From positions 6,908 to 70,907 of the forward strand of contig MNDT01000003.1 of NCBI GenBank assembly GCA_001915065.1: a stretch of DNA of 64,000 nucleotides. The letters run 5' to 3'. This document shows positions 1-64,000 of the stretch, piece after piece. The notes below the pieces were generated by a model that was not told the DNA's origin, ran no database searches, and saw only the letters and a program-made list of their open reading frames with translations. The DNA comes from an archaeon 13_2_20CM_2_53_6 (lineage in GTDB: Archaea > Thermoproteota > Bathyarchaeia > 40CM-2-53-6). The translations under genes and the position numbers were made by a program. Within the stretch, counting starts at the first letter, position 1; every line of letters begins with the position of its first letter.

Positions 1-1000
1 TTCGGCCCGAACTCTGCCGCTCGATCATCCAATTAGGGTACTGGACCCGGGGCTTTGTTATTCTATCCAGATTCTCCAACTGCCCCGCCGTCAGGTTCAC
101 GTCAAGAGCGCCAAGGTTCTGCTCGAACTGCTCCATTGTTCTGGCTCCGAGTAGGACGATGTGGCTCTTGGAGAGAAGCCAGGATAGAGCGATCTGAGCA
201 GGAGTAGCGCCCTGTTCCTCGGCTATCTGCTTAACCTTCTCTACAATTCCGAATCCTGTTGTCTCGTCGAAGAATGGGAAGAACAATCCCCTGTTCCCCG
301 CCCGCGTGCCTGCCGGAGGCTTCGAATCTTTCGCGTACTTGCCTGAGAGCGTTCCTCCATGCAGGGGACTCCAGACGAGCAGTGTCATCTTGCCGTACCG
401 CATGAAGGGAAGGATCTCATGCTCGATGTCCCGGTTCAAGAGACTGTAGTTCATCTGCGCTGTCTCGTATCTTGAGTATCCCCTCTCCTCGCATCTCGCC
501 TGGAGAGTGCTCATCTGCCAGGCGGTGAAGTTTGAGACTCCGGGATATCGTACATAGCCCCGCTCGACCAGGTCCTGCATTGCTTCGAGAGATTCGTCAA
601 GGGGGACGTGCGAGTCCCACGAGTGGAACTGGTAGAGGTCGACCCAGCTAGTTCCCAGCCTCTCGAGACTCTTCTGGATTGCGATCTCAATATGGTGTCG
701 TGATAGGCCTATCTCGTTTATCCCCGCCCCTGTCCGTCCTCTCACTTTTGTGGCGATGAGGATCTGATCTCTGTACGGTTTCAGCGCGCTCCCCAGGCTC
801 TTTTCTGATTCACCTTCGTCATAGACGTCGGCCGTATCGAAGAGATTGATGCCAGAATCAATCGCCCTCGCTACCAGCTTGTTGACAGTGTCCTGGCCCA
901 GGCCGCCTAGTTTCCAGACGTTCTTTTCTCCAAAAGTCATAGCTCCCAGTGCGAGGAGAGATCCGTGGACCCCGGTTCGTCCGATAGGAGTATACTTCAT
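1..1000 (-). CDS. aldo/keto reductase (partial; C-terminus lies beyond the window start)
   Basis: Not in the ORF track because it runs off the window. Reverse translation from ATG (complement of 998-1000) gives MKYTPIGRTGVHGSLLALGAMTFGEKNVW...INLFDTADVYDEGESEKSLG...WVDLYQFHSWD...GVSNFTAWQM, a typical AKR motif pattern over about 333 codons. Confidence 0.85.
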   Translation of the reverse strand, partial: MKYTPIGRTGVHGSLLALGAMTFGEKNVWKLGGLGQDTVNKLVARAIDSGINLFDTADVYDEGESEKSLGSALKPYRDQILIATKVRGRTGAGINEIGLSRHHIEIAIQKSLERLGTSWVDLYQFHSWDSHVPLDESLEAMQDLVERGYVRYPGVSNFTAWQMSTLQARCEERGYSRYETAQMNYSLLNRDIEHEILPFMRYGKMTLLVWSPLHGGTLSGKYAKDSKPPAGTRAGNRGLFFPFFDETTGFGIVEKVKQIAEEQGATPAQIALSWLLSKSHIVLLGARTMEQFEQNLGALDVNLTAGQLENLDRITKPRVQYPNWMIERQSSGR

Positions 1001-1140
1001 CTGCATCGCATGATCAAATGGATGGAGTAAAGAGTTTAACATAAAGATAGATCGGCGCTGAAAACTTTGATGCATTGTCTCAATAGGCGAGCGTGCTTGG
1101 TCTGGGGCGTGTCTCTTCAGGGTAGGTCAATTGTAGTGTT

Positions 1141-1491
1141 TTGAGGTCAATTGTGGACGGACGACTTATTGCAGGAGATAGCCCTAGTTGCAATGAGAAC
1201 CCAGTCTGGAGGCTTGAGAACAGTTTGCCCGTGACGATCACTCCCAGGTGCCCGAGGTGCGGCATGCGCCTCTACGCCGTGCGCGCCAACAGACCTGGGA
1301 TAGGCTCCAGCGGCGACACAGCTCTCCCCTTTGGCTATTGCTGGGAGTGTGAGGAGCTGTTCAAGGTTGACGTGGAGCTCGAGCAGTTGAAGCCTCGTAA
1401 AGCGGAGTCTCCGCCGAGTAACCGGGCGGCTAACCCTTCAAGGCAGCGAGCAAACGGGGACACCAATAACGAAGATTCAGCACGCTATTGA
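1141..1491 (+). CDS. hypothetical small zinc-ribbon protein
   Basis: 116-aa ORF with the pair CPRCG...CWEC. Start is uncertain (TTG 1141 or GTG 1231). No family recognised. Confidence 0.35.
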   Translation: MRSIVDGRLIAGDSPSCNENPVWRLENSLPVTITPRCPRCGMRLYAVRANRPGIGSSGDTALPFGYCWECEELFKVDVELEQLKPRKAESPPSNRAANPSRQRANGDTNNEDSARY

Positions 1492-1614
1492 GAATCGGTC
1501 TCTCTACCTAGACCCTGGACTCTACATCCAACCCAACAGTTCTAGGATCGGTCACGGTCGGTGTCGATCCGTTCATGAGCAAGCCTTGATGCTAATCTAT
1601 GCGGGATCCTCTCG

Positions 1615-2004
1615 ATGGAAGGGAGAGCTGACTCCGGGATTGAGATCAGACGGATTCTGCTCTTGACTAGGCTACAGAAGACCCCGAAGGGCCTAACGAT
1701 GAATCAGCTCGTCAGAGATTGTAGCAGGGTTGACGGTTGGAATATTCTTGGGACGGGTCTCTGGGAAGGGGTCCGGATTGTCTTGCAGAGCCTGATCAAT
1801 GATGGGCTCGTGGCGGTGAAGACCAAGTTTCTGATCACAATGAAAGGCCGGGATTATCTCGCAGATCCGTTAAAGTGGAGGCTAAACGTGGAGACGACCC
1901 AGGAGGTGGAGAGGAAACTGTTCTGGAACAGCATATACGAGATCTTCGACAAGGCCCTCACTCGGCTCCGAGCCAGATCACAGCCCTCTTCGAGGAAGGA
2001 GTAA
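1615..2004 (+). CDS. hypothetical protein, possibly winged-helix
   Basis: 129-aa ORF. The LTMNQLVRDCSRV...SLINDGLVAVK core resembles a wHTH. The assignment is weak. Confidence 0.4.
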   Translation: MEGRADSGIEIRRILLLTRLQKTPKGLTMNQLVRDCSRVDGWNILGTGLWEGVRIVLQSLINDGLVAVKTKFLITMKGRDYLADPLKWRLNVETTQEVERKLFWNSIYEIFDKALTRLRARSQPSSRKE

Positions 2005-2781
2005 CTGGAAATGTTTTGCCAATAACCTGTTGAACTCTCCTTGATCTTTCACCAAATGCTCAACGCGTTTCCAGCGTTCTGTTAGTATCAATTTCTCATC
2101 AGTGAGTGTCACTCTCCCTGTGGGAGTGAGCTTGCTGATTAATCGTCCTTGGGTAAAGTGGGATCGTGGGGAGGTCTGCTGGTACCTGTTCCTGGCTGCG
2201 AAGTCGGCGAGCTTTCTTGGGCGCAGAGTAAACGCATACTGAGGCTTCCAAGTAGTTTCGTCCGCGCTCCGGCGTAACAGTAGCCTCGTCTTTCCTTTGC
2301 TAACGATCCGATAAACTTCGCCCTTGTCTTGCTGCGCAACAGCGCTATCGAGCCGTTTTGGCTCAGTGAACAGATCTCCGAATCCGACATCGACTAGCCA
2401 GCGCTCTCCAAGACGGACGAGGAGTGTCAAATGGTCAAAATCCGGGCTGAAGCCTCCCTCCTTTCTCGCCACTCTAGCAGAGAGCATTGAAACCTTGAAG
2501 CCGAGGCGCTTCAACAGCCAAGCGAAGCATCCGTTCAGCTCGTAGCAGTAGCCGCCCCGACGGTTCTCGACTATCTTCTCGTAGAAGAATCTCTCATCGA
2601 GGATTATCGGTCGGCCTACGTGGATGTCGAGGTTCTCGAACGGCACTGTGAGCAAGTGTCGATGGTGCATCCTGCGTAGGACGTCAATGTGCGGAGTCAG
2701 AGGACCTCGATAACCTATCCGTTTCAGATAGGACGCGGCATCCACTTTTCGAATGTTGATTGACATGAGCTTGTTTTTCAT
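1978..2781 (-). CDS. arylamine N-acetyltransferase
   Basis: 267-aa ORF with YLKRIGY, VPFENLDI, RRGGYCYELN (catalytic Cys) and DHLTLLV...WLVDVGFGD. Likely start is MSINIRK at 2766. Confidence 0.85.
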   Translation of the reverse strand: MKNKLMSINIRKVDAASYLKRIGYRGPLTPHIDVLRRMHHRHLLTVPFENLDIHVGRPIILDERFFYEKIVENRRGGYCYELNGCFAWLLKRLGFKVSMLSARVARKEGGFSPDFDHLTLLVRLGERWLVDVGFGDLFTEPKRLDSAVAQQDKGEVYRIVSKGKTRLLLRRSADETTWKPQYAFTLRPRKLADFAARNRYQQTSPRSHFTQGRLISKLTPTGRVTLTDEKLILTERWKRVEHLVKDQGEFNRLLAKHFQLLLPRRGL

Positions 2782-2893
2782 TCTTCGAATTACCTGCGTG
2801 GAAAAAAATCCCGGCTATTCCAGTAACACGCCTCGTCATTCTCCGCGATTCCCGCCCATAAGATAATCCTCCATCGACCCAACACGTAGGCTT

Positions 2894-3805
2894 TCAGGTA
2901 GCGTAACTTTCGTGAAGACGTTTGTGGGGATCAATATGAGGTACCGGTGTCACGACGAATCGTCTGAGTCCCTTGATGGTCGCTCTGACAGAGGACTCGA
3001 GTTGGGTGGCGACTTCATGCGCCTGGTCGAGGGTTATGCTACCGTCCACTTCGACTTGTAGTGCTCCTACTATGAAGGGTCCGGCTCTTCGGAGGCGAAG
3101 GTCTCTGATTCCCTTGACATGGGCATGGGATCTAATTACGGATTCTATCTTCTTAGATAGTTCCGGCTCGTGGAACTCGTCCAAGAGCACTAGGGTTGAT
3201 TCTCTGATGGTAACGTAGGCGACTGACAGGATGTAGACCGCTACAAGCATTCCTCCGATGGCGTCCGCATGATAAACTCCGAAGCTCGCTACAAGTACAC
3301 TGGCGAACGCGACGAAGCTGGATGTGGCGTCTTTGATCGAGTTCTTCGCATCCAGCTTGAGCGATAGTATGTTGTACTTGTTCGCGATTCGGCGCATCTG
3401 GAGCGCTCTGTACAGACTGCCCAGGCCAGCTGCCGCTAGGACGAGAAGCGCGAGGAGGGACAATCGTAGTGGAGATGGGTTTAGGAGAGCTCTGTAGGAT
3501 CTGAACAAGATGTATGCTGAGATGGGTATCAGGACTATTCCTGTGACAAATGCAGTGAAGCTCTCGACCTTGTAGTAGCCGTACTGAAACCGGCGGTTCG
3601 GCTTGCGGCGGACAAAGCGGAGCCCAGTCCAGACGAAGAAGCTGACTCCAGCGTCACCGATAGAGTCGATCCCATCGGCGAGTAGTGCTACGCTCCCGCT
3701 CACGGCACTGAACGCTATCTCTACGATGCCTAGGGCTAGTAGGGTCCAGACGGAGACTTTGGCTATTCGTTCTCCTTCGTGAAACCCTCTCGGTTCTTCC
3801 TGCAA
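2894..3805 (-). CDS. cation diffusion facilitator (CDF) metal efflux transporter
   Basis: 303 aa. Six N-terminal TM helices carry LLADGIDSIGD and HADAIGG motifs, followed by a C-terminal cytoplasmic domain. Confidence 0.85.
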   Translation of the reverse strand: MQEEPRGFHEGERIAKVSVWTLLALGIVEIAFSAVSGSVALLADGIDSIGDAGVSFFVWTGLRFVRRKPNRRFQYGYYKVESFTAFVTGIVLIPISAYILFRSYRALLNPSPLRLSLLALLVLAAAGLGSLYRALQMRRIANKYNILSLKLDAKNSIKDATSSFVAFASVLVASFGVYHADAIGGMLVAVYILSVAYVTIRESTLVLLDEFHEPELSKKIESVIRSHAHVKGIRDLRLRRAGPFIVGALQVEVDGSITLDQAHEVATQLESSVRATIKGLRRFVVTPVPHIDPHKRLHESYAT

Positions 3806-3989
3806 AGGGTAATTGTCTATTCTCCAGCTGTTCTAGAGATCTGTTGTTGCTATAAGGTGATTCCGCTTCTCTGGGACCAATGCGAAGAGCGTTGAGGATA
3901 CGGCTCCACCAGCACTGCGGAGATAGTTATCGGTCTGCCTAGAATCTGTATTATCTTTGGAAACGTGAATTCCCGTTTCTACGCAGCTA

Positions 3990-4871
3990 TTAGCCTTGCA
4001 TGTTTTTGCGGAAGTGGCTGTGACTAGCCCCAGAATCTTGCGCCCAGAATAGACGCGGCAATCGCAAACAATCCAGCCATGGGCAGTGTGACCATCCAGG
4101 CCGTCGCCATCCCCGGTGCCCGCGTTGCTGGGGGGTGTGTCCAATCAACGTCTTGGCCACCCGGTCCCCCCAAACTAGGGATCCGGCGACGACGGCGACG
4201 CCTACGATCACGTAGGGCAACCAGACAGTGTCCTCTGGTGTGCTTAGAAGGAGGAATGTTCCCAGCGCTGCCATTTTGGGAGCGTCGTTAACGCCCCTCG
4301 CGAAGGCGACACCTGCAGCGGAGCCCCAATCGGCTAACCCAACACGTCCCGAAGAAGTTTCACTCGCTTCAGCCCCTCGCCTGTGTAACAATCGGCTAAG
4401 TATGTAGACTCCTACCAATGCAGCAAACGGACCAGCGGCTAGGGGAAGGAGGATCCTCCAGATGAGAAAGTCCCATTGTAGACTCGAGGCACCGAGCAAG
4501 TAGACCGCCTGTACAATGATCGCGCCGACTATTGCGTGCGTTGTCGAGACTTGAATCCTGAGGAGAGTTGCGAGCAGGATCCAGGCCGCCGCACCTGCAA
4601 GCGCTGCTAGTATGAAGGAGGACCCGGGAGCGGTCTGGAGGAAGCTCTGGGGCGTGAACGCGGAGAACAGTCTGACCGAGATGACAATGGCAGCGACACT
4701 GCCAAGCCCGCTGAATATGCCCCCCCAGACAAGTGGCGAATATCGAGGCCGAAAGGTTGCTGTCTCAGGGTCTGTCATAAGAGCGATAATGCTCTTTCCA
4801 ACATCATTCGCTCCGTTGCCAAAGGCTAGGACGAACAAAACTGCCAGCCCAATGTCGGCCGTCACGGACAT
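3990..4871 (-). CDS. PiT-family inorganic phosphate transporter (C-terminal tail apparently out of frame)
   Basis: Carries GNGANDVGKS and ARGVNDAPKM signature pairs and VSTTHAIVGA. The last ~50 aa (Arg/Trp/His-rich) look non-native. A conserved AWMVTLP terminal helix lies in another frame (see finding). Confidence 0.7.
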   Translation of the reverse strand: MSVTADIGLAVLFVLAFGNGANDVGKSIIALMTDPETATFRPRYSPLVWGGIFSGLGSVAAIVISVRLFSAFTPQSFLQTAPGSSFILAALAGAAAWILLATLLRIQVSTTHAIVGAIIVQAVYLLGASSLQWDFLIWRILLPLAAGPFAALVGVYILSRLLHRRGAEASETSSGRVGLADWGSAAGVAFARGVNDAPKMAALGTFLLLSTPEDTVWLPYVIVGVAVVAGSLVWGDRVAKTLIGHTPQQRGHRGWRRPGWSHCPWLDCLRLPRLFWAQDSGASHSHFRKNMQG

Positions 4872-5310
4872 TAGTCTTCACCAAACTACCTTGTTCCGCC
4901 GGAACACGTTCCACTGTAGTGAAAGCCGAAAGCGTGAGGGCGATATTTGCAGATTGATACTATTGCCTTTGCAATACCTCAACAGTTTGGAGTAGCGGGC
5001 CGACAGCAGCTCATCGGAATGCCTTCCGATCCGATAGAGGTAGATGGCGACTCGGGGGGGTGTCTTGAGGAGACAGGCGTTGCGTCGACGATTTCGGCGA
5101 ACACAGTGGGATCATGCGTCATGCGATAAACCGTCCTCTCCCTCACGATCCGAGGGCTTGAATTAGATATATTCGAACTCTTGGTGCTTTGACCAAGTCG
5201 AGTCATTTGTGTTCTTCAATGTGTTGTGTGATGCATCTTGTGTTCTCTCGATGAGCGTTCAAATGCGTTGGATGAAATAACCGGATCGGATCTTGGGGGG
5301 AGAAAATCTC

Positions 5311-6078
5311 ATGAAGAAGCTATTCGGAGCTTCGCTAATCCTACTCTGCATCGGACTGGTCTCAGTAGCTCAGGGCAGCTCGACTGTCAGCACGGCTTTT
5401 GAGATGCCCGTCAATATCCAGACATCGATGTCCACCTCGGACTGCAGCAATTCGCCCGGGCCAACCATCACTCTTCAAGGAGCCTTGTCCCTAGGAGGAA
5501 TGGGAGTCAAACTCCTGTTCGAAAACAATGTCAAAGGCACACATACGCACACAGTAGAGTCGACTGCTAGCGCAACAGTCATCCCGCAGGGACAGAGTAT
5601 TCAGATTCCCAAGCAGCCCGTTCTCGGTGGGGTCGGCGGCAACCCGTACATCTGGCTACAGTTCATGGACGGTCACGATAACCCGCTCTCCGGCATGAAC
5701 TTCCTCGGAAGATGTGTCCAGGGTCTCTTCACAACATCCGCGGACTTCACCATCCCTTCCACTGCCATGGCACAGGTATCAGCAGTGGACTGCAGCAACA
5801 CCGGGTCTCACATCACTCTCTCGGGACAGCTAGCCCTATCAGGGATTAAGGCCAACCTCATCTTCGCCAATTCCGTGAACCTAGTCCACGAGAACACACA
5901 GTCTACAACTGTCAGCGTAGTCCTCATCCCAGCCGGCCAGACAATCTCGTTCGCAAAGCAACCATCTCTAGGCGGTGTAGGCGGAAACCCATGGATATTC
6001 CTCCAGTTCACTGATGGCAAGGGCAACACAGTGTCAGGCAGCTTCATGATGGGACGCTGCGTCCAGCTCTCCCGATAG
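5311..6078 (+). CDS. secreted protein built from two tandem copies of an unrecognised ~116-aa Cys-pair domain
   Basis: ORF track gives 5293-6078. ATG 5311 is preceded by GGGGGAG. Signal peptide is MKKLFGASLILLCIGLVSVAQG. The two halves align (DCSN...KQP.LGGVGGNP.I.LQF.DG...GRCVQ). Confidence 0.7.
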   Translation: MKKLFGASLILLCIGLVSVAQGSSTVSTAFEMPVNIQTSMSTSDCSNSPGPTITLQGALSLGGMGVKLLFENNVKGTHTHTVESTASATVIPQGQSIQIPKQPVLGGVGGNPYIWLQFMDGHDNPLSGMNFLGRCVQGLFTTSADFTIPSTAMAQVSAVDCSNTGSHITLSGQLALSGIKANLIFANSVNLVHENTQSTTVSVVLIPAGQTISFAKQPSLGGVGGNPWIFLQFTDGKGNTVSGSFMMGRCVQLSR

Positions 6079-6118
6079 GATAAGCATAGCCAAACGCGAC
6101 ACAGAACAATACTTCCCC

Positions 6119-6126
6119 TTTTTTTT
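6119..6126 (+). terminator. oligo-T (T8) tract downstream of the 5311-6078 gene
   Basis: A cccc-tttttttt-cc run lies 41 nt after the stop codon. Archaeal termination commonly uses oligo-T. Confidence 0.35.
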
Positions 6127-6360
6127 CCATTAATAATCGACTCCGTCACGGGACCGGGGATTTCTTGGGGATTCTCTAGAAAGTGGGGGGAGGTCACAAC
6201 GGTTGATTTCGTTTTGAGTGTACTTTTCGTGCGCGGCAGTTTATAGGAAGAGTCGCTCTACCGAGGATGGAGAGACAACGACAACGTTCAACGGCTGTTC
6301 TAGCTCTCGTGTGGGGAATCCCATTTGTGAGACTAGTTCTGGGGCCCGAGTGACCTGTCA

Positions 6361-6957
6361 ATGATCTCCCAAGTCAGGCAGGGACCCGAAAGGGTACCTG
6401 AGAGGAGGCTGGCGCTGGTCCACCGAGTCATCGTGCCTGACAAGGAGTATCCGAAAGAGTATGCAATTCTAGTGACGGATCGCCGATCAGTCTTCATCCG
6501 TCAGAGGAAGACGAGAAGGAGCTTTGTACTTCGCTACGAGATGAGGATTGGAACCGCGCTAGTGACAGACGTGATACCGAAGACCCTTGACGACTTTGAG
6601 CAAACCAGCCCTGAATCATTGATGGCAGATGACTCGAATCTCACCGTTCCACATGAGGCGGTTATCTCGCTGGCGATGAGAACGGAAGAGCATGAACGCC
6701 GTAAACGCGATCTTTTCCTGTGGTTGACGATGAGAAGGCAGGGGGAAGTCTTCCAAGTGTACAACTTCGAGATGAAATACCGGCTGGACCCGGATCGGGA
6801 CGCCATGATCAAATTCTACATGGTTCCTCTAGGAGCGTACTTCAAGCCCAGGAGACAGACCCAGAGCAGGGAAACGATCCTACGAGAATACGCAGCGGAC
6901 GCGCTTGAGATCTTTCAAAGGGTCCTTCCCCCGGATTGCATATTCGTAGCAGGATAG
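6361..6957 (+). CDS. hypothetical protein
   Basis: 198-aa ORF, soluble, with no recognisable motif. Convergent with the ATPase gene at 7000-8484. Confidence 0.5.
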   Translation: MISQVRQGPERVPERRLALVHRVIVPDKEYPKEYAILVTDRRSVFIRQRKTRRSFVLRYEMRIGTALVTDVIPKTLDDFEQTSPESLMADDSNLTVPHEAVISLAMRTEEHERRKRDLFLWLTMRRQGEVFQVYNFEMKYRLDPDRDAMIKFYMVPLGAYFKPRRQTQSRETILREYAADALEIFQRVLPPDCIFVAG

Positions 6958-6999
6958 CGGATCGTTCACATAGCGCAACTTCCAGTCTGTCAGCGCTGG

Positions 7000-8484
7000 T
7001 TACACTACTTCGGTGAGTCTTAATACGGGAAATCCTTTTTCGAATGAGAAGCTGACACCATGAATATTCGTAAATGGTTTGATGCCGTAGATAATCAATG
7101 AGCCGTTAATATTCTGCATCTTTACGTGATAGTCTGCTATTCTGAGAAAGTCCTCCCTAAGCTTGGTGGGCCTGGAGGCCAAGCCGATGCTGAGGGCCGC
7201 CGAATCCCGAATACTCGCACCAATGTCGGCAAGGCCAGGAAGGAATAGGTCTTCTCCATAGACTTGGACTATCTTGTCGAAATCGCTCGCCAGAACGATC
7301 GATGAGGAGACACTGGTCAACTCTTTCCAGCAAGCACCGAACAACAATGCATCATCCTCAAGGCTCCCTTTCAACAGCAACCGCCACTTCCTAGGGGGAA
7401 GAGTCTGGTTGAACTCTGCGATCCGAACCCTTTCTTCGAGAGCCTTCTGCCCGACGCATCGACCCAATGCTTCAGCTACGTTCTCAGAGCTGATAGTGCT
7501 GGTGGGAACGATGATCGAGGTGCCTCCCTGATTTACAAAGTTAGCGATGATGATCCTCAGTAGAAGTCTCACTTCGACAGGTGCAACGGTGTTGTTGAGG
7601 TCCAATAATAGCGAGGAGCCCTTCCTGATCCCACCCTTCAGCATCTTGTCCAGGTCGGAGCTGCCAGTCGAAAACGATGTTGCGGAGGGAGCAATAGACT
7701 CGGGCATCTTCGCCCTGGTCGGCGTAGCATCGACTATTTCGGAATCCGATAGGAATGTGAACCTGCCCTTGTCCAATGAGAATAGTCCTTGGCTGGTTTC
7801 TACTCTCAGCCCCCGTAGCTTGTTCACAGAGAGCGTCCTGACTCTACGGCCTTCCAGCTGAGATAGGGAGAGATTGACTACTCCGTCCACGAGATGAGAC
7901 ATGTCGCCCGTCTGTCCCCCCTCATTCACGAGCACAACACTCACCTTGCTCTCTTCAGGCTCGGAAAGGATAGCTGACTCGAGCATGCGGCGCCCTTCTT
8001 CGGTTGTGTTTCTGAGAGCCCCTTCCCAACTATCTATGACGATGAGGCTCCTCTGTGAGGAGTGTTTCATATTCAGAACTTTGCTGAGGATACTGTCAGC
8101 CTGCGAGACGCGAAAATCGTTGACTCCCTCAGGCACATTGCCTTTTACTGATCTACCCGATATCGAATCGACCACCTCGTTTAACCAGGGAAAATGTTTC
8201 CGCAGCCTGGGAGGCGAGACACGGCTCGAAATGTAAAGTCTGTTGGGAGGAACGGTGCGGGATCCGATCCGCGGTCCCTCCATCCGTCGAAGAAGCTCCA
8301 GTGCGAGAGTGGTCTTTCCAGTGCCAGGCGGACCTTGAATCAGCAGCACATTCCCGGTCGACTCCAAGAATTTCATGATGAGACCGAGTAGGTCAGCGCT
8401 TCCAGACTGGTCTGAAAGCGGGGTCCCAATTTCAACATCTGGGACCTCCAGTTCTGGGCCAGAGGGGTTGCCCTCAGTAATCAT
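7000..8484 (-). CDS. two-domain RecA-superfamily (KaiC/GvpD-like) ATPase; second domain lacks a P-loop
   Basis: 494 aa. N-domain has Walker [20 protein letters not shown] and Walker B-like SLIVIDSWEG. The second half starts like a KaiC domain (STGSSDLDKMLKGGIRKGSSLLLDL) but has no GxxGxGKT. Confidence 0.75.
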   Translation of the reverse strand: MITEGNPSGPELEVPDVEIGTPLSDQSGSADLLGLIMKFLESTGNVLLIQGPPGTGKTTLALELLRRMEGPRIGSRTVPPNRLYISSRVSPPRLRKHFPWLNEVVDSISGRSVKGNVPEGVNDFRVSQADSILSKVLNMKHSSQRSLIVIDSWEGALRNTTEEGRRMLESAILSEPEESKVSVVLVNEGGQTGDMSHLVDGVVNLSLSQLEGRRVRTLSVNKLRGLRVETSQGLFSLDKGRFTFLSDSEIVDATPTRAKMPESIAPSATSFSTGSSDLDKMLKGGIRKGSSLLLDLNNTVAPVEVRLLLRIIIANFVNQGGTSIIVPTSTISSENVAEALGRCVGQKALEERVRIAEFNQTLPPRKWRLLLKGSLEDDALLFGACWKELTSVSSSIVLASDFDKIVQVYGEDLFLPGLADIGASIRDSAALSIGLASRPTKLREDFLRIADYHVKMQNINGSLIIYGIKPFTNIHGVSFSFEKGFPVLRLTEVV

Positions 8485-8658
8485 TGAGAATCAGAGCCAT
8501 TGGAGTCCAACTTTTCTTACAAGTATTCCGTTACCAGCGCCCGCCCAGGTCATTGGAGTCCCGAATAGTATATCGAAACTAGAAATGTTCTGTATTCCGA
8601 TAGTACTGTCGTGTTCTTCCATAACAGGATCCTGACGCTTCTTCTGGGATCGTCCGCT

Positions 8659-9144
8659 TCAGCTCTTTCGACTCAGTATGTTGGAAACGTAGTCTTGGAA
8701 GGGCTTGTCGAACATTCCTTCCGAGGTTCGATGAACATCGCGGAATGCGGGATGTCTCGTCACGGCCTCGAGAAAGAGGCTCCACTGGTTCCAGGTGTCA
8801 CTGTCTATCCATTTCTTTCTGTAGAGCAGGTGAATCCTCTCAAATATTCCGTAGAGGAGGAGCATGTAGTTTCGGACAACCATGCTCTCTGGAGGTTGAG
8901 ATTGGAGCTCCGCGCGCGTGGGCATGTTTGCTCTCGCCATCTCCATGGGAAGTTTGCTCAACTGGGGATTCTCAACGAGCATCTTCATCGAGTCAGTATA
9001 ATCGTCCAATGCTCTCTGGTAGGCTGCCTCTCTCGTGGCATTGTTCTGGCTGCGGAAGGAGAGAATGAAGATTACAAGCGTTAGGGTCAGGACGATCGTC
9101 TGAGCAACAGTGCTCCAGACTACTGGGTCGGATATGTCAACCAA
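8659..9144 (-). CDS. hypothetical membrane-anchored protein
   Basis: 161 aa with a TTG start. One N-terminal TM helix (VAQTIVLTLTLVIFILSF), then a helical soluble part. Confidence 0.5.
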   Translation of the reverse strand: MVDISDPVVWSTVAQTIVLTLTLVIFILSFRSQNNATREAAYQRALDDYTDSMKMLVENPQLSKLPMEMARANMPTRAELQSQPPESMVVRNYMLLLYGIFERIHLLYRKKWIDSDTWNQWSLFLEAVTRHPAFRDVHRTSEGMFDKPFQDYVSNILSRKS

Positions 9145-9227
9145 CGCAGGGCAACCCTCTTGACAGGTCCATGGAATTTAACAGTACCATTCACTAAAGA
9201 TAGCTCGCCGAAAATACATTTGCGACT

Positions 9228-9977
9228 CTAGATCTTGGAAGTGGACGCGAGCCTTCGGCTTACTACAGTCATGTGAAAAGAGTCTATGGTGAGCGGAGTT
9301 AATTCTCCTAGGCTACCGTATGATTCAACATAGTCCCACCCCGCTGAGAACAGCAACGCCTTTAGTTCGTGTAGTGAGTATACCCGATGAGATACCGGGA
9401 CATCGGCTATCAGTCGAAGTGAGTTCCTCTCCCTTCGATAAAATTTCCAACTGTTTCTCATGAACGAGGATTCCAAGTCGAGCCTTCTGGCATCGCTCCA
9501 TACCATCTTGCCCATCTCCGAGATGTTCTGCTCTTGGAAGTGCCTCACCAAATAGTCGCGGTTGACTGTCTCGATAACTAAAACTCCATGTCGACCGGTG
9601 ATAGCGCGTAATGAGTGGAGGACTCGTCTGTCATCAGCCTCGCCGTAATATCCCATCGAGGTGCCGATATTGACTACGGCGTCAAACCTGTCTTCTTCAC
9701 TGGCTAGCAGCCGCGTAGCCTTTCTCGCATCTATTCTGTAGAAAATTGTCTTGCCATCTACACTCTCCTTCTTCGCCCATTTCTGAGCTAACCTCAGGTA
9801 CAAAGGAGAAATGTCGACGCCAACGACTTCGTACCCTGCTTTGGCAAGATTGATCGAGATCCTTCCTAGTCCACAAGCTAAGTCTAAGATTCTGCCGCCA
9901 CTCGGGACCCCATGCGCTTGGAAGATTTTCCGCAACCCCTCCACCTGGGGTTGAGCGAACGTATTCATCTGTTCCAT
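9228..9977 (-). CDS. class I SAM-dependent methyltransferase
   Basis: 249 aa with motif I ILDLACGLGRISINLAKAGYEVVGVDIS and a post-I acidic residue. Confidence 0.85.
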   Translation of the reverse strand: MEQMNTFAQPQVEGLRKIFQAHGVPSGGRILDLACGLGRISINLAKAGYEVVGVDISPLYLRLAQKWAKKESVDGKTIFYRIDARKATRLLASEEDRFDAVVNIGTSMGYYGEADDRRVLHSLRAITGRHGVLVIETVNRDYLVRHFQEQNISEMGKMVWSDARRLDLESSFMRNSWKFYRRERNSLRLIADVPVSHRVYSLHELKALLFSAGWDYVESYGSLGELTPLTIDSFHMTVVSRRLASTSKI

Positions 9978-10231
9978 CCACGGAAGAAACAGTTCCGGAT
10001 GGTCGACAAACAGTGTCTCTGTCCAATGCTTGATTCTTCCACGAATCAGCGTCCACTCACCCCATTCCCGAATTTCGATTGGCCTGTCGGTATTGATGCC
10101 TTGTAAGTCTTCAACTGTGGGGCCTTGTACGATCGATATGCGAATCGCAGAGAATGTCGTCGAGTTGCCATCCTAGGCTAAATTGACGCCCAAGGGAAAC
10201 GCATATCCAGTTCTGGGTCATTGACTATTTC

Positions 10232-10633
10232 ATGGCAGAGAGTATCATGCTCGACAGCCAGACTGAGGCTCGGAGACAAGCAGCGAAGCAATTCCTCGAA
10301 CTAGTCGTGGCAGGAGAAATCGACGAGGCGTACCAGAGGCATGTCGACCTTAGTGGCAAGCACCATAACCCCTTCTTTGCGGAAGGCTTTCCCGCGTTGA
10401 AGAAGGCTATGATTGAGAACCATGTCCAGTTTCCGAACAAGAAACTTCTGGTCAAGAATGTCCTCAACGATGGCTACCTTGTAGCAGTGCACTCCCAGAT
10501 CGTGCTTCGTCCGGGGGAGCCGGGGGTTGCCACCGTTCATCTATTCCGCTTTGATGGTGACAAGATCGTAGAAATGTGGGACGTCGGCCAGCCGGTGCCT
10601 AGAGATTCTCCAAACCATGACGGAGCATTCTAG
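10232..10633 (+). CDS. NTF2/SnoaL-like fold protein
   Basis: 133 aa. A..FLELVVAGEIDEAY...HNP......KIVEMWDV is typical of SnoaL-like ester-cyclase family proteins. Confidence 0.7.
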   Translation: MAESIMLDSQTEARRQAAKQFLELVVAGEIDEAYQRHVDLSGKHHNPFFAEGFPALKKAMIENHVQFPNKKLLVKNVLNDGYLVAVHSQIVLRPGEPGVATVHLFRFDGDKIVEMWDVGQPVPRDSPNHDGAF

Positions 10634-10650
10634 ACAAGCGAGCGGGATCG

Positions 10651-11105
10651 TTGGAGGAACCATCCCCGAGAAGATCGGTCGTTTCGGAGTTTGCTACACT
10701 GGACGGTGCCATGGAGGACCTTGGCGGAGCCGAGAAATCCGAGCATGGTGGTTGGATCTGGCCCTACTGGATTGAAGGGATCGGCAAGTTCAAGTTCGAC
10801 GAATTATTCGCGACCGACGCCCTACTGCCAGGACAGGGGACCTAGCAATGCTTCGCAAAGCCTGGCCATCTGTAAAAGACGAGCAAGGATTTACAAATCG
10901 GATGGACAATCTTCCGAAGTACCTGATTTCGAGTAACTTAGAAATCAAGTGGAACAATTCTCATCCCATCGAAGGAGACTCGGAGAAGAAGTGAAGGAGA
11001 TCAAAGAAATGCCTAGGCAAAAATATCGAGGAGGTTCAGCTCGGGCGTTGTTCTACTTCGCTGCGAGCGGGGCCAGAAGCCAACGTAGATTCGGTCCCTG
11101 AAAGG
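10651..11105 (+). pseudogene. dihydrofolate-reductase-like (RibD C-terminal domain family) gene with an in-frame TAG and two frame changes
   Basis: Frame 1: SVVSEFATLDGAMEDLGG..HGGWIWPYW...FDELFATDALLPGQGT*. Next frame: AWPSVKDEQGFTNRMDNLPKYLISSNLEIKWNNS. Third frame: EEVKEIKEMP... Confidence 0.65.
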
Positions 11106-11261
11106 TCACTTTTTGCCTTGACATTTTCCTCTTCGACACTTGCAATTCCTACCGACCTGGGTTGGGACACATTCCCCGTGAATCTCGACTTTGCACTTGT
11201 GACAGATGTCCGGTTGATGCCAGAGACCTTCGTAGCTTATGATGTAGGTATAACGTCTCAT
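11106..11261 (-). CDS. possible 51-aa Cys/His-rich small protein
   Basis: Below the ORF-track size cut-off. Hand translation gives MRRYTYIISYEGLWHQPDICHKCKVEIHGECVPTQVGRNCKCRRGKCQGKK*. GAGGA lies 9 nt upstream of the ATG. There is no homology support. Confidence 0.25.
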   Translation of the reverse strand: MRRYTYIISYEGLWHQPDICHKCKVEIHGECVPTQVGRNCKCRRGKCQGKK

Positions 11262-11443
11262 ATCACACGATCCTCAGAGGCGTCGTCCACAAATACCTGC
11301 GATCTCGGGCTTGTTTCAAGCCGAGCAGATTGCATTGCAGTCAGGCTGAGTTGCTTCTCGCAAATAAAGCGATCAATCGATTTCCTGCCCTCCAGTTCAA
11401 TAGAATCGAGCTATAGCCTAAACCCCCGTCGATTCTTCAAGTT

Positions 11444-13098
11444 CTAGCCTTGTCCTTTAGGGCTCAATCTTCTGAGCTTCTTTTCGCTGATGTCCTGAAT
11501 AAGGATGGATGCGCCTATTGTCCGGCCCGTGGGGTCGCTGATAGAGGTCACTGATAATGATACGTCGATACTGGCACCGTCCTTGCGCGTAAGCCGCGTC
11601 TCGTATGGAAGAATACGTCCATCGCGCTTGAGCCGCTCGAGGATTTCGGATTCTCCATTCTCGCCGGAAGGCATCAGGATACCCCCTTCTGACCTACAGC
11701 TTCGAGGGTACTGTAGCCGAAGATACGCTCTGCACCCTTGTTCCAGCTGACAATCGTGCCGTCCAAAGTTTCTTTTATGATGGCGTCGCTAGAGGTTTCC
11801 ACAATGGCGGCGAGACGGGCGCGCTCTTCCTCAACACGCCTGCGTTCTGAGATGTCGCGGATGGCGCTTGAGACCAGAACGCCTGAATCTGACTGGAGTG
11901 GGCTGAGGCTGATCTCGACGGGAAACTCTGTCCCGTCCTTTCGAAGTCCATAGAGTTCCATGCCCACTCCCATCTCACGTCTACGTGGCGTGGCGTGGAA
12001 GTCTGCACGGTGCGCTACATGTCCAGTCCGGAAGCGCTGAGGAATGAGGTCCTCCACCTTCAGGTTCAAGACTTCTTCACGAGCATAGCCGAACAATGCT
12101 TCGGTCTGCGAGTTTACCTGAACTATCCTGCCTTGAGCATCAGCGATGACCATCGCATCGGGGGCTGAATCGACTAGGGTCTCGAACCGGCTTTCAGCAG
12201 CTCGTGCTTTCCGCGCCTCTTCCTGAGCATCCAATCTCTCATGGACCAAAGCGCTCAGGGCAAGACCAACAGTAGCGAGCACCATTATCGAAAACTGGAG
12301 CGAGAGGAGAGCCGTGTTGGTGCTCCCGGAGCCATAGGGCCCGAGTCTCCCAAGTGTACCCCAGATAGCGATTGTTGAGAAGAGGAAGGTGGCTCCAGTC
12401 GCGCCCCTCGACCCGAAGCGTAACCCTGCCCAGACGATTATCGGAACGACCGTGAAGCTAAGCGCTACAGGGGGGATCGAGGAAAAGATCAGAGGCGCGA
12501 AAACGGTTGCGCCCGCGATTAACACCACCAGAATCAGCAGAACAAGTTCACGAAGACCACCGACAGGCACTTGCTTGGGACGGAGGACAAACGATATAAT
12601 TAGAGGTGCTACGATGAGAGCTCCTGACGCGTCGCCGAGCCACCAAGTCGTCCATACCACACCTTATAGGGACCACTGAACCAGCCCGTCCGCGGCCAGG
12701 CTTGTTGTTCCAACCGTGGCGCTGACCAAAGGGGCGGCCAGGCCGGCGGCAAGAACGAAGACTCCCAGGCTACGTGCCCCATTAAACGCGTGCACTCCAT
12801 GAGCGAAACGTACAACGAGCCAGAAGGCCATGAAGGCCTCCAAGGTATTTCCCGCCGCGATGGCTATGGACGTGATGGGACCGGAAGTCAGAGAATTGGC
12901 GGCAAAGGCTCCAATGTATATTCCGGGCCAGAGCCGCGGACCCCAGATCAGAAGTGCAGCGATCGCGAGACCGGTTGGAGGCCAGACCGGACTGGCGCTC
13001 GCGTTCAGCGTTGCGAACAGCCTCAGGCTGCTGAACGCTACAGCCATGTAGACAGCGGCAAAGATTCCATTGGAAACCAATATGCTCTCGTTGCGCAT
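11444..13098 (-). pseudogene. MASE1-PAS-PAS membrane sensor without output domain; interrupted by an in-frame TAA and one frame change
   Basis: Three consecutive ORFs. 12664-13098 and 11674-12660 share one frame and are separated by TAA (complement of 12664-12666: ..VQWSL*GVVWTTWWLGDASG). 11444-11674 continues the second PAS domain in the next frame (..RLTRKDGASIDVSL..IQDISEKK). Confidence 0.7.
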
Positions 13099-13690
13099 GA
13101 CGCTCAGTGGTCTTCACGCCCATTCTGCTAATATGATATTTAGCCAGGGAGTTGGCGAATCCCGTCTACTTGACCCCAAGTAAGTTCTTGGCCTTATTCA
13201 TTTCAAAGAAGAACGCCACGCTGGGCACCAGTTGACGTTGCAAATCAGTCCCCGTAAGAAAGAGGTCAACTAGTTCGCTAAAGTGCGAGGCAACTAAGAT
13301 CGTCGAATCGGACTCGCATAAAACGAAGTCCCTAGGTGGGTAAGAGCTGAAGGCTCGATTGTAGACGAATAAGGAGACGTGAAGCCTACACCGTAGTATG
13401 AGACTCATGCGAGAATAGTATCCGACTAAAGAGCATTCAAGGATTGATCGATACCCGCCTACCGGCGGAAAGAGACTCAGCTAAACCCTGTGTTATCCGC
13501 CAGGTGCGGGTGCTGCCTTGCGGGTTCGACTTCTTCAGAGTAGATCCTCTTAAGATTCGAATGTTCATCTGTCCCATGCTTCTTTCGAGGATGAAGGTAT
13601 GATCGATAGTTTCTGGCGAAGCCCCTAACAACGACAACTTGTAATGACTGTGGCTCGGAATCCTCGGACATGCCATAATTCATACGCTCA

Positions 13691-13730
13691 GAATATATAA
13701 ACGCATTGACGAACGTCTATACGTCTATCT
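13691..13730. repeat. left copy of a ~38-bp inverted duplication flanking arsR (contains a TATA-like element)
   Basis: gaatatataaacgcattgacgaacgtctatacgtctatct matches the reverse complement of 14108-14144 at about 31 of 37 positions. The mismatches are mostly C/T transitions. Confidence 0.6.
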
Positions 13731-14072
13731 GGCTCGGGGCGCCACCTGCAGGGTGGTCAGCCCCAGCCTTCGTTGCAGTTCCGTCACGTACGCGGAGAGG
13801 GTCTCAGATTTAACGTGGTAGTAGCAGAACTGGCCCTGCTTCTCCCTCTCGACAACCCCCGCTACCGACAGCTCCTTCAGATGATGCGATACTGTGGGCT
13901 GCGAGACGTCGAAAAAGGAATGAACGTCCGAACAGTTCAGTTTGCCGGTCGAAGCCAGCTTCTGAAGTATTGCGCGACGCTGCGGATCGGCCAGGGCTTT
14001 GCTTATCCGATCGAACTCTTCGGACGCCAGCTTCATTACGTGGGGTCTAGGTACTAACGTACGTATTAGCAT
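13725..14072 (-). CDS. ArsR/SmtB-family transcriptional regulator
   Basis: 115 aa with SKALADPQRRAILQKL...VSQPTVSHHLKELSVAGVV. Divergent from trxA. Confidence 0.85.
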   Translation of the reverse strand: MLIRTLVPRPHVMKLASEEFDRISKALADPQRRAILQKLASTGKLNCSDVHSFFDVSQPTVSHHLKELSVAGVVEREKQGQFCYYHVKSETLSAYVTELQRRLGLTTLQVAPRAR

Positions 14073-14107
14073 TTCGATATGCGTCTATCAGTCTTCAGCG
14101 AGACGCT

Positions 14108-14144
14108 AACAGACATATAGACATTCATCAATACGTTTATATTC
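14108..14144. repeat. right copy of the inverted duplication = trxA promoter/operator region
   Basis: aacagacatatagacattcatcaatacgtttatattc. The TATA box tttatatt (14136-14143) ends 23 nt before the trxA ATG. Confidence 0.6.
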
Positions 14145-14166
14145 CCGACAGCTCGAGCATATTTGC

Positions 14167-14523
14167 ATGAACAAGATGGAGACGAGTGAAGGCAGAGTCG
14201 CGCAGGTCAATGATGGAGACTTCGGCAGCGAGGTCCTGAGGTCACCCATTCCAGTCCTAGTGGACTTCTATGCGGACTGGTGCGGACCATGCAAGATTGT
14301 CGCGCCCACGATGGAAGTCCTATCGAAGGAATACGCGGGCAAGGTCAAGTTCGTCAAAGTCAACGTTGACATTAACCAGGAAGTAGCCTCGAAGTATGAC
14401 ATAATGAGCATACCTACGGCGATGCTTTTCGAGAACGGTGAGGTCAAAGACATTCTCGTAGGCGCGTATCCGGCCGCTGCCTACAGGCAGCGCATTGACA
14501 GTGCCAATAACCGCCTAGGCTAG
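14167..14523 (+). CDS. trxA: thioredoxin
   Basis: 118 aa with the VDFYADWCGPCK active site and MSIPT cis-Pro loop. Confidence 0.9.
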   Translation: MNKMETSEGRVAQVNDGDFGSEVLRSPIPVLVDFYADWCGPCKIVAPTMEVLSKEYAGKVKFVKVNVDINQEVASKYDIMSIPTAMLFENGEVKDILVGAYPAAAYRQRIDSANNRLG

Positions 14524-14639
14524 CTCGACCAGCGGCGATGCGGGTCAACGAAGCAAGGCATGCAGACAGGACGGAGGCAACACCCTATTTGTGGCTAGAG
14601 GGAGCGATCAACGCTCCTCCTTGTAAACAGATGATTGCT

Positions 14640-14670
14640 GGTTGGAGGTCTTCCAACCTAGAATATTTTT
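14640..14670 (+). terminator. hairpin (GGTTGGA/TCCAACC) followed by T5
   Basis: ggttggaggtcttccaacc tagaata ttttt, downstream of trxA. Confidence 0.35.
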
Positions 14671-14705
14671 AGTCGAAACCCAGGCACGAATGAGACTGAT
14701 CACTG

Positions 14706-15115
14706 ATGGGTTCGGAGAAGGGTCTCCCGTTCGGACAGCTTAGATACTGTATGTTGGAAGCTCAAACGTCCAGAAGGACCTAGAATACTACACAGGGATC
14801 CTTGGTGCCAAGAAAGTCTGGGACATTTCCAGCTCTGGCACAAGGGTCGCGGCCCTTCGCCTGGGTAGAGGCCCAGCAATATTACTTGCAGATCATCGTC
14901 CGGCCGGAACTTGCATCCTAATCTTTCAAATCGATGATCTAGCGGCTGCGTCGAAGCAGCTTCGGAAAAAGGGCTGGAGGCGCGAGGGTGAAAGTTTCGA
15001 GATTCCCGAGGGACCCTGCTACAGGTTCAACGATCCGAGCGGCAACCCACTCGCCCTGCTAGAGGTGGTTAGGCCAAATGTCTTCGGATCGAGCTTTGAG
15101 GATGAGAGTCGATAG
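14706..15115 (+). pseudogene. VOC/glyoxalase-family protein with an N-terminal frame change
   Basis: ATG 14706 gives MGSEKGLPFGQL.., which stops at 14781. An open frame from 14744 (no start codon, so absent from the ORF track) encodes ILYVGSSNVQKDLEYYTGILGAKKVW...FEIPEGPCYRFNDPSGNPLALLEV, ending at TAG 15113-15115. Confidence 0.6.
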
Positions 15116-15248
15116 TCTCAACGGGAACTCTTGTTTTCCGGAAGGCAATATCCATGTTTCCAAGAACTTGCTGCGCAGGCTCATTTCCTCGACCGGGCTT
15201 GGGTGACAGAGTCGGAAGTGATCGTGACATCTGAGGAGGAGCCAGGAC

Positions 15249-16145
15249 TTAGGGCTGCGTCGGGGCTCTTTCTTCTGGTGAAGGTGTTGGGGGAATTGTT
15301 CGTACTTCCTTCCATGTCGTTACCATCACTGGAATAATTATCGCCACCAGAAATGCCAGTACTATGAGGTTCCCAAAGTCCACAGGGATAATATCTGCCA
15401 AACCGAATTGGAAAAGGAGGCCTGCAATTATGAAGGCTATCCCTCCAAGCAGAAGGCTGCGCGCTCCGACACGGACCCCGAAGATCTGCATTCTCTCCAC
15501 GCCCCACCTCTTAGCGACCTGCAGAACCTCGCCGAACGTGAACCCTATGACCAGAAGGATCAGCATTGTGCCCAGGCCGAAAGCGGCGCCGGGCGCGAAC
15601 CCCAGGGCTGAGGATGGCATCGCTGGGACAGCTACGAGATAGACAAAGGTCGTGAAGAGGCCGGTGTCGACACCAAATCCGGAGATGAATCCGTGGATTA
15701 GGCACCAATGTACTGGGACTGTCTTCTGTAGCCCAGACTGGGACTGCGTCGATCCTGCCGAGTCCTTTTTCAGGTGTCGCTCTCTATCTCTCGTTGAAAT
15801 CCACATGAGAGGGTGCCAGTGGGGAAGCTTGTCCCGAAGGATGAGGTAGCCTGCGAGGCTCATTGCCAAACCGACAGCAACGTACACTGGACCGTTGAGC
15901 CCCTCGTTGAACGCAAGGAATGTCACCAGGGCGAAGTAGACCAGCTGGGACATGATGGCGCGCTGGACGGTAAACGCGGCAGCAAAGTAGGCCCCTGAGA
16001 GCATACCCCCACGTCCTGTAGCCGAGCCGACGGAATAGCTGAAGGTGATCGGCCATGTGTGCTCGTCCGGGATTACACCATGAAGCATTCCGAGCGCAAG
16101 GCTTGCTCCGAGGAGGTATACCCACCCGGGAACTATTGGAAACAT
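15249..16145 (-). CDS. polytopic membrane protein, putative Ni/Co-type metal transporter
   Basis: 298 aa, multi-TM. LHGVIPDEHTW resembles the NiCoT HX4DH signature, with a second LIHGFISGFGVD. Divergent from nikR. Confidence 0.5.
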   Translation of the reverse strand: MFPIVPGWVYLLGASLALGMLHGVIPDEHTWPITFSYSVGSATGRGGMLSGAYFAAAFTVQRAIMSQLVYFALVTFLAFNEGLNGPVYVAVGLAMSLAGYLILRDKLPHWHPLMWISTRDRERHLKKDSAGSTQSQSGLQKTVPVHWCLIHGFISGFGVDTGLFTTFVYLVAVPAMPSSALGFAPGAAFGLGTMLILLVIGFTFGEVLQVAKRWGVERMQIFGVRVGARSLLLGGIAFIIAGLLFQFGLADIIPVDFGNLIVLAFLVAIIIPVMVTTWKEVRTIPPTPSPEERAPTQP

Positions 16146-16187
16146 GTCATGAGGCCTCGCAACCCGCGTTATTAGACTTCTGCCATT

Positions 16188-16230
16188 TCTTAATAAGAAC
16201 CGCGTAACGCTTTATAGGGTCTTATTAAGA
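16188..16230. promoter_or_regulatory. 11-bp perfect inverted repeat (tcttaataaga N21 tcttattaaga) bracketing a TATA box; candidate NikR operator
   Basis: Arms lie at 16188-16198 and 16220-16230. The spacer contains gctttatagg. The site sits between nikR and the divergent transporter gene. Confidence 0.5.
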
Positions 16231-16252
16231 TACGGGATCTGAGGGTTGGTCG

Positions 16253-16636
16253 ATGACCATAGTCAGCGTTTCCATTCCCGAAGAGATGGTAGATGAGATG
16301 GACACCATTCAGAAGTCCATGGGCTTCTCAGGAAGATCGGAGCTCATCAGAGCAGCATTACGTGGTCTGATTGCAGACAACAGAGAGAAGAACGGCATCT
16401 CTGGCGAAGTAAATGCTCTCATAGTCGCAACCCATGACCAGTCCAACGAGGAGGCTGTTACCAGACTAAAACACTCCTTCGAAGATATTGTCAAGACCCA
16501 CCTTCACAACAAGCTCTCTCGAAGGAGCTGCGCCGAGCTCTTCCTAGTACAGGGCGACGGGTCAAAGATCACCTCAATGGCCAGCGCCTTCCAGAAAGAC
16601 GAAGGTATGAGGAGCGTCAAACTGGTAATAGTTTGA
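16253..16636 (+). CDS. nikR: nickel-responsive regulator NikR (RHH + ACT-like metal-binding domain)
   Basis: 127 aa. N-terminal RHH is VSVSIPEEMVDEMD...GFSGRSELIRAALRGL. The C-domain has ATHDQ...KTHLHNKL..CAELFLVQG, matching the NikR His/Cys pattern. Confidence 0.85.
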   Translation: MTIVSVSIPEEMVDEMDTIQKSMGFSGRSELIRAALRGLIADNREKNGISGEVNALIVATHDQSNEEAVTRLKHSFEDIVKTHLHNKLSRRSCAELFLVQGDGSKITSMASAFQKDEGMRSVKLVIV

Positions 16637-16791
16637 AACCGTCCTGGGTTATAGTGATCACGGTGAGCTCTGAGCAGCACCACGAGGGACCGATGCCATG
16701 ATGGATGTTGTTGCCAACCGACCGTGATAGTAAACCGTAACTTAGTTAAATCAGCCGACACTGCATTAAGCCGAAGTCTCTGATACGATCT

Positions 16792-18665
16792 CTACTCTAC
16801 ACTTGCCGGGTTCTCTTTAGGTGGCGATCGTCGAGGAAGCGATTTCCACACTAACAACCCTACCCCTGCGATGGCTACTAGTACGGGCCCGACGTGGTCA
16901 TTGAGCAGGAAGCCGACAGGCGGCGCGTTATTGCTGAACCACTGTTGCATGTACAAGTTCTGCTGATAATCCCATGAGATCGATGCAAGTAGTCCAACTA
17001 TGGCAATGAACTCTGCTATTACGACGACCCGGACTCTTCTTCCAACAATGATTGGTTGTTGAATCGGCAGAGTCTTGGTCGTTGCTTGAGTCTTTGCTCG
17101 CGGGTTCGGGATCAGTAGCGAGCTCAAAGCACCGAAGGAGACGAAGATGGCAGCTGTAAACGCGGCCCAGCGTGTTCCCTGGGTAATTGCGTCGTAGAGC
17201 ACGTTAAGGACAGTTGGAATGTACTGTGGGGGTATCCCTGAAGGAATCTGGTCGACTCCGCCGGATAGTCCAGAGCTGATGAAACCGTCCACGAGTGACT
17301 GCGCGGAGGCCGGCAGATTGCTCTGTGCTATCGCTGTCGCCACGTCTCGCTCGTCAGCTGGCTGATAGCGAGACCCACGCCGGCCCCGTAGACGACTAGG
17401 ACTGGGTAGAAGTAGTAGATCGGGGTCGATGTCGAGGTTATCGCGAATATCGTGAATAGCGCTACTGCCTCCAGCATCATTCCTGCCGTGACTATCCATC
17501 TAGGGCCGAAACGGTTGGCGAGGGCTCCTGCGACGGGAGCGAAGATGAAGACCGAGATAGCCATTGGAAGGAAGGTTATTCCAGTTTGAATGGCCGAGAG
17601 TCCTTGGACGGTCTGGAAGTATATGGAGAAGATGAAAACGGCTCCAAATTCTCCCATTGCAACGATGAAGACGGTTAAGAGTCCGAACCTGAAACCAGGG
17701 AATCGCAGCAGGCTGAAATCGAAGAGTGGGACGCGACCCTTTCGCGCTCGTCTGATGTCATAGTAGGCGAAAGCGGCAAGCAAGACCACTCCTGAGGCTA
17801 TGGAGAAAGCGGGCAGAGAGAAGTTGGTGAAGGGCCAAGACTGTCCGAGGATAGAGAAGGGTTGGCTCTCGGTGAGCCAACCGTAGGTCTGACCCTCGAT
17901 GAGACCGAAGAGTAGGGCTGAGAGGCCCAGAGTGATGAGCGCGAGACCTCCATAGTCTGTTGTGTAGCTTGGATCCTTGAACCGGCTCTCACGTATCGCT
18001 AAGGCGGCTCCGATAAGAGCGACTGCCCCGATGGGTACGTTGATGAGGAAAGCCCAACGCCAAGTAAATGTCGGATCGGATGTGAAGTAGCCTCCCAGCA
18101 AGGGTCCGAGAACCGCAGCCGCTCCCGCGGTAGCACCCCAGATCCCGAAAGCGATGTTCCGAGACTTCCCGGTGAACGTTGTTGTCAGGATCGCCAGCGT
18201 CGCGGGGGCAGCCATCGCGGCGCCGAAGCCCTGAATCACTCTCCCTACAAGCATCTGGGTAAGGTTGCTTGATACGCCGTCGATGATGGACCCGAGGACG
18301 AATAGGGATATTCCCGCCGCGAAGATGCGCCTTCGGCCGAATTCGTCACTAAGTTTTCCCCAGGTGAGTATGAAGGAGCCGAAGATCAGTGCGTAGAGTG
18401 AGGTTATCCACTCCAGGTCCTTCAAGGAGATTTTGAAGTCGATCGAGATTGTCTTCAAGGCAACGATAACTATCGTAGCGTCGAGAACTATTATGGCAAG
18501 TGAGAGACACAAAATGAGAAGGGTGAGAATCTGTTTCCTCTCGATCCCTGTCCCGCCCTGAGAACCCTGTTCTTTCTGTCCAGTCTCCCATGTAGAGCTC
18601 GGTTCAGGCGCTTCTGAGACTACCGTCGCATCGTTGCTTGTCCTTCCAGCTCTATTCTCACTCAA
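16792..18665 (-). pseudogene. MFS transporter (DHA2/EmrB-type, 14-TMS) split into two overlapping ORFs by a frame change
   Basis: 17328-18665 (445 aa) has the typical EmrB/QacA N-terminal 12-13 TMS and ends ..GLAISQLTSETWRQR*. 16792-17499 continues in the next frame (DVATAIAQSNLPASAQ...) with the last TMS and a C-terminal extension. Confidence 0.75.
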
Positions 18666-18823
18666 ATTGGGCTCCCAGCCATGATGAGTAACTATTGACC
18701 CGCCAGAACCCTAGGATATAATGACCACCCGCAGAGAGGTCCCTCACGAGGAACTTGGGAGCACCTCGCTGAGCAACCTGTCCTAATATTGATAGAATCC
18801 TCTATCATGCCTAATGCGATGAC

Positions 18824-19888
18824 GTGTTGAGTCTTCGCGTTAGCGTCGACTTAGAATTGGACGCTTCCACCGCGTTCCATGAGTTCGTAGAGGAGTTGTC
18901 TGAAGATCTCGAAGATATGGGCGTCAGGTTTGGTCAGGGTCCAGACGGCCACGTCTCACAAGACGGGACTTACCTGGGTCGCGTCCTCAAATGGATCCCG
19001 GAGAAAGAGATCGAGCTTGAGTGGCACCCTGCCAGTTGGAATCCGGGACGGGTCACAAAGGTTGTTGTGAAGTTCGAAACCATCCCGAAAGGGTCACGGA
19101 TAACGGTCGAGCATCACGACTGGGGCCTCGTCCTTGACAATGCTGGTAGCGAGCTGACAGGCTGGTTTGTCAGGGAAGTCGTCTCGCCACTATTTCTCGC
19201 GACGAGTCCAGGCCGTTTCGGCGACTGGTTGACCGACCGGAGAGCTCGACGGCCCTCGGGTTCGCAGGCGCGTGCGGGCTATCGCGACCCCCTGTATCAT
19301 CGTCCCAACTTCAGAGCCATTCTCAACACACTCAAGCTGACTCCGAACGATTATCTGCTTGAGGTCGGCTGCGGCGGCGGAGCGTTACTCGAGGAAGCGT
19401 TGCGTAGTGGTTGCAGGGCGGCCGGCATAGATCACAGCCCCGCCATGGTCAAGCTGGCTCGAGAGGTCAACAGCAAGGCGATCAACGAGCGTCGGCTAGA
19501 AATACGTGAAGCCGAAGCTGACAAGCTGCCGTATCTGGATTCAATGTTTACGAGCGCCACCATGACCAACGTGTTCGGTTTCATCTCCGACCCGGCCAAG
19601 GCGCTTGGAGAGATCCGCCGAGTGCTTACAGACAATGGGAGGCTGGTGGTCTTCGCCGTCTCGCCGGAGATGCGGGGGACAATCGCGGCACCTGAGCCGA
19701 TGGCTTCACGGATTCACTTCTACAGCGATAGGGAGCTGGAACAACTGGCCAAGACGGCCGGCTTCAAGGAAGCAAAGGTAGAACGGCCGGACCTTTCAGA
19801 GTTTGCGAAAGAGGCAGAGATTCCAGAAGAACATCGAGGCTCCTTCTCCGGACCCGGGGGACAACTGCTTGTGGCTCGCAAGAACTAG
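18824..19888 (+). CDS. fusion protein: SRPBCC/Aha1-like domain + class I SAM methyltransferase
   Basis: 354 aa. The N-terminal ~130 aa (..KWIPEKEIELEWHP..VVVKFETIPKGSRITVEHHDWG) are followed by the MTase motif LLEVGCGGGALLEEAL..AAGIDHSPAMV. Confidence 0.75.
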   Translation: MLSLRVSVDLELDASTAFHEFVEELSEDLEDMGVRFGQGPDGHVSQDGTYLGRVLKWIPEKEIELEWHPASWNPGRVTKVVVKFETIPKGSRITVEHHDWGLVLDNAGSELTGWFVREVVSPLFLATSPGRFGDWLTDRRARRPSGSQARAGYRDPLYHRPNFRAILNTLKLTPNDYLLEVGCGGGALLEEALRSGCRAAGIDHSPAMVKLAREVNSKAINERRLEIREAEADKLPYLDSMFTSATMTNVFGFISDPAKALGEIRRVLTDNGRLVVFAVSPEMRGTIAAPEPMASRIHFYSDRELEQLAKTAGFKEAKVERPDLSEFAKEAEIPEEHRGSFSGPGGQLLVARKN

Positions 19889-20089
19889 AACGCGGATCCA
19901 AGTGCCTTGCTCATCTCCATATGCCTCCTACTGCCAGGAGCTAGAGTCTCAATGACGGACAATTATCGTCACTCCTATCGGCTGATACACTCAGCTTGTC
20001 ATTGGAAAATGCTGAGACCCTCTTGGAGCCGCTACCGGGTGACAGTGAAGGACCTAAGAGTCTGAAAGGAGCAGAGGAATGGGATTTGC

Positions 20090-20878
20090 ATGACTGGTAG
20101 AGTAACTGTAATCACGGGAGCCAGCAGTGGAATCGGGGCAGCATTAGCGAGACGGCTAGGAGAGAAAGGCCATGGTCTCGTGCTGGCCGCGAGGCGGGAG
20201 GGTGAGCTGAACCAGGTCGCCTCACATGTCAAGACGAAGGCCCTTGTCGTTAGGACCGACGTGAGGCGGAGGAGTGAGGTTGAGCACTTGCGAGATCTTG
20301 CTCTGAAGGAGTACGGTCATGTTGATGTCTGGGTCAACAATGCCGGCCGGGGCATAACTAGACCGGTGATGAATCTGACAGAGGACGATCTTGACGAGAT
20401 AATCTCTGTAGTCCTCAAATCGGTAGTCTATGGAATGCAAGCCATTATTCCCCATTTTCAAGATCGTGGAGAGGGGCATCTCATCAATGTCTCATCCTTC
20501 CTCGGCCGGGTTCCACTGGTAAGTCATCGATCGATCTACAGTGCGGCCAAGAGCGGAGTAAACGTGTTGACCGCAAACGCGCGGATGGACCTCATGTCGA
20601 AATATCCGAAGGTTCACGTTTCACTAGTAATGCCTGGAACAGTCGAGACGGACTTCCACAGGATCGCCGGAACACCCTTCCGCCCTGTAGCCGGTGAGAG
20701 GCTTGGCTCACTGATCGTCGAGTCGGCCGACGAGGTAGCTGGTAAGATAGCGTCGCTCGTCGAGCACCCGGTCCCTGAGGTCTATACAAACCCGAGCATG
20801 CCTGATCTGGTCCAACGCTACTATCAAGATGTGGGCAAGTTCGAGGAGGGCATACTCCGCCTAACCACTCGCAACTAG
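20090..20878 (+). CDS. short-chain dehydrogenase/reductase (SDR)
   Basis: 262 aa with VITGASSGIGAALA, NNAG and the YSAAKSGV catalytic motif. Confidence 0.9.
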   Translation: MTGRVTVITGASSGIGAALARRLGEKGHGLVLAARREGELNQVASHVKTKALVVRTDVRRRSEVEHLRDLALKEYGHVDVWVNNAGRGITRPVMNLTEDDLDEIISVVLKSVVYGMQAIIPHFQDRGEGHLINVSSFLGRVPLVSHRSIYSAAKSGVNVLTANARMDLMSKYPKVHVSLVMPGTVETDFHRIAGTPFRPVAGERLGSLIVESADEVAGKIASLVEHPVPEVYTNPSMPDLVQRYYQDVGKFEEGILRLTTRN

Positions 20879-20961
20879 GAGCGTCCGCTCGCATCTTCCG
20901 CCTGGCTCGGGTCGATCGAATCCTTTTTCCCGAACCCGCGGCTAGAATTGGGAGAGCAAAG

Positions 20962-21387
20962 TTGAACGCGCAGAAAGTCTTCGCACAGACTCACGTTGCA
21001 CTGTACCGGATGTCTCGGGGGAGGCTGGGAGGCCGGTTTCGGAAGTCCCCCGTGCTTCTCCTGACGACCATCGGTAGGAAGAGTCGGAAGAAGCGGACAA
21101 CTCCTGTTCTGTATATTGAAGACGGGGAGAACATGGTCCTAGTAGCGTCCAATGCTGGTAAGGACCGGGATCCGTTCTGGTGGATGAATCTGAAAGACGA
21201 CCCCTCGGCTATTGTTCAGCTGAGGGGCCGGACAGTGGAAGTGAGGGCGGCACAGGCGACGCCCGAGGAGAAGAGTAGATACTGGCCCTCTCTGGTGAAG
21301 ATGTACCCAACCTATGATGACTATCAGAAGAAGACCGAGAGAGAGATTCCAGTAGTAATACTCAGGCCGCTGAGATCCAAATGCTAG
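20962..21387 (+). CDS. deazaflavin (F420)-dependent nitroreductase-family oxidoreductase (DDN-like)
   Basis: 141 aa (TTG start). VLLLTTIGRKSRKKRTTPVLY..DG...VASNAG.DRDP.WWMNL...YWP..VKMYPTYDDYQKKTEREIPVVIL matches the PF04075-type pattern. Confidence 0.8.
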   Translation: MNAQKVFAQTHVALYRMSRGRLGGRFRKSPVLLLTTIGRKSRKKRTTPVLYIEDGENMVLVASNAGKDRDPFWWMNLKDDPSAIVQLRGRTVEVRAAQATPEEKSRYWPSLVKMYPTYDDYQKKTEREIPVVILRPLRSKC

Positions 21388-21496
21388 CCTGTAGAACAGG
21401 CATGACCTGATTTTGTGAAACTGAGGGTTCACCCTTCGCTAGTCTGTTCGGCAGTGTTTCATGAGTATCTCTGCGAAGACCTTTAGACACTCATAG

Positions 21497-22069
21497 ACTT
21501 CCGTCTTCGACAATAATGGTCTCGACTGGCCTCCAGGAGCTCGACCAGCTCCTTGTCTCTACGCGACGAGACTCTCTGTCTCCGAGGTTCTCCAAGATGT
21601 TAGAGCGTACAACATCGAGCCTTGGCTGCAGCCCACATGGCTGTCGGGCCACGGAGGCCAGGGGAAGCTGGATCTGAACGATCTAACAGGCCTCTCATTC
21701 AACATCAAGGAGGTTGTGGGGAAGGCGGATGATAGACGAGTCAGAGTCATTACTGATGTTCTTTCTTCGCTGCTGATGCTCAACCCGCCTGAGACCGTCT
21801 ACCGGTTTCTTTCACAGCTCTTTGCTGAGCTGAAAAAATACGATTCAGTCTTCTTCGCTACCGTCGAAGAGGGGATGCACAAGCCCGAGGTTCTTGCCGC
21901 GATGAGTCAGATCTTCGACGGAGTACTAGAGCTCAAGCTCTACGAGGAGAGCTTCAGAATCGTGCCCCTCTTGAGGGTCAGGAAGATGAGGGGGGTCCCG
22001 CCCCAGCTCGGATACTACCGCTTCACGATGTCGCATGGAAGGATGGAGGTCACGTCATATGCCAAGTGA
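21497..22069 (+). pseudogene. KaiC-like (RecA-superfamily) ATPase remnant lacking the P-loop segment
   Basis: ATG 21516 gives MVSTGLQELDQLL (KaiC-domain N-terminus), then leaves frame. The next frame, open from 21497, encodes ..SVSEVLQDVRAYNIEPW...RVRVITDVLSSLL..VFFATVEEGMH..LLRVRKMRG. No GxxGxGKT occurs in any frame. Confidence 0.55.
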
Positions 22070-22804
22070 ACTGGGTTACGTGTTCCTCGTATCGTGGCTC
22101 TTCGTGACAGCGATATTTCTCTACTCAGCGTACTGGTCCTTCGTGATCAGAAGGGCACTGGTGACCAGCCTCTACCGGAAGCGTTCTGGGTCGGAGGAAT
22201 GGGAGTATACTTCGTCGCGCTCTCTGTCTTTCTCGCGGTCGCTCTGACGCTTGAGATCAATGCGCTTTCTATCAACATACTCGGAGGGCTCATCATATCA
22301 TTCGGATTCATCCTGATATTTCTCTGGATAGACTCGACGGTCAGCATAGCGCGCCGATCAGACCCATTGTTCAGGGACACATTGCGCTGGAGTAAGCTTC
22401 GATACTTGTTCTGGCTGGTCACTATTGGAGGAGCGGTCGGGGCACTGTTCACATCCATCAATTCTGGTTTCTCGACTGTCGCGGGTTTCGGGGGAGCACT
22501 GTTCTTCGGGGCGGTCGCTTTGCTGTTGAGCGCGAAGAGGTCTGGCGATATGACCTTGAGACGCCACTTGACATGGACCGGGCTCTGCATATTCCTCTTG
22601 TGGCTGAGCAGCCAGCTAGAGCAGCCGCTGTCGTACCACTTTGCTGATCCTTTCATCGTCCAGTCTCTTACCGTACCGTTGGTTGCTGCTGGCGCCTATT
22701 CCCTCTACAGAAGCGCTAAGTCGCTTGTCCCGCTTGGACATCTGATGAGCACGGACGCGGATGCCCAGAGCATTACTATGTCTCCAGCGGGCACTTCTTC
22801 ATAG
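22059..22804 (+). CDS. polytopic membrane protein, hypothetical (probable frame change near 22150-22190)
   Basis: ORF 22094-22804 (236 aa) has at least 6 TM helices. ATG 22059 overlaps the upstream stop and encodes a good first TM (MPSELGYVFLVSWLFVTAIFLYSAYW) in the neighbouring frame. Confidence 0.5.
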
Positions 22805-23084
22805 CAAGGGTATTGCCGAGGATCTGGTACATGGAGAGGTACGAGAACGCGCGCGATCAATGCGAGGCTCGACCTAGTCTTGATCTTCCATTTTCTCAGA
22901 AATTGCTTCTCATCACTGGTCAGTAGAGGAGAGCCTTTTGGTGCTTTGTACAAGCCGATCAGTCTTCGCTCCTCCTCAGTCAAACGTCCATTTGACACAG
23001 CCCTGTGAAGTCGGGCAATCCAGTCGTGGTCGGCCTGCGGCTCGTCTTGGGGCAGCTCCTCATCAGCTGACTCAAAGAGTCGGG

Positions 23085-23443
23085 TTACTGAAGCATTCCC
23101 GGATATTTCTTTGAGAAGCCTGCGACATTCGGTCCTAGGGAGAGTATTGAGAGCAGGGTCCGTGTGATGCTGAATGTTCTGGCTCTTCCCTGGATCATCG
23201 CGCCGCAGGCGTTGGTCGTGAGCTGTTTGTTGTCGACGATCAGGGATACTCTGGGGTTTTCCTTGATCATCTTGTATTTTGCGGCACTGACTGGTGTGAC
23301 GAAGTAGACTCTGAGGTCCGAGTAGTAGAAGGCTACTGGGGATAGCTGTAGAGTTCGCCCTTCCTGGAGATCGTTGTCAGATATCCAATGTTGGCCGTCT
23401 TCAGGACGTCTGATACTTCTGGCGGGATCGGTGCGGTTTCCAT
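23085..23443 (-). pseudogene. pyridoxamine-5'-phosphate-oxidase (PPOX)-fold protein with a frame change at a G4/C4 run
   Basis: ATG at 23443 gives METAPIPPEVSDVLKTANIGYLTTISRKGELYSYPQ*. The next frame continues VAFYYSDLRVYFVTPVSAAKYKMIKENPRVSLIVDN (ORF 23085-23270). One extra C in tatCCCCag would join them. Confidence 0.7.
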
Positions 23444-23450
23444 TTCTGGT

Positions 23451-24218
23451 CTAAGCGTAGACCTCTTCTCTTGCTAGGACCTCTATACCATTGTCTCTGA
23501 TTACAAAAGGACGGGGCGCAGTATCGATCTTGGTGCCTCGCATCTTTGAGATCTGAATCGTTCGGACTCCCTTCCGGACAATCCGTAGCATTATCACACC
23601 CTCAGCTAGATACTCCTCCGGTTGCAGTCTTCGATTCTCTCCGGTCGAAAGGAGCTCGCTTGTCAGTAGACAGGTTGCGCCAGTTGACTGGAGCGCTTCC
23701 ACAATGTCTAGGACGGCCGGCCGCCTCTCCTCGATCCTTGGGAAGCGGAAGACTAGGTCTGAGATCGAGTCTAGAACGATCCGCTTGGGCGATAGCTTGT
23801 CTATTCCCTCCTGCATCAGTTCTATCAGATTCGCTAAGCCGAGTTCTTTGCCGCCGACGGGAATGCGTCCCACTCTGGCCTGTTCTGGTATCCGGCGTAC
23901 TTCTGTGGCGTCGACATAGCCGAATTGCCGCTTTTTCTCGAGGCTTGCAAGGTCCATCCCGAGATCTCGCATCTCAGTCATGAGACGGGATTTTGACTCG
24001 TTCATTCCTATGAATACCCCGTTCTCGTTCCTCTCAGTCGCTCCCCAGTGCAGGTACTGGGAGCAGAGAATGGTCTTTCCCGTGCCAGGTTCTCCCAGGA
24101 CTAGGACGACTCGGCCTTCCGGGATCCCACCGCCTAGCATGCTGTCGAGGCCTTCGATCCCGGAGGCAAGCTTAGACGTTGGGGTGGACTCCTCGCGACC
24201 CTCTGTTGTCGTGGGCAT
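23451..24218 (-). CDS. single-domain KaiC-like RecA-superfamily ATPase
   Basis: 255 aa with SGIEGLDSMLGGGIPEGRVVLVLGEPGTGKT, Walker B RIVLDSISDL and ISKMRGT. Confidence 0.85.
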   Translation of the reverse strand: MPTTTEGREESTPTSKLASGIEGLDSMLGGGIPEGRVVLVLGEPGTGKTILCSQYLHWGATERNENGVFIGMNESKSRLMTEMRDLGMDLASLEKKRQFGYVDATEVRRIPEQARVGRIPVGGKELGLANLIELMQEGIDKLSPKRIVLDSISDLVFRFPRIEERRPAVLDIVEALQSTGATCLLTSELLSTGENRRLQPEEYLAEGVIMLRIVRKGVRTIQISKMRGTKIDTAPRPFVIRDNGIEVLAREEVYA

Positions 24219-24287
24219 TTTCTTGACAGCTTCTCGGCTTGACTCTGAGAAAACTCAACGATGCTTCTTGTCAAATCACTCTTGGGT

Positions 24288-25022
24288 CTATGTCAGATAG
24301 TATCGGAAGTTCTTCCAGACTCCAGTTGCTCCCTGCCCATGGATGGACACGCTTCCCTTCAGGGGATCCACGGGATTAAGCGTGAAGAGACCCCACCCTA
24401 TCATTATCTCCTTGGGCTCGACGGGAACGCCCTCGGCTTTGAAGAACGTCTTTCCATCCGCAAGCCATTCTGCACGCCGTTTGGAGGTGTCTATCCGGAT
24501 AGAGTATTGGTGCAGCTTGCCAGGTTCCGTCCGAATGCCCGAGAATGGTGCTTCGATGAGGTAGGTGAAGGCGGTCTTTTCGTCCGTCACTCCAGGAATC
24601 AACAACCTCTCGTATATGGCTCCGATCTTCCGTCCAGTCGATATGAAGTCGAATATCATACCAGTCGAGAAGTCCATCAGTATGAAGCCTGCAAACGCGT
24701 CTCGCAGATCATCTGCGTTGCTTCGGTAGGTTTCGCAGCCCATTTCGACCTCGAAGACTGTCACTCTATCAGAGGACACGGGAAAGGTCTTGGTCGATCC
24801 ATAGAGTTGCTTCGGATCGTCGAACATGTGCACTTGGTCATGCTTGCGAGTGAAGGGGTCCACGGTTAGGGCTAGACCGTTCACTCCGGACTCGATCCGG
24901 GCTTTCGGCTCCTCCCAGGTCCATGTTTGGCCGTCTCCCATAGGGAAGCTGAATATCCTCCATTTGGAAGGGTCGACTCTCCCTTTCGACATATCGTCAT
25001 ACAATGTCTCCGTGGTCAGCAA
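24288..25022 (-). CDS. conserved hypothetical protein (beta-rich; function unknown)
   Basis: 244-aa ORF with protein-like composition and no overlapping alternative. The family was not confidently recognised. Confidence 0.55.
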   Translation of the reverse strand: MLTTETLYDDMSKGRVDPSKWRIFSFPMGDGQTWTWEEPKARIESGVNGLALTVDPFTRKHDQVHMFDDPKQLYGSTKTFPVSSDRVTVFEVEMGCETYRSNADDLRDAFAGFILMDFSTGMIFDFISTGRKIGAIYERLLIPGVTDEKTAFTYLIEAPFSGIRTEPGKLHQYSIRIDTSKRRAEWLADGKTFFKAEGVPVEPKEIMIGWGLFTLNPVDPLKGSVSIHGQGATGVWKNFRYYLT

Positions 25023-25197
25023 GGCTAGACCAGTCGCATCGGAGATTCAGAGAATATAATGATTCCGAATCTGGGTTTTGCATCATTGTCCCGCAAAGTG
25101 GCCAACCTAGGAACCTACGAGGGGTGTACGTGGCTACTGTCTGGTTCAGTTCCTTTGAGTTAAGTAGAGAATCTCGTCGTAACTGAAGTGGTCTGGA

Positions 25198-25524
25198 ATG
25201 TCGCTTCACGCACCTCTCCGTTCGCTCGCGAGGGCGTTGATCTTGGTCGGTGGAGTAGTTCTCATACTCGGTTCTGTTCTCCAAATCGTAGGCTCGAGAT
25301 CTATTCTCGACTTGGCCCCCAACATACGGTCCTTAGGCTTGTTCACCGGTGCTATAATTGGACTCATTATCGGAGTCCTCGCGTTGATAGGTGCCAGCCA
25401 GGTCTCAAGCCCTGTCTGGACCATTATCCTAATGGTTCTAGGCTACCTTGTCGGTAGCTTGGGTGGAATTCTCATCTTCATCGGAGCACTAATCGGACTC
25501 GTTACAGCACTAGTGAAAAGTTAG
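25198..25524 (+). CDS. small integral membrane protein (3 TM)
   Basis: 108 aa with three Gly/Ile/Leu-rich TM helices. Confidence 0.5.
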   Translation: MSLHAPLRSLARALILVGGVVLILGSVLQIVGSRSILDLAPNIRSLGLFTGAIIGLIIGVLALIGASQVSSPVWTIILMVLGYLVGSLGGILIFIGALIGLVTALVKS

Positions 25525-25590
25525 GCGCTTCTGACGGATATCGGGATCCCTAAAAAAACGGGGAGTAGTCGATGGAGCTATTGTGCGTGG

Positions 25591-26109
25591 TTAAGCTTTG
25601 AAGACTGGTGCGTAAGCGAGTAGCGTCTCGCTCTTGAAGAGGCCTCCAACATTCGTAAGCTGGTTGATGGAGGTCTTCATGATCTCTTCGGTTGTCCTTG
25701 CTTGCCAGAGGGCTACAATGTCGAACTGTCCCGGTACTGCGAATGCTTCGACGAAGCCTGGGATGTTGCTGAGCTGCTTGATGCTCTGTCCTAATGGATT
25801 GTGCTCGACGCGCAATAGGCTGATTCCTAGTGCTTGCTGAGCTTCGAGCCTCTTAGTAGGCTGAATGCCGTCCATGGCTGTGTGGGTGGTAGTTGTGCGT
25901 ACGTCGGCGATGCTACGGATCTGGTTGACAGTATTGTAGACTTCATTTGGCGCACTGCTCTTCAATCGAAGAGCCAGGTCATAGCGGCCTGTTACTGGTG
26001 CGATCATGTCGATCTGGCTGTTGTTCTTTAGCTCCTCGACCACTTTCTGTACGCGGCCCGGATTGACGGTCGCGAACACGTAGGTCGGGAATTCGGTATT
26101 GGTTTGCAT
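25591..26109 (-). CDS. tandem Lrp/AsnC-type RAM (ligand-binding) domain protein without HTH
   Basis: 172 aa. Two repeats of the beta-alpha-beta-beta-alpha-beta RAM pattern (..YVFATVNPGRV..VTGRYDLALRL.. and ..ISLLRVEH..VPGQFDIVALW..). Confidence 0.65.
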   Translation of the reverse strand: MQTNTEFPTYVFATVNPGRVQKVVEELKNNSQIDMIAPVTGRYDLALRLKSSAPNEVYNTVNQIRSIADVRTTTTHTAMDGIQPTKRLEAQQALGISLLRVEHNPLGQSIKQLSNIPGFVEAFAVPGQFDIVALWQARTTEEIMKTSINQLTNVGGLFKSETLLAYAPVFKA

Positions 26110-26110
26110 T

Positions 26111-26128
26111 TGTTACCGCTATGTAACA
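26111..26128. promoter_or_regulatory. palindrome TGTTAC-N6-GTAACA (site 1)
   Basis: tgttac cgctat gtaaca, starting 2 nt upstream of the RAM-protein start codon. Confidence 0.5.
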
Positions 26129-26169
26129 TGTATTACTTGCTTATAAGGTTTGGAATCCGATAGTCTAAT

Positions 26170-26189
26170 ATGTTACAACTGAGTAACAT
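26170..26189. promoter_or_regulatory. palindrome ATGTTAC-N6-GTAACAT (site 2)
   Basis: atgttac aactga gtaacat, 18-37 nt upstream of the ACT-protein ATG. A TATA-like ttataa (26141-26146) lies between the two sites. Confidence 0.5.
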
Positions 26190-26206
26190 TGGTAGGAAGA
26201 GCGTAG

Positions 26207-26890
26207 ATGACTGTCATCGAGGAGGTCAGCGTCCCGGAAGCGGTACGCCAGATTCTAACTCGGAGCTATCCCATCTACCAGAGCCTCAAGATGAAGGTGG
26301 TAAACTTTCACGCGTTGGCAGAGCTGGTCCAGCCGGAGGTTAAGGAGATGACCCATAGAGACGCCAGCATCAACACGCTAGTTGTAGCGATCAAGAGATT
26401 CTCTGATACGCTCGACTCGATGAAGAAGCTGGAGGTTGGAAACGTCCTGGATAATGCTAGGATCTCACTGACAAGCGGTATAGTGGATTTGACGATTAAG
26501 GCTCCAAGAGCGGAGTTTTCGAAGATTGTGCGGGACGTCAGTGAGATAGGTGCGGAATTGTCGGAATTTCCACACATCTTCCCTTTGGCGACGTCGATCA
26601 AGCTAATCATGCCCGACGAGGATTATGAGAAGGTCAAGGAGAAGCTGGGACATTTCATCAAGGGCCCGTTGATTCATGCGGCGAAGTTGACGTTACGCAT
26701 GTCTCCCTCAGCAGAAATGACCTCTGGGATAGCATCATACCTAACGGAGTTATTGTACCGTAATGGTGTCAACATTCACGATGCCTTCCTTGGGTACGGC
26801 GACATTATCATGGTGGTAGATGACCGAGATGGCCCACAAGCCTACGAGATTCTGCAGAGAGAAGTCAACAAGCAAGCACTGAAGGCCTAG
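26207..26890 (+). CDS. ACT-domain protein (COG2150-like putative amino-acid-responsive regulator)
   Basis: 227 aa. The C-terminal SGIASYLTELLYRNGVNIHDAFLGYGDIIMVVDDRDGPQAYEIL is an ACT-type fold. The N-terminal ~70 aa could be a DNA-binding module. Confidence 0.6.
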   Translation: MTVIEEVSVPEAVRQILTRSYPIYQSLKMKVVNFHALAELVQPEVKEMTHRDASINTLVVAIKRFSDTLDSMKKLEVGNVLDNARISLTSGIVDLTIKAPRAEFSKIVRDVSEIGAELSEFPHIFPLATSIKLIMPDEDYEKVKEKLGHFIKGPLIHAAKLTLRMSPSAEMTSGIASYLTELLYRNGVNIHDAFLGYGDIIMVVDDRDGPQAYEILQREVNKQALKA

Positions 26891-27003
26891 GGCCCAGTCT
26901 GGCTGATGGGTGAGGTATTTCTGGACAAGCAGTTCTCTCAAGTAACAAACGAGACCTTGACGATACAGTCTTTCTCTGGACTAAGTGAGACCCTCTCTAT
27001 ACT

Positions 27004-28584
27004 TCATTCGATTGGGTTGCCGTGTTTGAGCCGCTTCTGAAATTGTGGTAGGATTCTGCCCGGCCGGCTCCCGTATGCTGGTACGCCGACTCCAACCGCT
27101 ATCATGGTGCTCATACGCTCGGCGTGTGGCGAGAAGAACTCTGTCACAGCATCGTCGTAGAATGTTGAACCTGACGCTCCAACTCCGAGAGAGTAGGCTG
27201 ACAGGTAGATCTTCCCCACCCTAACGCCTGCTTCGAACTGCGCGGCCCGATAGCCTCGGTTTCCCATGTTGCGGAGAACAATCCCAAGGTTGGTCATGAG
27301 GAAGAAGACTACGCTGGCGTCGCTAAAGAGGAGCTGTTCAAGGCAGAGGTACCCGGACGCATGCCTCGATTTTCCCTCCTTCAGCTGTTCCAGAGAGTTT
27401 CTGCCTTTGTCGTAGTGGTATGAGCCTGCGGGTAGCCCGGTGACGTCGTTTGCTATGAGGTAGAATTCGATCAAACTCTGATCGTCAGGAAGAAAGTCCA
27501 TAGGAATATGTGAGGTTGAGCAGTCGATGATTGTTGAGAGGGCTTCGAAGGAGATGGGCCTCTGGGCGAACCTACGGGTTGACCCTCTAAGGAGGATCAC
27601 ATCCTTCAAGGACGGAGAATTCTCAGTTGATTGTCGTAGTGGAAAAATATTTTCGCCTTCGTGCGCTTTGGGTCTGACAGGTGCGAGGCTGTCCCGCCAT
27701 CGCTCGACCTCTGTCTGGCTCTGAAGGTCCGATGCTCTGTTGGTCTCCCATATGATCGGATATTCTGCTACCTCTCTCGATGGCTCTTCAGTTTGAAGAT
27801 CAAGCTCTGGAATCTTTCTTTGCGTCGGATCAGCGCCCTTTTTCGAGTCGCTGCCGATGGCGGCGAGGGCGACAGTTGCTTCCTTCTCTTCTTCGACACC
27901 AAGGAGCTTGTCAACCTCCTGGTCGACAAAGCTCATCACGAGTTTTGTGGTGAGGCTTTCTGACTGGCATGTTGCTAGGAGATTGGCTGCGATGACTCCG
28001 CCGTCCCAGAACCAGTGACGGTAGGACCTCGCCTCATATTTCCACGCGTTTCTCCAGGCCAAAGATGTGAGAGCTATTGTCAGGGGAGAAAGCGCAGTCG
28101 CCCCGTTTGTCGCCGCGGCCAGTTCGGGGCCGTAGTCGCCTTCACGTATTCGGACGAGAGCGAAGCTGAGAGGGTTGAAGTGGTAGACGCCCGCGTCCAA
28201 TCCCGGAATGCCAGAGCTGACAATGTAGAGTTCGATGGGGTAGAGGGCGCCTGTCGCTGATGCTGCGCGCATGTAGTAGGTCTCCCCTCCGATCTTCATC
28301 TTCCTCGTAAGACCCGCTGAGAAGAAGAGAATCTCAGTTAGATTCTGGAGATCTACTGGCTTGTTACTGTTATGAGTTTCTTGGCCTTTGAGTGCTTTGA
28401 GAGACTTCTCTGATGGATACGGAAACTCGTGAGGAAGTGATTTCATCGGCATATTCTTGTAGACTTTGAAGGGGGATGGCTTGTTGTCCCAGTCGAGATA
28501 GTGTGGCGACATTCTCAGGCTGAGTTCGGAGTGTTTTGTCGCTTCGTGGTATCTGAGGGCTGAACTTCCGGTTTCCGAAGCCAT
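27004..28584 (-). CDS. SagB/ThcOx-type dehydrogenase (two fused nitroreductase-like domains)
   Basis: 526 aa. N-terminal LRYHEATKHS...PHYLDWDNKP.PFK.Y is the SagB-type signature. The second domain has RGSTRRF...YLCLEQ and GVGASGSTFYDD. Confidence 0.8.
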   Translation of the reverse strand: MASETGSSALRYHEATKHSELSLRMSPHYLDWDNKPSPFKVYKNMPMKSLPHEFPYPSEKSLKALKGQETHNSNKPVDLQNLTEILFFSAGLTRKMKIGGETYYMRAASATGALYPIELYIVSSGIPGLDAGVYHFNPLSFALVRIREGDYGPELAAATNGATALSPLTIALTSLAWRNAWKYEARSYRHWFWDGGVIAANLLATCQSESLTTKLVMSFVDQEVDKLLGVEEEKEATVALAAIGSDSKKGADPTQRKIPELDLQTEEPSREVAEYPIIWETNRASDLQSQTEVERWRDSLAPVRPKAHEGENIFPLRQSTENSPSLKDVILLRGSTRRFAQRPISFEALSTIIDCSTSHIPMDFLPDDQSLIEFYLIANDVTGLPAGSYHYDKGRNSLEQLKEGKSRHASGYLCLEQLLFSDASVVFFLMTNLGIVLRNMGNRGYRAAQFEAGVRVGKIYLSAYSLGVGASGSTFYDDAVTEFFSPHAERMSTMIAVGVGVPAYGSRPGRILPQFQKRLKHGNPIE

Positions 28585-28619
28585 AGCTCGGACCCTCGAT
28601 CATTACAGTAGTACTTACG

Positions 28620-29243
28620 CTACTTTCTTGCGGCTCGTTCCCCTGATACGATGTAGAGGACTGTCTCGCCGACGTATGTTGCATGGTCCGCGATCCTCTC
28701 CAGGTATCGTAGAATGAGCGTTCCGGATACGAAGCATTTCAGGTTCCCTTCGGGTACCTGGGCTGACTTCTTGACGAAGTCTAGATAGATGTTATCCACA
28801 ACATCATCCATCTTCTTCAGCTGGGAGGCAAGCTGTACGTCGCGCGCCGTGAATGCTTTGATGCTCACGAGTATCATCTGCTTGGCCTGTGCACCGGCTT
28901 CCTGAATGGCTGCTCTATCACAGCTGGATAGGTCGCCGAAGATGCCTAGGACATCGGAGATGTCGTGGGCGTATCTTCCGAATCTTGAGAAGCCGTAGGC
29001 TACCTCCATGCAAGATTTGATGAATCTGAGGTCTGAGGCAACCGGCTGGTAACGGGCGATGAGCTCGATGGCGAGTTCGCTCACTTCGTCTTGTAGCATT
29101 CGAAGCTCCTCGGACCAGCCGTAGATTCGCTCTCGTAGGTCTCTGCCTTGGACGTAGGCGTCTATGGCCGTGGATACGGTGTTCTGGGAGAGTTTGGCCA
29201 TGTCGAGGACCATGTTCCGGAGTCTCTCAAGCCCAAGGTCCAT
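28620..29243 (-). CDS. phoU: phosphate transport system regulator PhoU
   Basis: 207 aa with two PhoU repeats (..D..VD.....; ERIADHATYVGE) immediately downstream of pstB. Confidence 0.9.
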   Translation of the reverse strand: MDLGLERLRNMVLDMAKLSQNTVSTAIDAYVQGRDLRERIYGWSEELRMLQDEVSELAIELIARYQPVASDLRFIKSCMEVAYGFSRFGRYAHDISDVLGIFGDLSSCDRAAIQEAGAQAKQMILVSIKAFTARDVQLASQLKKMDDVVDNIYLDFVKKSAQVPEGNLKCFVSGTLILRYLERIADHATYVGETVLYIVSGERAARK

Positions 29244-29269
29244 GAGTCTAGGCAGACGTCGCTACCCTC

Positions 29270-30094
29270 CTAGCCAAACTTTCCCGTCAGGTATCTCTCC
29301 GTCAGTTCTTCCTTGGGATTCTCGAAGAGGCTTGTTGTTCCGCCATATTCGATGAGTTGGCCAAGATAGAGGAATGCCGTAACGTCGGATACCCTGGCTG
29401 CCTGTTGCATGTTGTGTGTGACGATCACTACCGTGTATTTCTCCTTCAGATTGGTGATCAGTTGTTCTATCTTGGCAGTCGCGATCGGGTCAAGGGCCGA
29501 GCAGGGTTCGTCCATCAGAATCGCTTCCGGCTCGACGGCGAGGGCTCGAGCAATGCAGAGGCGCTGCTGCTGACCACCGCTGAGACTGGCTCCGGAGTTG
29601 TCAAGGTCATCTCTCACTTCGTCCCAGAGGAATGCCTGTTCAAGACTACGCTTGACAGCCTCGTCGAGAGTGTCCGGATTTCTGACTCCGTTAAGCTTGA
29701 GACCTGCTGCCACGTTGTCATATACGGACATAGTTGGAAATGGGTTGGCTTTCTGAAAGACCATTCCGACGCGTCGCCTAACTGTCACAGGGTCGATTCC
29801 TCGCGAATAGATGTTGGCACCATCAAGAAGGACGCTTCCACTGGATCGGGCTCCGGGTACGAGCTCATGCATTCGGTTGAGGCAGCGTATCAGGGTCGAT
29901 TTGCCGCAGCCGGAGGGCCCAATGATGGCGGTCACCTGGTTCTGTCTTATTCCAAGTGAGATATCTTTCAGGGCGTGATTGTTTCCAAACCAAGCATTCA
30001 GCTTCTGGGTCTGGATCTTGAAATCTTCCATTGTTTCATGGGGAGAAGATTGCTCTCTATTTGCAGGTTTCAGTACTTCTATCTCTACTTTCAA
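29270..30094 (-). CDS. pstB: phosphate ABC transporter ATP-binding protein PstB
   Basis: 274 aa with [24 protein letters not shown] and [12 protein letters not shown]. Confidence 0.95.
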
Positions 30095-30096
30095 AG

Positions 30097-30948
30097 TCAG
30101 ACTCTTGACCTCAGCGAGTTGTATCTCCCTCTCGTTGCCAGTCTAACTCCAATATTGAGACCCAAGACCATGAGAATCAGAACAAGTGCTGCTCCCCAGC
30201 CTTGTTGACGAGCAAAGGCGTAGGGAAGATTCGCATCGCGATAAATCGTTAGAGGCAGAGCTGCAATGGGCTGGCTTAGCCCATTGAAGAAGAATTGGCT
30301 TCCGAGAACTGTCAGGAGTAAGGGCGCCGTTTCTCCCGATACTCTGGCAATCGCCAGCAGGATTCCCGTTATTACTCCGCTCCGTGCAGTACTCAGCACT
30401 ACGCTGATCGTGGCCCTCCACCTTCGGATTCCGAGTGCCATCGCTGCGTCGCGAATCGAGCTTGGAACGATCTTGATCGATTCCTCAGTCGTTCGTGTGA
30501 TTATTGGTAACATTATGATCGCGAGAGCAACGGCGCCTGCTATGGTTGAGAACCCTCTCATCGCAAGGACGATTATTGAGTAGACCAGGATGCCAATTAC
30601 AATAGAAGGAAATTCCGTTAGAACGTCGTTCAAAAATCTGACAGTTCTGCCATATTTGTTATCACCAAACTCTGCAAGGTATACTCCGGAGAGCAGACCA
30701 AACGGGACCGCCATCGCGCTGGCCAACGCTAGCAAAATCGCAGTCCCTTGGATAGCATTCGCAATACCTCCTCCCGCCTGTCCGAAGACTCCTGGGGGAC
30801 TTGTAAGAAATTGAGGGCTGAGGGCTGAGACTCCGTTTCGGACAACCTCGAATAGGATGCTGGCAAGAGGTACTATTGCAACGCCGACACAGAGCGCTCC
30901 GAGGCCATAAGCCAGTTTGTCTTGGAACCGTCGCAAGCCCGATCCCAA
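30097..30948 (-). CDS. pstA: phosphate ABC transporter permease PstA
   Basis: 283 aa. Permease with an EAA-type loop ([13 protein letters not shown]), in pst operon order. Confidence 0.9.
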
Positions 30949-30951
30949 CTT

Positions 30952-31959
30952 TTACTCCACCCGTCCCTTGACTCTGAGCACTTTCCAAACCATCAACTGA
31001 GCAAACACGTTGATAATCAGCGCAAACGCGAATAGGATCAAGCCCAAGCCAATAAGCGACGAGAGAAGGAGCGACCCTGGGTTTGCCTCGCCAAACTCGT
31101 TAGCGATGAGGGAAGATAGGGTCTGACCCGATTGGAATAACGATCCAGGGAAAGCGGCCGGGCCTATGGCATTTCCAATGACCATCGTTACGGCCATCGT
31201 CTCTCCCACCGCTCGGCCGAGGCCAAGTATAGCCGCACCGAAGATTCCTGATCGAGAGTAGTTGAGAACTCCTATTCGAACGACTTCCCACCGGGTTGCG
31301 CCGATGCTATAGGCCGCCTCCCTTTGCGAGGAAGGAACCGCCATCATGACTTCCTTTGATATCGAAGACACTGTGGGGATGATCATTATTGCAAGAATTA
31401 GTCCTGCAGTCAAAATATCAAGCCCAAAGGGTGTTCCTTGAAACACTGCTATCGTCCCGAAGTCTCTTGAGAGCGGCTTCTCAATCAGATCTACTATCCA
31501 AAACCTGAAAACAAGGAGCCCCCAGAAGCCATAGATTACGCTGGGTACGGCTGCTAGGATCTCGATTAGTTGAGACAAGGGATTTCTGATGGACCCTGGA
31601 GCCATTTCTGCGAGAAAGATGGCAATTCCCAGACTGATGGGTACGCCTACTCCCATTGCAATGGCGGAAGTTACCAAAGTGCCCAAGATGTAGGGTAGGG
31701 CACCATAGACTTCCCTTCCGGCAACGGCGCTCCAGTCTGAGCCGAACACGAAGCTGATTCCGTATGCGTCGAATGCTGGAATTGACCCTCGGGTCAAGAC
31801 AACGGCTGTGAGGGCTAAGATTACCACCACGATAGCTGCAAACAGTGTCGAGGAAATTTCGAAAAAATCGTCGGTCGAGAATTGTCTTAGTCGTTCGAAC
31901 AGTCGAATCAGGCTCCGAGTTCGAACCGAGGAGTTTTTTTCTTTGACGGTGCGCGTCAA
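30952..31959 (-). CDS. pstC: phosphate ABC transporter permease PstC
   Basis: 335 aa with QREAAYSIGATRWE, in pst operon order. Confidence 0.9.
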   Translation of the reverse strand: MTRTVKEKNSSVRTRSLIRLFERLRQFSTDDFFEISSTLFAAIVVVILALTAVVLTRGSIPAFDAYGISFVFGSDWSAVAGREVYGALPYILGTLVTSAIAMGVGVPISLGIAIFLAEMAPGSIRNPLSQLIEILAAVPSVIYGFWGLLVFRFWIVDLIEKPLSRDFGTIAVFQGTPFGLDILTAGLILAIMIIPTVSSISKEVMMAVPSSQREAAYSIGATRWEVVRIGVLNYSRSGIFGAAILGLGRAVGETMAVTMVIGNAIGPAAFPGSLFQSGQTLSSLIANEFGEANPGSLLLSSLIGLGLILFAFALIINVFAQLMVWKVLRVKGRVE

Positions 31960-32065
31960 ATAGATGATCGCCCGTCGATGACTCTATGCTTCAAGAGATC
32001 CTGGAATCACGACGCCAATACAAGCATCTCTTGGTGAAATCAACAAGGCAAAAAGGGGTTTTTCA

Positions 32066-33238
32066 CTAGGGTGGAAGCGCATGCGAATTGAACGTAACAG
32101 AACTCAGTGTTGCGATGTCTAGAGTCAATACTGATTGAGGGAGAGGAACATATGATAGACCCGAGGCGAGTAGTTGTCCGTTTATCACTGTGAAATAAAG
32201 GAAGCTAACGAGAGCTTCTGCAGTTGCAAGGTTCAAGTTTGGAATGTGAGACAGCTCCTGATAGACCAGAATGTACACGAAGCTCGCAATGGGATAGGTT
32301 TGAGGACCAGTAGCGTTCAACATGTTTACGTTCGACCAATCACCGTTTCCAGGTGGAAGCGCAGCAGTCGAATTCGAGACAGCGTAGGCAGTCGTCGCTA
32401 AGGAGGGCAGAACATAGTTGAGGTCATGATTGAGGACTGCGGCATATGTCATGGGCGGGGAGGCAGAAAGTGCATAGTTCAGCTCCACATATCCAATAGC
32501 GTATTGGGTGGTTTGAATGAGGGTTGCGACACCTTCGTTTCCCGGTGCTCCCGTGCCAATGGGAAATACGCTGGCCGATTTGCTAGCACCCTGCTTCCAA
32601 ACTGATGACCTTGCGAGCCAGCTTGTGAATATGAATGTCGTTCCTGAACCATCAGATCGATGTACGACTTGTATGGTATTGGAGGGAAGGGACAATGTCG
32701 GGTTTAGGTCTTGGATTGCCGGATCGTTCCATTTCGTGATGTTGCCTTGGAATATTTCTGCTGTTATGGTCACGTTCAGTTTAAGCCCAGTCGTTATTCC
32801 CGGAACATTGTAGGCTATAGCTTCCGAGCCTATGGTCGCCGGGATGTGCAAGGGTGTGCCGATGGTATTCGTAATATTTGTCCACTGGCTGGTCGAGAGT
32901 GGAGCGTCAGTTGCACCAAAATCTACCGTTCTCGCTTGAAAGTCTGCGATTCCAGCGCCGCTACCAACACTTTGATAATTGACCTGAATGTTCGGATAGA
33001 ATTTGCTGAAATTTCCGGCGATCGCGGAAAAGATCGGGTAGGCGAAGGTCGAACCTGCACCGGTGATTGAAATGACTGATGAGCCTGACTTGAAACCGCT
33101 CCCAAAGTAGTACCCAGCGACCCCGCTAATTGCGCCCAAAACAACAATTGTGATCACGAAAACGGTCTTGCTAATTCCAGCCGCTCTGTGCGTCCCAATA
33201 CCTTGACCACTTGCCATTATTACCTGGCACCTGGTCAA
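32066..33238 (-). CDS. pstS: phosphate-binding protein PstS (membrane-anchored)
   Basis: 390 aa. N-terminal TM anchor, GAGSTFAYP..., NYQSVGSGAG, HRSDGSGTT. The start could be MASGQG (33217). Confidence 0.85.
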   Translation of the reverse strand: MTRCQVIMASGQGIGTHRAAGISKTVFVITIVVLGAISGVAGYYFGSGFKSGSSVISITGAGSTFAYPIFSAIAGNFSKFYPNIQVNYQSVGSGAGIADFQARTVDFGATDAPLSTSQWTNITNTIGTPLHIPATIGSEAIAYNVPGITTGLKLNVTITAEIFQGNITKWNDPAIQDLNPTLSLPSNTIQVVHRSDGSGTTFIFTSWLARSSVWKQGASKSASVFPIGTGAPGNEGVATLIQTTQYAIGYVELNYALSASPPMTYAAVLNHDLNYVLPSLATTAYAVSNSTAALPPGNGDWSNVNMLNATGPQTYPIASFVYILVYQELSHIPNLNLATAEALVSFLYFTVINGQLLASGLSYVPLPQSVLTLDIATLSSVTFNSHALPP

Positions 33239-33654
33239 GAGCTACCAAGTAATTAGCCGTCTCACTGATTATACTGAGGCGCTACATAGATACGTAGATC
33301 ACAATAGGCGCCTGGTGATCGTTGCCCAATCCATTGATCTTGTCCTTCCCGGAATCTCGGATTGCCCGCTGGCGATTAGGTCGACATGCGCTTCGAGGTC
33401 GTAAGTTTCTCCACTTTCGACAGTATCTGGATAGGGCCGGGCTGGTTCCTGATCGATAGAAATGACAGGGCCGATGGAACTCCGTTTGTTTCCCGGATCT
33501 CCACTCTCCTCAGCGGCAGACTCGTGCGACGTCAGAACTACTTCGTCCATTATCGTCTACTAAGAGCAGCCAATGAGGTAGGTATATGTAGACGCTGAAC
33601 CGAGTATATAGCTAGCGTAAATATATCCATAGTAATCAGTAGAGCTGCAGAAAA

Positions 33655-34695
33655 TTGAACGAAGTGGAGCTGCGGAAGTTGCAGATGACGGGAGGAGCTA
33701 GCTACACTGTCTCTCTGCCCAAGGACTGGGTGAAGGAGCAGGGTCTCAAGGTGGGAGATGTCGTTGCTGTCATGCCGCGGTCGGATTCGTCTTTGACCTT
33801 GATGCCTCACGAGAAGCTGCCTGCTGGCCAGAGTAAGGGTGCGGAGATAACGGTTACCCCTCAGAGGGACCAGGATAGAGAGCAGGTTCTTCGGACGATT
33901 CTCGCGCAGTATTTGGCGGGATATGATATCATAAGGGTCAGTTTTCCGGCTTCATCCAGGCCTGATCTTAGAACGTTCCTGAGGGAGTCTGCGAGGAAAA
34001 TGTTCGTGGGCTCGGAAATTATCGAAGAGTCGAAGGACGAGCTGATAGTTCAATGCTTGTCAAGTTACGGAGACCTTCCTGCGCCTAAGGTCATCTCTCG
34101 TATGAGTCTGATTGCGAAGCTGATGCTCAGAGACGCTGTAGACTCTTTGAAAGGCAGGGATCCAGCCATGGCGGAGGAGATTGTTCGTCGGGACGAGGAG
34201 GTTGACCGGTTCTACCTGTTCATCATTCGGCAGCTGACGATGGCCGTTCTAAATCGAAGCCTCATACTGGAGATCGGCCTGTCCGATCCCCGGGACTGTC
34301 TCGTCTACCGCGTGGTCTCGAAGAGTCTAGAGCGGATAGCTGACCACGCAACGACCATCGCCAAGATGTCTGCAGGAATTGAAAGTCCGCTTCCACCTCG
34401 ACTGATTGATGAGATATCCAAAGCCAGCGATCTTACCATTTCGGTTTTGGAGGATGCGCTAAAGTCTCTTGCCAAGAGCGACGGGAGCCTTGCCAACAAG
34501 TCGATAGCCTTGGCTGAGAGCGTTGAGAGAGAAGCAGAGAGTGTTATGGACAAGCTGTTCAGCTTCAAGCTTAGCCAGAAGTCAATTGTCGCGGTCCGTC
34601 TTGCGCTAGAGAGTCTCAAGCGCATATCGGAGTATTCCGAAGATGTGGCGGAGATGGCGATAAATCTGACAGCCCGAAGAACAGAACTCTACTGA
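33655..34695 (+). CDS. AbrB/SpoVT-domain + PhoU-domain putative phosphate-uptake regulator
   Basis: 346 aa. N-terminal GGASYTVSLPKDWVKEQGLKVGDVV (AbrB-like swapped hairpin) followed by two PhoU-like repeats (EEVDRFY..; LERIADHATTIA). Confidence 0.8.
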   Translation: MNEVELRKLQMTGGASYTVSLPKDWVKEQGLKVGDVVAVMPRSDSSLTLMPHEKLPAGQSKGAEITVTPQRDQDREQVLRTILAQYLAGYDIIRVSFPASSRPDLRTFLRESARKMFVGSEIIEESKDELIVQCLSSYGDLPAPKVISRMSLIAKLMLRDAVDSLKGRDPAMAEEIVRRDEEVDRFYLFIIRQLTMAVLNRSLILEIGLSDPRDCLVYRVVSKSLERIADHATTIAKMSAGIESPLPPRLIDEISKASDLTISVLEDALKSLAKSDGSLANKSIALAESVEREAESVMDKLFSFKLSQKSIVAVRLALESLKRISEYSEDVAEMAINLTARRTELY

Positions 34696-34876
34696 TCTCC
34701 ACAAACTCGTGACCGAAGCACTCATACTGACGACGAGTGGAGCGACTGTTAGCCAGAGCATCCTCTCTTCGAGACGAAGTGACTTCAGGAAGAGTTGAAT
34801 CGGAACACTATTCTAATGACTACTGATGAGGAATACTAAAAGGGGGAGCCAAGATTCGTGACTCCTCCGCTGTAAT

Positions 34877-36715
34877 GTGCTAGAACAAAGTGTAGGACTC
34901 TTGGACGGGTTTCCGGTTCCGGTTGAATCAGCATACAAACAAATTGGCGCATATGGAGTCATCGGCAACACTAGGACGGTGGCCCTTGTCGGCTATGATG
35001 GATCTATTGATTGGTGTTGTCTGCCCAGATTCGACTCGCCCAGCCTCTTCGCGGCGATACTCGGCAACAGGACAGGCGGCAGATGGAGTCTCGCACCAGT
35101 CAGGAAAGGCCATGCCTCCCAAACTTATCTGAAAAACACCAACATTCTCGTAACCGAGTTCAGCGTAGACGGTTCGAGAGTAATAGCTACGGATTTCATG
35201 CCATGCTCTAACTCTAGAGATGCATGGTCGGCTCCGCCCGAGATCCATAGGGTTCTGAACTGTGTTGAGGGAAAGATCAGATTTCGACTCGATCTTGATC
35301 CCCGTTTCGACTATGGAGTGATCCGACCTGATGTGGGGGTGGATGGGAGGAATGCCTCGTTTAGGAGCCCGCGGGACGAGATGGTCTTGGCATCTACGGT
35401 TCGGCTTAAGCCTCCCAGGACTGGCCACCTCTCAACCGATTTTCAGATGTCTCGAGGGGATCGAGAGATTTTCGTTTTGAGCTATGGGGAGGCTGAACCT
35501 CGTGAGGTGGAGGAATACAACACTATCGAGCAGTTGCAGCAGACGGAGATTTTCTGGAGGACTTGGGTTCGAAAGTTGCGTTATGAGGGACGTTGGCGGA
35601 GGGAGGTGATACGCTCCGCGCTGACGCTGAAGATGCTTGTCTATGCTCCGACAGGGGCTATTGTTGCTGCGCCCACCACTTCGTTGCCTGAGGTCTTTGG
35701 GGGGGACATGAACTGGGACTATCGGTATTCTTGGATTCGAGATTCTGCCCATTCGCTCTGGGCCTTTCATCTGCTTGGAGACACCAGCGAGGCGGAGAGG
35801 TATCTCCGCTGGCTCATCGAAACCGACCCCGCTCTAGATCTCAATCTCCGGCTCATGTACACAATTCAGGGCCAGCCTGTCGCGCCGGAGAGGGCCGTAT
35901 CTTCACTTGAGGGCTACCGAGGGAGTAAGCCTGTGAGGATTGGGAACGCGGCGGCGCAACAGTTCCAGATGGACGCCTACGGCTACATGCTGGACGCGCT
36001 GTACTTTTCGACGAGGCACGGCGTTTCTATCACCCGGGGGATGTACTATCGGTTCGTGAAGCCTCTCGCTGATTTTATCGTCGATCACTGGCGCCTTCCT
36101 GGAAACGGTATCTGGGAGCTCCGGGGCAAGAAACGGCATTATGTTGAGACGAAGGCCATGTGCTATGCGGGTCTTGAGAGGGCTGTGGAGATCGCAAGGG
36201 TCTCCAAGCATCTGGAGGACGTGCCGAAGTGGCGGAGGGCCATGCATGAGATCAGAAGAGAGGTCTTGTCAAAAGGCTGGTCTGGTAAGAGGAGCGCTTT
36301 TCGGATGCATTATGGAACAGACTCGTTGGACTCTGCCAGCCTACTGATGCCTCTCATAGGATTCACCAAGCCTCGAGACAGACGCGTCGTCAGCACGGTG
36401 GACGCAGTGATGAAGGAGCTCGCACGGAACTCGTTGCTCTACCGATACAAACCGAACAGCGGATCGAAAAACCATGAGGGAGCCTTCCTAGTTTGCAGCT
36501 TCTGGCTCGTAGCCTGCCTCGCGAGGATGGGCCGGACAAAAAGAGCGCTAACCATTTTCAAGGACCTCTTGGGCTACGCGAACCACGTGGGACTATACTC
36601 TGAGGAGATTAATCCTGACACTCTGGAGTTTATGGGGAACTTTCCACAAGCCTTCAGTCACATGGGACTGATAATGGCAGCGTTCGAACTCGACAACGCT
36701 CTAGATGGGAAGTGA
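34877..36715 (+). CDS. glycoside hydrolase family 15 (glucoamylase/trehalase-like)
   Basis: 612 aa (GTG start). YGVIGNTRTVALVGYDGSIDWCCLPRFDSPSLFAAIL, WDYRYSWIRDSA, the (alpha/alpha)6 catalytic region and FPQAFSHMGLI. Confidence 0.9.
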   Translation: MLEQSVGLLDGFPVPVESAYKQIGAYGVIGNTRTVALVGYDGSIDWCCLPRFDSPSLFAAILGNRTGGRWSLAPVRKGHASQTYLKNTNILVTEFSVDGSRVIATDFMPCSNSRDAWSAPPEIHRVLNCVEGKIRFRLDLDPRFDYGVIRPDVGVDGRNASFRSPRDEMVLASTVRLKPPRTGHLSTDFQMSRGDREIFVLSYGEAEPREVEEYNTIEQLQQTEIFWRTWVRKLRYEGRWRREVIRSALTLKMLVYAPTGAIVAAPTTSLPEVFGGDMNWDYRYSWIRDSAHSLWAFHLLGDTSEAERYLRWLIETDPALDLNLRLMYTIQGQPVAPERAVSSLEGYRGSKPVRIGNAAAQQFQMDAYGYMLDALYFSTRHGVSITRGMYYRFVKPLADFIVDHWRLPGNGIWELRGKKRHYVETKAMCYAGLERAVEIARVSKHLEDVPKWRRAMHEIRREVLSKGWSGKRSAFRMHYGTDSLDSASLLMPLIGFTKPRDRRVVSTVDAVMKELARNSLLYRYKPNSGSKNHEGAFLVCSFWLVACLARMGRTKRALTIFKDLLGYANHVGLYSEEINPDTLEFMGNFPQAFSHMGLIMAAFELDNALDGK

Positions 36716-36799
36716 GGCGCGTCTCCCACCGACATCGGACTGGACAGGAAGACTCTTGACATCCCCAATATCAGACAATCAGTAGCGACTGCCCTATTA

Positions 36800-37282
36800 T
36801 CACAGGATTATTTCGAGTTCAATCTCGTCTCGAAGGGGGATTCCCTCCTTTCCCAGTATTGGGATCTCAGGCTTCAACCTCCTGGACTTTTCGAGCGCAT
36901 TCGGGTAGACGGCGACGATGTGAAGCCCCCACTTCTGATAGAACCGCAGAGAACTCAGATTGTCGTTTGTGGTTATGAGCCAGAGCCGTTTACAGCGAGC
37001 CTTGATGGCCGCGTCTCTCACGGCGTTGAGAAGTGATGATCCCGTTCCTGTTCCTTCCGAGAGACTGTTGATGGTGACGACCTCGCATTCGTCACCCTGT
37101 ACTCTGAACGTGACGAGCCCGACTACCTTCTCGTCAGCGACTGCAGCGAAGCCTTCTAGCTCGCTAGGGTCGAACATTCTCCCCTTGCTCACGACCCGGG
37201 TGGACCCCCACTGGTCTTGTATGAAGCTCGTCACCATCGAACGATCCTCCCTGGTCAACGGTCTGAGACGAACCTGTAGCAA
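36800..37282 (-). CDS. GNAT-family N-acetyltransferase
   Basis: 160 aa with an acetyl-CoA site-like GTGTGSSLLNAV..A and FYQKWGL. Confidence 0.8.
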   Translation of the reverse strand: MLQVRLRPLTREDRSMVTSFIQDQWGSTRVVSKGRMFDPSELEGFAAVADEKVVGLVTFRVQGDECEVVTINSLSEGTGTGSSLLNAVRDAAIKARCKRLWLITTNDNLSSLRFYQKWGLHIVAVYPNALEKSRRLKPEIPILGKEGIPLRDEIELEIIL

Positions 37283-37361
37283 GGCTGATCCTCCTAGCCG
37301 AGCAGGTCCTAGTCCGAGTCTATTAGAAGATGGTTCCTCGAATAGCTACCTCGAGTGTAAC

Positions 37362-37562
37362 TTACCTGGAAACTATGAGGTCACGCTTAGTTGTGCGTCT
37401 AAGCCTCCTACCGTCGGATCGTGTTAAAGGCCCTTGGAGTTTGACCCATTCTGGTATTATGATTGCTCTGAGCAGCTCTTGGAGTGTTATGCCTCGCTCC
37501 TGGGCTATCCTATTCAGTTCGTCGTATACTGTTTGTTCTACTGTTTGCATGAATTTTGTCAA
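37362..37562 (-). CDS. small RHH-like protein (paralog of 43926-44192)
   Basis: 66 aa. M(T)KFMQTVEQTVYDELNRIAQERGITLQELLRAIIIPEWVK aligns with MPKFMQSLGIETYHRLVTEAKARDVTVQSLIRTVIVPDWLK. Confidence 0.45.
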   Translation of the reverse strand: MTKFMQTVEQTVYDELNRIAQERGITLQELLRAIIIPEWVKLQGPLTRSDGRRLRRTTKRDLIVSR

Positions 37563-38067
37563 ATTTTCTCATCTCGCACATACTCAAGCCGGGAGTCGGA
37601 TCTTTGACGGGAGAGAAGTGTTGGAATCCCAGAGGGTCTTGGTAGCCCTTGAAGGTACCCTACGGGTCTAGCAACGGTGCCGGCCGCGATTACTACCGCG
37701 ACTCGCGGACGGAGGCGACCACGACATTACCGATTCCCGTCCGAATTTTTTTTCTGCGAAATTCGGCCAGCCCTTTTCGGGTCTAAAAACCTGTTTTTGT
37801 TCCAAGTTTTGTACAGTGGTGTTCTAACTTTTCTGCCGGTCAGAACCATTTTTCACCGGCCAGCTCAATTACGCGATCGATTTCTAGTCATACAGAGTAA
37901 AAAGAGTATAGAATCCCCCGTTCCCAACAGACTTCCACACGCCAATCGAAGGCGAAAAGTGACTTGTCCAACGCAGATGTCGGAAAAGTCTTACTCTTAT
38001 AGCGCGATTCCCCGTTTGTGTACTCTAGATTCTAATCTTTTAGATTCTCCCTGGTTCATGAAAGAGT

Positions 38068-39297
38068 GTGGCAGCCGAGACAGCATTCCTCCTCGATCTT
38101 GGCATCCTAGCTGTCTCAGCCTTGATCTTCAGCCTGATCTTTGCCAGGTTCAAACTGCCGATCGTCTCCGCTCAAATATTGGCTGGAATGACGGTAGGAC
38201 CATTCGCCCTCGGCTGGGTCGTAGACCAGACTGTCATAGGAGAGATCGCTTCCGTCGGGATCGTCCTCCTTCTCTTCCTCCTCGGCCTCGAACTCGACCC
38301 CGTCGAGTTGCGAAAGATAGCCAGGCAGGTGGTGCCTCTGACCTTCGTCGAAGTAGGCATCACATCTGCCTTTGTCCTCGCAGGTTCATACGTGCTTGGT
38401 CTGACGCTGATCTGGTCCGTGATCTTTGCCATGGCAGTGAGCATCAGCAGCACTGCCATTGTAGGCAAGATTATTCTCGAGAGGCGGATGTTTCAGGCCC
38501 AAGAGTCGAAATTCCTCGTCGGTTTGATGATAGCCGAAGACTTCGTCGCAGTCGGATTCTTGATAGTTCTGTCCACAATCACTTCCCCGGGAGCCGCATC
38601 CGCGTCCCAACAGCTCACCCGGATAGTCGAGATCGGACTCGGCGGGATCGGGCTTCTCGTCTTGGGCTACTTGGTAGCCAGATATCTGGCCCGCATAGCG
38701 ATCGACTATCTCAGCTCGTATGATGTAGATTTAGAAGAAATCCCATTTCTGTTTGCGCTTGCTCTCGGCGTTCTCTTCGCCGTACTGGCCGCGGTTCTCG
38801 GATATTCGCCAGGCATCGGGGCCTTCGTGATCGGGCTCTCAATCAGGGGAAAACAGTCAAGATTCTTGACTGAGAAGCTTTCCACGATCAAGGACCTGTT
38901 CCTGGTCCTCTTCTTCGTCTCAATGGGGAGCCTGATCGATCCATTCTCGGCGCTTGGCCTCGGGATCGCGATCATACTGGCTCTAGCGCTGGTGGTGGGA
39001 GGGAAGCTTGTTGGCGGATTCGCCGTCGGAAATGTTCTTTCCCGCGGTCAACATAATCCAGGGATCAGGCCATGGTCCTTCGGAACCTGGCTGGTTCCTA
39101 GAGGAGAGTTCTCTTTCGTAATAGGACAGTTCGCCCTGGCCATCGGGCTCATCAGTCGAGACATCTTCTCACTCATAGGCCTCTCGGTCCTCATCAGTGC
39201 CCTGGTCGGCCCATTCCTCCAGAGACTGGTCGAGCCGAAAATGGCGGAGAGCAGTCATCTGCTCAGGCCGCAGAAGGATGAGACGTCGGACCGATGA
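38068..39297 (+). CDS. cation:proton antiporter (CPA2/Kef-type)
   Basis: 409 aa (GTG start), 11-12 TM. FKLP.IVSAQILAGMTVGP, LLLFLLGLELD and PRGEFSFVIG. Confidence 0.85.
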   Translation: MAAETAFLLDLGILAVSALIFSLIFARFKLPIVSAQILAGMTVGPFALGWVVDQTVIGEIASVGIVLLLFLLGLELDPVELRKIARQVVPLTFVEVGITSAFVLAGSYVLGLTLIWSVIFAMAVSISSTAIVGKIILERRMFQAQESKFLVGLMIAEDFVAVGFLIVLSTITSPGAASASQQLTRIVEIGLGGIGLLVLGYLVARYLARIAIDYLSSYDVDLEEIPFLFALALGVLFAVLAAVLGYSPGIGAFVIGLSIRGKQSRFLTEKLSTIKDLFLVLFFVSMGSLIDPFSALGLGIAIILALALVVGGKLVGGFAVGNVLSRGQHNPGIRPWSFGTWLVPRGEFSFVIGQFALAIGLISRDIFSLIGLSVLISALVGPFLQRLVEPKMAESSHLLRPQKDETSDR

Positions 39298-39387
39298 AAC
39301 CTTGGACCGAGGACCTTAGGCAATTGTAACTTGCACGCTTCTAGTCGATGAAACCCTTCGCCCAGGAACGGCCTGGGAGATTGTTCC

Positions 39388-39763
39388 TCAGGTCAGGCCA
39401 TTCACGGCTGCGGACTTCAGGTTCGCCAGAAAGAATCCCCACCGGGCAAGCTCCAACGGGATGCCATGCTCAGCCCATCCGCCTTGGGATATTCTATTTC
39501 TAGGGTGAGGGTCGTAAGCCTGCCGTGAAGGTACATGCGTACTATCACCCCGTCCCCTCCCGCTGCAAACGGAACGAAGAGTGCTTCGGTCCCAAGTAAA
39601 GGACCTTGTAGTCAACTGGTCGCTCACCGGGCCAACTCAGCTTTAGCATTTTTCCAACTGCTATTCTCCCTTTGATAGCGGCCGGAAACCAGGAGCAAAG
39701 CCCCCTTCGAGAGGCAATCAGCCTCCACACCCGTTTCTTCCCAACCGGAAGAATCATTTTCAT
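39388..39763 (-). pseudogene. SRPBCC/Aha1-like domain gene spread over three frames
   Basis: Frame a: ILPVGKKRVWRLIASRRGLCSWFP...VDYKVLYLGPKHSSFRLQ. Frame b: GGDGVIVRMYLHGRLTTLTLEIEYP. Frame c: QGGWAEHGIPLELARWGFFLANLKSAAVNG. Confidence 0.55.
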
Positions 39764-39954
39764 CTTCGTAAGACCGGGACGAAAACAGAATCAATATTCA
39801 AGGGCAAAGGATTGCGGACATTTCCGGCGATCCGTTAAGGAACTTTGTCGACATGGGCCTAATGCATTAACCATCTTCTTCTTAGCGCGAGGAATGAGGT
39901 GGACTTAGCGCAGCTAAGGGCCCCCAAGATGCCTTGCCTGCGAGGCACATCCCA

Positions 39955-40380
39955 TCATCTTTCTATGTAGTCCCGTATGGCTCTCAGGTGCTTCGGGTTT
40001 TTCCGAAGAAACTCGACGAGCCTTGCGATTTTGTGAACGGTGATTGGCTGAATGTAGTGCTCAATTCCTTCCGTATCCTGATGCGCCGTAACTTCCTCCA
40101 CTCCGATCATAGAGAGAAACTCTGAGATTATTCCGTGCCGTGAGATTACGGATCTGGCCACCTTCTCGCCCTTTTCGGTGAGCTTCATCCCTCGGTAAGG
40201 CTCATGCGCTAGGTAGCCCTTCTTGGCAAGATTTCCCACCATGCCGGACACGGTTGGAGGTTTGACCTTCAGCATGTCGGAAAGGTCGACCGTGCTCGCG
40301 TATCCCTTATCATGGCTCAGCCGGTAGATTGCTTCGAGGTAGTCTTCCAGCCGAGAGGTTTCCTTTTTCAGATGAATCAT
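39955..40380 (-). CDS. DtxR/MntR-family metal-dependent transcriptional regulator
   Basis: 141 aa with EDYLEAIYRL....GYASTVDLSDMLKVKPPTVSGMV..L.KKGY and RH...EFL. Divergent from mntH. Confidence 0.9.
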   Translation of the reverse strand: MIHLKKETSRLEDYLEAIYRLSHDKGYASTVDLSDMLKVKPPTVSGMVGNLAKKGYLAHEPYRGMKLTEKGEKVARSVISRHGIISEFLSMIGVEEVTAHQDTEGIEHYIQPITVHKIARLVEFLRKNPKHLRAIRDYIER

Positions 40381-40435
40381 CTGCCCAATTCGGGTTCAGT
40401 CTGGAGCGGCATCGTTCGGTAAAAAGCTTGGCAAA

Positions 40436-40449
40436 TTAGGCCCGCCTAA
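40436..40449. promoter_or_regulatory. DtxR-box-like palindrome TTAGGC-cc-GCCTAA
   Basis: Perfect 6-2-6 inverted repeat in the regulator/mntH intergenic region. It resembles half-sites of the DtxR consensus TTAGGTTAGCCTAACCTAA. Confidence 0.55.
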
Positions 40450-40492
40450 AGCAATTCGAGTATATTAGCAAAATTAGACCGGACAAATCATG

Positions 40493-40506
40493 TTAGAGTG
40501 ACCTAA
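40493..40506. promoter_or_regulatory. second TTAG-N6-CTAA site overlapping the mntH TATA region
   Basis: ttagagtgacctaa followed by atttaaatat, 33-46 nt upstream of the mntH ATG. Confidence 0.4.
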
Positions 40507-40538
40507 ATTTAAATATCAGGTGTTATCTTACGCGGGCT

Positions 40539-41864
40539 ATGCGGGCCCCGTGGAAGGCGCAAGATCAGATCATGACTGGGCCGACGGGGCAGAGAACTAG
40601 CGCTAGAACTTCTCGTCGCGATTTCCTGCTTTACCTTGGGCCCTCGCTTATGGTTTCCTTGGCCTACATGGATCCAGGCAATTACGGTACTGACCTGGCC
40701 GCAGGTGCGGGCTTCAAGTTCGGATTGGTCTGGGCTGTCTGGCTTGCTTCGGCGATGGCGATGTTACTACAGTATCTTTCTGGGAAGCTTGGAATCGCTT
40801 CCGGTCATTCTCTACCAGAAATGGTAAGGAAGTCGCTGGGGCGGAAGGAGTTTGTGGTCCCCTACTGGCTCGCTGCTGAGGCGGCGGCGGCGGCGACCGA
40901 CCTTGCGGAATACTTGGGCACTGTCGTGGCTCTTAACATACTCTTTGGTGTACCTCTTCTGTACGCTGCAATTTTCGGCGCATTCGATGTCCTTCTTTTG
41001 ATGACGATGATGACAAGACGATTCCACATAATAGAGCAATTTTTCATGCTTTTCACGAGCGTTCTCGTCATTGGCATACTCTACCAGTTGATAGTCATCA
41101 AACCTGACCTGGGCCAGATTGCATTCCATTCTGTTGTGCCAGGCTCTTTGAGTACCGACGCTCTCCTGCTTGTCGTCGGGATAATCGGGGCGACTGTCAT
41201 GCCCCACGCCCTTTTCGTCCACTCTTGGCTTTCAAAGAACAAGATGGATCTCATGGGCAAGAAGATACTCGATCCCAACAATAGATATGATTCTTCCAAT
41301 GCCTCGCTCGAAGTGAGACAAAAGACGAGGAAAATTCACCTGTGGGAGACTGTTGTATTCTTGAGCATTGCTGGAGTTGTCAACGCAGGAATACTGCTTG
41401 TGGCTACACCGCTGTACCCGAACTCTAATCTCACGATTGAATATGCTGTACGACAGCTAAGCGGGATATTCGCACCCATCGTGGGAATCATCTTTGTTCT
41501 GACTCTACTTGCGTCAGGTCTCACGTCATCGACACTTGGAACAATCGCAGGGCAGGTAATAATGGAAGGGCTGATCGGGAAGCACTGGAACATTTGGGCA
41601 AGAAGAATAGTTACGAGGGGTGTGAATGTGTTCCCAACCACGATAGCGATACTCGTCGGGCTTGACCCGCTTATCTTGCTGGTTTACAGTCAGGTGATAC
41701 TGAGCCTCATGATTCCCCTCCCGATGATCCCGCTTGTCTACTTCACATCAAAGAAGAAGCTCATGGGGGATCTTGTCAACAGAAGGAGAACAATTATTGT
41801 CGCAGTGGTGACTGTCGCGCTGATAATGGCATTCAACGCATACTTGTTGCTAACTAGCGTGTAG
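40539..41864 (+). CDS. mntH: NRAMP-family divalent metal (Mn2+/Fe2+) transporter
   Basis: 441 aa with GPSLMVSLAYMDPGNYGTDL (DPGN motif), ATVMPHALFVHS and 11 TM. Confidence 0.9.
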   Translation: MRAPWKAQDQIMTGPTGQRTSARTSRRDFLLYLGPSLMVSLAYMDPGNYGTDLAAGAGFKFGLVWAVWLASAMAMLLQYLSGKLGIASGHSLPEMVRKSLGRKEFVVPYWLAAEAAAAATDLAEYLGTVVALNILFGVPLLYAAIFGAFDVLLLMTMMTRRFHIIEQFFMLFTSVLVIGILYQLIVIKPDLGQIAFHSVVPGSLSTDALLLVVGIIGATVMPHALFVHSWLSKNKMDLMGKKILDPNNRYDSSNASLEVRQKTRKIHLWETVVFLSIAGVVNAGILLVATPLYPNSNLTIEYAVRQLSGIFAPIVGIIFVLTLLASGLTSSTLGTIAGQVIMEGLIGKHWNIWARRIVTRGVNVFPTTIAILVGLDPLILLVYSQVILSLMIPLPMIPLVYFTSKKKLMGDLVNRRRTIIVAVVTVALIMAFNAYLLLTSV

Positions 41865-41897
41865 CTGTGAATACGTTCGTACTTGCCACCATTCTGG

Positions 41898-41982
41898 TGC
41901 GGGGGGTGGGATTTGAACCCACGAACCCCTACGGGACAGGGTCCTGAGCCCTGCGCCTTTGACCTGGCTTGGCAACCCCCGC
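41898..41982 (-). tRNA. tRNA-Leu (CAG), no intron
   Basis: GCGGGGG TT GCCA AGCCAGGTCAA AGGC G CAGGG CTCAGGA CCCTG TCCCGTAGGGGTTC GTGGG TTCAAAT CCCAC CCCCCGC A. Long variable arm and anticodon CAG. Confidence 0.9.
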
Positions 41983-42070
41983 TTGGAGGGCGGAGTGCGA
42001 AAGTTGTCAGATAAAGCCGTGTGTCGGCGACTAATTCTCGGGCCCGGTTTCTCGTGGGTCTTTCGGGGTG

Positions 42071-42340
42071 CTATTTCTCCGGCTTTGCCATCTCTGGCTC
42101 TGGAGGGATCTGGTGCCGGACGGTTCTTCCTGGAATTCCTCTGTGCTTTTCTATCTCTCTCAGTCTCTTCTCCCAGTCTCGCATTTGTCTGTCCTTCAGT
42201 AGCTGGTTGAGGATCTGTGAGGTGTTGTTGTAGAGCTGGGTCCAGCGCTCCCGCGTCTTCAGGTCCAGATTCTCATCGAGTATGACCTTGCGGCACTTTG
42301 CCAGGTTCTGACGTAGCTCTCTTACCATCCTATCGCCCAC
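42071..42340 (-). CDS. hypothetical coiled-coil protein
   Basis: 89 aa, charged and helical. No family recognised. Confidence 0.35.
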   Translation of the reverse strand: MGDRMVRELRQNLAKCRKVILDENLDLKTRERWTQLYNNTSQILNQLLKDRQMRDWEKRLREIEKHRGIPGRTVRHQIPPEPEMAKPEK

Positions 42341-42372
42341 CTTCTCCTCAAGACCGTCGCTCTGGTCCAGGC

Positions 42373-42657
42373 TCAGTCTTCCACACCCTTCCGTCGCCGC
42401 TCGCCTGTCCCCGAAACCAATCCCTCAATCCTACGCGCCTCCTCTACTCTCCTGGACCCGCCTTCGCGTAGAGCCAGCCTCCAGAGCCTCAACAACCGCG
42501 TCCCCGTCGCGCTCAACAGCCTCTTCTGCCCCTGATCCAGCGTCCTCAGACGCGACCCCTCGTCCAGGTCGTCCAAGACCATGACGGTCAACCGGCGAAT
42601 ATTCGCCAGAAGCTCCCCATATCCGTCCTCGCGATTCTCCACATCCAAATGTTCCAT
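42373..42657 (-). CDS. hypothetical protein
   Basis: 94 aa, Arg/Leu/Glu-rich and helical. No family recognised. Confidence 0.3.
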   Translation of the reverse strand: MEHLDVENREDGYGELLANIRRLTVMVLDDLDEGSRLRTLDQGQKRLLSATGTRLLRLWRLALREGGSRRVEEARRIEGLVSGTGERRRKGVED

Positions 42658-43053
42658 CTCCTACATGTCCCAGCGATCTCCGGCGTCCCCTCCGGTAGGC
42701 TCATCCATCTCCGAAGAAGAGAGGAATCCCCGCAAACCTAGGGCGTGTCCCTATCGAGACCGCGACAGAACATACGTCAATCCCTCGAAATAAATCATCT
42801 TTAACCCACTGACGGAGACAACCAAAGACGGTATCCGCACAAACAGTCCCAACAACGTCCACAATCGCTCAAGAACGTCCAGACCAGACGAAAAAGTACG
42901 TTTTCCAATCCCGGAAAAGCATGCTTAACCCGTCCCCCCCGGGCGTCAAAATCTCCCGAGAAAAACGTTCCTCAGAATCCTCTCGTCTACCGCCCCGAAA
43001 AACAGACAGTGTCCCTAAGAAAGGGGATTAGTGTCCCAGGCTCTCCAAACCAT

Positions 43054-43398
43054 CTACTTAGTCCGCTCTAGCACTACTTCTATGGTGGAGACGTTCCGCG
43101 CGTCTTGGCCTTCACCGACAACCTCCGTGCCCAAGTTCACATGTTTTACAAGGCTGCCCTGGAAGAAGCGGTTATTCACCACCTCAGCCACATCAACAGC
43201 CGTGCTGATGGCTCTTCCACGAGCCTTTAGACTCAGCTTCTTGGCGCCCGTGTTGAAATGCATCATGACAGCCGTAGCATAAGCCATGATCGGCTTCTTA
43301 CCGATCAGTATCGTGTCCGCTGGAATGTCACTTCTACGCACCGGGGCAGGAGCCCTCTCCGCCTTCTTTGGTTCTTCTGACAAGCAATTCACCTCCAC
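43054..43398 (-). CDS. albA: DNA/RNA-binding protein Alba
   Basis: ILIGKKPIMAYATAVMMHFNTGAKKLSLKARGRAISTAVDVAEVVNNRFF. The start is possibly downstream (GTG 43341). Confidence 0.9.
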   Translation of the reverse strand: MEVNCLSEEPKKAERAPAPVRRSDIPADTILIGKKPIMAYATAVMMHFNTGAKKLSLKARGRAISTAVDVAEVVNNRFFQGSLVKHVNLGTEVVGEGQDARNVSTIEVVLERTK

Positions 43399-43925
43399 GT
43401 ACGCGAGTGCACTGACGGCAAACCCGGCTATGCACAGAACCAGCCTAAATAGCTATCTGAAACCCACGCACAAGACCCGCCCCAATGGACCAAGCTCGAC
43501 CCAACCCATTCCTGGCTCGTAAAGAGGAATCTTTCTCGGTGACGCCCACGCTCCATCCTTCCTCTCAAGAGCCACTCAGTAGCAGACCCCAACATCATCG
43601 TCGCCAACCTCGAAGGCCGCCGTGTACCACGCTCTTCTCACTCCAAATTACTGACCATTCTCATCAAAGGACCCAGTCACCAAAAATCAACGAGAAGGAA
43701 GAACCGTGACGGGGAACTATTCATCCCGCATGTCGAACAGACACGATGCATCCGGACTCGTTCGGGAGTAGCCGATTGCTAGAAAACTGTATCTAGAATC
43801 TCGAAATAAAAACCGAAAACTTTGTTCCCAGCTCGTTCAAATACGGTGAACGTGAGATTTCTTCTTCCATCTTTCCTGTTCAAATTTCAACGTTTATCTC
43901 TAACGACAGAACTAGATATCCTCTT

Positions 43926-44192
43926 ATGCCCAAGTTTATGCAGTCACTCGGGATAGAAACCTACCATCGGCTGGTAACAGAGGCGAAAGCAAGAGATGTC
44001 ACTGTACAATCCCTCATACGCACAGTCATTGTCCCGGACTGGCTCAAAACAGTCCCCGCGCAAATAGGCATCCAGACAACCATGGCCAAACCCACGACCC
44101 AATCCGGCACGCTCATCTCTCACGCCGGAATCCTGACGGAGACAACGCGCCGACCTTTCCTTAACGCCACGGTCGGGCGGGGGAGACCCTAG
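43926..44192 (+). CDS. small RHH-like protein (paralog of 37362-37562)
   Basis: 88 aa. The conserved N-terminal 40 aa match the paralog. TATA-like cgtttatc lies ~27 nt upstream of the ATG. Confidence 0.45.
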   Translation: MPKFMQSLGIETYHRLVTEAKARDVTVQSLIRTVIVPDWLKTVPAQIGIQTTMAKPTTQSGTLISHAGILTETTRRPFLNATVGRGRP

Positions 44193-44322
44193 CCCGAGCC
44201 TTTTTCTTTCGACCGAAGAAGGCTCTGTAAGAAGCTACAGTTCTAAACCGAGATTCGGACTCAAATAGTGGACTTGAGACCGCCGACTCCTACGCGGTCG
44301 ATCTGCCCAGAACTTCCGCCTC

Positions 44323-46461
44323 CTAGGCCACCGGGCTGGGGCCCACTCGTATCTTCGGCCTCGCGGCTTCCGAGAACTGTTGGGAGAATCGTTCGTACAT
44401 TTTCAGCTCCTCGCTGGACATCGGCTTGATCTTCTGCAGTGCCTCGTCATAGTGGCGCTTTGCCACCTTCAGACCCTTCGCCCGCTTCTTGGCATCCTCA
44501 GGGTCCTTGGACTTGGAAATATGCTCTCTCAGAGAGAGCATCACGGCCGTGTTGGCTACGGATGCTATGTCCGCGCCGGTGTACCCGTCCGTCCGCTTGG
44601 CAAGCTCGTCCAGATTTACATCCTCCCCAAGCGGAGTCTTCCTCGTATGAATCTTGAAGATCTGCCTCCTCGCCTCAAGATCAGGTGGGGGCACGAACAA
44701 TAGCCGGTCGAACCTTCCCGGCCTCAACAGAGCCGAGTCGATAATGTCAGGCCGGTTCGTGGCAGCTATGATGACCACGTTCCGCAGCTCCTCCAAGCCG
44801 TCCATCTCGGTCAGGAACTGGCTGATCACCCGCTCCGTGACATGAGCATCGCCTCCTCCGCTCCCACGGACCGGCGCTACAGAGTCTATCTCGTCGAAGA
44901 ATATGATGCAAGGCGAAGCCTGACGGGCCTTCCGAAAAACTTCTCGCACAGCCTTCTCGGACTCACCCACGAACTTGTTCAGTAGCTCGGGACCCTTCAC
45001 GCTGATGAAGTTCGACTCGCTCTCATGCGCCACCGCCTTAGCCAACAGTGTCTTGCCCGTCCCGGGAGGACCGTACAGCAACAACCCCTTAGGCGGGCTA
45101 GCGTTCAGCTGCGCGAACAAATCCGGATACTTCAACGGCCACTCCACCGCCTCCCGCAGCTCCTCTTTCACGTCCTCCAAGCCCCCGATCTGATCCCATG
45201 ACACGTCAGGAATCTCGACCAGGACCTCCCGCATGGCCGACGGTTCGACCTCCTTCAAGGCGTCCAGAAAATCGGACATTTTCACGATGATCTTGTTCAG
45301 AATATCGCCTGGAATGCTCTGAGCCTCAAGATTGATCTCAGGCAGAATCCTACGCAGAGCCCTTATGGCCGCTTCCTTTGCCAACGCCTCGAGATCCGCG
45401 CCGACAAAACCGTGCGTCACATCCGCCAGCTTCTTCAGATCCACATCCTCCGCCAAGGGCATCCCACGGGTGTGAATCTCCAAGACCTCCAAGCGCCCGT
45501 CACGATCGGGCACGCCGATCTCGATCTCCCGGTCGAATCGTCCCGGTCGGCGCAGAGCCGGGTCGATCGCGTTGGGACGATTGGTCGCTCCGATCACGAC
45601 CACCTTCCCCCGCGACTGGAGTCCATCCATTAGGGACAAGAGCTGGCTGGTAACCCGCTTCTCAACCTCGCCCGTTACTTCCTCCCTCTTCGGAGCGATC
45701 GAATCGATCTCGTCGATGAAGACGATCGAAGGAGCATTCTCCTGTGCCTCCTTGAACACTTCTCTGAGCCGCTCCTCGCTCTCGCCGTAGTACTTGCTCA
45801 TGATCTCCGGCCCTCCGATGCTGAGAAAGTTCGCGTTCGTCTCGCTCGCGACCGCCCTCGCCAACAACGTCTTCCCAGTCCCGGGGGGACCGTGAAGCAA
45901 GACCCCTTTCGGTGCCTCAACCCCAAGCCTCTCGAACAATTCTGGATGCCGTAGGGGAAGCTCTATCATCTCACGAATCTTCTGAAACGGAGTCGTGTTC
46001 GTCACCACCAGGTTCACTGTCCGCCCCATGATGTTGATCGGGACGAAGTCACCCCGCGATAAGACCCGCCCTTCCAAGAGCTGGCTCAGATACTCTTCTC
46101 CACCAACAATACGGAGCGGCTCAGTCGGAGCCAACGTCAAGCGTTCAGCGATCTTAGCATCGATCTTCCGAATAGTCACCTTGTCATCAATCGAGACGCC
46201 CGCATTGTTCCTGAGGTAACCATCAATCCGGACTATTCCCTTCCCATAATCCTGCTCGTGAGCTGGCCAGCACAAGGCGTTCGTCTTACGTTTGCCCGTA
46301 ATCTGAACGACGTCCCCCGAGGTTAATCCGAGGTCTTGCACAACCTTCGGATCTATCCTGGCTATTCCCCGGCCTACATCTCGCTGCAGCGCGTCGGCAA
46401 CCCTCAGAGTCGCAGTCTTTTCGGGCAATCTATTCACCAAGAAGAATTGAAAGAGGCCCAA
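44323..46461 (-). CDS. cdc48: CDC48/VCP (VAT)-type AAA+ ATPase, two AAA domains
   Basis: 712 aa. N-domain (LRVADA...GIVRIDG...), D1 [23 protein letters not shown]2 [22 protein letters not shown]. The N-D1 linker appears shortened (see finding). Confidence 0.95.
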
Positions 46462-46685
46462 GCTACTCTAATAAAACGCTAGCAGGATCGATTCCGAAGA
46501 ATCGTTTCATCCAGCATTGGTAATTGTACCCTACTCGCTAACGGCTCGGATCTGCCCAGCGCAGAATCCGCTGGTCCTCGCGAGTCTTAGCTCTGACTCT
46601 TTCCATCCCCGAAATAGGTCCCGTGTGATTTATACACAGCCAGCCCGCCTAGGATGTCAAGCCGGATGCGAGGGCGGAGAAAACA

Positions 46686-47042
46686 ATGTCGGATGATGTG
46701 AAGCGGATGGCCGACCTTCTAAAATCAGGAGCGACAATGCTCTCTGACGTTTGTCCGAATTGCGGCAGCCCTCTGTTCAAAGTCAAAGGCGAAATCTTCT
46801 GCGCCAAGTGCAACAAGCCGGTGGTTTACGCTCGGGCGACCGGACCTCAAGCAACGGTCTCTGCCAGCATGCTTCTCGAGAGTGTTGAACAGACAGTTAT
46901 CGGAAAGATTAGCGAGACCAACGAGCTCTTGAAGCTGGAAAAGGATCCTGAGAGGCTCTCAGCCTACAGCAACCTAGTATTCGGATGGCTCTCAATGCTG
47001 GAAAAGCTTAGGAATCTCAAGGAGACTTTCAGCCAATCATAG
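46686..47042 (+). CDS. UPF0148-family zinc-ribbon protein
   Basis: 118 aa. MADLLKSGATMLSDVCPNCGSPLFKVKGEIFCAKC is the typical archaeal UPF0148 N-terminus. Confidence 0.75.
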   Translation: MSDDVKRMADLLKSGATMLSDVCPNCGSPLFKVKGEIFCAKCNKPVVYARATGPQATVSASMLLESVEQTVIGKISETNELLKLEKDPERLSAYSNLVFGWLSMLEKLRNLKETFSQS

Positions 47043-47375
47043 CCTCAGCAAGGTTTCGGGCTCGACCGTTCTTCCGTTGACGAGATTTGTTAACTCTACC
47101 TTCCGACGTCGCCTTCTAGCAAGCACGACCACCGCTCCAGTCAGCTGAGCGAAACCCAACAACTCTCTCTTCCGCTGTTCTCCGAGAAACGAGCCTCCTG
47201 CTTTGCACTCGACGAGAACAGATTTGCCGTTGCATAGACACACCAGATCTATCGGTTTGGATTGAGCAGCTCGGACAACGAAGAACCCGCTTCTGCGGAA
47301 CAGGTCCCTCACCCGGTATTCCAGCCGTCTCCCGGCTTCGTAGTTGGACAAATCCATCCCGACCTGAATCGCCAC
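47037..47375 (-). CDS. hjc: Holliday-junction resolvase Hjc-like PD-(D/E)xK nuclease
   Basis: 112 aa. GRRLEYRVRDLFRRSGFFVVRAA.SKPIDLVCL.NGKSVLVECK reproduces the Hjc E...D...ExK arrangement. Confidence 0.7.
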   Translation of the reverse strand: MAIQVGMDLSNYEAGRRLEYRVRDLFRRSGFFVVRAAQSKPIDLVCLCNGKSVLVECKAGGSFLGEQRKRELLGFAQLTGAVVVLARRRRRKVELTNLVNGRTVEPETLLRL

Positions 47376-47403
47376 TCACTTAAGGTGTGTGAGGGACCTG
47401 AAA

Positions 47404-48015
47404 CTAACTGTGGAGTTCTTCGCGGTCTTCAGGTTCGCGCCGGTATGTAAGGAGGACTACAAGCGCGATAACTGCCACCAGTACTAGTATCCCGCTGAAC
47501 GCCAGTTGGTTGACTGAGACGCTCACGATACCTCCAATGACGAGCAGTCCAAGTGATAGTCCGAACGCGGCCAACGTCAGCCTTCCAAGACTCAACAATT
47601 GCACCCTCGCCCATTCGGTCACACGCGTTCGGATTTCCATGGATATTTCGTCGCTGTCGCTATTGAGCTGCCTGTATGCGGCATCCAAGGTAACTGCAGT
47701 GGTAGAAGCTTCCATGAGGAAGATCACGACCATGAATCGCAATAGGAGGAGTGCTGTGTCGGTTCCCTCGAGGCCGAAGACGTCGCTGGCAATCTTTCCC
47801 CATATCGTCAATGCCAGAAGACTCGCAGAAGCAAAGGTTGCCGAAGCCAAGCTTCGCGTCAGCATGCCGGCTAATCCGAGAATTGTAAGGATCGATGTGA
47901 TGAGTATTTGTTGTTTGAATAGTGCGGCCGTCGGAAGGCTGAGGACTATCCATGGAACGAGAAAGATATGGTTGACCTTCAGCATTGGTATGATGAGGCG
48001 TGGGACGGCGTTCAA
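47404..48015 (-). CDS. polytopic membrane protein (last gene of the MoxR/DUF58 operon)
   Basis: 203 aa, about 6 TM. Its start overlaps the DUF58 gene stop (48012-48015). Confidence 0.55.
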   Translation of the reverse strand: MNAVPRLIIPMLKVNHIFLVPWIVLSLPTAALFKQQILITSILTILGLAGMLTRSLASATFASASLLALTIWGKIASDVFGLEGTDTALLLLRFMVVIFLMEASTTAVTLDAAYRQLNSDSDEISMEIRTRVTEWARVQLLSLGRLTLAAFGLSLGLLVIGGIVSVSVNQLAFSGILVLVAVIALVVLLTYRREPEDREELHS

Positions 48016-49283
48016 GCCGCGACGACTGGGCGTAATCGTCTCACCTTGGTCAACATCGTCGAGAGACGGATATTCCTCGGCCAGTCGATTACGGTAGCTG
48101 ACCTCTCAAGTGCGAGGAGAGTTGTTGATCTCTCCAACATGATTAATTTGAAAGCGATCTCTTCGGTTGAGTCTTGGAAAGTCAAGGGTATCGTCGGAGT
48201 AGGTGATAAAACGAGCATATTGTAGCCGGCGAAAGCCAGTTGTTTGACACCCTCTTTCATCTCAGGGTCCAGTAGCGGGGAGATAATGACTATCTGTGCA
48301 CGAGAAGGTAGCATACGCCGGGCTAGGAGGTTCATGACGTAGCTAGTAGAAACAGTTGCCCTTCCAGACTTTGCACCTGCCAGAAGATACAGGATCCTTC
48401 GTTCATGTCGTTTTCCGAAACCGGCCGGTATAGATCCTCTCTCTCCTCCTTGAAGGACCAAGCCTACCCTGTTGCCCTGCCTCAACAACATGGTTGCCAT
48501 CGATGCGGCTGCATGGACTCCTCGTTCAAACATTTCACCCTGCGCCGGTCCGAGTAATGTAACGTCGTTGTCGAGAACGATCATAACATCGGTGACTCTC
48601 TCTGCCTCAGTCTCGTTTACGATTAGAGAGTCATGACGGGCTGTTGCTTTCCAGTTGATTCTTTTGGGGTCGTCTCCGGGAACATATCCACGCATACTGT
48701 AGAATTCAGTCCCGGTCCCTGGCACTTTCGAGGGGATCACTCCGGGCCAGGGTCCGACATGCCTCGGCCGAAGTTGAGCGCCGGCCAGCCGCTCGGGCCT
48801 CGGCATTACGCAGAGAGTATCGGATGTAAGTCGTGCCTCCACGAGATAGAACCCGAGGGGGTCTCTTGCCTTCACTATCAGAGGGCCTATTTGGTACTTG
48901 GACCGTGGCGGAGACGGGAACCCTAAGATCAGACGTGGTTCTTCACCTGGTCCGATCGACATAGGAGCCTTGTTAACGCCTCTCTCCAGGACGATCCTCT
49001 CGTCGAGAGTTTCATGAACTTCCAGGTTCGATATGTTTGCACCCGTTAGGTTTCGAATGTGAGACTCTACTCGAATGTTTTCGTCTCCGAAGGTTTCGTC
49101 GGGGATGATCTGTCGTTCGAGCTTCAGGTCGACTTTTTCCGGCAATCCCCAGATGTTCGAGAGAAAGAACAGAGAGGCCAGTCCGAGCACGAGTACACCG
49201 ATCTGGAAGTCACCGAGCAGCAGAGCGAGGGTTAGCAAACCGATGGCTATTGAGAAGTAGATTGTTGCTTTGAGAGTGAACAA
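48012..49283 (-). CDS. DUF58-family protein (vWA-like) with N-terminal TM helices
   Basis: 423 aa with YVPGDDPKRINWKATARHDSLIVNETEAERVTDVMIVLD. Confidence 0.85.
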   Translation of the reverse strand: MFTLKATIYFSIAIGLLTLALLLGDFQIGVLVLGLASLFFLSNIWGLPEKVDLKLERQIIPDETFGDENIRVESHIRNLTGANISNLEVHETLDERIVLERGVNKAPMSIGPGEEPRLILGFPSPPRSKYQIGPLIVKARDPLGFYLVEARLTSDTLCVMPRPERLAGAQLRPRHVGPWPGVIPSKVPGTGTEFYSMRGYVPGDDPKRINWKATARHDSLIVNETEAERVTDVMIVLDNDVTLLGPAQGEMFERGVHAAASMATMLLRQGNRVGLVLQGGERGSIPAGFGKRHERRILYLLAGAKSGRATVSTSYVMNLLARRMLPSRAQIVIISPLLDPEMKEGVKQLAFAGYNMLVLSPTPTIPLTFQDSTEEIAFKLIMLERSTTLLALERSATVIDWPRNIRLSTMLTKVRRLRPVVAA

Positions 49284-49290
49284 AGCCGAT

Positions 49291-50253
49291 CTACGTCTTT
49301 ACTCTTGGTACCGGTATTGTCCTGAGGATTTCTTCCAAGACTTGGCTCGCGCTTGTCCCCTTCACCCACGATTCTGCTTTCATGATCAGCCTATGAACAA
49401 GAGCGGAGGCGACTACCTCTTTCACATCGTCGGGGATCACATAGTCTCTGCCATGGAAGACTGCTCTGGCCCGGCTCAGTTTGAAGATGGCCAGAGATCC
49501 TCGCGGGCTAGCTCCCACATCGATTTGCCGCTGGGACCTTGTCGCCTGGACAATGTCGGCGATGTATCCCATAACATCGTCGTCAACATGTATTCCTTCG
49601 ACGGTCTGTTGCAGATCTAGTATCGTCCGTAAGTCTGTTACCGGGTCGAGGGCAACGTCTTCTTGGCCCCTCAGCATTCGACGGTGCATTATCTCAACCT
49701 CTTCTGTCCGGGCGGGATATCCGAGTTGTAGTTTTACTAGGAATCTGTCCAGTTGGGCCTCTGGGAGGGGGTATACTCCTTCATACTCTATCGGGTTCTG
49801 GGTGGCTACGACGATGAACGGATTATCTAGAAGGTGGGTCTTTCCGTCCAGCGTTGTCTGTTTTTCTTGCATCGCTTCCAATAGAGCGGCCTGGGTCTTT
49901 GGTGGAGCCCGGTTGATCTCGTCTGCAAGCAATATATTGGTGAATACGGGCCCTTTGCGTAGTTCAAATTCTCCAGATCGAACGTTGAAGACATAGGTGC
50001 CTGTAATGTCGGCGGGCAGCAGGTCGGGCGTAAACTGGATTCGAGAGAAGCCGCAACCCATGCTCATCGCAAAACTCTTTGCAAGTAGGGTCTTAGCAAG
50101 TCCCGGATAGTCCTCGAAGAGAATGTGAGAGTTGGCAAGGACTGCCAGCATCACTTTCTCGAGAACTGGTTCTTTTCCCACGATTACTTTCTTTACCTGA
50201 CTGATGACCTTCTGGCACGTTCTGCCTGCCTCCTCGATGTTCAGCCTTTCCAT
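49291..50253 (-). CDS. MoxR-family AAA+ ATPase
   Basis: 320 aa with HILFEDYPGLAKT, ILLADEINRAPPKTQAALLEAMQE, ATQNPIEYEGVYPLPEAQLDRF and ASPRGS. Confidence 0.95.
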   Translation of the reverse strand: MERLNIEEAGRTCQKVISQVKKVIVGKEPVLEKVMLAVLANSHILFEDYPGLAKTLLAKSFAMSMGCGFSRIQFTPDLLPADITGTYVFNVRSGEFELRKGPVFTNILLADEINRAPPKTQAALLEAMQEKQTTLDGKTHLLDNPFIVVATQNPIEYEGVYPLPEAQLDRFLVKLQLGYPARTEEVEIMHRRMLRGQEDVALDPVTDLRTILDLQQTVEGIHVDDDVMGYIADIVQATRSQRQIDVGASPRGSLAIFKLSRARAVFHGRDYVIPDDVKEVVASALVHRLIMKAESWVKGTSASQVLEEILRTIPVPRVKT

Positions 50254-50753
50254 GCTCCTATCAGGTCCACTGCCTTCCCGATCATGTCCATCCTAGCCAG
50301 TCCGGGCGCGGGCACGGGTCCATATAGAAGCCTGTAGAGCTCTTCGTCATGCAGCAGCTTCAGGCGCTGTTGCGGATCTGACAGGGCTCGCCTCGCCGCG
50401 TCTCTATCCAATCCAGTTTCCAGTATAGTCTTGGTAAGCAGAAGTTCTTTCAGCCTTGCCCCAACCACGTTTTCAAAGTATGAATCGCTTCCGATAGCGG
50501 CGACCCTTATCTGATTACTCAAGAACCGCACAGCATCTTCTTTGGGACCCGAGGCCGACCCAACTGTCCGAGTGGCGGTCGAAGCGGCCGACCTCTTGGC
50601 AAGGTCACGAACGACGATTATGGCTATCACGACCAGGGGAACGCCAGCCAGAGAAAGGCTTGGAGAGGGTCCCGAAGGAAAGGCTCCGCCAATCAAGAGT
50701 AGGAGAACGCCGTAGGCCACCGCGCACCAGAAAAGGAGTCTTGCGATTCTCAT
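50241..50753 (-). CDS. hypothetical membrane protein (MoxR operon)
   Basis: 170 aa with two N-terminal TM helices. Overlaps the moxR start by 13 nt. Confidence 0.55.
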   Translation of the reverse strand: MRIARLLFWCAVAYGVLLLLIGGAFPSGPSPSLSLAGVPLVVIAIIVVRDLAKRSAASTATRTVGSASGPKEDAVRFLSNQIRVAAIGSDSYFENVVGARLKELLLTKTILETGLDRDAARRALSDPQQRLKLLHDEELYRLLYGPVPAPGLARMDMIGKAVDLIGAWKG

Positions 50754-50764
50754 CTAGTTGTTTG

Positions 50765-51661
50765 TCAGAGGCTAAGCTCGCCCGCGATAGATTCGAGATA
50801 TTCGCGAGCATTCGCGGCATCTTCATCAGTAATGTCGTGAAGGCTGTATCGTGCTTCTTCGAAGAGTTGGGTCAACTTGGCGGTAGCTGATCCTTTAAGC
50901 ATCAAGGTTGAACTTACTGTCCTCTCTAACTCTCTCGCTGTCTGGTCCGACGAGACAGGAACGCCTAGTCTGGCGACGGCTGCAATCATGTGCTGATAGC
51001 ATGTGATTATTCTAGTCCGTGGATCAGCCGACCTGTCATCGACGAGCATGATAGCAAGGTTGACGGCATCCAACCCTTCTTTACGTCGTACTTCAAGCTC
51101 TTGAGAATTCATCTCGCCGATCTCTTTCATCGCGACTCTGACACTCTGGATAAGCACAAGGCCTGCAACGATGAGGAGTCCGAGAAATGCGATGCTGAAC
51201 CAGCTGTTCTGAACCAGGCTGGAAACGGTTGGCAGGATACGTCCTCCCAGAAAAGGGTTCGACGGAGTCTCACTCTCACCCACAATGTTAGCGACGGCCG
51301 TCGTGTTCGTCTGAGTAGGATTGAAGATGGAGCCGGGTCTCTCAATCAAGACTCCAATCGCGATGGCCCAGAAGAGCAATGAAATCCAGAAAGAATATCG
51401 CGAACGACGCTTGCGCATTGCTCTCTTCTGTGCCAATCCGAATCCAATGGCTGCTCCCAACTCCCTCCAGTTCAATCCGATGAGGACGATTAGGACGACC
51501 ACTATTCCAAGAATAACGACCGGTCCAAGATAGATCAGGTATAGAAGCCAGTACGATCGAAACAGGATGCTGCTCCCGAGCTGGCTACGTGAGAGAGAGG
51601 CCAACGCGAACGCAAGGATCAGTAGACCGCCAATGTACGGCAGCATGCGCCGGGGGTCCAA
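50765..51661 (-). CDS. membrane protein with C-terminal DUF4129-like domain
   Basis: 298 aa with 4 TM helices. The C-terminus ..CYQHM......T.RE.......LTQLFEEARYSLHDITDEDA is typical of DUF4129. Confidence 0.65.
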   Translation of the reverse strand: MDPRRMLPYIGGLLILAFALASLSRSQLGSSILFRSYWLLYLIYLGPVVILGIVVVLIVLIGLNWRELGAAIGFGLAQKRAMRKRRSRYSFWISLLFWAIAIGVLIERPGSIFNPTQTNTTAVANIVGESETPSNPFLGGRILPTVSSLVQNSWFSIAFLGLLIVAGLVLIQSVRVAMKEIGEMNSQELEVRRKEGLDAVNLAIMLVDDRSADPRTRIITCYQHMIAAVARLGVPVSSDQTARELERTVSSTLMLKGSATAKLTQLFEEARYSLHDITDEDAANAREYLESIAGELSL

Positions 51662-51738
51662 GACAAGAGCTTCCCGCTACGATGAGGCGTGTTGGCGATA
51701 AATACTTAGCCGTTGAGTGGGGCTCTACCGGTCCATAC

Positions 51739-52017
51739 TCAGTCTTTCACGGCCTCGAGGATACTTGCCACGTTCCAGAGCTTAACCCGGGTGTAGGGGG
51801 GCATGTTGGGGTCTTGTCCGATCTCGTCGAGTATTGAGATTGCGTTCGATGCCCGGACGCCTATCGTGTTGGACATGGCCTGGAGAGCATCCATGGCATC
51901 TTTGGCGGATCGACGAATGTTTCTGGGAGTCGTGTTATCGTTTGAGACCTCGTTTAGAACGCCTAGTGCTTGCTTGATTCTTGCTTCGTATTCTTCTTTC
52001 CGTTTTGCCTTTTGCAA
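51739..52017 (-). CDS. UPF0147-family protein
   Basis: 92 aa with TPRNIRRSAKDAMDAL...ILDEIGQDPNMPPYTRVKLWNVASILE. Confidence 0.75.
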   Translation of the reverse strand: MQKAKRKEEYEARIKQALGVLNEVSNDNTTPRNIRRSAKDAMDALQAMSNTIGVRASNAISILDEIGQDPNMPPYTRVKLWNVASILEAVKD

Positions 52018-52130
52018 GCCACGTCACCAGACTCTTGGAAGGGCCTTCTGGTCCTAAACGCATCCTAGCCCAAGAAAGATTCCGTTCCTCGTCATTAAAA
52101 GATTTCCATATTCACATGATCTCAAGTTTC

Positions 52131-52328
52131 TTAATGGGCTGCTTGCTTAGGCTTGTGTTCCGCGTGTGTGCCCTGGCAACAATCTAGACATTGACCGCAT
52201 ATGGCACAAAAATGATCCTCAGAGAACAGTTCCCTGTGACAGGTTGGGCACTTACGCCAGAGTTGAGAAGCATTCTTGCGATGCAAGTTAGAGTTACTGA
52301 ACGAGTCGGGGCAGATATCAGTCTTCAA
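52131..52328 (-). CDS. small Cys-rich zinc-ribbon protein
   Basis: 65 aa with CPTCHRELFSEDHFCAICGQCLDCC. Confidence 0.4.
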   Translation of the reverse strand: MKTDICPDSFSNSNLHRKNASQLWRKCPTCHRELFSEDHFCAICGQCLDCCQGTHAEHKPKQAAH

Positions 52329-52404
52329 GTAAGGATCTGGTCATCTCCCGGAAACGCTATAGTTTCTTGAGATCCTAATCCCCAGTAGAGGGTCATAGTT
52401 CGAC

Positions 52405-52959
52405 ATGGGAGATGCAGTTGACGACCAATGGTTGGGCTCTCTTCACCAATTCCCCACGATCCTTCATGCAAGAGCATCGTTATCCTTTGATCTCAGTCCG
52501 GACTCGTTGCAGAAGGCCCTCGTGGCGGCTCTCTTGTCATTGCGGGCCCTATTTTTGCCGAGGATGATCACCGTGGCTGACAAGAATGGGTACTCCGAGG
52601 GGAAAATGGGTTTCAAGATTGGAGTTGGCAACGGTGAAGGGTTTGACGTGCTTGATGCCGCGGAGGAGGAGCGGATACTTGATCGGATAGAAAATCGTGG
52701 TGCGTTCGGTGCGCTTGACTTGGCTTTTCATCTTCACTACACAATCGACGATAGTCTAGAGCATAAGCTCCACGAGGATCACTACTTGGTCCGGCTGGTC
52801 TTTCAGCCGGGAAGGGTGGAGGTCCTGGTCCACCACCTCAAGGGTATCAAGAGGGTCGAGCCGGTCGAACTGGTGAGTCTAATCTTAGAGCAGCTAAACG
52901 CCGAATTGACCCGAGAACATTTCCCCCTTGCGGATCTAGATAGCATCAGTTCAACTTAG
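52405..52959 (+). CDS. hypothetical protein
   Basis: 184-aa ORF with protein-like composition. Family not recognised. Confidence 0.5.
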   Translation: MGDAVDDQWLGSLHQFPTILHARASLSFDLSPDSLQKALVAALLSLRALFLPRMITVADKNGYSEGKMGFKIGVGNGEGFDVLDAAEEERILDRIENRGAFGALDLAFHLHYTIDDSLEHKLHEDHYLVRLVFQPGRVEVLVHHLKGIKRVEPVELVSLILEQLNAELTREHFPLADLDSISST

Positions 52960-52977
52960 GGGGCGATCATCTTCGCT

Positions 52978-53610
52978 TCACAGATTGAACCTTTGGAGGA
53001 TCGTCTTCCATATCGCCGAATGCACTTCTCCGGAAGTTCCGGTTGCATTCACTATCTTCCACCCCAGTTTCGCGGACAATGATTTGTAGCTCCGTCTTAC
53101 CCTCATAAGAAATTCCTTGTTGCTTTCGTGAACATCTCTGTCTTTCGATTTCCGTTTGAATGAGGAGGCGATCGGCATATCAAGTACTATGACGAGGTCG
53201 GCAATAGGAAGCCCTCTATCCAGTCCCTGGAGCCAGCTAAGGCTGAGGCCTCTGGAGAGACCGTAAGCGAGGTTTGAGGGTGTATATCTGTCAGCGACTA
53301 GCAGGTCGGAGTTGCTGACTAGCTTGCTGATTAGCTCTCTATTCTCCCATCTGTTGAGCGAGTAAAGCATGTGCAAGGCTTCGGGGGGATAGTCTCGGTT
53401 CCCTTTCAAGTACCGACGTATCTGTCGCCCTGATGGGGTTTCATAGATTGGGAAACTAATAGCGGCGACCTTTGTGCCTGCTCGTTGCAGGCGATCCGCG
53501 AGCAGTCGCGCCTGCGTTCTCTTTCCCGATTGGTCGATTCCCTCCAAGGCGACAATTCGAGCCGGCAAAGGCTGACGGAAAACGGATTTCCTACCTCGCG
53601 ATATAACCAT
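52978..53610 (-). CDS. tmk: thymidylate (dTMP) kinase
   Basis: 210 aa with IVALEGIDQSGKRTQ (P-loop), VADRYTPSNLAYG and lid-region basic residues. Confidence 0.85.
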   Translation of the reverse strand: MVISRGRKSVFRQPLPARIVALEGIDQSGKRTQARLLADRLQRAGTKVAAISFPIYETPSGRQIRRYLKGNRDYPPEALHMLYSLNRWENRELISKLVSNSDLLVADRYTPSNLAYGLSRGLSLSWLQGLDRGLPIADLVIVLDMPIASSFKRKSKDRDVHESNKEFLMRVRRSYKSLSAKLGWKIVNATGTSGEVHSAIWKTILQRFNL

Positions 53611-54221
53611 TCTAGATCAGCGAAAACTTCTGCACTGCTATCACGAACTAAAGCCGACCTGGAATGTGCTAATTTTTCGACTGTATCATTGCCGGGTAAA
53701 ATGAAACGAGTAGAATCAAACGCAGGTATTTCTTGCCGGGAAGCTCTCGAGTTCTCTCGCGCTTCGTCGCAGTTGATTCCCTGGGCCGGTTAATGAAGTG
53801 AAACCGATCGAACAACTGGGCAGCATCACTCAACAAGGCAGATCTGCGTCGCAAGGGTCAACGCTTTTTGAGATTTTTGGAGGATGGTCCCGCCAGCTGA
53901 AACCGATTTGCGCTAATTTCAAAATTCGGGGGGCAGAATAGGCCGGACGGGCCTTTTCGGAGGTGCAAGTTATGCGCAGGACTCAGCGCGAAAATCTCGC
54001 GATATCAAATCGGCGGCTTGGAATCGCGATCAGGGCTGATTACAGCCCCCGTCCAAGTAAGAAGAGTTTGGTCTCCTAGCTAGTCTAGCAATCAAGCCGC
54101 AAAATCGCGACGTTGTTTGAAGCCGGAACTATCCGGCAAGGTATGCGAACAAGCCCTGATCATGCGAGTCGTCCCTGTTCGTCCGGATTGACGGAAATTC
54201 ATTTCAACGCTCCTCTAGTTA

Positions 54222-54336
54222 TGGTGGACCGGGCGGGATTTGAACCCGCGACCTTCCGGTGTCTTGACACTCTAGGCATGCAAACCGGACGTTCTTCGGC
54301 CTGACATGTCAGTATACCAGGCTGAACTACCGGCCC
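54222..54336 (-). tRNA. tRNA-Ala (UGC) with two introns (D-arm ~20 nt; canonical 37/38, 18 nt); CCA encoded
   Basis: GGGCCGG TA GTTC AGCCTGGTA [TACTGACATGTCAGGCCGAA] GAAC G TCCGG TT TGC A [TGCCTAGAGTGTCAAGAC] A CCGGA AGGTC GCGGG TTCAAAT CCCGC CCGGTCC A CCA. The G3:U70 Ala identity pair is present. Confidence 0.85.
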
Positions 54337-54378
54337 ACTTTTCAGCCGTGTCGATAGTGGTTGGTTAAATCTTGTTGG

Positions 54379-54502
54379 TGGGGCCGCCGCCGGGACGCTC
54401 ACACCTTGTCGGGTGGTTTGAACCCGGCCTCCAGGCTCCAATGGCCAAGGCGTTACTTTCCACCTTTCAGGCCTGTACGCTACCAAGCTACGTTACGGCG
54501 GC
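54379..54502 (-). tRNA. tRNA-Phe (GAA) with two introns (canonical 37/38, 27 nt; T-loop, ~21 nt); CCA encoded
   Basis: GCCGCCG TA ACGT AGCTTGGTA GCGT A CAGGC CT GAA A [GGTGGAAAGTAACGCCTTGGCCATTGG] A GCCTG GAGG CCGGG TTCAAA[CCACCCGACAAGGTGTGAGCG]T CCCGG CGGCGGC C CCA. Confidence 0.8.
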
Positions 54503-54784
54503 CACAAAGAACCGCCCGTTTGTCGAGGAATATGTAAGTTTCCAAGACGGAGGTTCCATCAAAACAGGCATGTAGTGGAGGGGCTGGAAGAGACCTTTCA
54601 AGGTCTCATTTGTTACACCAATCCATCCATTTTTTCAGTACGGAATATGTCCTTTTTCAACGAACATGCACGACGAGATGGTTTGTAGATGCCAGGGTCT
54701 CTCGAATCCGAGCTTGGAAGGAGCTAAAATTCTTGCAAAAGTGCTATGAAATCCCGTGACGTCTAACACAGATCCGACCGAGAT

Positions 54785-55042
54785 TTGGCAAGTCCAAAAC
54801 GAGAATTAATGATGCTAAGGGTCTTCAGGCTAACCCTCCCCGCGGCACTACTCGTCTCACTCACCTGGGTCACGCTCTTCACCGACGCTGCCAGACAAGC
54901 CGTTATCAACGTCCTCGGCGCGAATGCAAACATCATCATCTTCATCCTGGGACTGTTCCTAGTCATTGGCTTGTACTGGGTGATGGGTATCTACGAGCGG
55001 AAGATTCTCTACGAAAACCGTCACGTCAGACCCGCCTTCTAA
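54785..55042 (+). CDS. small membrane protein (2 TM), hypothetical
   Basis: 85 aa. Start uncertain. Confidence 0.35.
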   Translation: MASPKRELMMLRVFRLTLPAALLVSLTWVTLFTDAARQAVINVLGANANIIIFILGLFLVIGLYWVMGIYERKILYENRHVRPAF

Positions 55043-55247
55043 CGCCCTTTCACATCCCCAAAAACCCACGGGGACCGGTCGTACCACTTGAAGCTGTAGT
55101 ATGCAGTCTGGACGAGATTTCCGCCTTTCTCGATAGAAATTAGTCAAGTGATAATTCAACTGTTATTATTGGCCAAACAACTTCTCAATCTGCCTGAGTG
55201 CATTGCACCGTTAGTCGCCAAATATTCTAAGAACCGATCAAGACTAT

Positions 55248-55637
55248 TTGGTCGGTATGCGACTCGAAAGGCTCCCCTACGTGACTCTCTGGGCTGTCAA
55301 GTTTGAAGAGACAAAGAAACTCTACAAAGAGATTCTAGGACTACCTGTTGTCGAAGAGAATCCGAGCTTCATAATGTTCGACACAAGAGGTTCTAGGCTG
55401 GCTTTGCATAGACTCGCTAAAGGTCCCAGAATCGACCGTCGGACCATAGAGTTGCACCTTGAAGTCGATGATGTAGATGAGATCTATCATTCACTGCAAC
55501 GAAGAGGGGTGAAGTTTGAGGACAAACCCGCCAACAAGCCGTGGGGAAACCGTATGGCCAGTTTTAGAGATCCGGAGGGGTATGTCGTCGAGATAATTGG
55601 TCCCTTGAGAGAGGGCGAGCCGACTAATGACAACTAA
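55248..55637 (+). CDS. VOC/glyoxalase-bleomycin-resistance family protein
   Basis: 129 aa with Y..ILG..........F......LALH........IELHLEVDDVD..Y..L...GV.F...P...PWG.R.A.F.DPEG..VE. Confidence 0.85.
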   Translation: MVGMRLERLPYVTLWAVKFEETKKLYKEILGLPVVEENPSFIMFDTRGSRLALHRLAKGPRIDRRTIELHLEVDDVDEIYHSLQRRGVKFEDKPANKPWGNRMASFRDPEGYVVEIIGPLREGEPTNDN

Positions 55638-55702
55638 GTCTCTTGCCTCTTTCATTGGTGCCAATGCAACTGGCCTTTGCGACTCGCCGTAAATAGTGAT
55701 TC

Positions 55703-56281
55703 TCAAGGGGTCGTGGTCGAGATTGCAGCCTCGCGTTCGCGAGCTGCTTTCTTAGCTTCGTTCTTATAGAATTCGGCCAACTCTAGAGTATCTCTGATCT
55801 GTCTCTCTAGCTCGTCCATCTGAGGGTAGACTGATCGAAAAATCTCCAGCGGGCCTACATGAGACTTCACGTGTATCATATACGTCGGATACGCAGCATG
55901 GCCAAAGATTCGTTTACTCTCCCAAGATTCTCGCTTATCATCTTCCCTATAGTTAACGTGAAGTCTCCGGAACCTTACCTTGCCAGTCAATTCCCGTGCC
56001 ATCCCCGCTGCGAGAGCTTCGTACAGCGGTTTCTGGGTCTCGCACCCAGAGCATCCTTGACGCGTCAAGGATGTGATATACACCACCCCATACTCACCAA
56101 CCAATTCTGACATGGTCTCACTCGCATTACCCCTCTCAAGCTCTTGGAAATCAACCAACTCTAACTCACTGCTGCTCCCAGTTTCAGTCGTCGTCAAGAT
56201 GTCCACCCTTTTGCTTGGATTGGCAAGATATAATCTAGTCTCGTCTCTCACCAGCACAAGTGCCAACTCGAACTCATCCAC
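55703..56281 (-). CDS. hypothetical thioredoxin-fold-like protein (CSGC motif)
   Basis: 192 aa. VVYITSLTRQGCSGCETQKPLYE resembles a CxxC redox site. The C-terminus is a charged helix. Confidence 0.45.
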   Translation of the reverse strand: MDEFELALVLVRDETRLYLANPSKRVDILTTTETGSSSELELVDFQELERGNASETMSELVGEYGVVYITSLTRQGCSGCETQKPLYEALAAGMARELTGKVRFRRLHVNYREDDKRESWESKRIFGHAAYPTYMIHVKSHVGPLEIFRSVYPQMDELERQIRDTLELAEFYKNEAKKAAREREAAISTTTP

Positions 56282-56373
56282 AGATCTCCGGAGGAAGGAG
56301 CGCCCTCCCCGCCTGGGGTCCGCGGGGAATCAGCTATGTGGCGAGTAATTCATAGAACACAAGAAACAGCGAA

Positions 56374-57435
56374 ATGTTCTATATTGACGGAGATGCAACG
56401 CAGAGGATTAGTTTGCCCCGGCTAGAAATGGTTTTGCTGGCCGTTTCCATCATCATACTCTCGCTCCCAGTAGTCGTCCATTACGAGGCGGTCGCCGACA
56501 CATTGGATGCTCAAATGGCCACATACTTACTATCATCTGCCCATGTCGACGCCGATCATCATCAGTGCAATCCTAATGGCCGCTCAGATTACAGTATAAT
56601 CGATTTGCAAACGAATCCTTCCAACGGCAACCGTCCCAATTCCCAGTGCATCCCGATTTTTAACATATTATTGAGTCAGAATAACCTGACGCTAATTCAG
56701 GGCTCCCGCCGCTCGCTAAGTGTTTTTCTAAGCACCGCCTCTGAGTTCTCCCCGCCCATCAACCTATCTGCGGAATCAGTGCCTGCAGGCGTCGAGGTTC
56801 TTTTCGCTCCTTCTTCTGGAAGATCAGCGTTTTCGTCGGTGGTGACAATCTTTGCTAGTGCTCAAGCAGTTTTAGGATTGTCAGAAGTGGCGGTTGTAGC
56901 TAGAGTAATGGGGATCGAAAAGTCGGCCACCGTCTCTGTCTTGGTTGTCCCGGAGATTCATAACCTTGTCATCACTTCAGGCTTTGCTCCTCTAAACGCG
57001 ACCGTCGGTGGTGTAGTCGTTGTCAACGTGACAGTGGCGAATTATGGGTCTGTTTCAGAAATCTTCGACCTCCGCGAGCACGCAAACTTGACGATGGTTG
57101 CAGAGCAGAATCACCTTCTACTCGCTCCTCTCGCGCGATACACCACCTCCCTATCTTGGAACACTACGGGATTTTCAGAGGGAGTCTACAGTATAGTTGT
57201 GAACGTTCGTCCGGCCCCGGGGGAGGTCAACTTGAGCGATGAGAACTTCAATGTTGGACAACTCTCGCTTGGACCGCGGCCCACTGCTCAACCTAGTCCC
57301 ACGCCCGCCGCGCCGGGAGAGGGTCCCTCCGGGTTGTCTTATGGACGGGAGCTTGCGATCATCGTAGCACTGGGAGAGGTCATCGCGGTCCTTCTCGTCT
57401 TCGTTCGAAGAAGGTCTAGAATCTCGAAGAAATAG
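56374..57435 (+). CDS. cell-surface protein with CARDB-like domain, Pro/Thr linker and C-terminal TM anchor
   Basis: 353 aa. N-terminal signal anchor, NVTVANYGSVSE...SLSWNTTGFSEGVYSIVVNV.PAPGEVNLSDEN, PRPTAQPSPTPAAPGEG, then LAIIVALGEVIAVLLVFVRRRSR. Confidence 0.6.
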   Translation: MFYIDGDATQRISLPRLEMVLLAVSIIILSLPVVVHYEAVADTLDAQMATYLLSSAHVDADHHQCNPNGRSDYSIIDLQTNPSNGNRPNSQCIPIFNILLSQNNLTLIQGSRRSLSVFLSTASEFSPPINLSAESVPAGVEVLFAPSSGRSAFSSVVTIFASAQAVLGLSEVAVVARVMGIEKSATVSVLVVPEIHNLVITSGFAPLNATVGGVVVVNVTVANYGSVSEIFDLREHANLTMVAEQNHLLLAPLARYTTSLSWNTTGFSEGVYSIVVNVRPAPGEVNLSDENFNVGQLSLGPRPTAQPSPTPAAPGEGPSGLSYGRELAIIVALGEVIAVLLVFVRRRSRISKK

Positions 57436-57474
57436 TGGGTTTTCAGCTAGAAGATTGCCGATGCGAGTTAGTCT

Positions 57475-59703
57475 CTAGGCGAGGCTTGCCGTTAGTGATT
57501 TCTTGTCGTAGCCCAGGGGTAAGAGTAGGTTTGCAGCAGAAGAGATCAGAAGGCCGACGTATCCTTGAAGGTTGATAACTGTGTTATCGTCCACAAGTTC
57601 TGGTGGAGCAGCTGTGGTCATAGTTCTATTTGAACTGTCGATGGTCATGACGTAGCTTACTTGCTGTCCCGCATGAACTGATCCTCCCTCATTTTTGAGG
57701 AGCTGTGCTGCGATGGCCTGGAGTACTTTGTGAGAATACTCGCCAGGGTTCTTGCTCAAACTTCTTGTTATTACAAGTTCTTCGAGAGGAACGCTGTTGC
57801 TTTGCAGTTTCGAAGCGTATTCTCTGAGAATGTCGAGGGCTTGGGGGACTAGGGTTTTGAATTCTCGGGAATCGTCGGCAGTAGATAGAATAGCCAGCAT
57901 GTCTCTCTGGCACTTTCTGACTATCTCCGGAGTGTCGTGGCGTCGGAGGTCTATTCCTCTAACTCTTAAGGTCCGGTTCTGGAAGATGCCATAGTATCTG
58001 TTGAGGACTTGCGCTTGCGGGTCTGTCTTGGAGTCGAGAAAGACTATCCATTTGTATTGGCCCTCAAAGCTCAACGGAATACGAAGATCTCTTTGCAACA
58101 ATTCACATAACGCCTCATAATCCGCTGCTGTAGCTTCAGGTCTTGAAAGCCACATAGAGTCGACAATTCCATGGACTAGCTTGAAGCCGTGGGCTTGGGC
58201 TAAAGCCACAGCACGGTCGAGGAATACTCGGGAGAAGGCGCATGTTGCAATGTGCGCATCTATTTTGCCGAAACGAGCATTCTTGAATCCTAGGTATCCG
58301 AATGAGCAGACAAGTATCCATTTGAGGGCTGACTGGCGTTGATCGAACTTATCTCTTAGCTGTTCGTCTTTTATTTCTCTTTTTTGCTTCTTGTAGCTCC
58401 TGCGTCTTCTTAGAAGAATATCTAGCGACTGTGGAACGATGCCTATCTGTCTGCCGCAGATATTGTAGTCTAGTTCTGGGACGCGAGAGCGTGGTGTGAG
58501 ACAGCATTTGCAGTTGACCGTTTCTCCGCTCAGGTTCTTGTCTCGCATTAAGGTCGGGTAGAGGCTTGTGAAATCCAGTTCTCCAACCTGGTCGTGTATT
58601 CCTGTTGCTGGTCCGTAGATGAAACCTCCCCGGTCTGCATTGACAAGTTCCTCGCTGTCTTTCAATTCTTCAGGCTGGTTCTTGTTCCATGGTATGAGAA
58701 CTTCTTTTTTGAAAGCATGGTAGAGTTGTAGGCTCGTCATGTTGGTGCCGATCGTGGCCCTACTAGCGCGCTGAATTGGAATGATGCATGTCCGAGATAT
58801 TTCGAAGAGTCCTTCTAGTCCACAGTCGGCGCTGATGAACGCGTTATGCCCATCAATGTGCAGTCTGCCTAGCAGTCGAGCGGCAGTTTCGCGGTAGAGG
58901 ATTTTCCCGTAGGAGAAGTATGAGTGGCCCTGAACCTCGTATACTCTGAGCGGTGAAGGGTCGCGGCCGAGAATCAGCCTGTCGAGCATTCCGTTTTCAT
59001 GGGCGCGTCTAGCAAGGTAGGGGAAGATGAATGAGTCTCCACCTTCCGTAATGACAATATCAGGATCGGCTTCTCTGAAGCAATCAACAAGACCGAGAAT
59101 CTTCTCTCCTTCGCTGCCAGAGTCTATTGTGAAAGCCTCACCATCATCATGTTTGATTTGGAGAGAGCCTAGCTCATCCTCAAAGGTTCGGATTTTCCTG
59201 GTTTTCCTTGTCTTGACTTCTAGTCGGATTTCTCGGAGAGTCGGCAGCTTGTAATCAATTGTTTCCCTCGAGTCTCGCAGATTCCACTGAACTTCATCAT
59301 CCTTCTCATCAGCTTCGACTAGGGCTAAGGGAAAGAGGTCTTTCTGGTAGAGGTAGACTTGGGGAGAGGGAATGTCGACATCGTAGAGGCGGAAACGGGA
59401 GTATTTGCCTTCTCTCTGTATTCTGTTCGCAAGCTTCGCTGCCTCATCGTCAGTTTCAACTTCTATTTCGAGGACTCTGGTTTTTTCGATATCGCCTGCT
59501 CTCTCAAACTTGTCGACAAAGTGGCACTGTTCGATGTATGACTTGCAAGCTAGGTCCACGAGCTCTCGATAGTTTCCTCCTACGTGCAGCTTTGGCTTCC
59601 ATCTGTCGATGAGCCTTACGCATCTTCCGTCAGGTTTTTTCAGCCAGACTACCATATAGCCGGGCTTGTGATAGAGATCGAGGATCCAGCCCAGATGTTT
59701 CAT
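57475..59703 (-). CDS. polB: family-B DNA polymerase with degenerate exonuclease motifs (PolB2-like)
   Basis: ORF 57475-59802. Likely start is ATG 59703 (MKHLGWILDLY). Motif A is ELDFTSLYPT, the motif-B region is KWILVCSFGYLG and the motif-C region is LVHGIVDSMW. Confidence 0.9.
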   Translation of the reverse strand: MKHLGWILDLYHKPGYMVVWLKKPDGRCVRLIDRWKPKLHVGGNYRELVDLACKSYIEQCHFVDKFERAGDIEKTRVLEIEVETDDEAAKLANRIQREGKYSRFRLYDVDIPSPQVYLYQKDLFPLALVEADEKDDEVQWNLRDSRETIDYKLPTLREIRLEVKTRKTRKIRTFEDELGSLQIKHDDGEAFTIDSGSEGEKILGLVDCFREADPDIVITEGGDSFIFPYLARRAHENGMLDRLILGRDPSPLRVYEVQGHSYFSYGKILYRETAARLLGRLHIDGHNAFISADCGLEGLFEISRTCIIPIQRASRATIGTNMTSLQLYHAFKKEVLIPWNKNQPEELKDSEELVNADRGGFIYGPATGIHDQVGELDFTSLYPTLMRDKNLSGETVNCKCCLTPRSRVPELDYNICGRQIGIVPQSLDILLRRRRSYKKQKREIKDEQLRDKFDQRQSALKWILVCSFGYLGFKNARFGKIDAHIATCAFSRVFLDRAVALAQAHGFKLVHGIVDSMWLSRPEATAADYEALCELLQRDLRIPLSFEGQYKWIVFLDSKTDPQAQVLNRYYGIFQNRTLRVRGIDLRRHDTPEIVRKCQRDMLAILSTADDSREFKTLVPQALDILREYASKLQSNSVPLEELVITRSLSKNPGEYSHKVLQAIAAQLLKNEGGSVHAGQQVSYVMTIDSSNRTMTTAAPPELVDDNTVINLQGYVGLLISSAANLLLPLGYDKKSLTASLA

Positions 59704-59859
59704 CAAGTAATCATGCTGGGTATCCTCTCTTTCGAGAAATTCAGAAGAGAAATGTGAAGAGTGAATGTGAAAGAATTGCGAAACAGCGAGTAACGTGCAC
59801 AATCGTTCCTAGAAGTCTTTCATACGAGTAGACTCCTACTACCAGAACCGTCGTAACGT

Positions 59860-60780
59860 GTGGCGAGGATGGGAGAAGCTCAGGGTCCGAAGAGAACAGG
59901 TAAGTTGCCTGAGTTCGACAAGCTGTGGGACTATGCTCACCCGGACATTAGCGAGCAGAGGTTCCGTGAGCTTCTTCCAAGGGCGTTAGACTCGCTCGAC
60001 CTTTCCTATCTTGCACAGCTCCTAACGCAGATAGCGAGGGCGGAGGGCTTGCAGCGCAAGTTTGAGGATGCTCACAAGACTCTGGATCGAGTCGACAAGG
60101 CGCTGCCAAAAACTGATGGCAGGACGCTGATCAGGTATCTGCTGGAACGTGGAAGGGTCTATAATTCTTCGGGGAGTGTTGACGATGCGAAGCGTTTGTT
60201 TCTTCAGGCGTTTGACTTGGCGGTCAAGTCGAAGGAGGACTTTTACGCGGTGGATGCTGCTCACATGGTGGCGATTGTCGAATCGCCGGAGAACCAGTTG
60301 GAGTGGAATCTGAAAGCTCTGGATCTGGCCGAGAATTCCCTGGATGAAAGGGCGAGAAACTGGAAGGGTAGTCTCTATAACAATATCGGCTGGACATACT
60401 TCGACGGGGGAGAGTTTCAAGAGGCTCTGTTCATGTTCGAGAAGGCTCTGGAGTTTCGAAGACAACAAGGCGATCCGGTCAGCATTGGGGTTGCAAGGTG
60501 GTGTGTTGGCAAGACGCTTAGGATGATGGGCCATACCGAGGAGGCGCTTGAGATACAGCAGGAGCTTTTTCAGGAATATCAGTCCGCGGGTCGGAAGAGC
60601 GGGTTTGTCTATGAGGAGATTGCTGAATGCCTCGTGCTCCTGGGAAGAGAGCAAGAAGCTCAAGACTGGTTTGCAGCAGCTTACGGCGAGCTTTCGAAGG
60701 ACCCGTCTGTCGCGAACGACCGGGATCGTTTGATTAGGCTGAAGACCTTGGGGAAGGTCGGCCTGTCGGAACAGTATTAG
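59860..60780 (+). CDS. tetratricopeptide-repeat (TPR) protein
   Basis: 306 aa with repeated A..F..AL...../G....A pairs (e.g. EALFMFEKALEFRRQQGD, EALEIQQELFQEYQSAG). Confidence 0.75.
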   Translation: MARMGEAQGPKRTGKLPEFDKLWDYAHPDISEQRFRELLPRALDSLDLSYLAQLLTQIARAEGLQRKFEDAHKTLDRVDKALPKTDGRTLIRYLLERGRVYNSSGSVDDAKRLFLQAFDLAVKSKEDFYAVDAAHMVAIVESPENQLEWNLKALDLAENSLDERARNWKGSLYNNIGWTYFDGGEFQEALFMFEKALEFRRQQGDPVSIGVARWCVGKTLRMMGHTEEALEIQQELFQEYQSAGRKSGFVYEEIAECLVLLGREQEAQDWFAAAYGELSKDPSVANDRDRLIRLKTLGKVGLSEQY

Positions 60781-60784
60781 TTGC

Positions 60785-61789
60785 TTACTGGGAGTATCCT
60801 GCTAGTGTTGGATTGTCTAGTGGCACTTCTGTATCCTTCTCTGGTATGAAGGGGTGGCGGGAGACGGTGAGCTTTGTGTAGGCGCCTCTGTCTTTGAGAG
60901 TGGCGGAAACATGGGCTGTGCGAGTGAGCGCGTCTTCCATGGTCTTGCTTCTCGCCTTCAGATTGGTGATTAGGATCAGAATATTTCTTGCCTCTGCGGT
61001 TGTTGCTAGGAACCGTATGCCTTTGCGGAAAATGTCAAGGGATTCTTTCTTGTCGCGTACGTCTGGGTCGCAGAAGAGCGCTGTGATGTCAGAGACTACT
61101 GTCAGCCTTGCCTTGTACTCGTCTAAGGCTGAGGCCAGCTTGTCTATTATGAGGTTGTAGACTTGATGGTGTGTGAAGGCTCTGCTGAGATGGATGCGTT
61201 CATGAACTCTCTCTTCGTCCAACTCGAGGTTGGTGATGTGTTGAGAGATGGTGTACGTGTCGAATAGGTTTCCTGCGTCTATGAAGACGACATCGCTGTT
61301 CAAGCCTCTTGGTGGTGGGAGTGTTGCCCTAACGCAGAGTAGGAGTGAGAGAGCGTTGGAAGGCTCGCCCTGGAGGAAAACCAGTTGGCCTTTTTTTAGA
61401 ATCAGTATCTTGTCTATCGCTTCTATTCCGGTTGTTATGCTGGGCTGGAGGTCTCTTGGTAGACTGTTTCCTCTCCGGGTTTGGTGTTCGAGAGGATCGT
61501 CTGGCTCTAGGAGTATCTCCGCGTCCGGGCACTTTAGGTTGGTGAGGAGTCGTCTCCCCGGTGGGAGAATTGAGGGTCTACAACCTAGGACTTTGTCGAG
61601 TTCGAGGCTGCATCCGGGGCAGGTGTTGTTGAAGATTATCTGTATTTTTTGGGGGTTGATCTGGTGCTTGGAGAGGATGAGTGCCTCATCGCATAGGACA
61701 CAGTGGTAGAGGTAGCCTTCGATCCCGTTCGTAGCGTCTAGTTGCCAGGTCTTTGGCTGTAGAGGTTCGATGGTGCTATGTGTCTGCAT
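60785..61789 (-). CDS. RadA/RadB-like RecA-fold paralog with N-terminal 4-Cys zinc ribbon and no Walker A lysine
   Basis: 334 aa. HCVLCDE...TCPGCS, TTGIEAIDKIL..KGQLVFLQGEPSNALSLLL (P-loop position), VVFIDAGNLFD, RLTVVSDITALF and NILILITNL. Lies 24 bp downstream of radA on the same strand. Confidence 0.7.
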   Translation of the reverse strand: MQTHSTIEPLQPKTWQLDATNGIEGYLYHCVLCDEALILSKHQINPQKIQIIFNNTCPGCSLELDKVLGCRPSILPPGRRLLTNLKCPDAEILLEPDDPLEHQTRRGNSLPRDLQPSITTGIEAIDKILILKKGQLVFLQGEPSNALSLLLCVRATLPPPRGLNSDVVFIDAGNLFDTYTISQHITNLELDEERVHERIHLSRAFTHHQVYNLIIDKLASALDEYKARLTVVSDITALFCDPDVRDKKESLDIFRKGIRFLATTAEARNILILITNLKARSKTMEDALTRTAHVSATLKDRGAYTKLTVSRHPFIPEKDTEVPLDNPTLAGYSQ

Positions 61790-61813
61790 CGCGGGGTCGT
61801 TGGAATTGGGGTC

Positions 61814-62785
61814 TTAGTCGTCGCGTCGGTTCTTTGGTGCTGCGTCCTCTACTCCTTTCTCTGTGATCTGGAAGTATGCTTCGGACTCTGGGAGGTAGGG
61901 AGAGTCTATGATCTTGGCTACTCTTAGTCCTTGGCTGGCTTTTTTGAGCATTACTCGGTGGGTTGAGGCGTGGGCTAGAATGTTTCCTCCTGCGGGTCGT
62001 GTGGGGTCTCCGAAGAATGCTTGTGGGTTGGCCTGGACCTGGTTTGTTATGACGACTGCTAGGTTGAGGGCTTGGGCTATTCTGAGTAGTTTGTGGAGGT
62101 GGCTGTTTAGGCGTTGTTGTCGTTCGCTGAGGGATTCTCGTCCTATGTATTCGCCTCGGAAGTGGGAGAGGATGGAGTCTACGACTAGGAGTTTGATCTT
62201 CTCTTCTTGGCAGATCTTGAATGCATGGTCGACCGTGAGGATCTGGTGGTCGCTGTTGTAGACGCGGCTGTAGATGATTCCGTCAAGGATCTTCTCGGGG
62301 TCCAGCTGCATGGCCGTGGCCATCTGGTAGACCCGCTGGGCGGCGAAGGTTCCTTCAGTGTCTATGAAGAGGACTTTGCCTTCTAGGCCACCATCTTTGG
62401 CTGGAAGCTGTGTAATGACGCTTAGCTTCATGCATATCTGGGATTTGCCTGCGCCAAATTCTCCTACGAACTCGGTTATGGCCTGGGTTTCAAGTCCGCC
62501 GCCTAGTAGCTTGTCGAGGTTGCTGCTGGCGAAGCTGAGTCTCTGGAGGTCCTTCCGTCTCTCGTAGAGCTGTTTTGCTGTTATGAAGTCTGTCTGGATT
62601 GTTTCGCGTGCTGCTCTGGAGATTTTGAGTGCGACGCTGTTTTCGAGGCCTGCTTTATCGATGAGTTCTCGGATGGGGGCTATTGCGAGGGAGGCGATCG
62701 AGTCGTAGCCTGCTTCTCGGAGCTTGTTGGCGGTTACGGGTCCGACGCCGTTCAGGTCTTGGATGTCGACTATTGCTTCTGCCAA
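61814..62785 (-). CDS. radA: DNA repair and recombination protein RadA
   Basis: 323 aa with HhH LNGVGPVTANKLREAGY, Walker A GEFGAGKSQ, VLFIDTEGTF, Walker B LLVVDS and VVITNQV. Confidence 0.95.
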   Translation of the reverse strand: MAEAIVDIQDLNGVGPVTANKLREAGYDSIASLAIAPIRELIDKAGLENSVALKISRAARETIQTDFITAKQLYERRKDLQRLSFASSNLDKLLGGGLETQAITEFVGEFGAGKSQICMKLSVITQLPAKDGGLEGKVLFIDTEGTFAAQRVYQMATAMQLDPEKILDGIIYSRVYNSDHQILTVDHAFKICQEEKIKLLVVDSILSHFRGEYIGRESLSERQQRLNSHLHKLLRIAQALNLAVVITNQVQANPQAFFGDPTRPAGGNILAHASTHRVMLKKASQGLRVAKIIDSPYLPESEAYFQITEKGVEDAAPKNRRDD

Positions 62786-63688
62786 TGACTATCTGTTCTG
62801 ACGGTTGGTTGGGTCTGGGCTTATCTCTCGATGTGAGGAGTGAAAGTAATCATGCCCTTTTCGGGAATCCACCCATTCGTTTCTTGCATGACTGATTGTT
62901 TCCAAAGAGCTGGTTTGTGTCGCGGGAATTTTTTTATTTCTAAATTCCTGGCGGGGTCCTTTCGCCATTTGAAACGTTTCTGGGCGAGATTATCGGTTTG
63001 TGTTGCAGAACGGGCTTGTCGGCTGTTTTCAGTAGTTGCTGCGTGGCGGCCCTCCAAGCGTGCGAAACCAGCCGCGTGGGACCCCCCTCCCCGATTGCTG
63101 ATCCGGGCTTATTCTGGGCGATTTTCCAGATCCGATACTCTCCCAAAGAGCTCTTCTGTGTCGCGAGGGTCTACGCTTTCTTGATTTCTTGGATGGTAAC
63201 GGGCTTGGTAACGGTGGATGGCAACGGTGGGAGGGGTGTTGTGCTCGGTTGTCGGTGTTGTCTTCTGGTCGGGGTTTGGATGGTTCCTCGGTGGTGGGAC
63301 GTGCCTTGTTGGAGCTTGTTATGGTTCGCCAGGAGAGAGGGTCGGAGCATCTTCATCCTCGTGGGATCGGAGATCAGCCTCGCCTGGGACTCATCCGTTA
63401 CTACTTTGACGGCTAGCGGTCTCGGGTGGACAGGTTGGTAGTAAGAGACTCTCCCGGTTAATCGTGGTCTTGTCGGGTTGGAAGTGCTTGATGGTATCCA
63501 AAAATCGGGTGAATTCGTCTCTCCGACCTCGGATATCCTTGGATAAAAGTCGAAAGAACGCTCTCACCGGCTAGACGCATGTAAGCCAAACACTATATCA
63601 GCGGACCCAAGATTCGAAAAATTGGTCCTTCCATCTTGGTCATGCACCGGTATCAGGCGAAAACGGGTTCGAAATTGGTCGCGCCTAT

Positions 63689-64000
63689 TTGAGTAACATT
63701 AGAACTAGGAATAGCCTGATTAGTCTTTTTGCTATTACTCTGCTGCTAGTTTCGACATCCTCAGTACTTGCGCCAGCTCTAATGATTTCGAGTAGCCATG
63801 CAGGAACAGCCAGAGCTAATCCCACTATCCGGAATCCTGGAGTTAGCAACCGGGCTGTAGTCTTTTCGCCACCACTCTTCGCGTCTATGACGAACGAGGT
63901 AGCATCTAATGTTGATACGTCGAATAGCCTGGTTGCGCTACAATCGCCTCTATCGGCCGATTTTTCATTCCCAACTACAAACCTGGTTGCTGGCCAGGCG
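63689..64000 (+). CDS. partial secreted/membrane-anchored protein (N-terminus only; runs off the window end)
   Basis: Not in the ORF track. TTG 63689 opens a frame that stays open to 64000: (M)SNIRTRNSLISLFAITLLLVSTSSVLAPALMISSSHAGTARANP..., a signal-peptide-like N-terminus. Confidence 0.4.
   Translation, partial: MSNIRTRNSLISLFAITLLLVSTSSVLAPALMISSSHAGTARANPTIRNPGVSNRAVVFSPPLFASMTNEVASNVDTSNSLVALQSPLSADFSFPTTNLVAGQA

Follow-up and report, generated by a model that had tools for sequence, protein, structure and literature searches.

Frame breaks of one sign in a soil Bathyarchaeia genome record: probable loss of sequence pieces in assembly alongside decay of accessory genes

The DNA studied here, referred to as the window, is a stretch of 64,000 nt from the genome record of a Bathyarchaeia species of grassland soil. 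The frame breaks were surveyed over 36 kb of the window, corresponding to 3.6% of the genome, and about 12 of them were found in nine named genes, listed in Table 1 together with the Cdc48/VAT gene. All 12 belong to the class "one base short, modulo 3", the phase moving by -1 on the plus strand and by +1 on the minus strand, as checked by phase arithmetic and by aligning the proteins of orthologues or intact alleles to the DNA with frameshifts allowed. The original prediction, which had claimed at least 11 breaks of a single polarity in nine genes, was right in this respect. No break of the opposite sign was found inside the window, and an HMM frame segmentation of the window returned only same-strand switches already accounted for; an apparent opposite-sign event near 29270 was rejected, since both genomes have two neighbouring ABC-ATPase genes there. 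The density of breaks, about 12 per 36 kb, is far above that of the remaining genome, and in the comparison with one sister contig three of about nine detectable events lay inside this 3.6%. Concerning homopolymers, at which single-base errors had been suspected, just two of the 12 sites lie in runs of four or more, i.e. those of the PAS sensor (C5) and of the PPOX gene (G4).

Table 1 Genes with frame breaks or missing pieces in the window
Feature	Position	Strand	Basis and lesion
PiT/PHO4 phosphate transporter gene	4024..4871	-	Pfam PHO4; 145 coding nt missing between 4113 and 4114, only in this record
DHFR-like (RibD_C-type) pseudogene	10651..11085	+	Aligned to 200-aa orthologue of sister genome G005
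MASE1-PAS-PAS sensor	11444..13098	-	Pfam; frameshift at C5 (11682-11686), C6 allele intact
VOC/glyoxalase pseudogene	14706..15115	+	Pfam Glyoxalase; 1 nt missing near 14749
MFS transporter gene	16792..18665	-	Pfam MFS_1; 139 coding nt missing between 17347 and 17348, only in this record
KaiC-like (DUF7504) remnant	21516..22069	+	Pfam DUF7504/KaiC on C-terminal part
Membrane protein pseudogene	22059..22804	+	1 nt missing near 22180, by alignment
PNPOx-like (PPOX) gene	23085..23443	-	Two extra G at 23338-23341 (G4)
SRPBCC-like pseudogene	39344..39770	-	Three same-sign breaks near 39546, 39454 and 39413
Cdc48/VAT gene	44323..46461	-	120 nt (40 aa including YEDIGGL) missing between 45986 and 45987

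The window was compared with sequences of the same population, namely 22 loci (L001-L022) and the contigs, not the reads, of four runs (X1, X2, X6 and X9) that come from four different studies and represent independently assembled soil samples. The 145 nt absent from the PiT gene are present in eight of eight loci (L001-L008) and in the contigs of all four runs, giving an intact 330-aa protein; the intact alleles keep the G6 run at 4130-4135, in which the lesion had been placed, so that this placement fails. The junction has zero microhomology, and the 145-nt piece was found nowhere else in the genome. Concerning the MFS gene, a break had correctly been expected near 17340, its cause being the loss of 139 nt that are present in L009-L014 and in runs X1, X2 and X9, where the gene encodes an intact 670-aa protein. 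In the population, PiT and MFS are unbroken in 14 assemblies or contig sets other than this one. The 120 nt absent from the Cdc48 gene are carried by all the spanning loci (seven of L015-L022), one of them from a strain of 97% identity; this loss is in frame and therefore causes no frame break. Further dropped pieces were located between positions 29581 and 29582 of contig C25 (118 nt) and between 55332 and 55333 of contig C63 (~148 nt), with additional breakpoints at C10:16668, C10:17681 and C63:57139.

All other assemblies of the population have the five pieces of 145, 139, 120, 118 and ~148 nt at the exact points. Altogether at least 13 pieces, 100-165 nt in size, are missing in about half the genome, at a SNP divergence of ~0.05%. 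The junctions inspected show no microhomology, and the sampled junction 31-mers (2-3 words) occur in no indexed run, the flanks being found in 20 or more. The possibility that the pieces are mobile inserts or introns of the other assemblies was rejected, since conserved protein cores are encoded in them and the reading frame is restored where they are present; de Bruijn bubble collapse and replication slippage were rejected as causes because the junctions are without any shared bases. The lengths of the dropped pieces fall into the classes modulo 3 at about 9:5:0, class 2 being empty.

The other seven genes—DHFR-like, PAS sensor, VOC, KaiC-like, membrane protein, PPOX and SRPBCC—occupy positions from 10.6 to 39.8 kb and, as judged from the sequences compared, are true population pseudogenes. 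Their breaks are repeated base for base in independent assemblies from four or more soil samples, the long contigs of the four runs and loci L009-L022 matching the window ungapped at the break sites. Intact single-frame orthologues exist in relatives for the membrane protein, SRPBCC, VOC, DHFR-like, KaiC-like and PPOX genes, and intact alleles of the PAS sensor (C6) and PPOX (G2) exist within the same species. The comparison with sister genomes, proposed originally as a check for errors, gave single open frames, and the same breaks recur in independent assemblies, both of which speak for decay and not for error in these seven genes; the advice not to read the breaks as gene decay holds for two of the nine genes, PiT and MFS. 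Lesions have accumulated per gene (four in DHFR-like, three in SRPBCC) and comprise 1-nt deletions, a 2-nt insertion, deletions of ~112 and ~150 nt and nonsense codons, with strain-specific indels at 11043, 11299, 12470, 22493 and 22508. A codon-position look at relaxed selection had just 1-4 SNPs per pseudogene fragment to draw on. It should be noted that Pfam gave zero matches for the short DHFR-like, SRPBCC, membrane protein and PPOX fragments, after which orthologues from same-genus genomes were used for these pieces, and that a pattern scan of close relatives for the membrane protein gave no match.

The DHFR-like gene has the two shifts expected of it, each due to one missing nt (near 10859 and 10975), but that description was incomplete, as there are also a stop in frame at 10843-10845 and a loss of ~50 codons (~150 nt) upstream of the FSSGVV motif at the C-terminus (11026-11082). 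X1, X2, X6 and L012/L013 share this sequence except for an extra 1-nt deletion at 11043 (X1 and X9). The PAS sensor is indeed short of one C, the C6 allele being found in X2, X6, part of X9 and L013 and the C5 allele in X1, L012 and the window, while a TAA at 12664-12666 is seen only in this record. The VOC break, foreseen at ~14740 and confirmed, lies between a 14-residue N-terminus and the domain; X1, X2 and X9 agree with the window at this site, and the orthologues of five same-genus genomes (three aligned) are single-frame at ~70% identity. In the KaiC-like remnant the expected site (~21555) was right but the single base was not: ~112 nt are deleted at ~21555-21560, removing the Walker A region, residues 29-63 of the G005 orthologue are unmatched in any frame, and the sequence is common to all runs and loci. 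The break of the membrane protein, likewise located correctly (~22150-22190), is present in all runs, with extra deletions of 8 nt at 22493 (L009) and 1 nt at 22508 (X1/L014); the protein is one open frame in four genomes of the genus (G014, G006, G007 and G011; 59-64% identity). For PPOX, the G4 run was the right place, though two bases are extra instead of one missing, the G2 allele encoding an intact 118-aa protein; the alignment with G005 also gives 2 nt extra, G4 occurs in X1, X2 and X9, and L011 has G2 and an intact PNPOx_N gene. SRPBCC is broken as claimed, albeit three times and not twice, as revealed by alignment to the intact 159-aa homologue of the same-genus genome G002; all four runs are identical to the window, and the copy in another genome (G016) is independently fragmented. 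Both the DHFR-like and the SRPBCC genes are back in their starting frame after three shifts.

The record itself looks like a scaffolded short-read metagenome assembly, given its N-gaps (18, 74 and 125), its minimum contig size of ~8 kb (the smallest contig having 7959 nt) and its 99.9-100% identity with the other assemblies over tens of kb, in which scattered 1-nt gaps are absent. Its gap sizes are unreliable, the gap of 125 N corresponding to 230 nt of real sequence in runs X1 and X2. The sister assemblies were made from Illumina reads as idba_ud scaffolds, with bins formed from scaffolds >8 kb (PMC5103831).

Concerning the sign of indels beyond the window, a first tally based on tblastn with the stop-to-stop ORFs of the sister (51 HSP pairs, 45 frame switches) proved to be contaminated; the contaminants were shadow-frame ORFs, intergenic indels (e.g. 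upstream of rpoN) and the sister's own frameshifts with inverted sign. Small events counted genome-wide against the sister contig were 14 versus 12 before filtering. After filtering, by reciprocal comparison with the 1.05-Mb sister contig and a hexamer coding model (92% sensitivity, 1% false frames at 40 codons), the short-by-one to long-by-one ratio was 5-7 : 3-4 in this genome and 7 : 3-4 in the sister, the assignment of events to one or the other genome leaning on the coding-potential filter and on small counts. The sign is thus mixed outside the window, and same-sign errors do not extend across the whole assembly. The 1-nt strain singletons, i.e. recent indels in the population, comprise eight deletions and two insertions, which makes mixed signs a weak premise for biological indels.

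The best explanation, to which a probability of about 0.8 may be assigned, is that two unrelated processes—an assembly artefact and real gene decay—are superimposed in this species. Some scaffold joins would have been closed at zero length, with 100-165 nt of the organism's sequence lost at each; 145 and 139 both being 1 modulo 3, PiT and MFS appear frameshifted. Seven accessory genes have been inactivated in the natural population by the small and larger lesions described, with intact PAS and PPOX alleles still segregating and other strains having gained further lesions. The single sign would then reflect the usual tendency of prokaryotic mutation to yield more small deletions than insertions, together with chance, the sample being of about 12, and not sequencing chemistry; both this and the role of the scaffold joins we infer, whereas the lesions, their recurrence and the intact orthologues are shown directly. 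It should be pointed out that some observations count against this explanation: 10-12 natural lesions of one sign have a probability of ~0.01-0.1 at a deletion share of 65-80%, nothing would lead the two large natural deletions to fall into the one-base-short class, and the empty 2-modulo-3 class of the dropped pieces is not predicted by an artefact at scaffold joins.

An unusually strong, lineage-specific bias towards the loss of one base, e.g. through the replication or repair enzymes of the clade and exceeding ordinary deletional bias, is unlikely. It would agree with the 8:2 ratio of the strain singletons, with the ~2:1 excess of short-by-one events in two genomes of the genus and with the window itself, where 10-12 of 10-12 are of one sign; these counts are, however, small and were examined post hoc, and the +2 insertion and the two large deletions of the uniform set would not be explained. 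Prokaryotic pseudogenes in general have reportedly shown deletional biases of 2:1 to 4:1, the range in which the present ratios lie.

Slightly less likely still is that the pieces of 118-148 nt are real deletions of the strain represented by this bin. The record differs from all four runs by private SNPs at 5748, 6225, 12664 (G in each of the runs) and 22019 and may thus represent a distinct strain, and the KaiC-like and DHFR-like pseudogenes carry natural deletions of about this size. Against this, the missing pieces fall in the conserved core of housekeeping genes (e.g. YEDIGGL in Cdc48), their number is high for so low a SNP divergence, their junctions lack microhomology, the sampled junction words occur in none of the indexed runs, of which 20 or more contain the flanks, and the scaffold gaps of the same record are underestimated by ~100 nt.

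The reading originally preferred, which attributes most breaks to single-base deletion errors in an unpolished, long-read-type assembly and takes the organism's genes to be intact, is already largely refuted and very improbable. The intact state of PiT and MFS elsewhere, the private TAA at 12664 and two positions (C1:4470 and C1:7054) at which the record is one base short relative to X1 and X2 would suit it, but the artefacts found are pieces of 118-148 nt, about 10 breaks recur identically in independent samples and with independent assemblers, four lesions are not 1-nt events, and neither the scarcity of homopolymer sites, the near-identity, free of scattered indels, across tens of kb nor the mixed sign outside the window fits such errors.

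Equally hard to credit is that the genes function via recoding, by programmed -1 ribosomal frameshifting or base-adding transcriptional slippage: this would explain the uniform sign and the return of two genes to their starting frame, but the orthologues of sister species are plain single frames, the sites share no slippery motif, the same genes contain nonsense codons and have undergone large deletions, one of which removed Walker A, and strains add 8-nt and 1-nt frameshifts while intact alleles coexist. A broader version, in which the uniform class is not due to chance and genes one base short might be tolerated or decoded in these soil Bathyarchaeia by -1 recoding or base-adding transcription, such alleles persisting and the opposite class being purged, is suggested by the uniform class that takes in even the +2 insertion, the two deletions >100 nt and the two genes back in frame, and deserves as little confidence.

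The finding is thus ordinary and mainly a warning on data quality. The record serves as a species representative in genome catalogues and is silently short of 100-165-nt pieces in at least 12 genes, PiT, MFS and Cdc48 among them, so that gene-content and pseudogene inferences drawn from it should be checked against other assemblies. At the same time it offers a small snapshot of ongoing accessory-gene loss in an abundant uncultured soil archaeon, with intact and broken alleles side by side and parallel decay of the same genes in sister species.

Among known systems, the seven genes resemble prokaryotic pseudogenes formed under deletional bias, in which non-essential genes are broken by small indels, mostly deletions, lesions pile up per gene, relatives keep intact orthologues and intact alleles segregate; the present case, in a free-living soil archaeon, differs in that seven such genes are clustered within 30 kb and all lesions found belong to one modulo-3 class. 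The dropped pieces resemble misassembly at scaffold joins, the loss lying exactly at the join with no repeat or microhomology, other assemblies being complete and an N-gap wrong-sized; local misassembly at joins has reportedly been encountered in the curation of idba_ud and metaSPAdes scaffolds. The differences are that the joins here carry no N, which makes the loss invisible unless assemblies are compared, and that, oddly, no piece has a length of 2 modulo 3. Long-read assemblies with deletion errors at homopolymers, which reportedly split genes, likewise contain many seemingly frameshifted genes and an excess of missing bases, whereas here the sites lie largely outside homopolymers, short-read assemblies share the lesions and 1-nt gaps are not scattered over the genome. 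Programmed frameshifting, exemplified by dnaX, prfB and IS elements, and slippage, reported at poly(A) in endosymbionts, share the two-frame genes and the constant direction of the shift, the present genes differing by their unshifted orthologues, by sites without a conserved slippery sequence and by the extra nonsense codons and large deletions.

Phases were re-derived from stop-to-stop frames, and orthologous or allelic proteins were aligned to the DNA by a frameshift-aware dynamic programme; both show all nine genes to be broken, at about 12 sites—one above the eleven of the original prediction—with every break falling in a single class, equivalent modulo 3 to the loss of one base. The single polarity claimed from the sequence is thus borne out, and no break of opposite sign was detected inside the window by hexamer-based frame segmentation or sister-genome comparison. 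The comparison with sister-genome orthologues that had been suggested as a check also supplied unbroken references for the membrane protein and SRPBCC genes. The observation is therefore confirmed, while its interpretation is supported in part: some of the apparent pseudogenes (PiT and MFS) are artefacts, but which ones, how many and why differ from what had been proposed.

Frame breaks, missing pieces and small indels (window positions unless a contig is named; a slash marks the junction between adjacent bases; C, contig of this bin; G005 and G016, sister genomes)
Feature	Position	Observation or basis
PiT	4113/4114	145 nt missing
DHFR-like	~10859, ~10975	in-frame stop 10843-10845; ~50 codons lost before C-terminal FSSGVV motif
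PAS sensor	11682-11686	C5
VOC	~14749	three same-genus orthologues
MFS	17347/17348	139 nt missing
KaiC-like	~21555-21560	no counterpart of residues 29-63 of the orthologue, Walker A among them (~112 nt)
Membrane protein	~22180	single open frame in four sister genomes
PPOX	23338-23341	
SRPBCC	~39546, ~39454, ~39413	intact homologue of a sister genome
Cdc48	45986/45987	120 nt missing, frame unchanged
Further missing pieces, out of frame	C10:17681, C15:12426, C25:29581, C63:55332, C63:57139, probably C25:39938	G005 contig
Further missing pieces, in frame	C10:16668, C12:42503, C27:26496, C30:1266	G005 contig
Independently broken copies in sisters	L099/L102/L104 (G016:C41:32649-33013); G005:C8:872166-872781; G005:C8:586356-588347	
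Lesions added by other strains	11043, 11299, 12470, 22508; 22493	1 nt each; 8 nt
1-nt deletions	11043, 11299, 11681, 12470, 21512, 22508, 40918, C25:43769	near-identical strains
1-nt insertions	13466, 54583	near-identical strains
Mostly synonymous SNP patches	16253-16636, 20962-21387, 23451-24218, 11690-12660	between strains

Public soil metagenomes from many studies contain this stretch, in at least 20 runs. For four runs, each of a different study (X1, X2, X6 and X9), contigs were compared with window positions 3800-63300, and 22 loci were taken from other assemblies (ENA MEGAHIT contigs, CRIT18 scaffolds, three NCBI bins and Logan contigs). At the PiT and MFS junctions, all other sources carry the additional bases, which are coding and restore the frame, yielding an intact PiT of 330 aa and an intact MFS protein of 670 aa; these two breaks are artefacts of this record. 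The G6 run, to which the PiT break had been assigned, is unchanged in the intact allele. The piece absent from Cdc48 removes 40 residues, including the YEDIGGL motif. Since flank and piece do not share even a few bases at any of these three junctions, and neither the PiT nor the MFS piece has a second copy in the genome, neither replication slippage nor a collapse in the de Bruijn graph is a likely cause. The junction 31-mers sampled are present in no indexed run.

Comparison of the whole bin with a 1.05-Mb contig of the same-genus genome G005 revealed further missing pieces, of which the run contigs bear out 118 nt at C25:29581/29582, ~148 nt at C63:55332/55333 and the breakpoints C10:16668, C10:17681 and C63:57139; within C1:1-20000 no dropped piece was seen. 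Relative to the other assemblies or the sister genome, the pieces measure ~100-165 nt, their lengths modulo 3 falling about nine times in class 1, five times in class 0 and never in class 2.

The bin, in which the window occupies C33:6908-70907, comprises 1.79 Mb in 69 contigs (53% GC), the smallest of 7959 nt, with N-runs of 18, 74 and 125. Among the genes of the window are an intron-containing tRNA and those for Cdc48, Alba, Hjc and a family-B polymerase, the last being nearest to Candidatus Bathyarchaeota/Bathyarchaeia recovered from soils of the Angelo meadow and from related catalogues of soil genomes. The Angelo meadow project used Illumina reads and idba_ud scaffolds, binning those >8 kb (PMC5103831), and the present bin is probably a product of that pipeline. 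The 125 N at C51:8466-8590 stand for 230 real bases in X1 and X2, so that the scaffolder sized this gap ~100 nt too small; with such an error, a true gap of 100-165 nt would be estimated near or below zero and closed without N. Such joins are the probable source of the dropped pieces. The 9:5:0 distribution of length classes is odd, since a scaffold-join artefact does not predict it. Near the same gap, at C51:10509, GGA is present in all four runs and absent from this record, which is also one base shorter than the X1 and X2 contigs at C1:4470 and C1:7054; C1:1-8000 is an SNP-dense, strain-variable stretch.

Deletion-biased sequencing error, as in an unpolished long-read assembly, had been put forward as the likely cause of the breaks. 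The record is not an error-rich long-read assembly, because other assemblies match it at 99.9-100% identity across tens of kb with 1-nt gaps almost absent; at all breaks except PiT and MFS, independent contigs match the window gap-free, and these breaks exist in the natural population. The PAS sensor segregates as an intact C6 allele (X2, X6, part of X9 and locus L013) and a C5 allele (X1 and L012), and PPOX, which is G4 in the window, has an intact G2 allele (118 aa) in strain L011, of 98.5% identity; comparison with the sister genome likewise indicates two surplus bases in the window. Downstream of the PPOX stop (GMLQ*), at 23008-23118 on the minus strand, weak similarity to the sister C-terminus (..ELPQDE..) goes on in the next frame; this end may carry an older same-sign shift that every strain shares, the "intact" L011 allele among them. 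Recoding, the one biological notion under which the natural lesions would share an explanation, is contradicted by unshifted orthologues, the lack of a motif common to the shift sites, nonsense codons and a lost Walker A motif in the same genes, and frameshifts still being added by strains. The lesions that other strains add in the same genes are the behaviour of unconstrained sequence, and sister species have their own breaks in SRPBCC (G016), the membrane protein and the MFS gene (both G005), a parallel loss across the genus. The picture is an ordinary one: local accessory-gene decay in a soil archaeon, together with an assembly that silently dropped short pieces, probably at scaffold joins.

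Several other features were observed. Only this record has the in-frame TAA at 12664-12666, which lies in the MASE1 portion of the PAS sensor; position 12664 is G in all four runs (TAC, Tyr), and other assemblies have one gene of 474 aa. Even where its gene is intact, the MASE1-PAS-PAS protein (11444-13098) lacks a terminal output domain of the kinase, GGDEF or DNA-binding type. The tRNA gene with its intron spans 112 nt (54225-54336, minus strand); in other organisms' contigs from the same runs, 54258 or 54260 is joined to 54312, ~51-53 nt being absent. The between-strain SNPs lie in dense, mostly synonymous single-gene patches (for example, 11 synonymous and no non-synonymous SNPs in the PAS gene of locus L009), which look like recombination tracts.

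It remains to consider the sign itself. A first genome-wide tally of small events against the sister contig gave 14 short by one versus 12 long by one, albeit unfiltered and contaminated by shadow frames, intergenic indels and frameshifts of the sister itself. After refinement by a search in the reciprocal direction and a coding filter based on hexamers, 5-7 short-by-one and 3-4 long-by-one breaks were counted in this genome, and 7 and 3-4, respectively, in G005; the opposite sign is robustly seen in one gene, that of a giant repeat protein near C25:61.37 kb. The uniform class takes in a +2 insertion along with two natural deletions of large size, and in both the DHFR-like and the SRPBCC gene three shifts of one sign lead back to the initial frame, all of which is odd; two of the original eleven breaks, being artefacts, are in the class by accident. 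If deletions make up 65-80% of indels, the probability that ten to twelve lesions all have one sign is ~0.01-0.1, so the uniform sign is unusual, albeit examined post hoc. Among near-identical strains, the 1-nt indels with an inferable derived state comprise eight deletions versus two insertions, and a share of 65-80% is consistent with the deletional bias of prokaryotes.

Follow-up and report, generated by a model that had tools for sequence, protein, structure and literature searches.

The question raised by this locus is what a RadA-like protein with a destroyed ATPase site does directly behind an intact radA gene. The original prediction saw in it an undescribed recombination-mediator module; our analysis of the window (the whole 64-kb stretch of DNA) corrects this reading, as the 334-residue protein is probably not a new recombination mediator but iRadA, an ATPase-inactive RadA homolog predicted to be an accessory subunit of the translesion polymerase PolB2. 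The two genes and their features are arranged as follows:

61814–62785, minus strand: radA, canonical recombinase of 323 amino acids with an HhH N-domain
62576–62587, minus strand: FITA polymerisation motif of radA
62441–62464, minus strand: Walker A motif GEFGAGKS of radA
61790–61813, minus strand: radA–iRadA spacer of 24 nt
60785–61789, minus strand: probable iRadA, 334 amino acids, assigned by Pfam Rad51, AF2 and Foldseek, synteny and the link to a published operon
61505–61729, minus strand: putative zinc-binding Cys4 N-domain of iRadA (residues 21–95)
61691–61702, minus strand: cysteine ligand pair CVLC (iRadA residues 30–33)
61610–61621, minus strand: cysteine ligand pair CPGC (iRadA residues 57–60)
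61445–61504, minus strand: disordered linker of iRadA between the zinc domain and the RecA core (residues 96–115)
60821–61444, minus strand: RecA/Rad51-like core of iRadA (residues 116–323)
61346–61369, minus strand: degenerate Walker A, GEPSNALS (iRadA residues 141–148)
61163–61192, minus strand: SRAFTxxQ family signature, here HLSRAFTHHQ
61058–61105, minus strand: Walker-B-equivalent strand and family signature LTVVSDITALFCDPDV
60788–60814, minus strand: C-terminal tail of iRadA, NPTLAGYSQ, a candidate (degenerate) PCNA-interacting motif

The upstream gene encodes a canonical RadA, as had been proposed. Its product reaches 441 bits with the NCBIfam model NF003301, whose cutoff is 259, matches Pfam Rad51 (E=8e-85) as well as HHH_5, and contains the FITA and GEFGAGKS motifs. 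RadA identity is 83–99% in related soil-clade loci and 71–74% in a deeper radA-linked clade, with a dN/dS of 0.015–0.06. The gap to the paralog, on the same strand, is exactly 24 nt, and neither a T-run nor a hairpin was found in this spacer. Most radA-linked loci have a spacing of 21–27 nt, a few of 39–93 nt, and radA and iRadA are probably co-transcribed. A bacterial-type promoter and terminator scan was also run on the locus, which is uninformative for an archaeon.

Residues 117–277 of iRadA match Pfam Rad51 (PF08423) with an E-value of 8e-11 (42 bits, cutoff 22), and BLASTP aligns the protein to the adjacent RadA with 29% identity across 142 amino acids. The strings that had been quoted as aligning with RadA motifs are all present, TTGIEAIDKIL at residues 119–129, VVFIDAGNLFD at 167–177, LTVVSD at 229–234 and ILILITN at 270–276. 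The AF2 model has a pLDDT of 87, mostly above 93 in the core and lower across its last 15 or so residues. Foldseek matches the model to Dmc1, Rad51 and RadA (E=1e-17 to 1e-14), with TM values of up to 0.83 for the core against core-only RadA/Rad51 chains, confirming the RadA/Rad51 fold.

The ATPase site of this core is lost. In the BLASTP alignment, K114 and S115 of RadA are opposite S144 and N145 of iRadA; at the Walker A position (GEPSNALS), serine has replaced the lysine and asparagine the serine or threonine. Our survey comprised 85 related loci, 66 of which are complete, and all neighbourhood counts given here are over these 66; the P-loop was also scanned in the best 150 representative clusters. 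GxxxxGK[ST] is absent from all 85 loci and all of these 150 clusters, and the family consensus at this position is G-E/S-x-x-(C)-x-x-L-S. The P-loop loss is therefore a conserved family trait and not a local mutation or a sequencing error, which an intact GxxxxGKT in homologs would have implied. In the Walker-B-equivalent strand, a serine takes the place of the RadA aspartate, and the following residue, D234, is invariant. In the SRAFTxxQ signature, R203, F205, T206 and Q209 are invariant or nearly so in diverse alignments.

The N-terminal hallmarks of RadA are missing as well. Pfam gives no HHH_5 match in iRadA, and the FxxA polymerisation motif is absent from the linker sequence PDDPLEHQTRRGNSLPRDLQ, which has a pLDDT of 50–64. 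The C-terminal tail, with a pLDDT below 50, contains the nearly invariant residues T328 and L329; tails of relatives end in NQTLTRYL, QTLESYI, VLEEFLE or VTMDMFM, and AVTMDMFM is among the iRadA PCNA motifs tabulated for Bathyarchaeota (PMC11791011). The tail is thus a candidate, if degenerate, PCNA-interacting motif, by which the protein may bind PCNA.

Other RadA-like families do not accommodate the protein. On the canonical RadA models, whose cutoffs are 259 and 361, it reaches 37 bits, and it has neither P-loop nor HhH domain. RadB and the KaiC-like aRadC are, like iRadA, short RadA-family proteins without an HhH domain, but they keep Walker A and Walker B, and the scores are 25.7 bits on TIGR02237 for RadB (cutoff 172.4) and 16 bits on TIGR03878 for aRadC (cutoff 232), with no Pfam KaiC match and no P-loop. 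Bacterial RadA/Sms is superficially similar in its order of parts, a C4 zinc finger at the N-terminus and then a RecA-like domain, but this hexameric helicase has an intact Walker A, the KNRFG motif and a Lon-like domain at its C-terminus; our protein gives no match to TIGR00416 and ends at residue 334, without a Lon domain.

Next to the paralog lie an exonuclease-degenerate family-B polymerase and a TPR gene, as originally predicted:

57475–59802, minus strand: PolB2, a Dpo2-type family-B translesion polymerase by its sequence (Pfam DNA_pol_B, E=6e-31)
58552–58578, minus strand: PolB2 motif A, LDFTSLYPT
58147–58173, minus strand: PolB2 motif C, HGIVDSMWL, with IVD replacing DxD
59014–59043, minus strand: degenerate Exo II of PolB2, GGDSFIFPYL
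58624–58701, minus strand: PolB2 VLIPW...ADRGG, candidate iRadA-binding beta-alpha motif and D(K/R) motif
59860–60780, plus strand: TPR-repeat gene (Pfam TPR_12, E=6e-17)

The polymerase can be assigned to PolB2/Dpo2 because it carries the IVD hallmark in motif C (HGIVDS[LM]WL/IVD is also tabulated for published PolB2s, PMC11791011), because its Exo II motif is degenerate when aligned to P. abyssi PolB, and because it is 41–49% identical to eight published Bathyarchaeota PolB2s (best E=2e-119). The VLIPW...ADRGG stretch may correspond to the beta-alpha and D(K/R) motifs, as mapped from section 3.3.2 of PMC11791011. The probable true start of PolB2 is Met34, at 59703. PolB2 is located within 3 kb downstream of iRadA in 62 of the 66 complete loci. 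In the window, the TPR gene sits between them on the opposite strand, and this insertion, present at the equivalent place only in L004/5, L006 and L022, breaks the iRadA–PolB2 operon in the window's sub-clade. As a separate observation, an apparent bulge-helix-bulge mini-intron of 20–32 nt lies inside the PolB2 coding sequence of 13 related loci; splicing of mRNA is very uncommon in archaea, where cbf5 is the classic case.

A second companion gene, PPB2, directly follows iRadA in 42 of the 66 complete loci and encodes a protein of 84–93 amino acids starting with MGRT[IV]PS[WY]R. In the 64-kb window it was found neither by tblastn with six PPB2s (no match at E<1) nor with a 45-sequence profile HMM run on all stop-to-stop ORFs (best E=0.9), which rules out a hidden copy. 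The closest clade has an unlinked PPB2, 6–8 kb off or further, and in the sample the gene is outside the operon only where the zinc domain is present. iRadAs that are 22–25% identical to the window protein belong to overlapping iRadA-PPB2-PPB2-PolB2 operons, with DUF72 close to one of them, and these layouts agree with classes in PMC11791011.

The family is not new. Reports from 2013–14 already describe inactivated homologs of RadA whose genes accompany PolB2 and arCOG07300/PPB2, as an operon in Makarova 2014 (PMC4104785), and in 2025 they were modelled as 'iRadA' (Timinskas 2025, PMC11791011), with Bathyarchaeota operons included in the data. In one of our loci, L071, PolB is 99.7% identical to the published PolB2 MBS7657419.1, and the iRadA gene upstream of it matches the window protein with E=1e-26; as L071 carries both, the window protein is directly linked to a published iRadA operon. 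The published iRadA (arCOG07763, arCOG04294, arCOG08101; S. islandicus WP_012710852) resembles our protein in its Rad51/RadA core with lost ATP-binding residues, in lacking an HhH N-domain, in its PIP-like C-terminal tails and in being encoded with PolB2 and PPB2, and the published tables already hold Bathyarchaeota examples, the homolog in the L071 operon among them. The window protein thus combines a Rad51 fold, substitution of the Walker A Lys and Ser/Thr, absence of HhH and FxxA, a nearby PolB2 and homology to published iRadA; PPB2 in the same operon is a property of the family that the window lacks, and the published definition allows operon variants.

The published model (PMC11791011) of this predicted translesion 'mutasome' is a heteropentamer with PCNA motifs on the iRadA tails. 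In it, the PolB2 beta-alpha motif docks in a pocket of the iRadA core, the same pocket that in a RadA filament takes the FxxA of the adjacent protomer. The MGRT arm of the PPB2 trimer is inserted between PolB2 and iRadA, and the complex is anchored on PCNA by a C-terminal tail that belongs to either iRadA or PolB2. In our archaeon, iRadA, with ATP binding and hydrolysis lost, would serve as a structural subunit of PolB2, presumably in physical complex with it and induced by damage, and the assembly would extend primers across or beyond lesions at stalled forks. The iRadA of this Bathyarchaeia lineage carries in addition the putative zinc-binding Cys4 N-domain on a flexible linker; in the soil clade it would have become the second cistron of a radA–iRadA transcript, with PPB2 moved elsewhere in the genome and the TPR gene inserted before PolB2.

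Some points speak against the iRadA–PolB2 assignment. Unlike the published iRadA, which is described without an N-terminal domain, our protein has a Cys4 domain of about 95 residues and is co-cistronic with radA, and within the clade this close spacing could also reflect a role directed at RadA. In the window the operon is broken up as well, with no PPB2 in the 64 kb and the TPR gene before PolB2. The published complex is itself an AlphaFold prediction, for which a 2026 review considers experimental verification still needed.

The N-terminal domain contains the CVLC and CPGC pairs that had been pointed out. C30, C33, C57, P58 and C60 are invariant in the N-terminal alignment of 37 sequences, and since the mean column identity is only 33%, this conservation goes beyond chance; the domain presumably binds zinc. 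Its pLDDT is 87–97 within the full-length AF2 model and 80–91 when modelled alone. Foldseek found no fold match in the PDB (best E=1.9), rows for Rev7/Mad2 being noise (probability <=0.04), and a Pfam search gave no match, the SWIM domain included. A profile search for the domain in other proteins returned only truncated iRadAs, with doubtful sensitivity, as full-length iRadAs were also unlisted. The domain is present on iRadA in about 39 of the 66 complete loci, mostly from Bathyarchaeia. It is not a fused PPB2 or an outright replacement of PPB2, to which it shows no similarity, and loci with a zinc-domain iRadA can also hold one or two PPB2 genes. Placed on a flexible linker, it may be an extra DNA- or partner-binding module. 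Neither the zinc-domain fusion nor the linkage to radA is mentioned in the text and supplements of PMC11791011 or in the radA, arCOG07300 and zinc passages of PMC4104785. As far as these texts go, the N-domain is an undescribed detail, as are the radA–iRadA bicistron of a soil clade and the absence of PPB2 from the window, or its unlinking in relatives.

It is quite unlikely that the protein is a recombination mediator, a dead paralog that binds RadA or caps its filaments as the eukaryotic Shu complex and Rad51 paralogs do, and so modulates how presynaptic filaments assemble, independently of PolB2. In favour of this, most radA-linked loci have radA on the same strand 21–27 nt before iRadA, with iRadA identities ranging between 94% and 35% among the radA-linked loci, the retained Rad51 core could in principle accept the RadA FITA motif, and complexes of RAD51 paralogs, which cap RAD51 filaments, are among the top Foldseek matches. 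However, radA adjoins iRadA in only 26 of the 66 complete loci, core-only iRadAs are, all but one, without a neighbouring radA, and the partner conserved deeply and throughout the family is PolB2 (62 of 66), with PPB2. In the published S. islandicus models PolB2 is specific for iRadA and not for RadA, and a RadA–iRadA pair is unreported (PMC11791011). Extension of a filament by iRadA is impossible, because FxxA is absent. The Shu complex and RAD51 paralogs (Csm2-Psy3, SWS1-SWSAP1, BCDX2, CX3) do share with iRadA the role of Rad51-fold structural partners, some without ATPase, but there is no specific sequence relationship, they act on Rad51 filaments instead of having a polymerase partner, and the zinc finger of Shu, a SWIM domain, belongs to a separate subunit (Shu2/SWS1), whereas the Cys4 domain is fused to iRadA. 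Of the original prediction, the dead RadA paralog, the Cys4 domain and the polymerase neighbour thus stand; the idea of an undescribed module is largely refuted by two of its own tests, as the family is already described and adjacency to radA is not generally conserved.

A double role, in which the zinc domain bridges RadA filaments and PolB2 in the radA-linked clade and the polymerase is recruited or activated at RadA-coated ssDNA as in RecA*-Pol V, is very unlikely. The co-cistronic arrangement is confined to zinc-domain iRadAs, with L051 as the sole exception, and this clade is also the one whose operon no longer contains PPB2. The analogy to E. coli Pol V (UmuD'2C-RecA-ATP) is drawn in PMC11791011: the two are alike in architecture, in that a translesion polymerase takes up one RecA-family protomer as a subunit, through a motif mimicking filament contacts. 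Pol V is a Y-family and not a B-family enzyme, however, and uses an active, ATP-binding RecA donated by the filament, whereas the PolB2 system has a dedicated ATPase-dead paralog. The case for the bridge is purely contextual; among the 39 zinc-domain iRadAs, 14 are without radA and 16 with PPB2, and the N-domain searches (Pfam, Foldseek against the PDB, profile) gave no clue to a binding partner.

Decay of a radA duplicate into a nascent pseudogene, or a P-loop lost by local mutation or sequencing error, is next to impossible: iRadA does evolve at roughly five times the rate of radA (dN 0.20–0.23 vs 0.04), but its ORF is intact in nearly all of hundreds of contigs, with frameshifts or truncations only in L028, L038, L044, L045 and some read fragments, the family is marked by its own invariant signature motifs, and all 85 loci show the identical loss of the P-loop. 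Because of its intact ORFs and a dN/dS of 0.11–0.27, the iRadA gene is under purifying selection and counts as functional, not as a pseudogene.

With the protein read as iRadA, three points add to a PolB2 system still known only from Sulfolobales genetics and AlphaFold models. The published heteropentamer model leaves out a conserved zinc domain of iRadA that has no structural relatives, and PPB2, though held to be obligatory, need not stay in the operon. The probable radA–iRadA transcript of one clade hints at co-regulation of recombination and damage tolerance. It is possible, if unlikely, that the soil Bathyarchaeia clade has wired radA into the mutasome locus and expelled PPB2, with the Cys4 domain coupling PolB2 to RadA-coated ssDNA or filling part of the role of PPB2. 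If true, the clade would have an archaeal equivalent of RecA*-dependent Pol V activation, with a dedicated dead paralog working together with the live recombinase.

The radA and iRadA genes of the window lie on the same strand, separated by a spacer of exactly 24 nt in which neither a hairpin nor a T-run is present. The two open reading frames, and all the motif strings quoted for them in the original prediction, including the cysteine motifs CVLC (residues 30-33) and CPGC (residues 57-60) of iRadA, are located as described there. The genes of the region are:

57475-59802, minus strand, PolB2, a family-B translesion polymerase (Dpo2-type)
59860-60780, plus strand, TPR gene (306 aa), between iRadA and PolB2, on the opposite strand
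60785-61789, minus strand, iRadA (334 aa), downstream of radA and co-oriented
61814-62785, minus strand, radA (323 aa), upstream of iRadA and co-oriented

Judged by its sequence, the upstream protein is unambiguously the canonical RadA that had been predicted: it scores 441 bits against NCBIfam NF003301 (cutoff 259) and carries an HhH domain, FITA as its polymerisation motif and GEFGAGKS as Walker A. The iRadA protein, with the degenerate Walker A sequence GEPSNALS, has a Pfam Rad51 match spanning residues 117-277 (E=8e-11) and falls far under all curated RadA, RadB, Rad51 and Dmc1 cutoffs. In a direct BLASTP alignment with the neighbouring RadA (29% identity over 142 residues), Ser144-Asn145 of iRadA are opposite the RadA Walker A residues Lys114-Ser115, and Ser233 is opposite the Walker B aspartate. 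On the plus strand, the region 60000-63500 has a GC skew of +0.19 to +0.25 and an AT skew down to -0.37, which probably reflects minus-strand coding.

The AlphaFold2 model of iRadA, made with a 67-sequence alignment, has a mean pLDDT of 87 and consists of:

residues 21-95, compact N-terminal domain, pLDDT 87-97
residues 96-115, disordered linker
residues 116-323, RecA core, pLDDT mostly above 93
residues 326-334, disordered C-terminal tail

In Foldseek searches, the predicted core has Dmc1, Rad51 and RadA as its neighbours, at E-values of 1e-17 to 1e-14 and with TM up to 0.83 against core-only chains, in agreement with the RecA fold originally proposed. The topology of the N-terminal domain, a putative zinc-binding Cys4 domain (Zn domain), is unchanged when it is modelled alone. 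This domain has no significant neighbours in the PDB (best E=1.9) and no Pfam match, and a profile search for it elsewhere returned only truncated iRadA fragments.

A word-indexed search yielded 375 homologs of about 332-345 amino acids, annotated "hypothetical" or "Rad51", from Bathyarchaeia metagenomes, and exhaustive searching with phmmer gave 491 clusters defined at 50% identity. The loss of the P-loop is conserved among these relatives, GxxxxGK[ST] being present in none of the best 150 representatives of the 491 clusters and in none of 85 fetched loci. The family signature at the Walker A position is G-[ES]-x-x-(C)-x-x-L-S-x-L-L-C-V-R-A; two further signatures are S-R-A-F-T-x-x-Q and V-V-S-D-I-x-x-L-[FY]-x-D-P-D. 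In an N-terminal alignment of 37 sequences, with a mean column identity of 33%, C30, C33, C57, P58 and C60 are invariant. P-loop loss and the Cys4 arrangement are a conserved family trait, not an accident. Compared with relatives, dN/dS is 0.11-0.27 for iRadA, which is therefore under purifying selection, and 0.015-0.06 for radA; iRadA evolves about five times as fast. A pseudogene or a sequencing error is refuted as an explanation.

Gene neighbourhoods were surveyed in 80 loci of genomes that represent species, almost all of them Bathyarchaeia MAGs, and in a few added metagenome contigs. In one related locus (L006, MAG BA_12), iRadA is 94% and RadA 99% identical to the window proteins. Among the 66 complete loci over which synteny was counted, a PolB of the window type is located at most 3 kb downstream of iRadA in 62 (53 co-oriented, 9 inverted), a PPB2-type gene adjoins iRadA in 42, and radA, whose adjacency had been expected to be conserved, is directly upstream in only 26. 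The PPB2-type gene, placed between iRadA and PolB2, encodes 84-93 amino acids with the amino-terminus MGRT[IV]PS[WY]R, a conserved MGRT arm noted before (PMC11791011). In passages of Makarova et al. 2014 (PMC4104785), PolB2 is described as associated with inactivated ATPases of the RadA family and with a protein, arCOG07300, that was uncharacterised. The names PPB2 and iRadA were coined by Timinskas et al. 2025 (PMC11791011), who modelled a PolB2:iRadA:PPB2(3) heteropentamer, in which a beta-alpha motif of PolB2 imitates the Rad51 oligomerisation contact, and who describe PCNA-binding motifs on iRadA tails. The trio at the related loci is this published iRadA-PPB2-PolB2 operon. The PolB of L071 and the published PolB2 MBS7657419.1 (class "1a iRadA-PPB2-PolB2") share 99.7% identity, and the gene upstream of this PolB in L071 is homologous to the window iRadA. 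Two members with only 22-25% identity to the window iRadA belong to iRadA-PPB2-PPB2-PolB2 operons whose genes overlap; DUF72 lies near one of them. Both fit classes published in PMC11791011. The module is thus not undescribed: the anatomy in the original prediction was partly right, while its novelty and likely partner were wrong, the more likely partner being PolB2.

In an archaeal MAG (L068, 5001-6164), a 387-amino acid reading frame is an apparent iRadA-PPB2 fusion; such fusions are reported in PMC11791011. Four loci (L024, L025, L027 and L045, at about 3500-4920) contain a second, very divergent PolB-like reading frame directly upstream of iRadA, 27-28% identical to the carboxy-terminal half of the window PolB2; their true PolB2 is about 2.4 kb downstream of PPB2.

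The sequence of the window polymerase fits PolB2. Its identity to eight published PolB2s of Bathyarchaeota is 41-49%, motif A is intact, Exo II is degenerate, and motif C reads HGIVDSMWL (IVD, not DxD), a type tabulated for Bathyarchaeota PolB2 in the supplement of PMC11791011. The segment VLIPWNKNQPEELKDSEELVNADRGG (58624-58701) is kept and would correspond to the published iRadA-binding beta-alpha motif and the PPB2-contacting D(K/R) motif, a correspondence supported by the recurrence of ...[LV][IV]PW...ADRGG in PolB2s of Bathyarchaeota, Thermoplasmata and haloarchaea (PMC11791011 supplement). The iRadA tail, NPTLAGYSQ, aligns with the tails NQTLTRYL, QTLESYI, VLEEFLE and VTMDMFM of relatives, and looks like a degenerate version of a candidate PCNA motif; AVTMDMFM is listed as a PCNA motif of one Bathyarchaeota iRadA (PMC11791011).

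Interruptions of the PolB2 coding sequence in related loci all fall at one site, within V-C-S/F-G-Y of the KWILVCSFGYLG motif; the corresponding stretch of the window (58288-58323) has none. An intein (Intein_splicing and LAGLIDADG) is present in five loci, L001/L002 (9098-13156; these two are one place), L018, L038 and L087, where it follows KWILVC, a codon before the mini-intron site. Thirteen others (L023, L025, L026, L029, L031-L035, L039, L041, L043 and L044) have inserts of 20-32 nt with junctions ...GUCUGCUCAU/A.../U[CU]GGNUA..., each starting by creating an in-frame TAG. These inserts are predicted to fold into a bulge-helix-bulge geometry, in which the exons pair in an outer helix, GCUC and GRGC form the central helix, the 3-nt bulges AUA and ARU lie one on each strand, and the inner hairpins vary, with three or more unrelated sequences. 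When both bulges are cut symmetrically behind their second nucleotide, KWILVCSFGYLGFK is restored in 13/13 loci, irrespective of insert length. The inserts are probably introns of an archaeal mRNA removed by the splicing endonuclease, a kind of which cbf5 is an example (PMC2738675). In three separate MAGs (L008, L010 and L011), one extra nucleotide (CTCCTTTCGG versus CTCATTCGG) causes a +1 frameshift at the same site; candidate explanations are a scar, recoding, a pseudogene and an error of assembly. As to tRNA genes, the only one found by ARAGORN in the window is tRNA-Leu(CAG) at 41895-41982; Rfam identifies a 112-nt tRNA at 54225-54336 (minus strand, 50.5 bits), missed by ARAGORN and probably containing an intron.

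The Zn domain is present on iRadA in 39 of the 66 complete loci, the other 27 being core-only (about 235-285 amino acids). No zinc, cysteine or ribbon feature is mentioned in the text and the searched supplements of PMC11791011, nor in the searched passages of PMC4104785. Of the 26 radA-preceded loci, all but one carry the Zn domain, and iRadA identities to the window range among them from 94% down to 35%; the neighbourhood tables of PMC11791011 label a fixed component set that does not include radA. PPB2 was not found in the window (57 kb covered on the PolB2 side, 1.2 kb beyond radA), nor beside iRadA in its clade except in L012; where flanks reach 5-8 kb, it is present only in L003, 5.8 kb off (7533-7844). 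In a sister sub-clade, PPB2 is 6-8 kb or further from PolB2 in a conserved SDR-ICMT-PPB2 order, in at least one case without any PolB within 10 kb. The relocated gene (PF26485/DUF8156; about 10001-10327 in L086-L088 and L090, 1094-1360 in L089) has a conserved ICMT/PEMT-PPB2 neighbourhood in soil Bathyarchaeia, with an SDR gene before it in L086-L088 and L090. Because the same soil lineage has 342 close PPB2 homologs, relocation is more likely than loss. The Zn domain is present in every one of the 23 PolB2-linked loci that lack an adjacent PPB2, which come from at least two clades, and PPB2 is retained in each of the 26 core-only loci with PolB2; this association of the Zn domain with PPB2-unlinking is suggestive, the loci not being phylogenetically independent and both features coexisting in 16. 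The TPR gene, convergent with iRadA across a 4-nt gap, occupies this place only in the sub-clade of the window, L004/5, L006 and L022. Since it is on the opposite strand, radA-iRadA and PolB2 are separate transcription units in the window. About 2.3 kb beyond PolB2 in L004/L005 lies a terminase large-subunit gene (Terminase_6N, 14621-16174), so that a viral remnant or a provirus may be close to the locus in this relative; a terminase gene also stands at the end of L090.

The window gene is the iRadA of a PolB2 mutasome, a known kind. Its function is assigned from membership in the PolB2-associated family: most likely, it would be a non-catalytic RecA-fold subunit binding PolB2, its tail possibly binding PCNA, in a complex that as a whole is a computational model. 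In an unlikely hybrid reading, the most novel one, it would couple PolB2 to RadA filaments via the Zn domain. A RadA-directed mediator in the radA-linked clade, which would act like a Rad51 paralog or the Shu complex, is another unlikely reading, for which the evidence is the adjacency to radA; however, the family-wide partner is PolB2. As a PolB2 subunit, iRadA would, by family membership, aid a damage-inducible family-B polymerase in extension past lesions, here in an undescribed variant that is Zn-domain-bearing, radA-linked and PPB2-unlinked.
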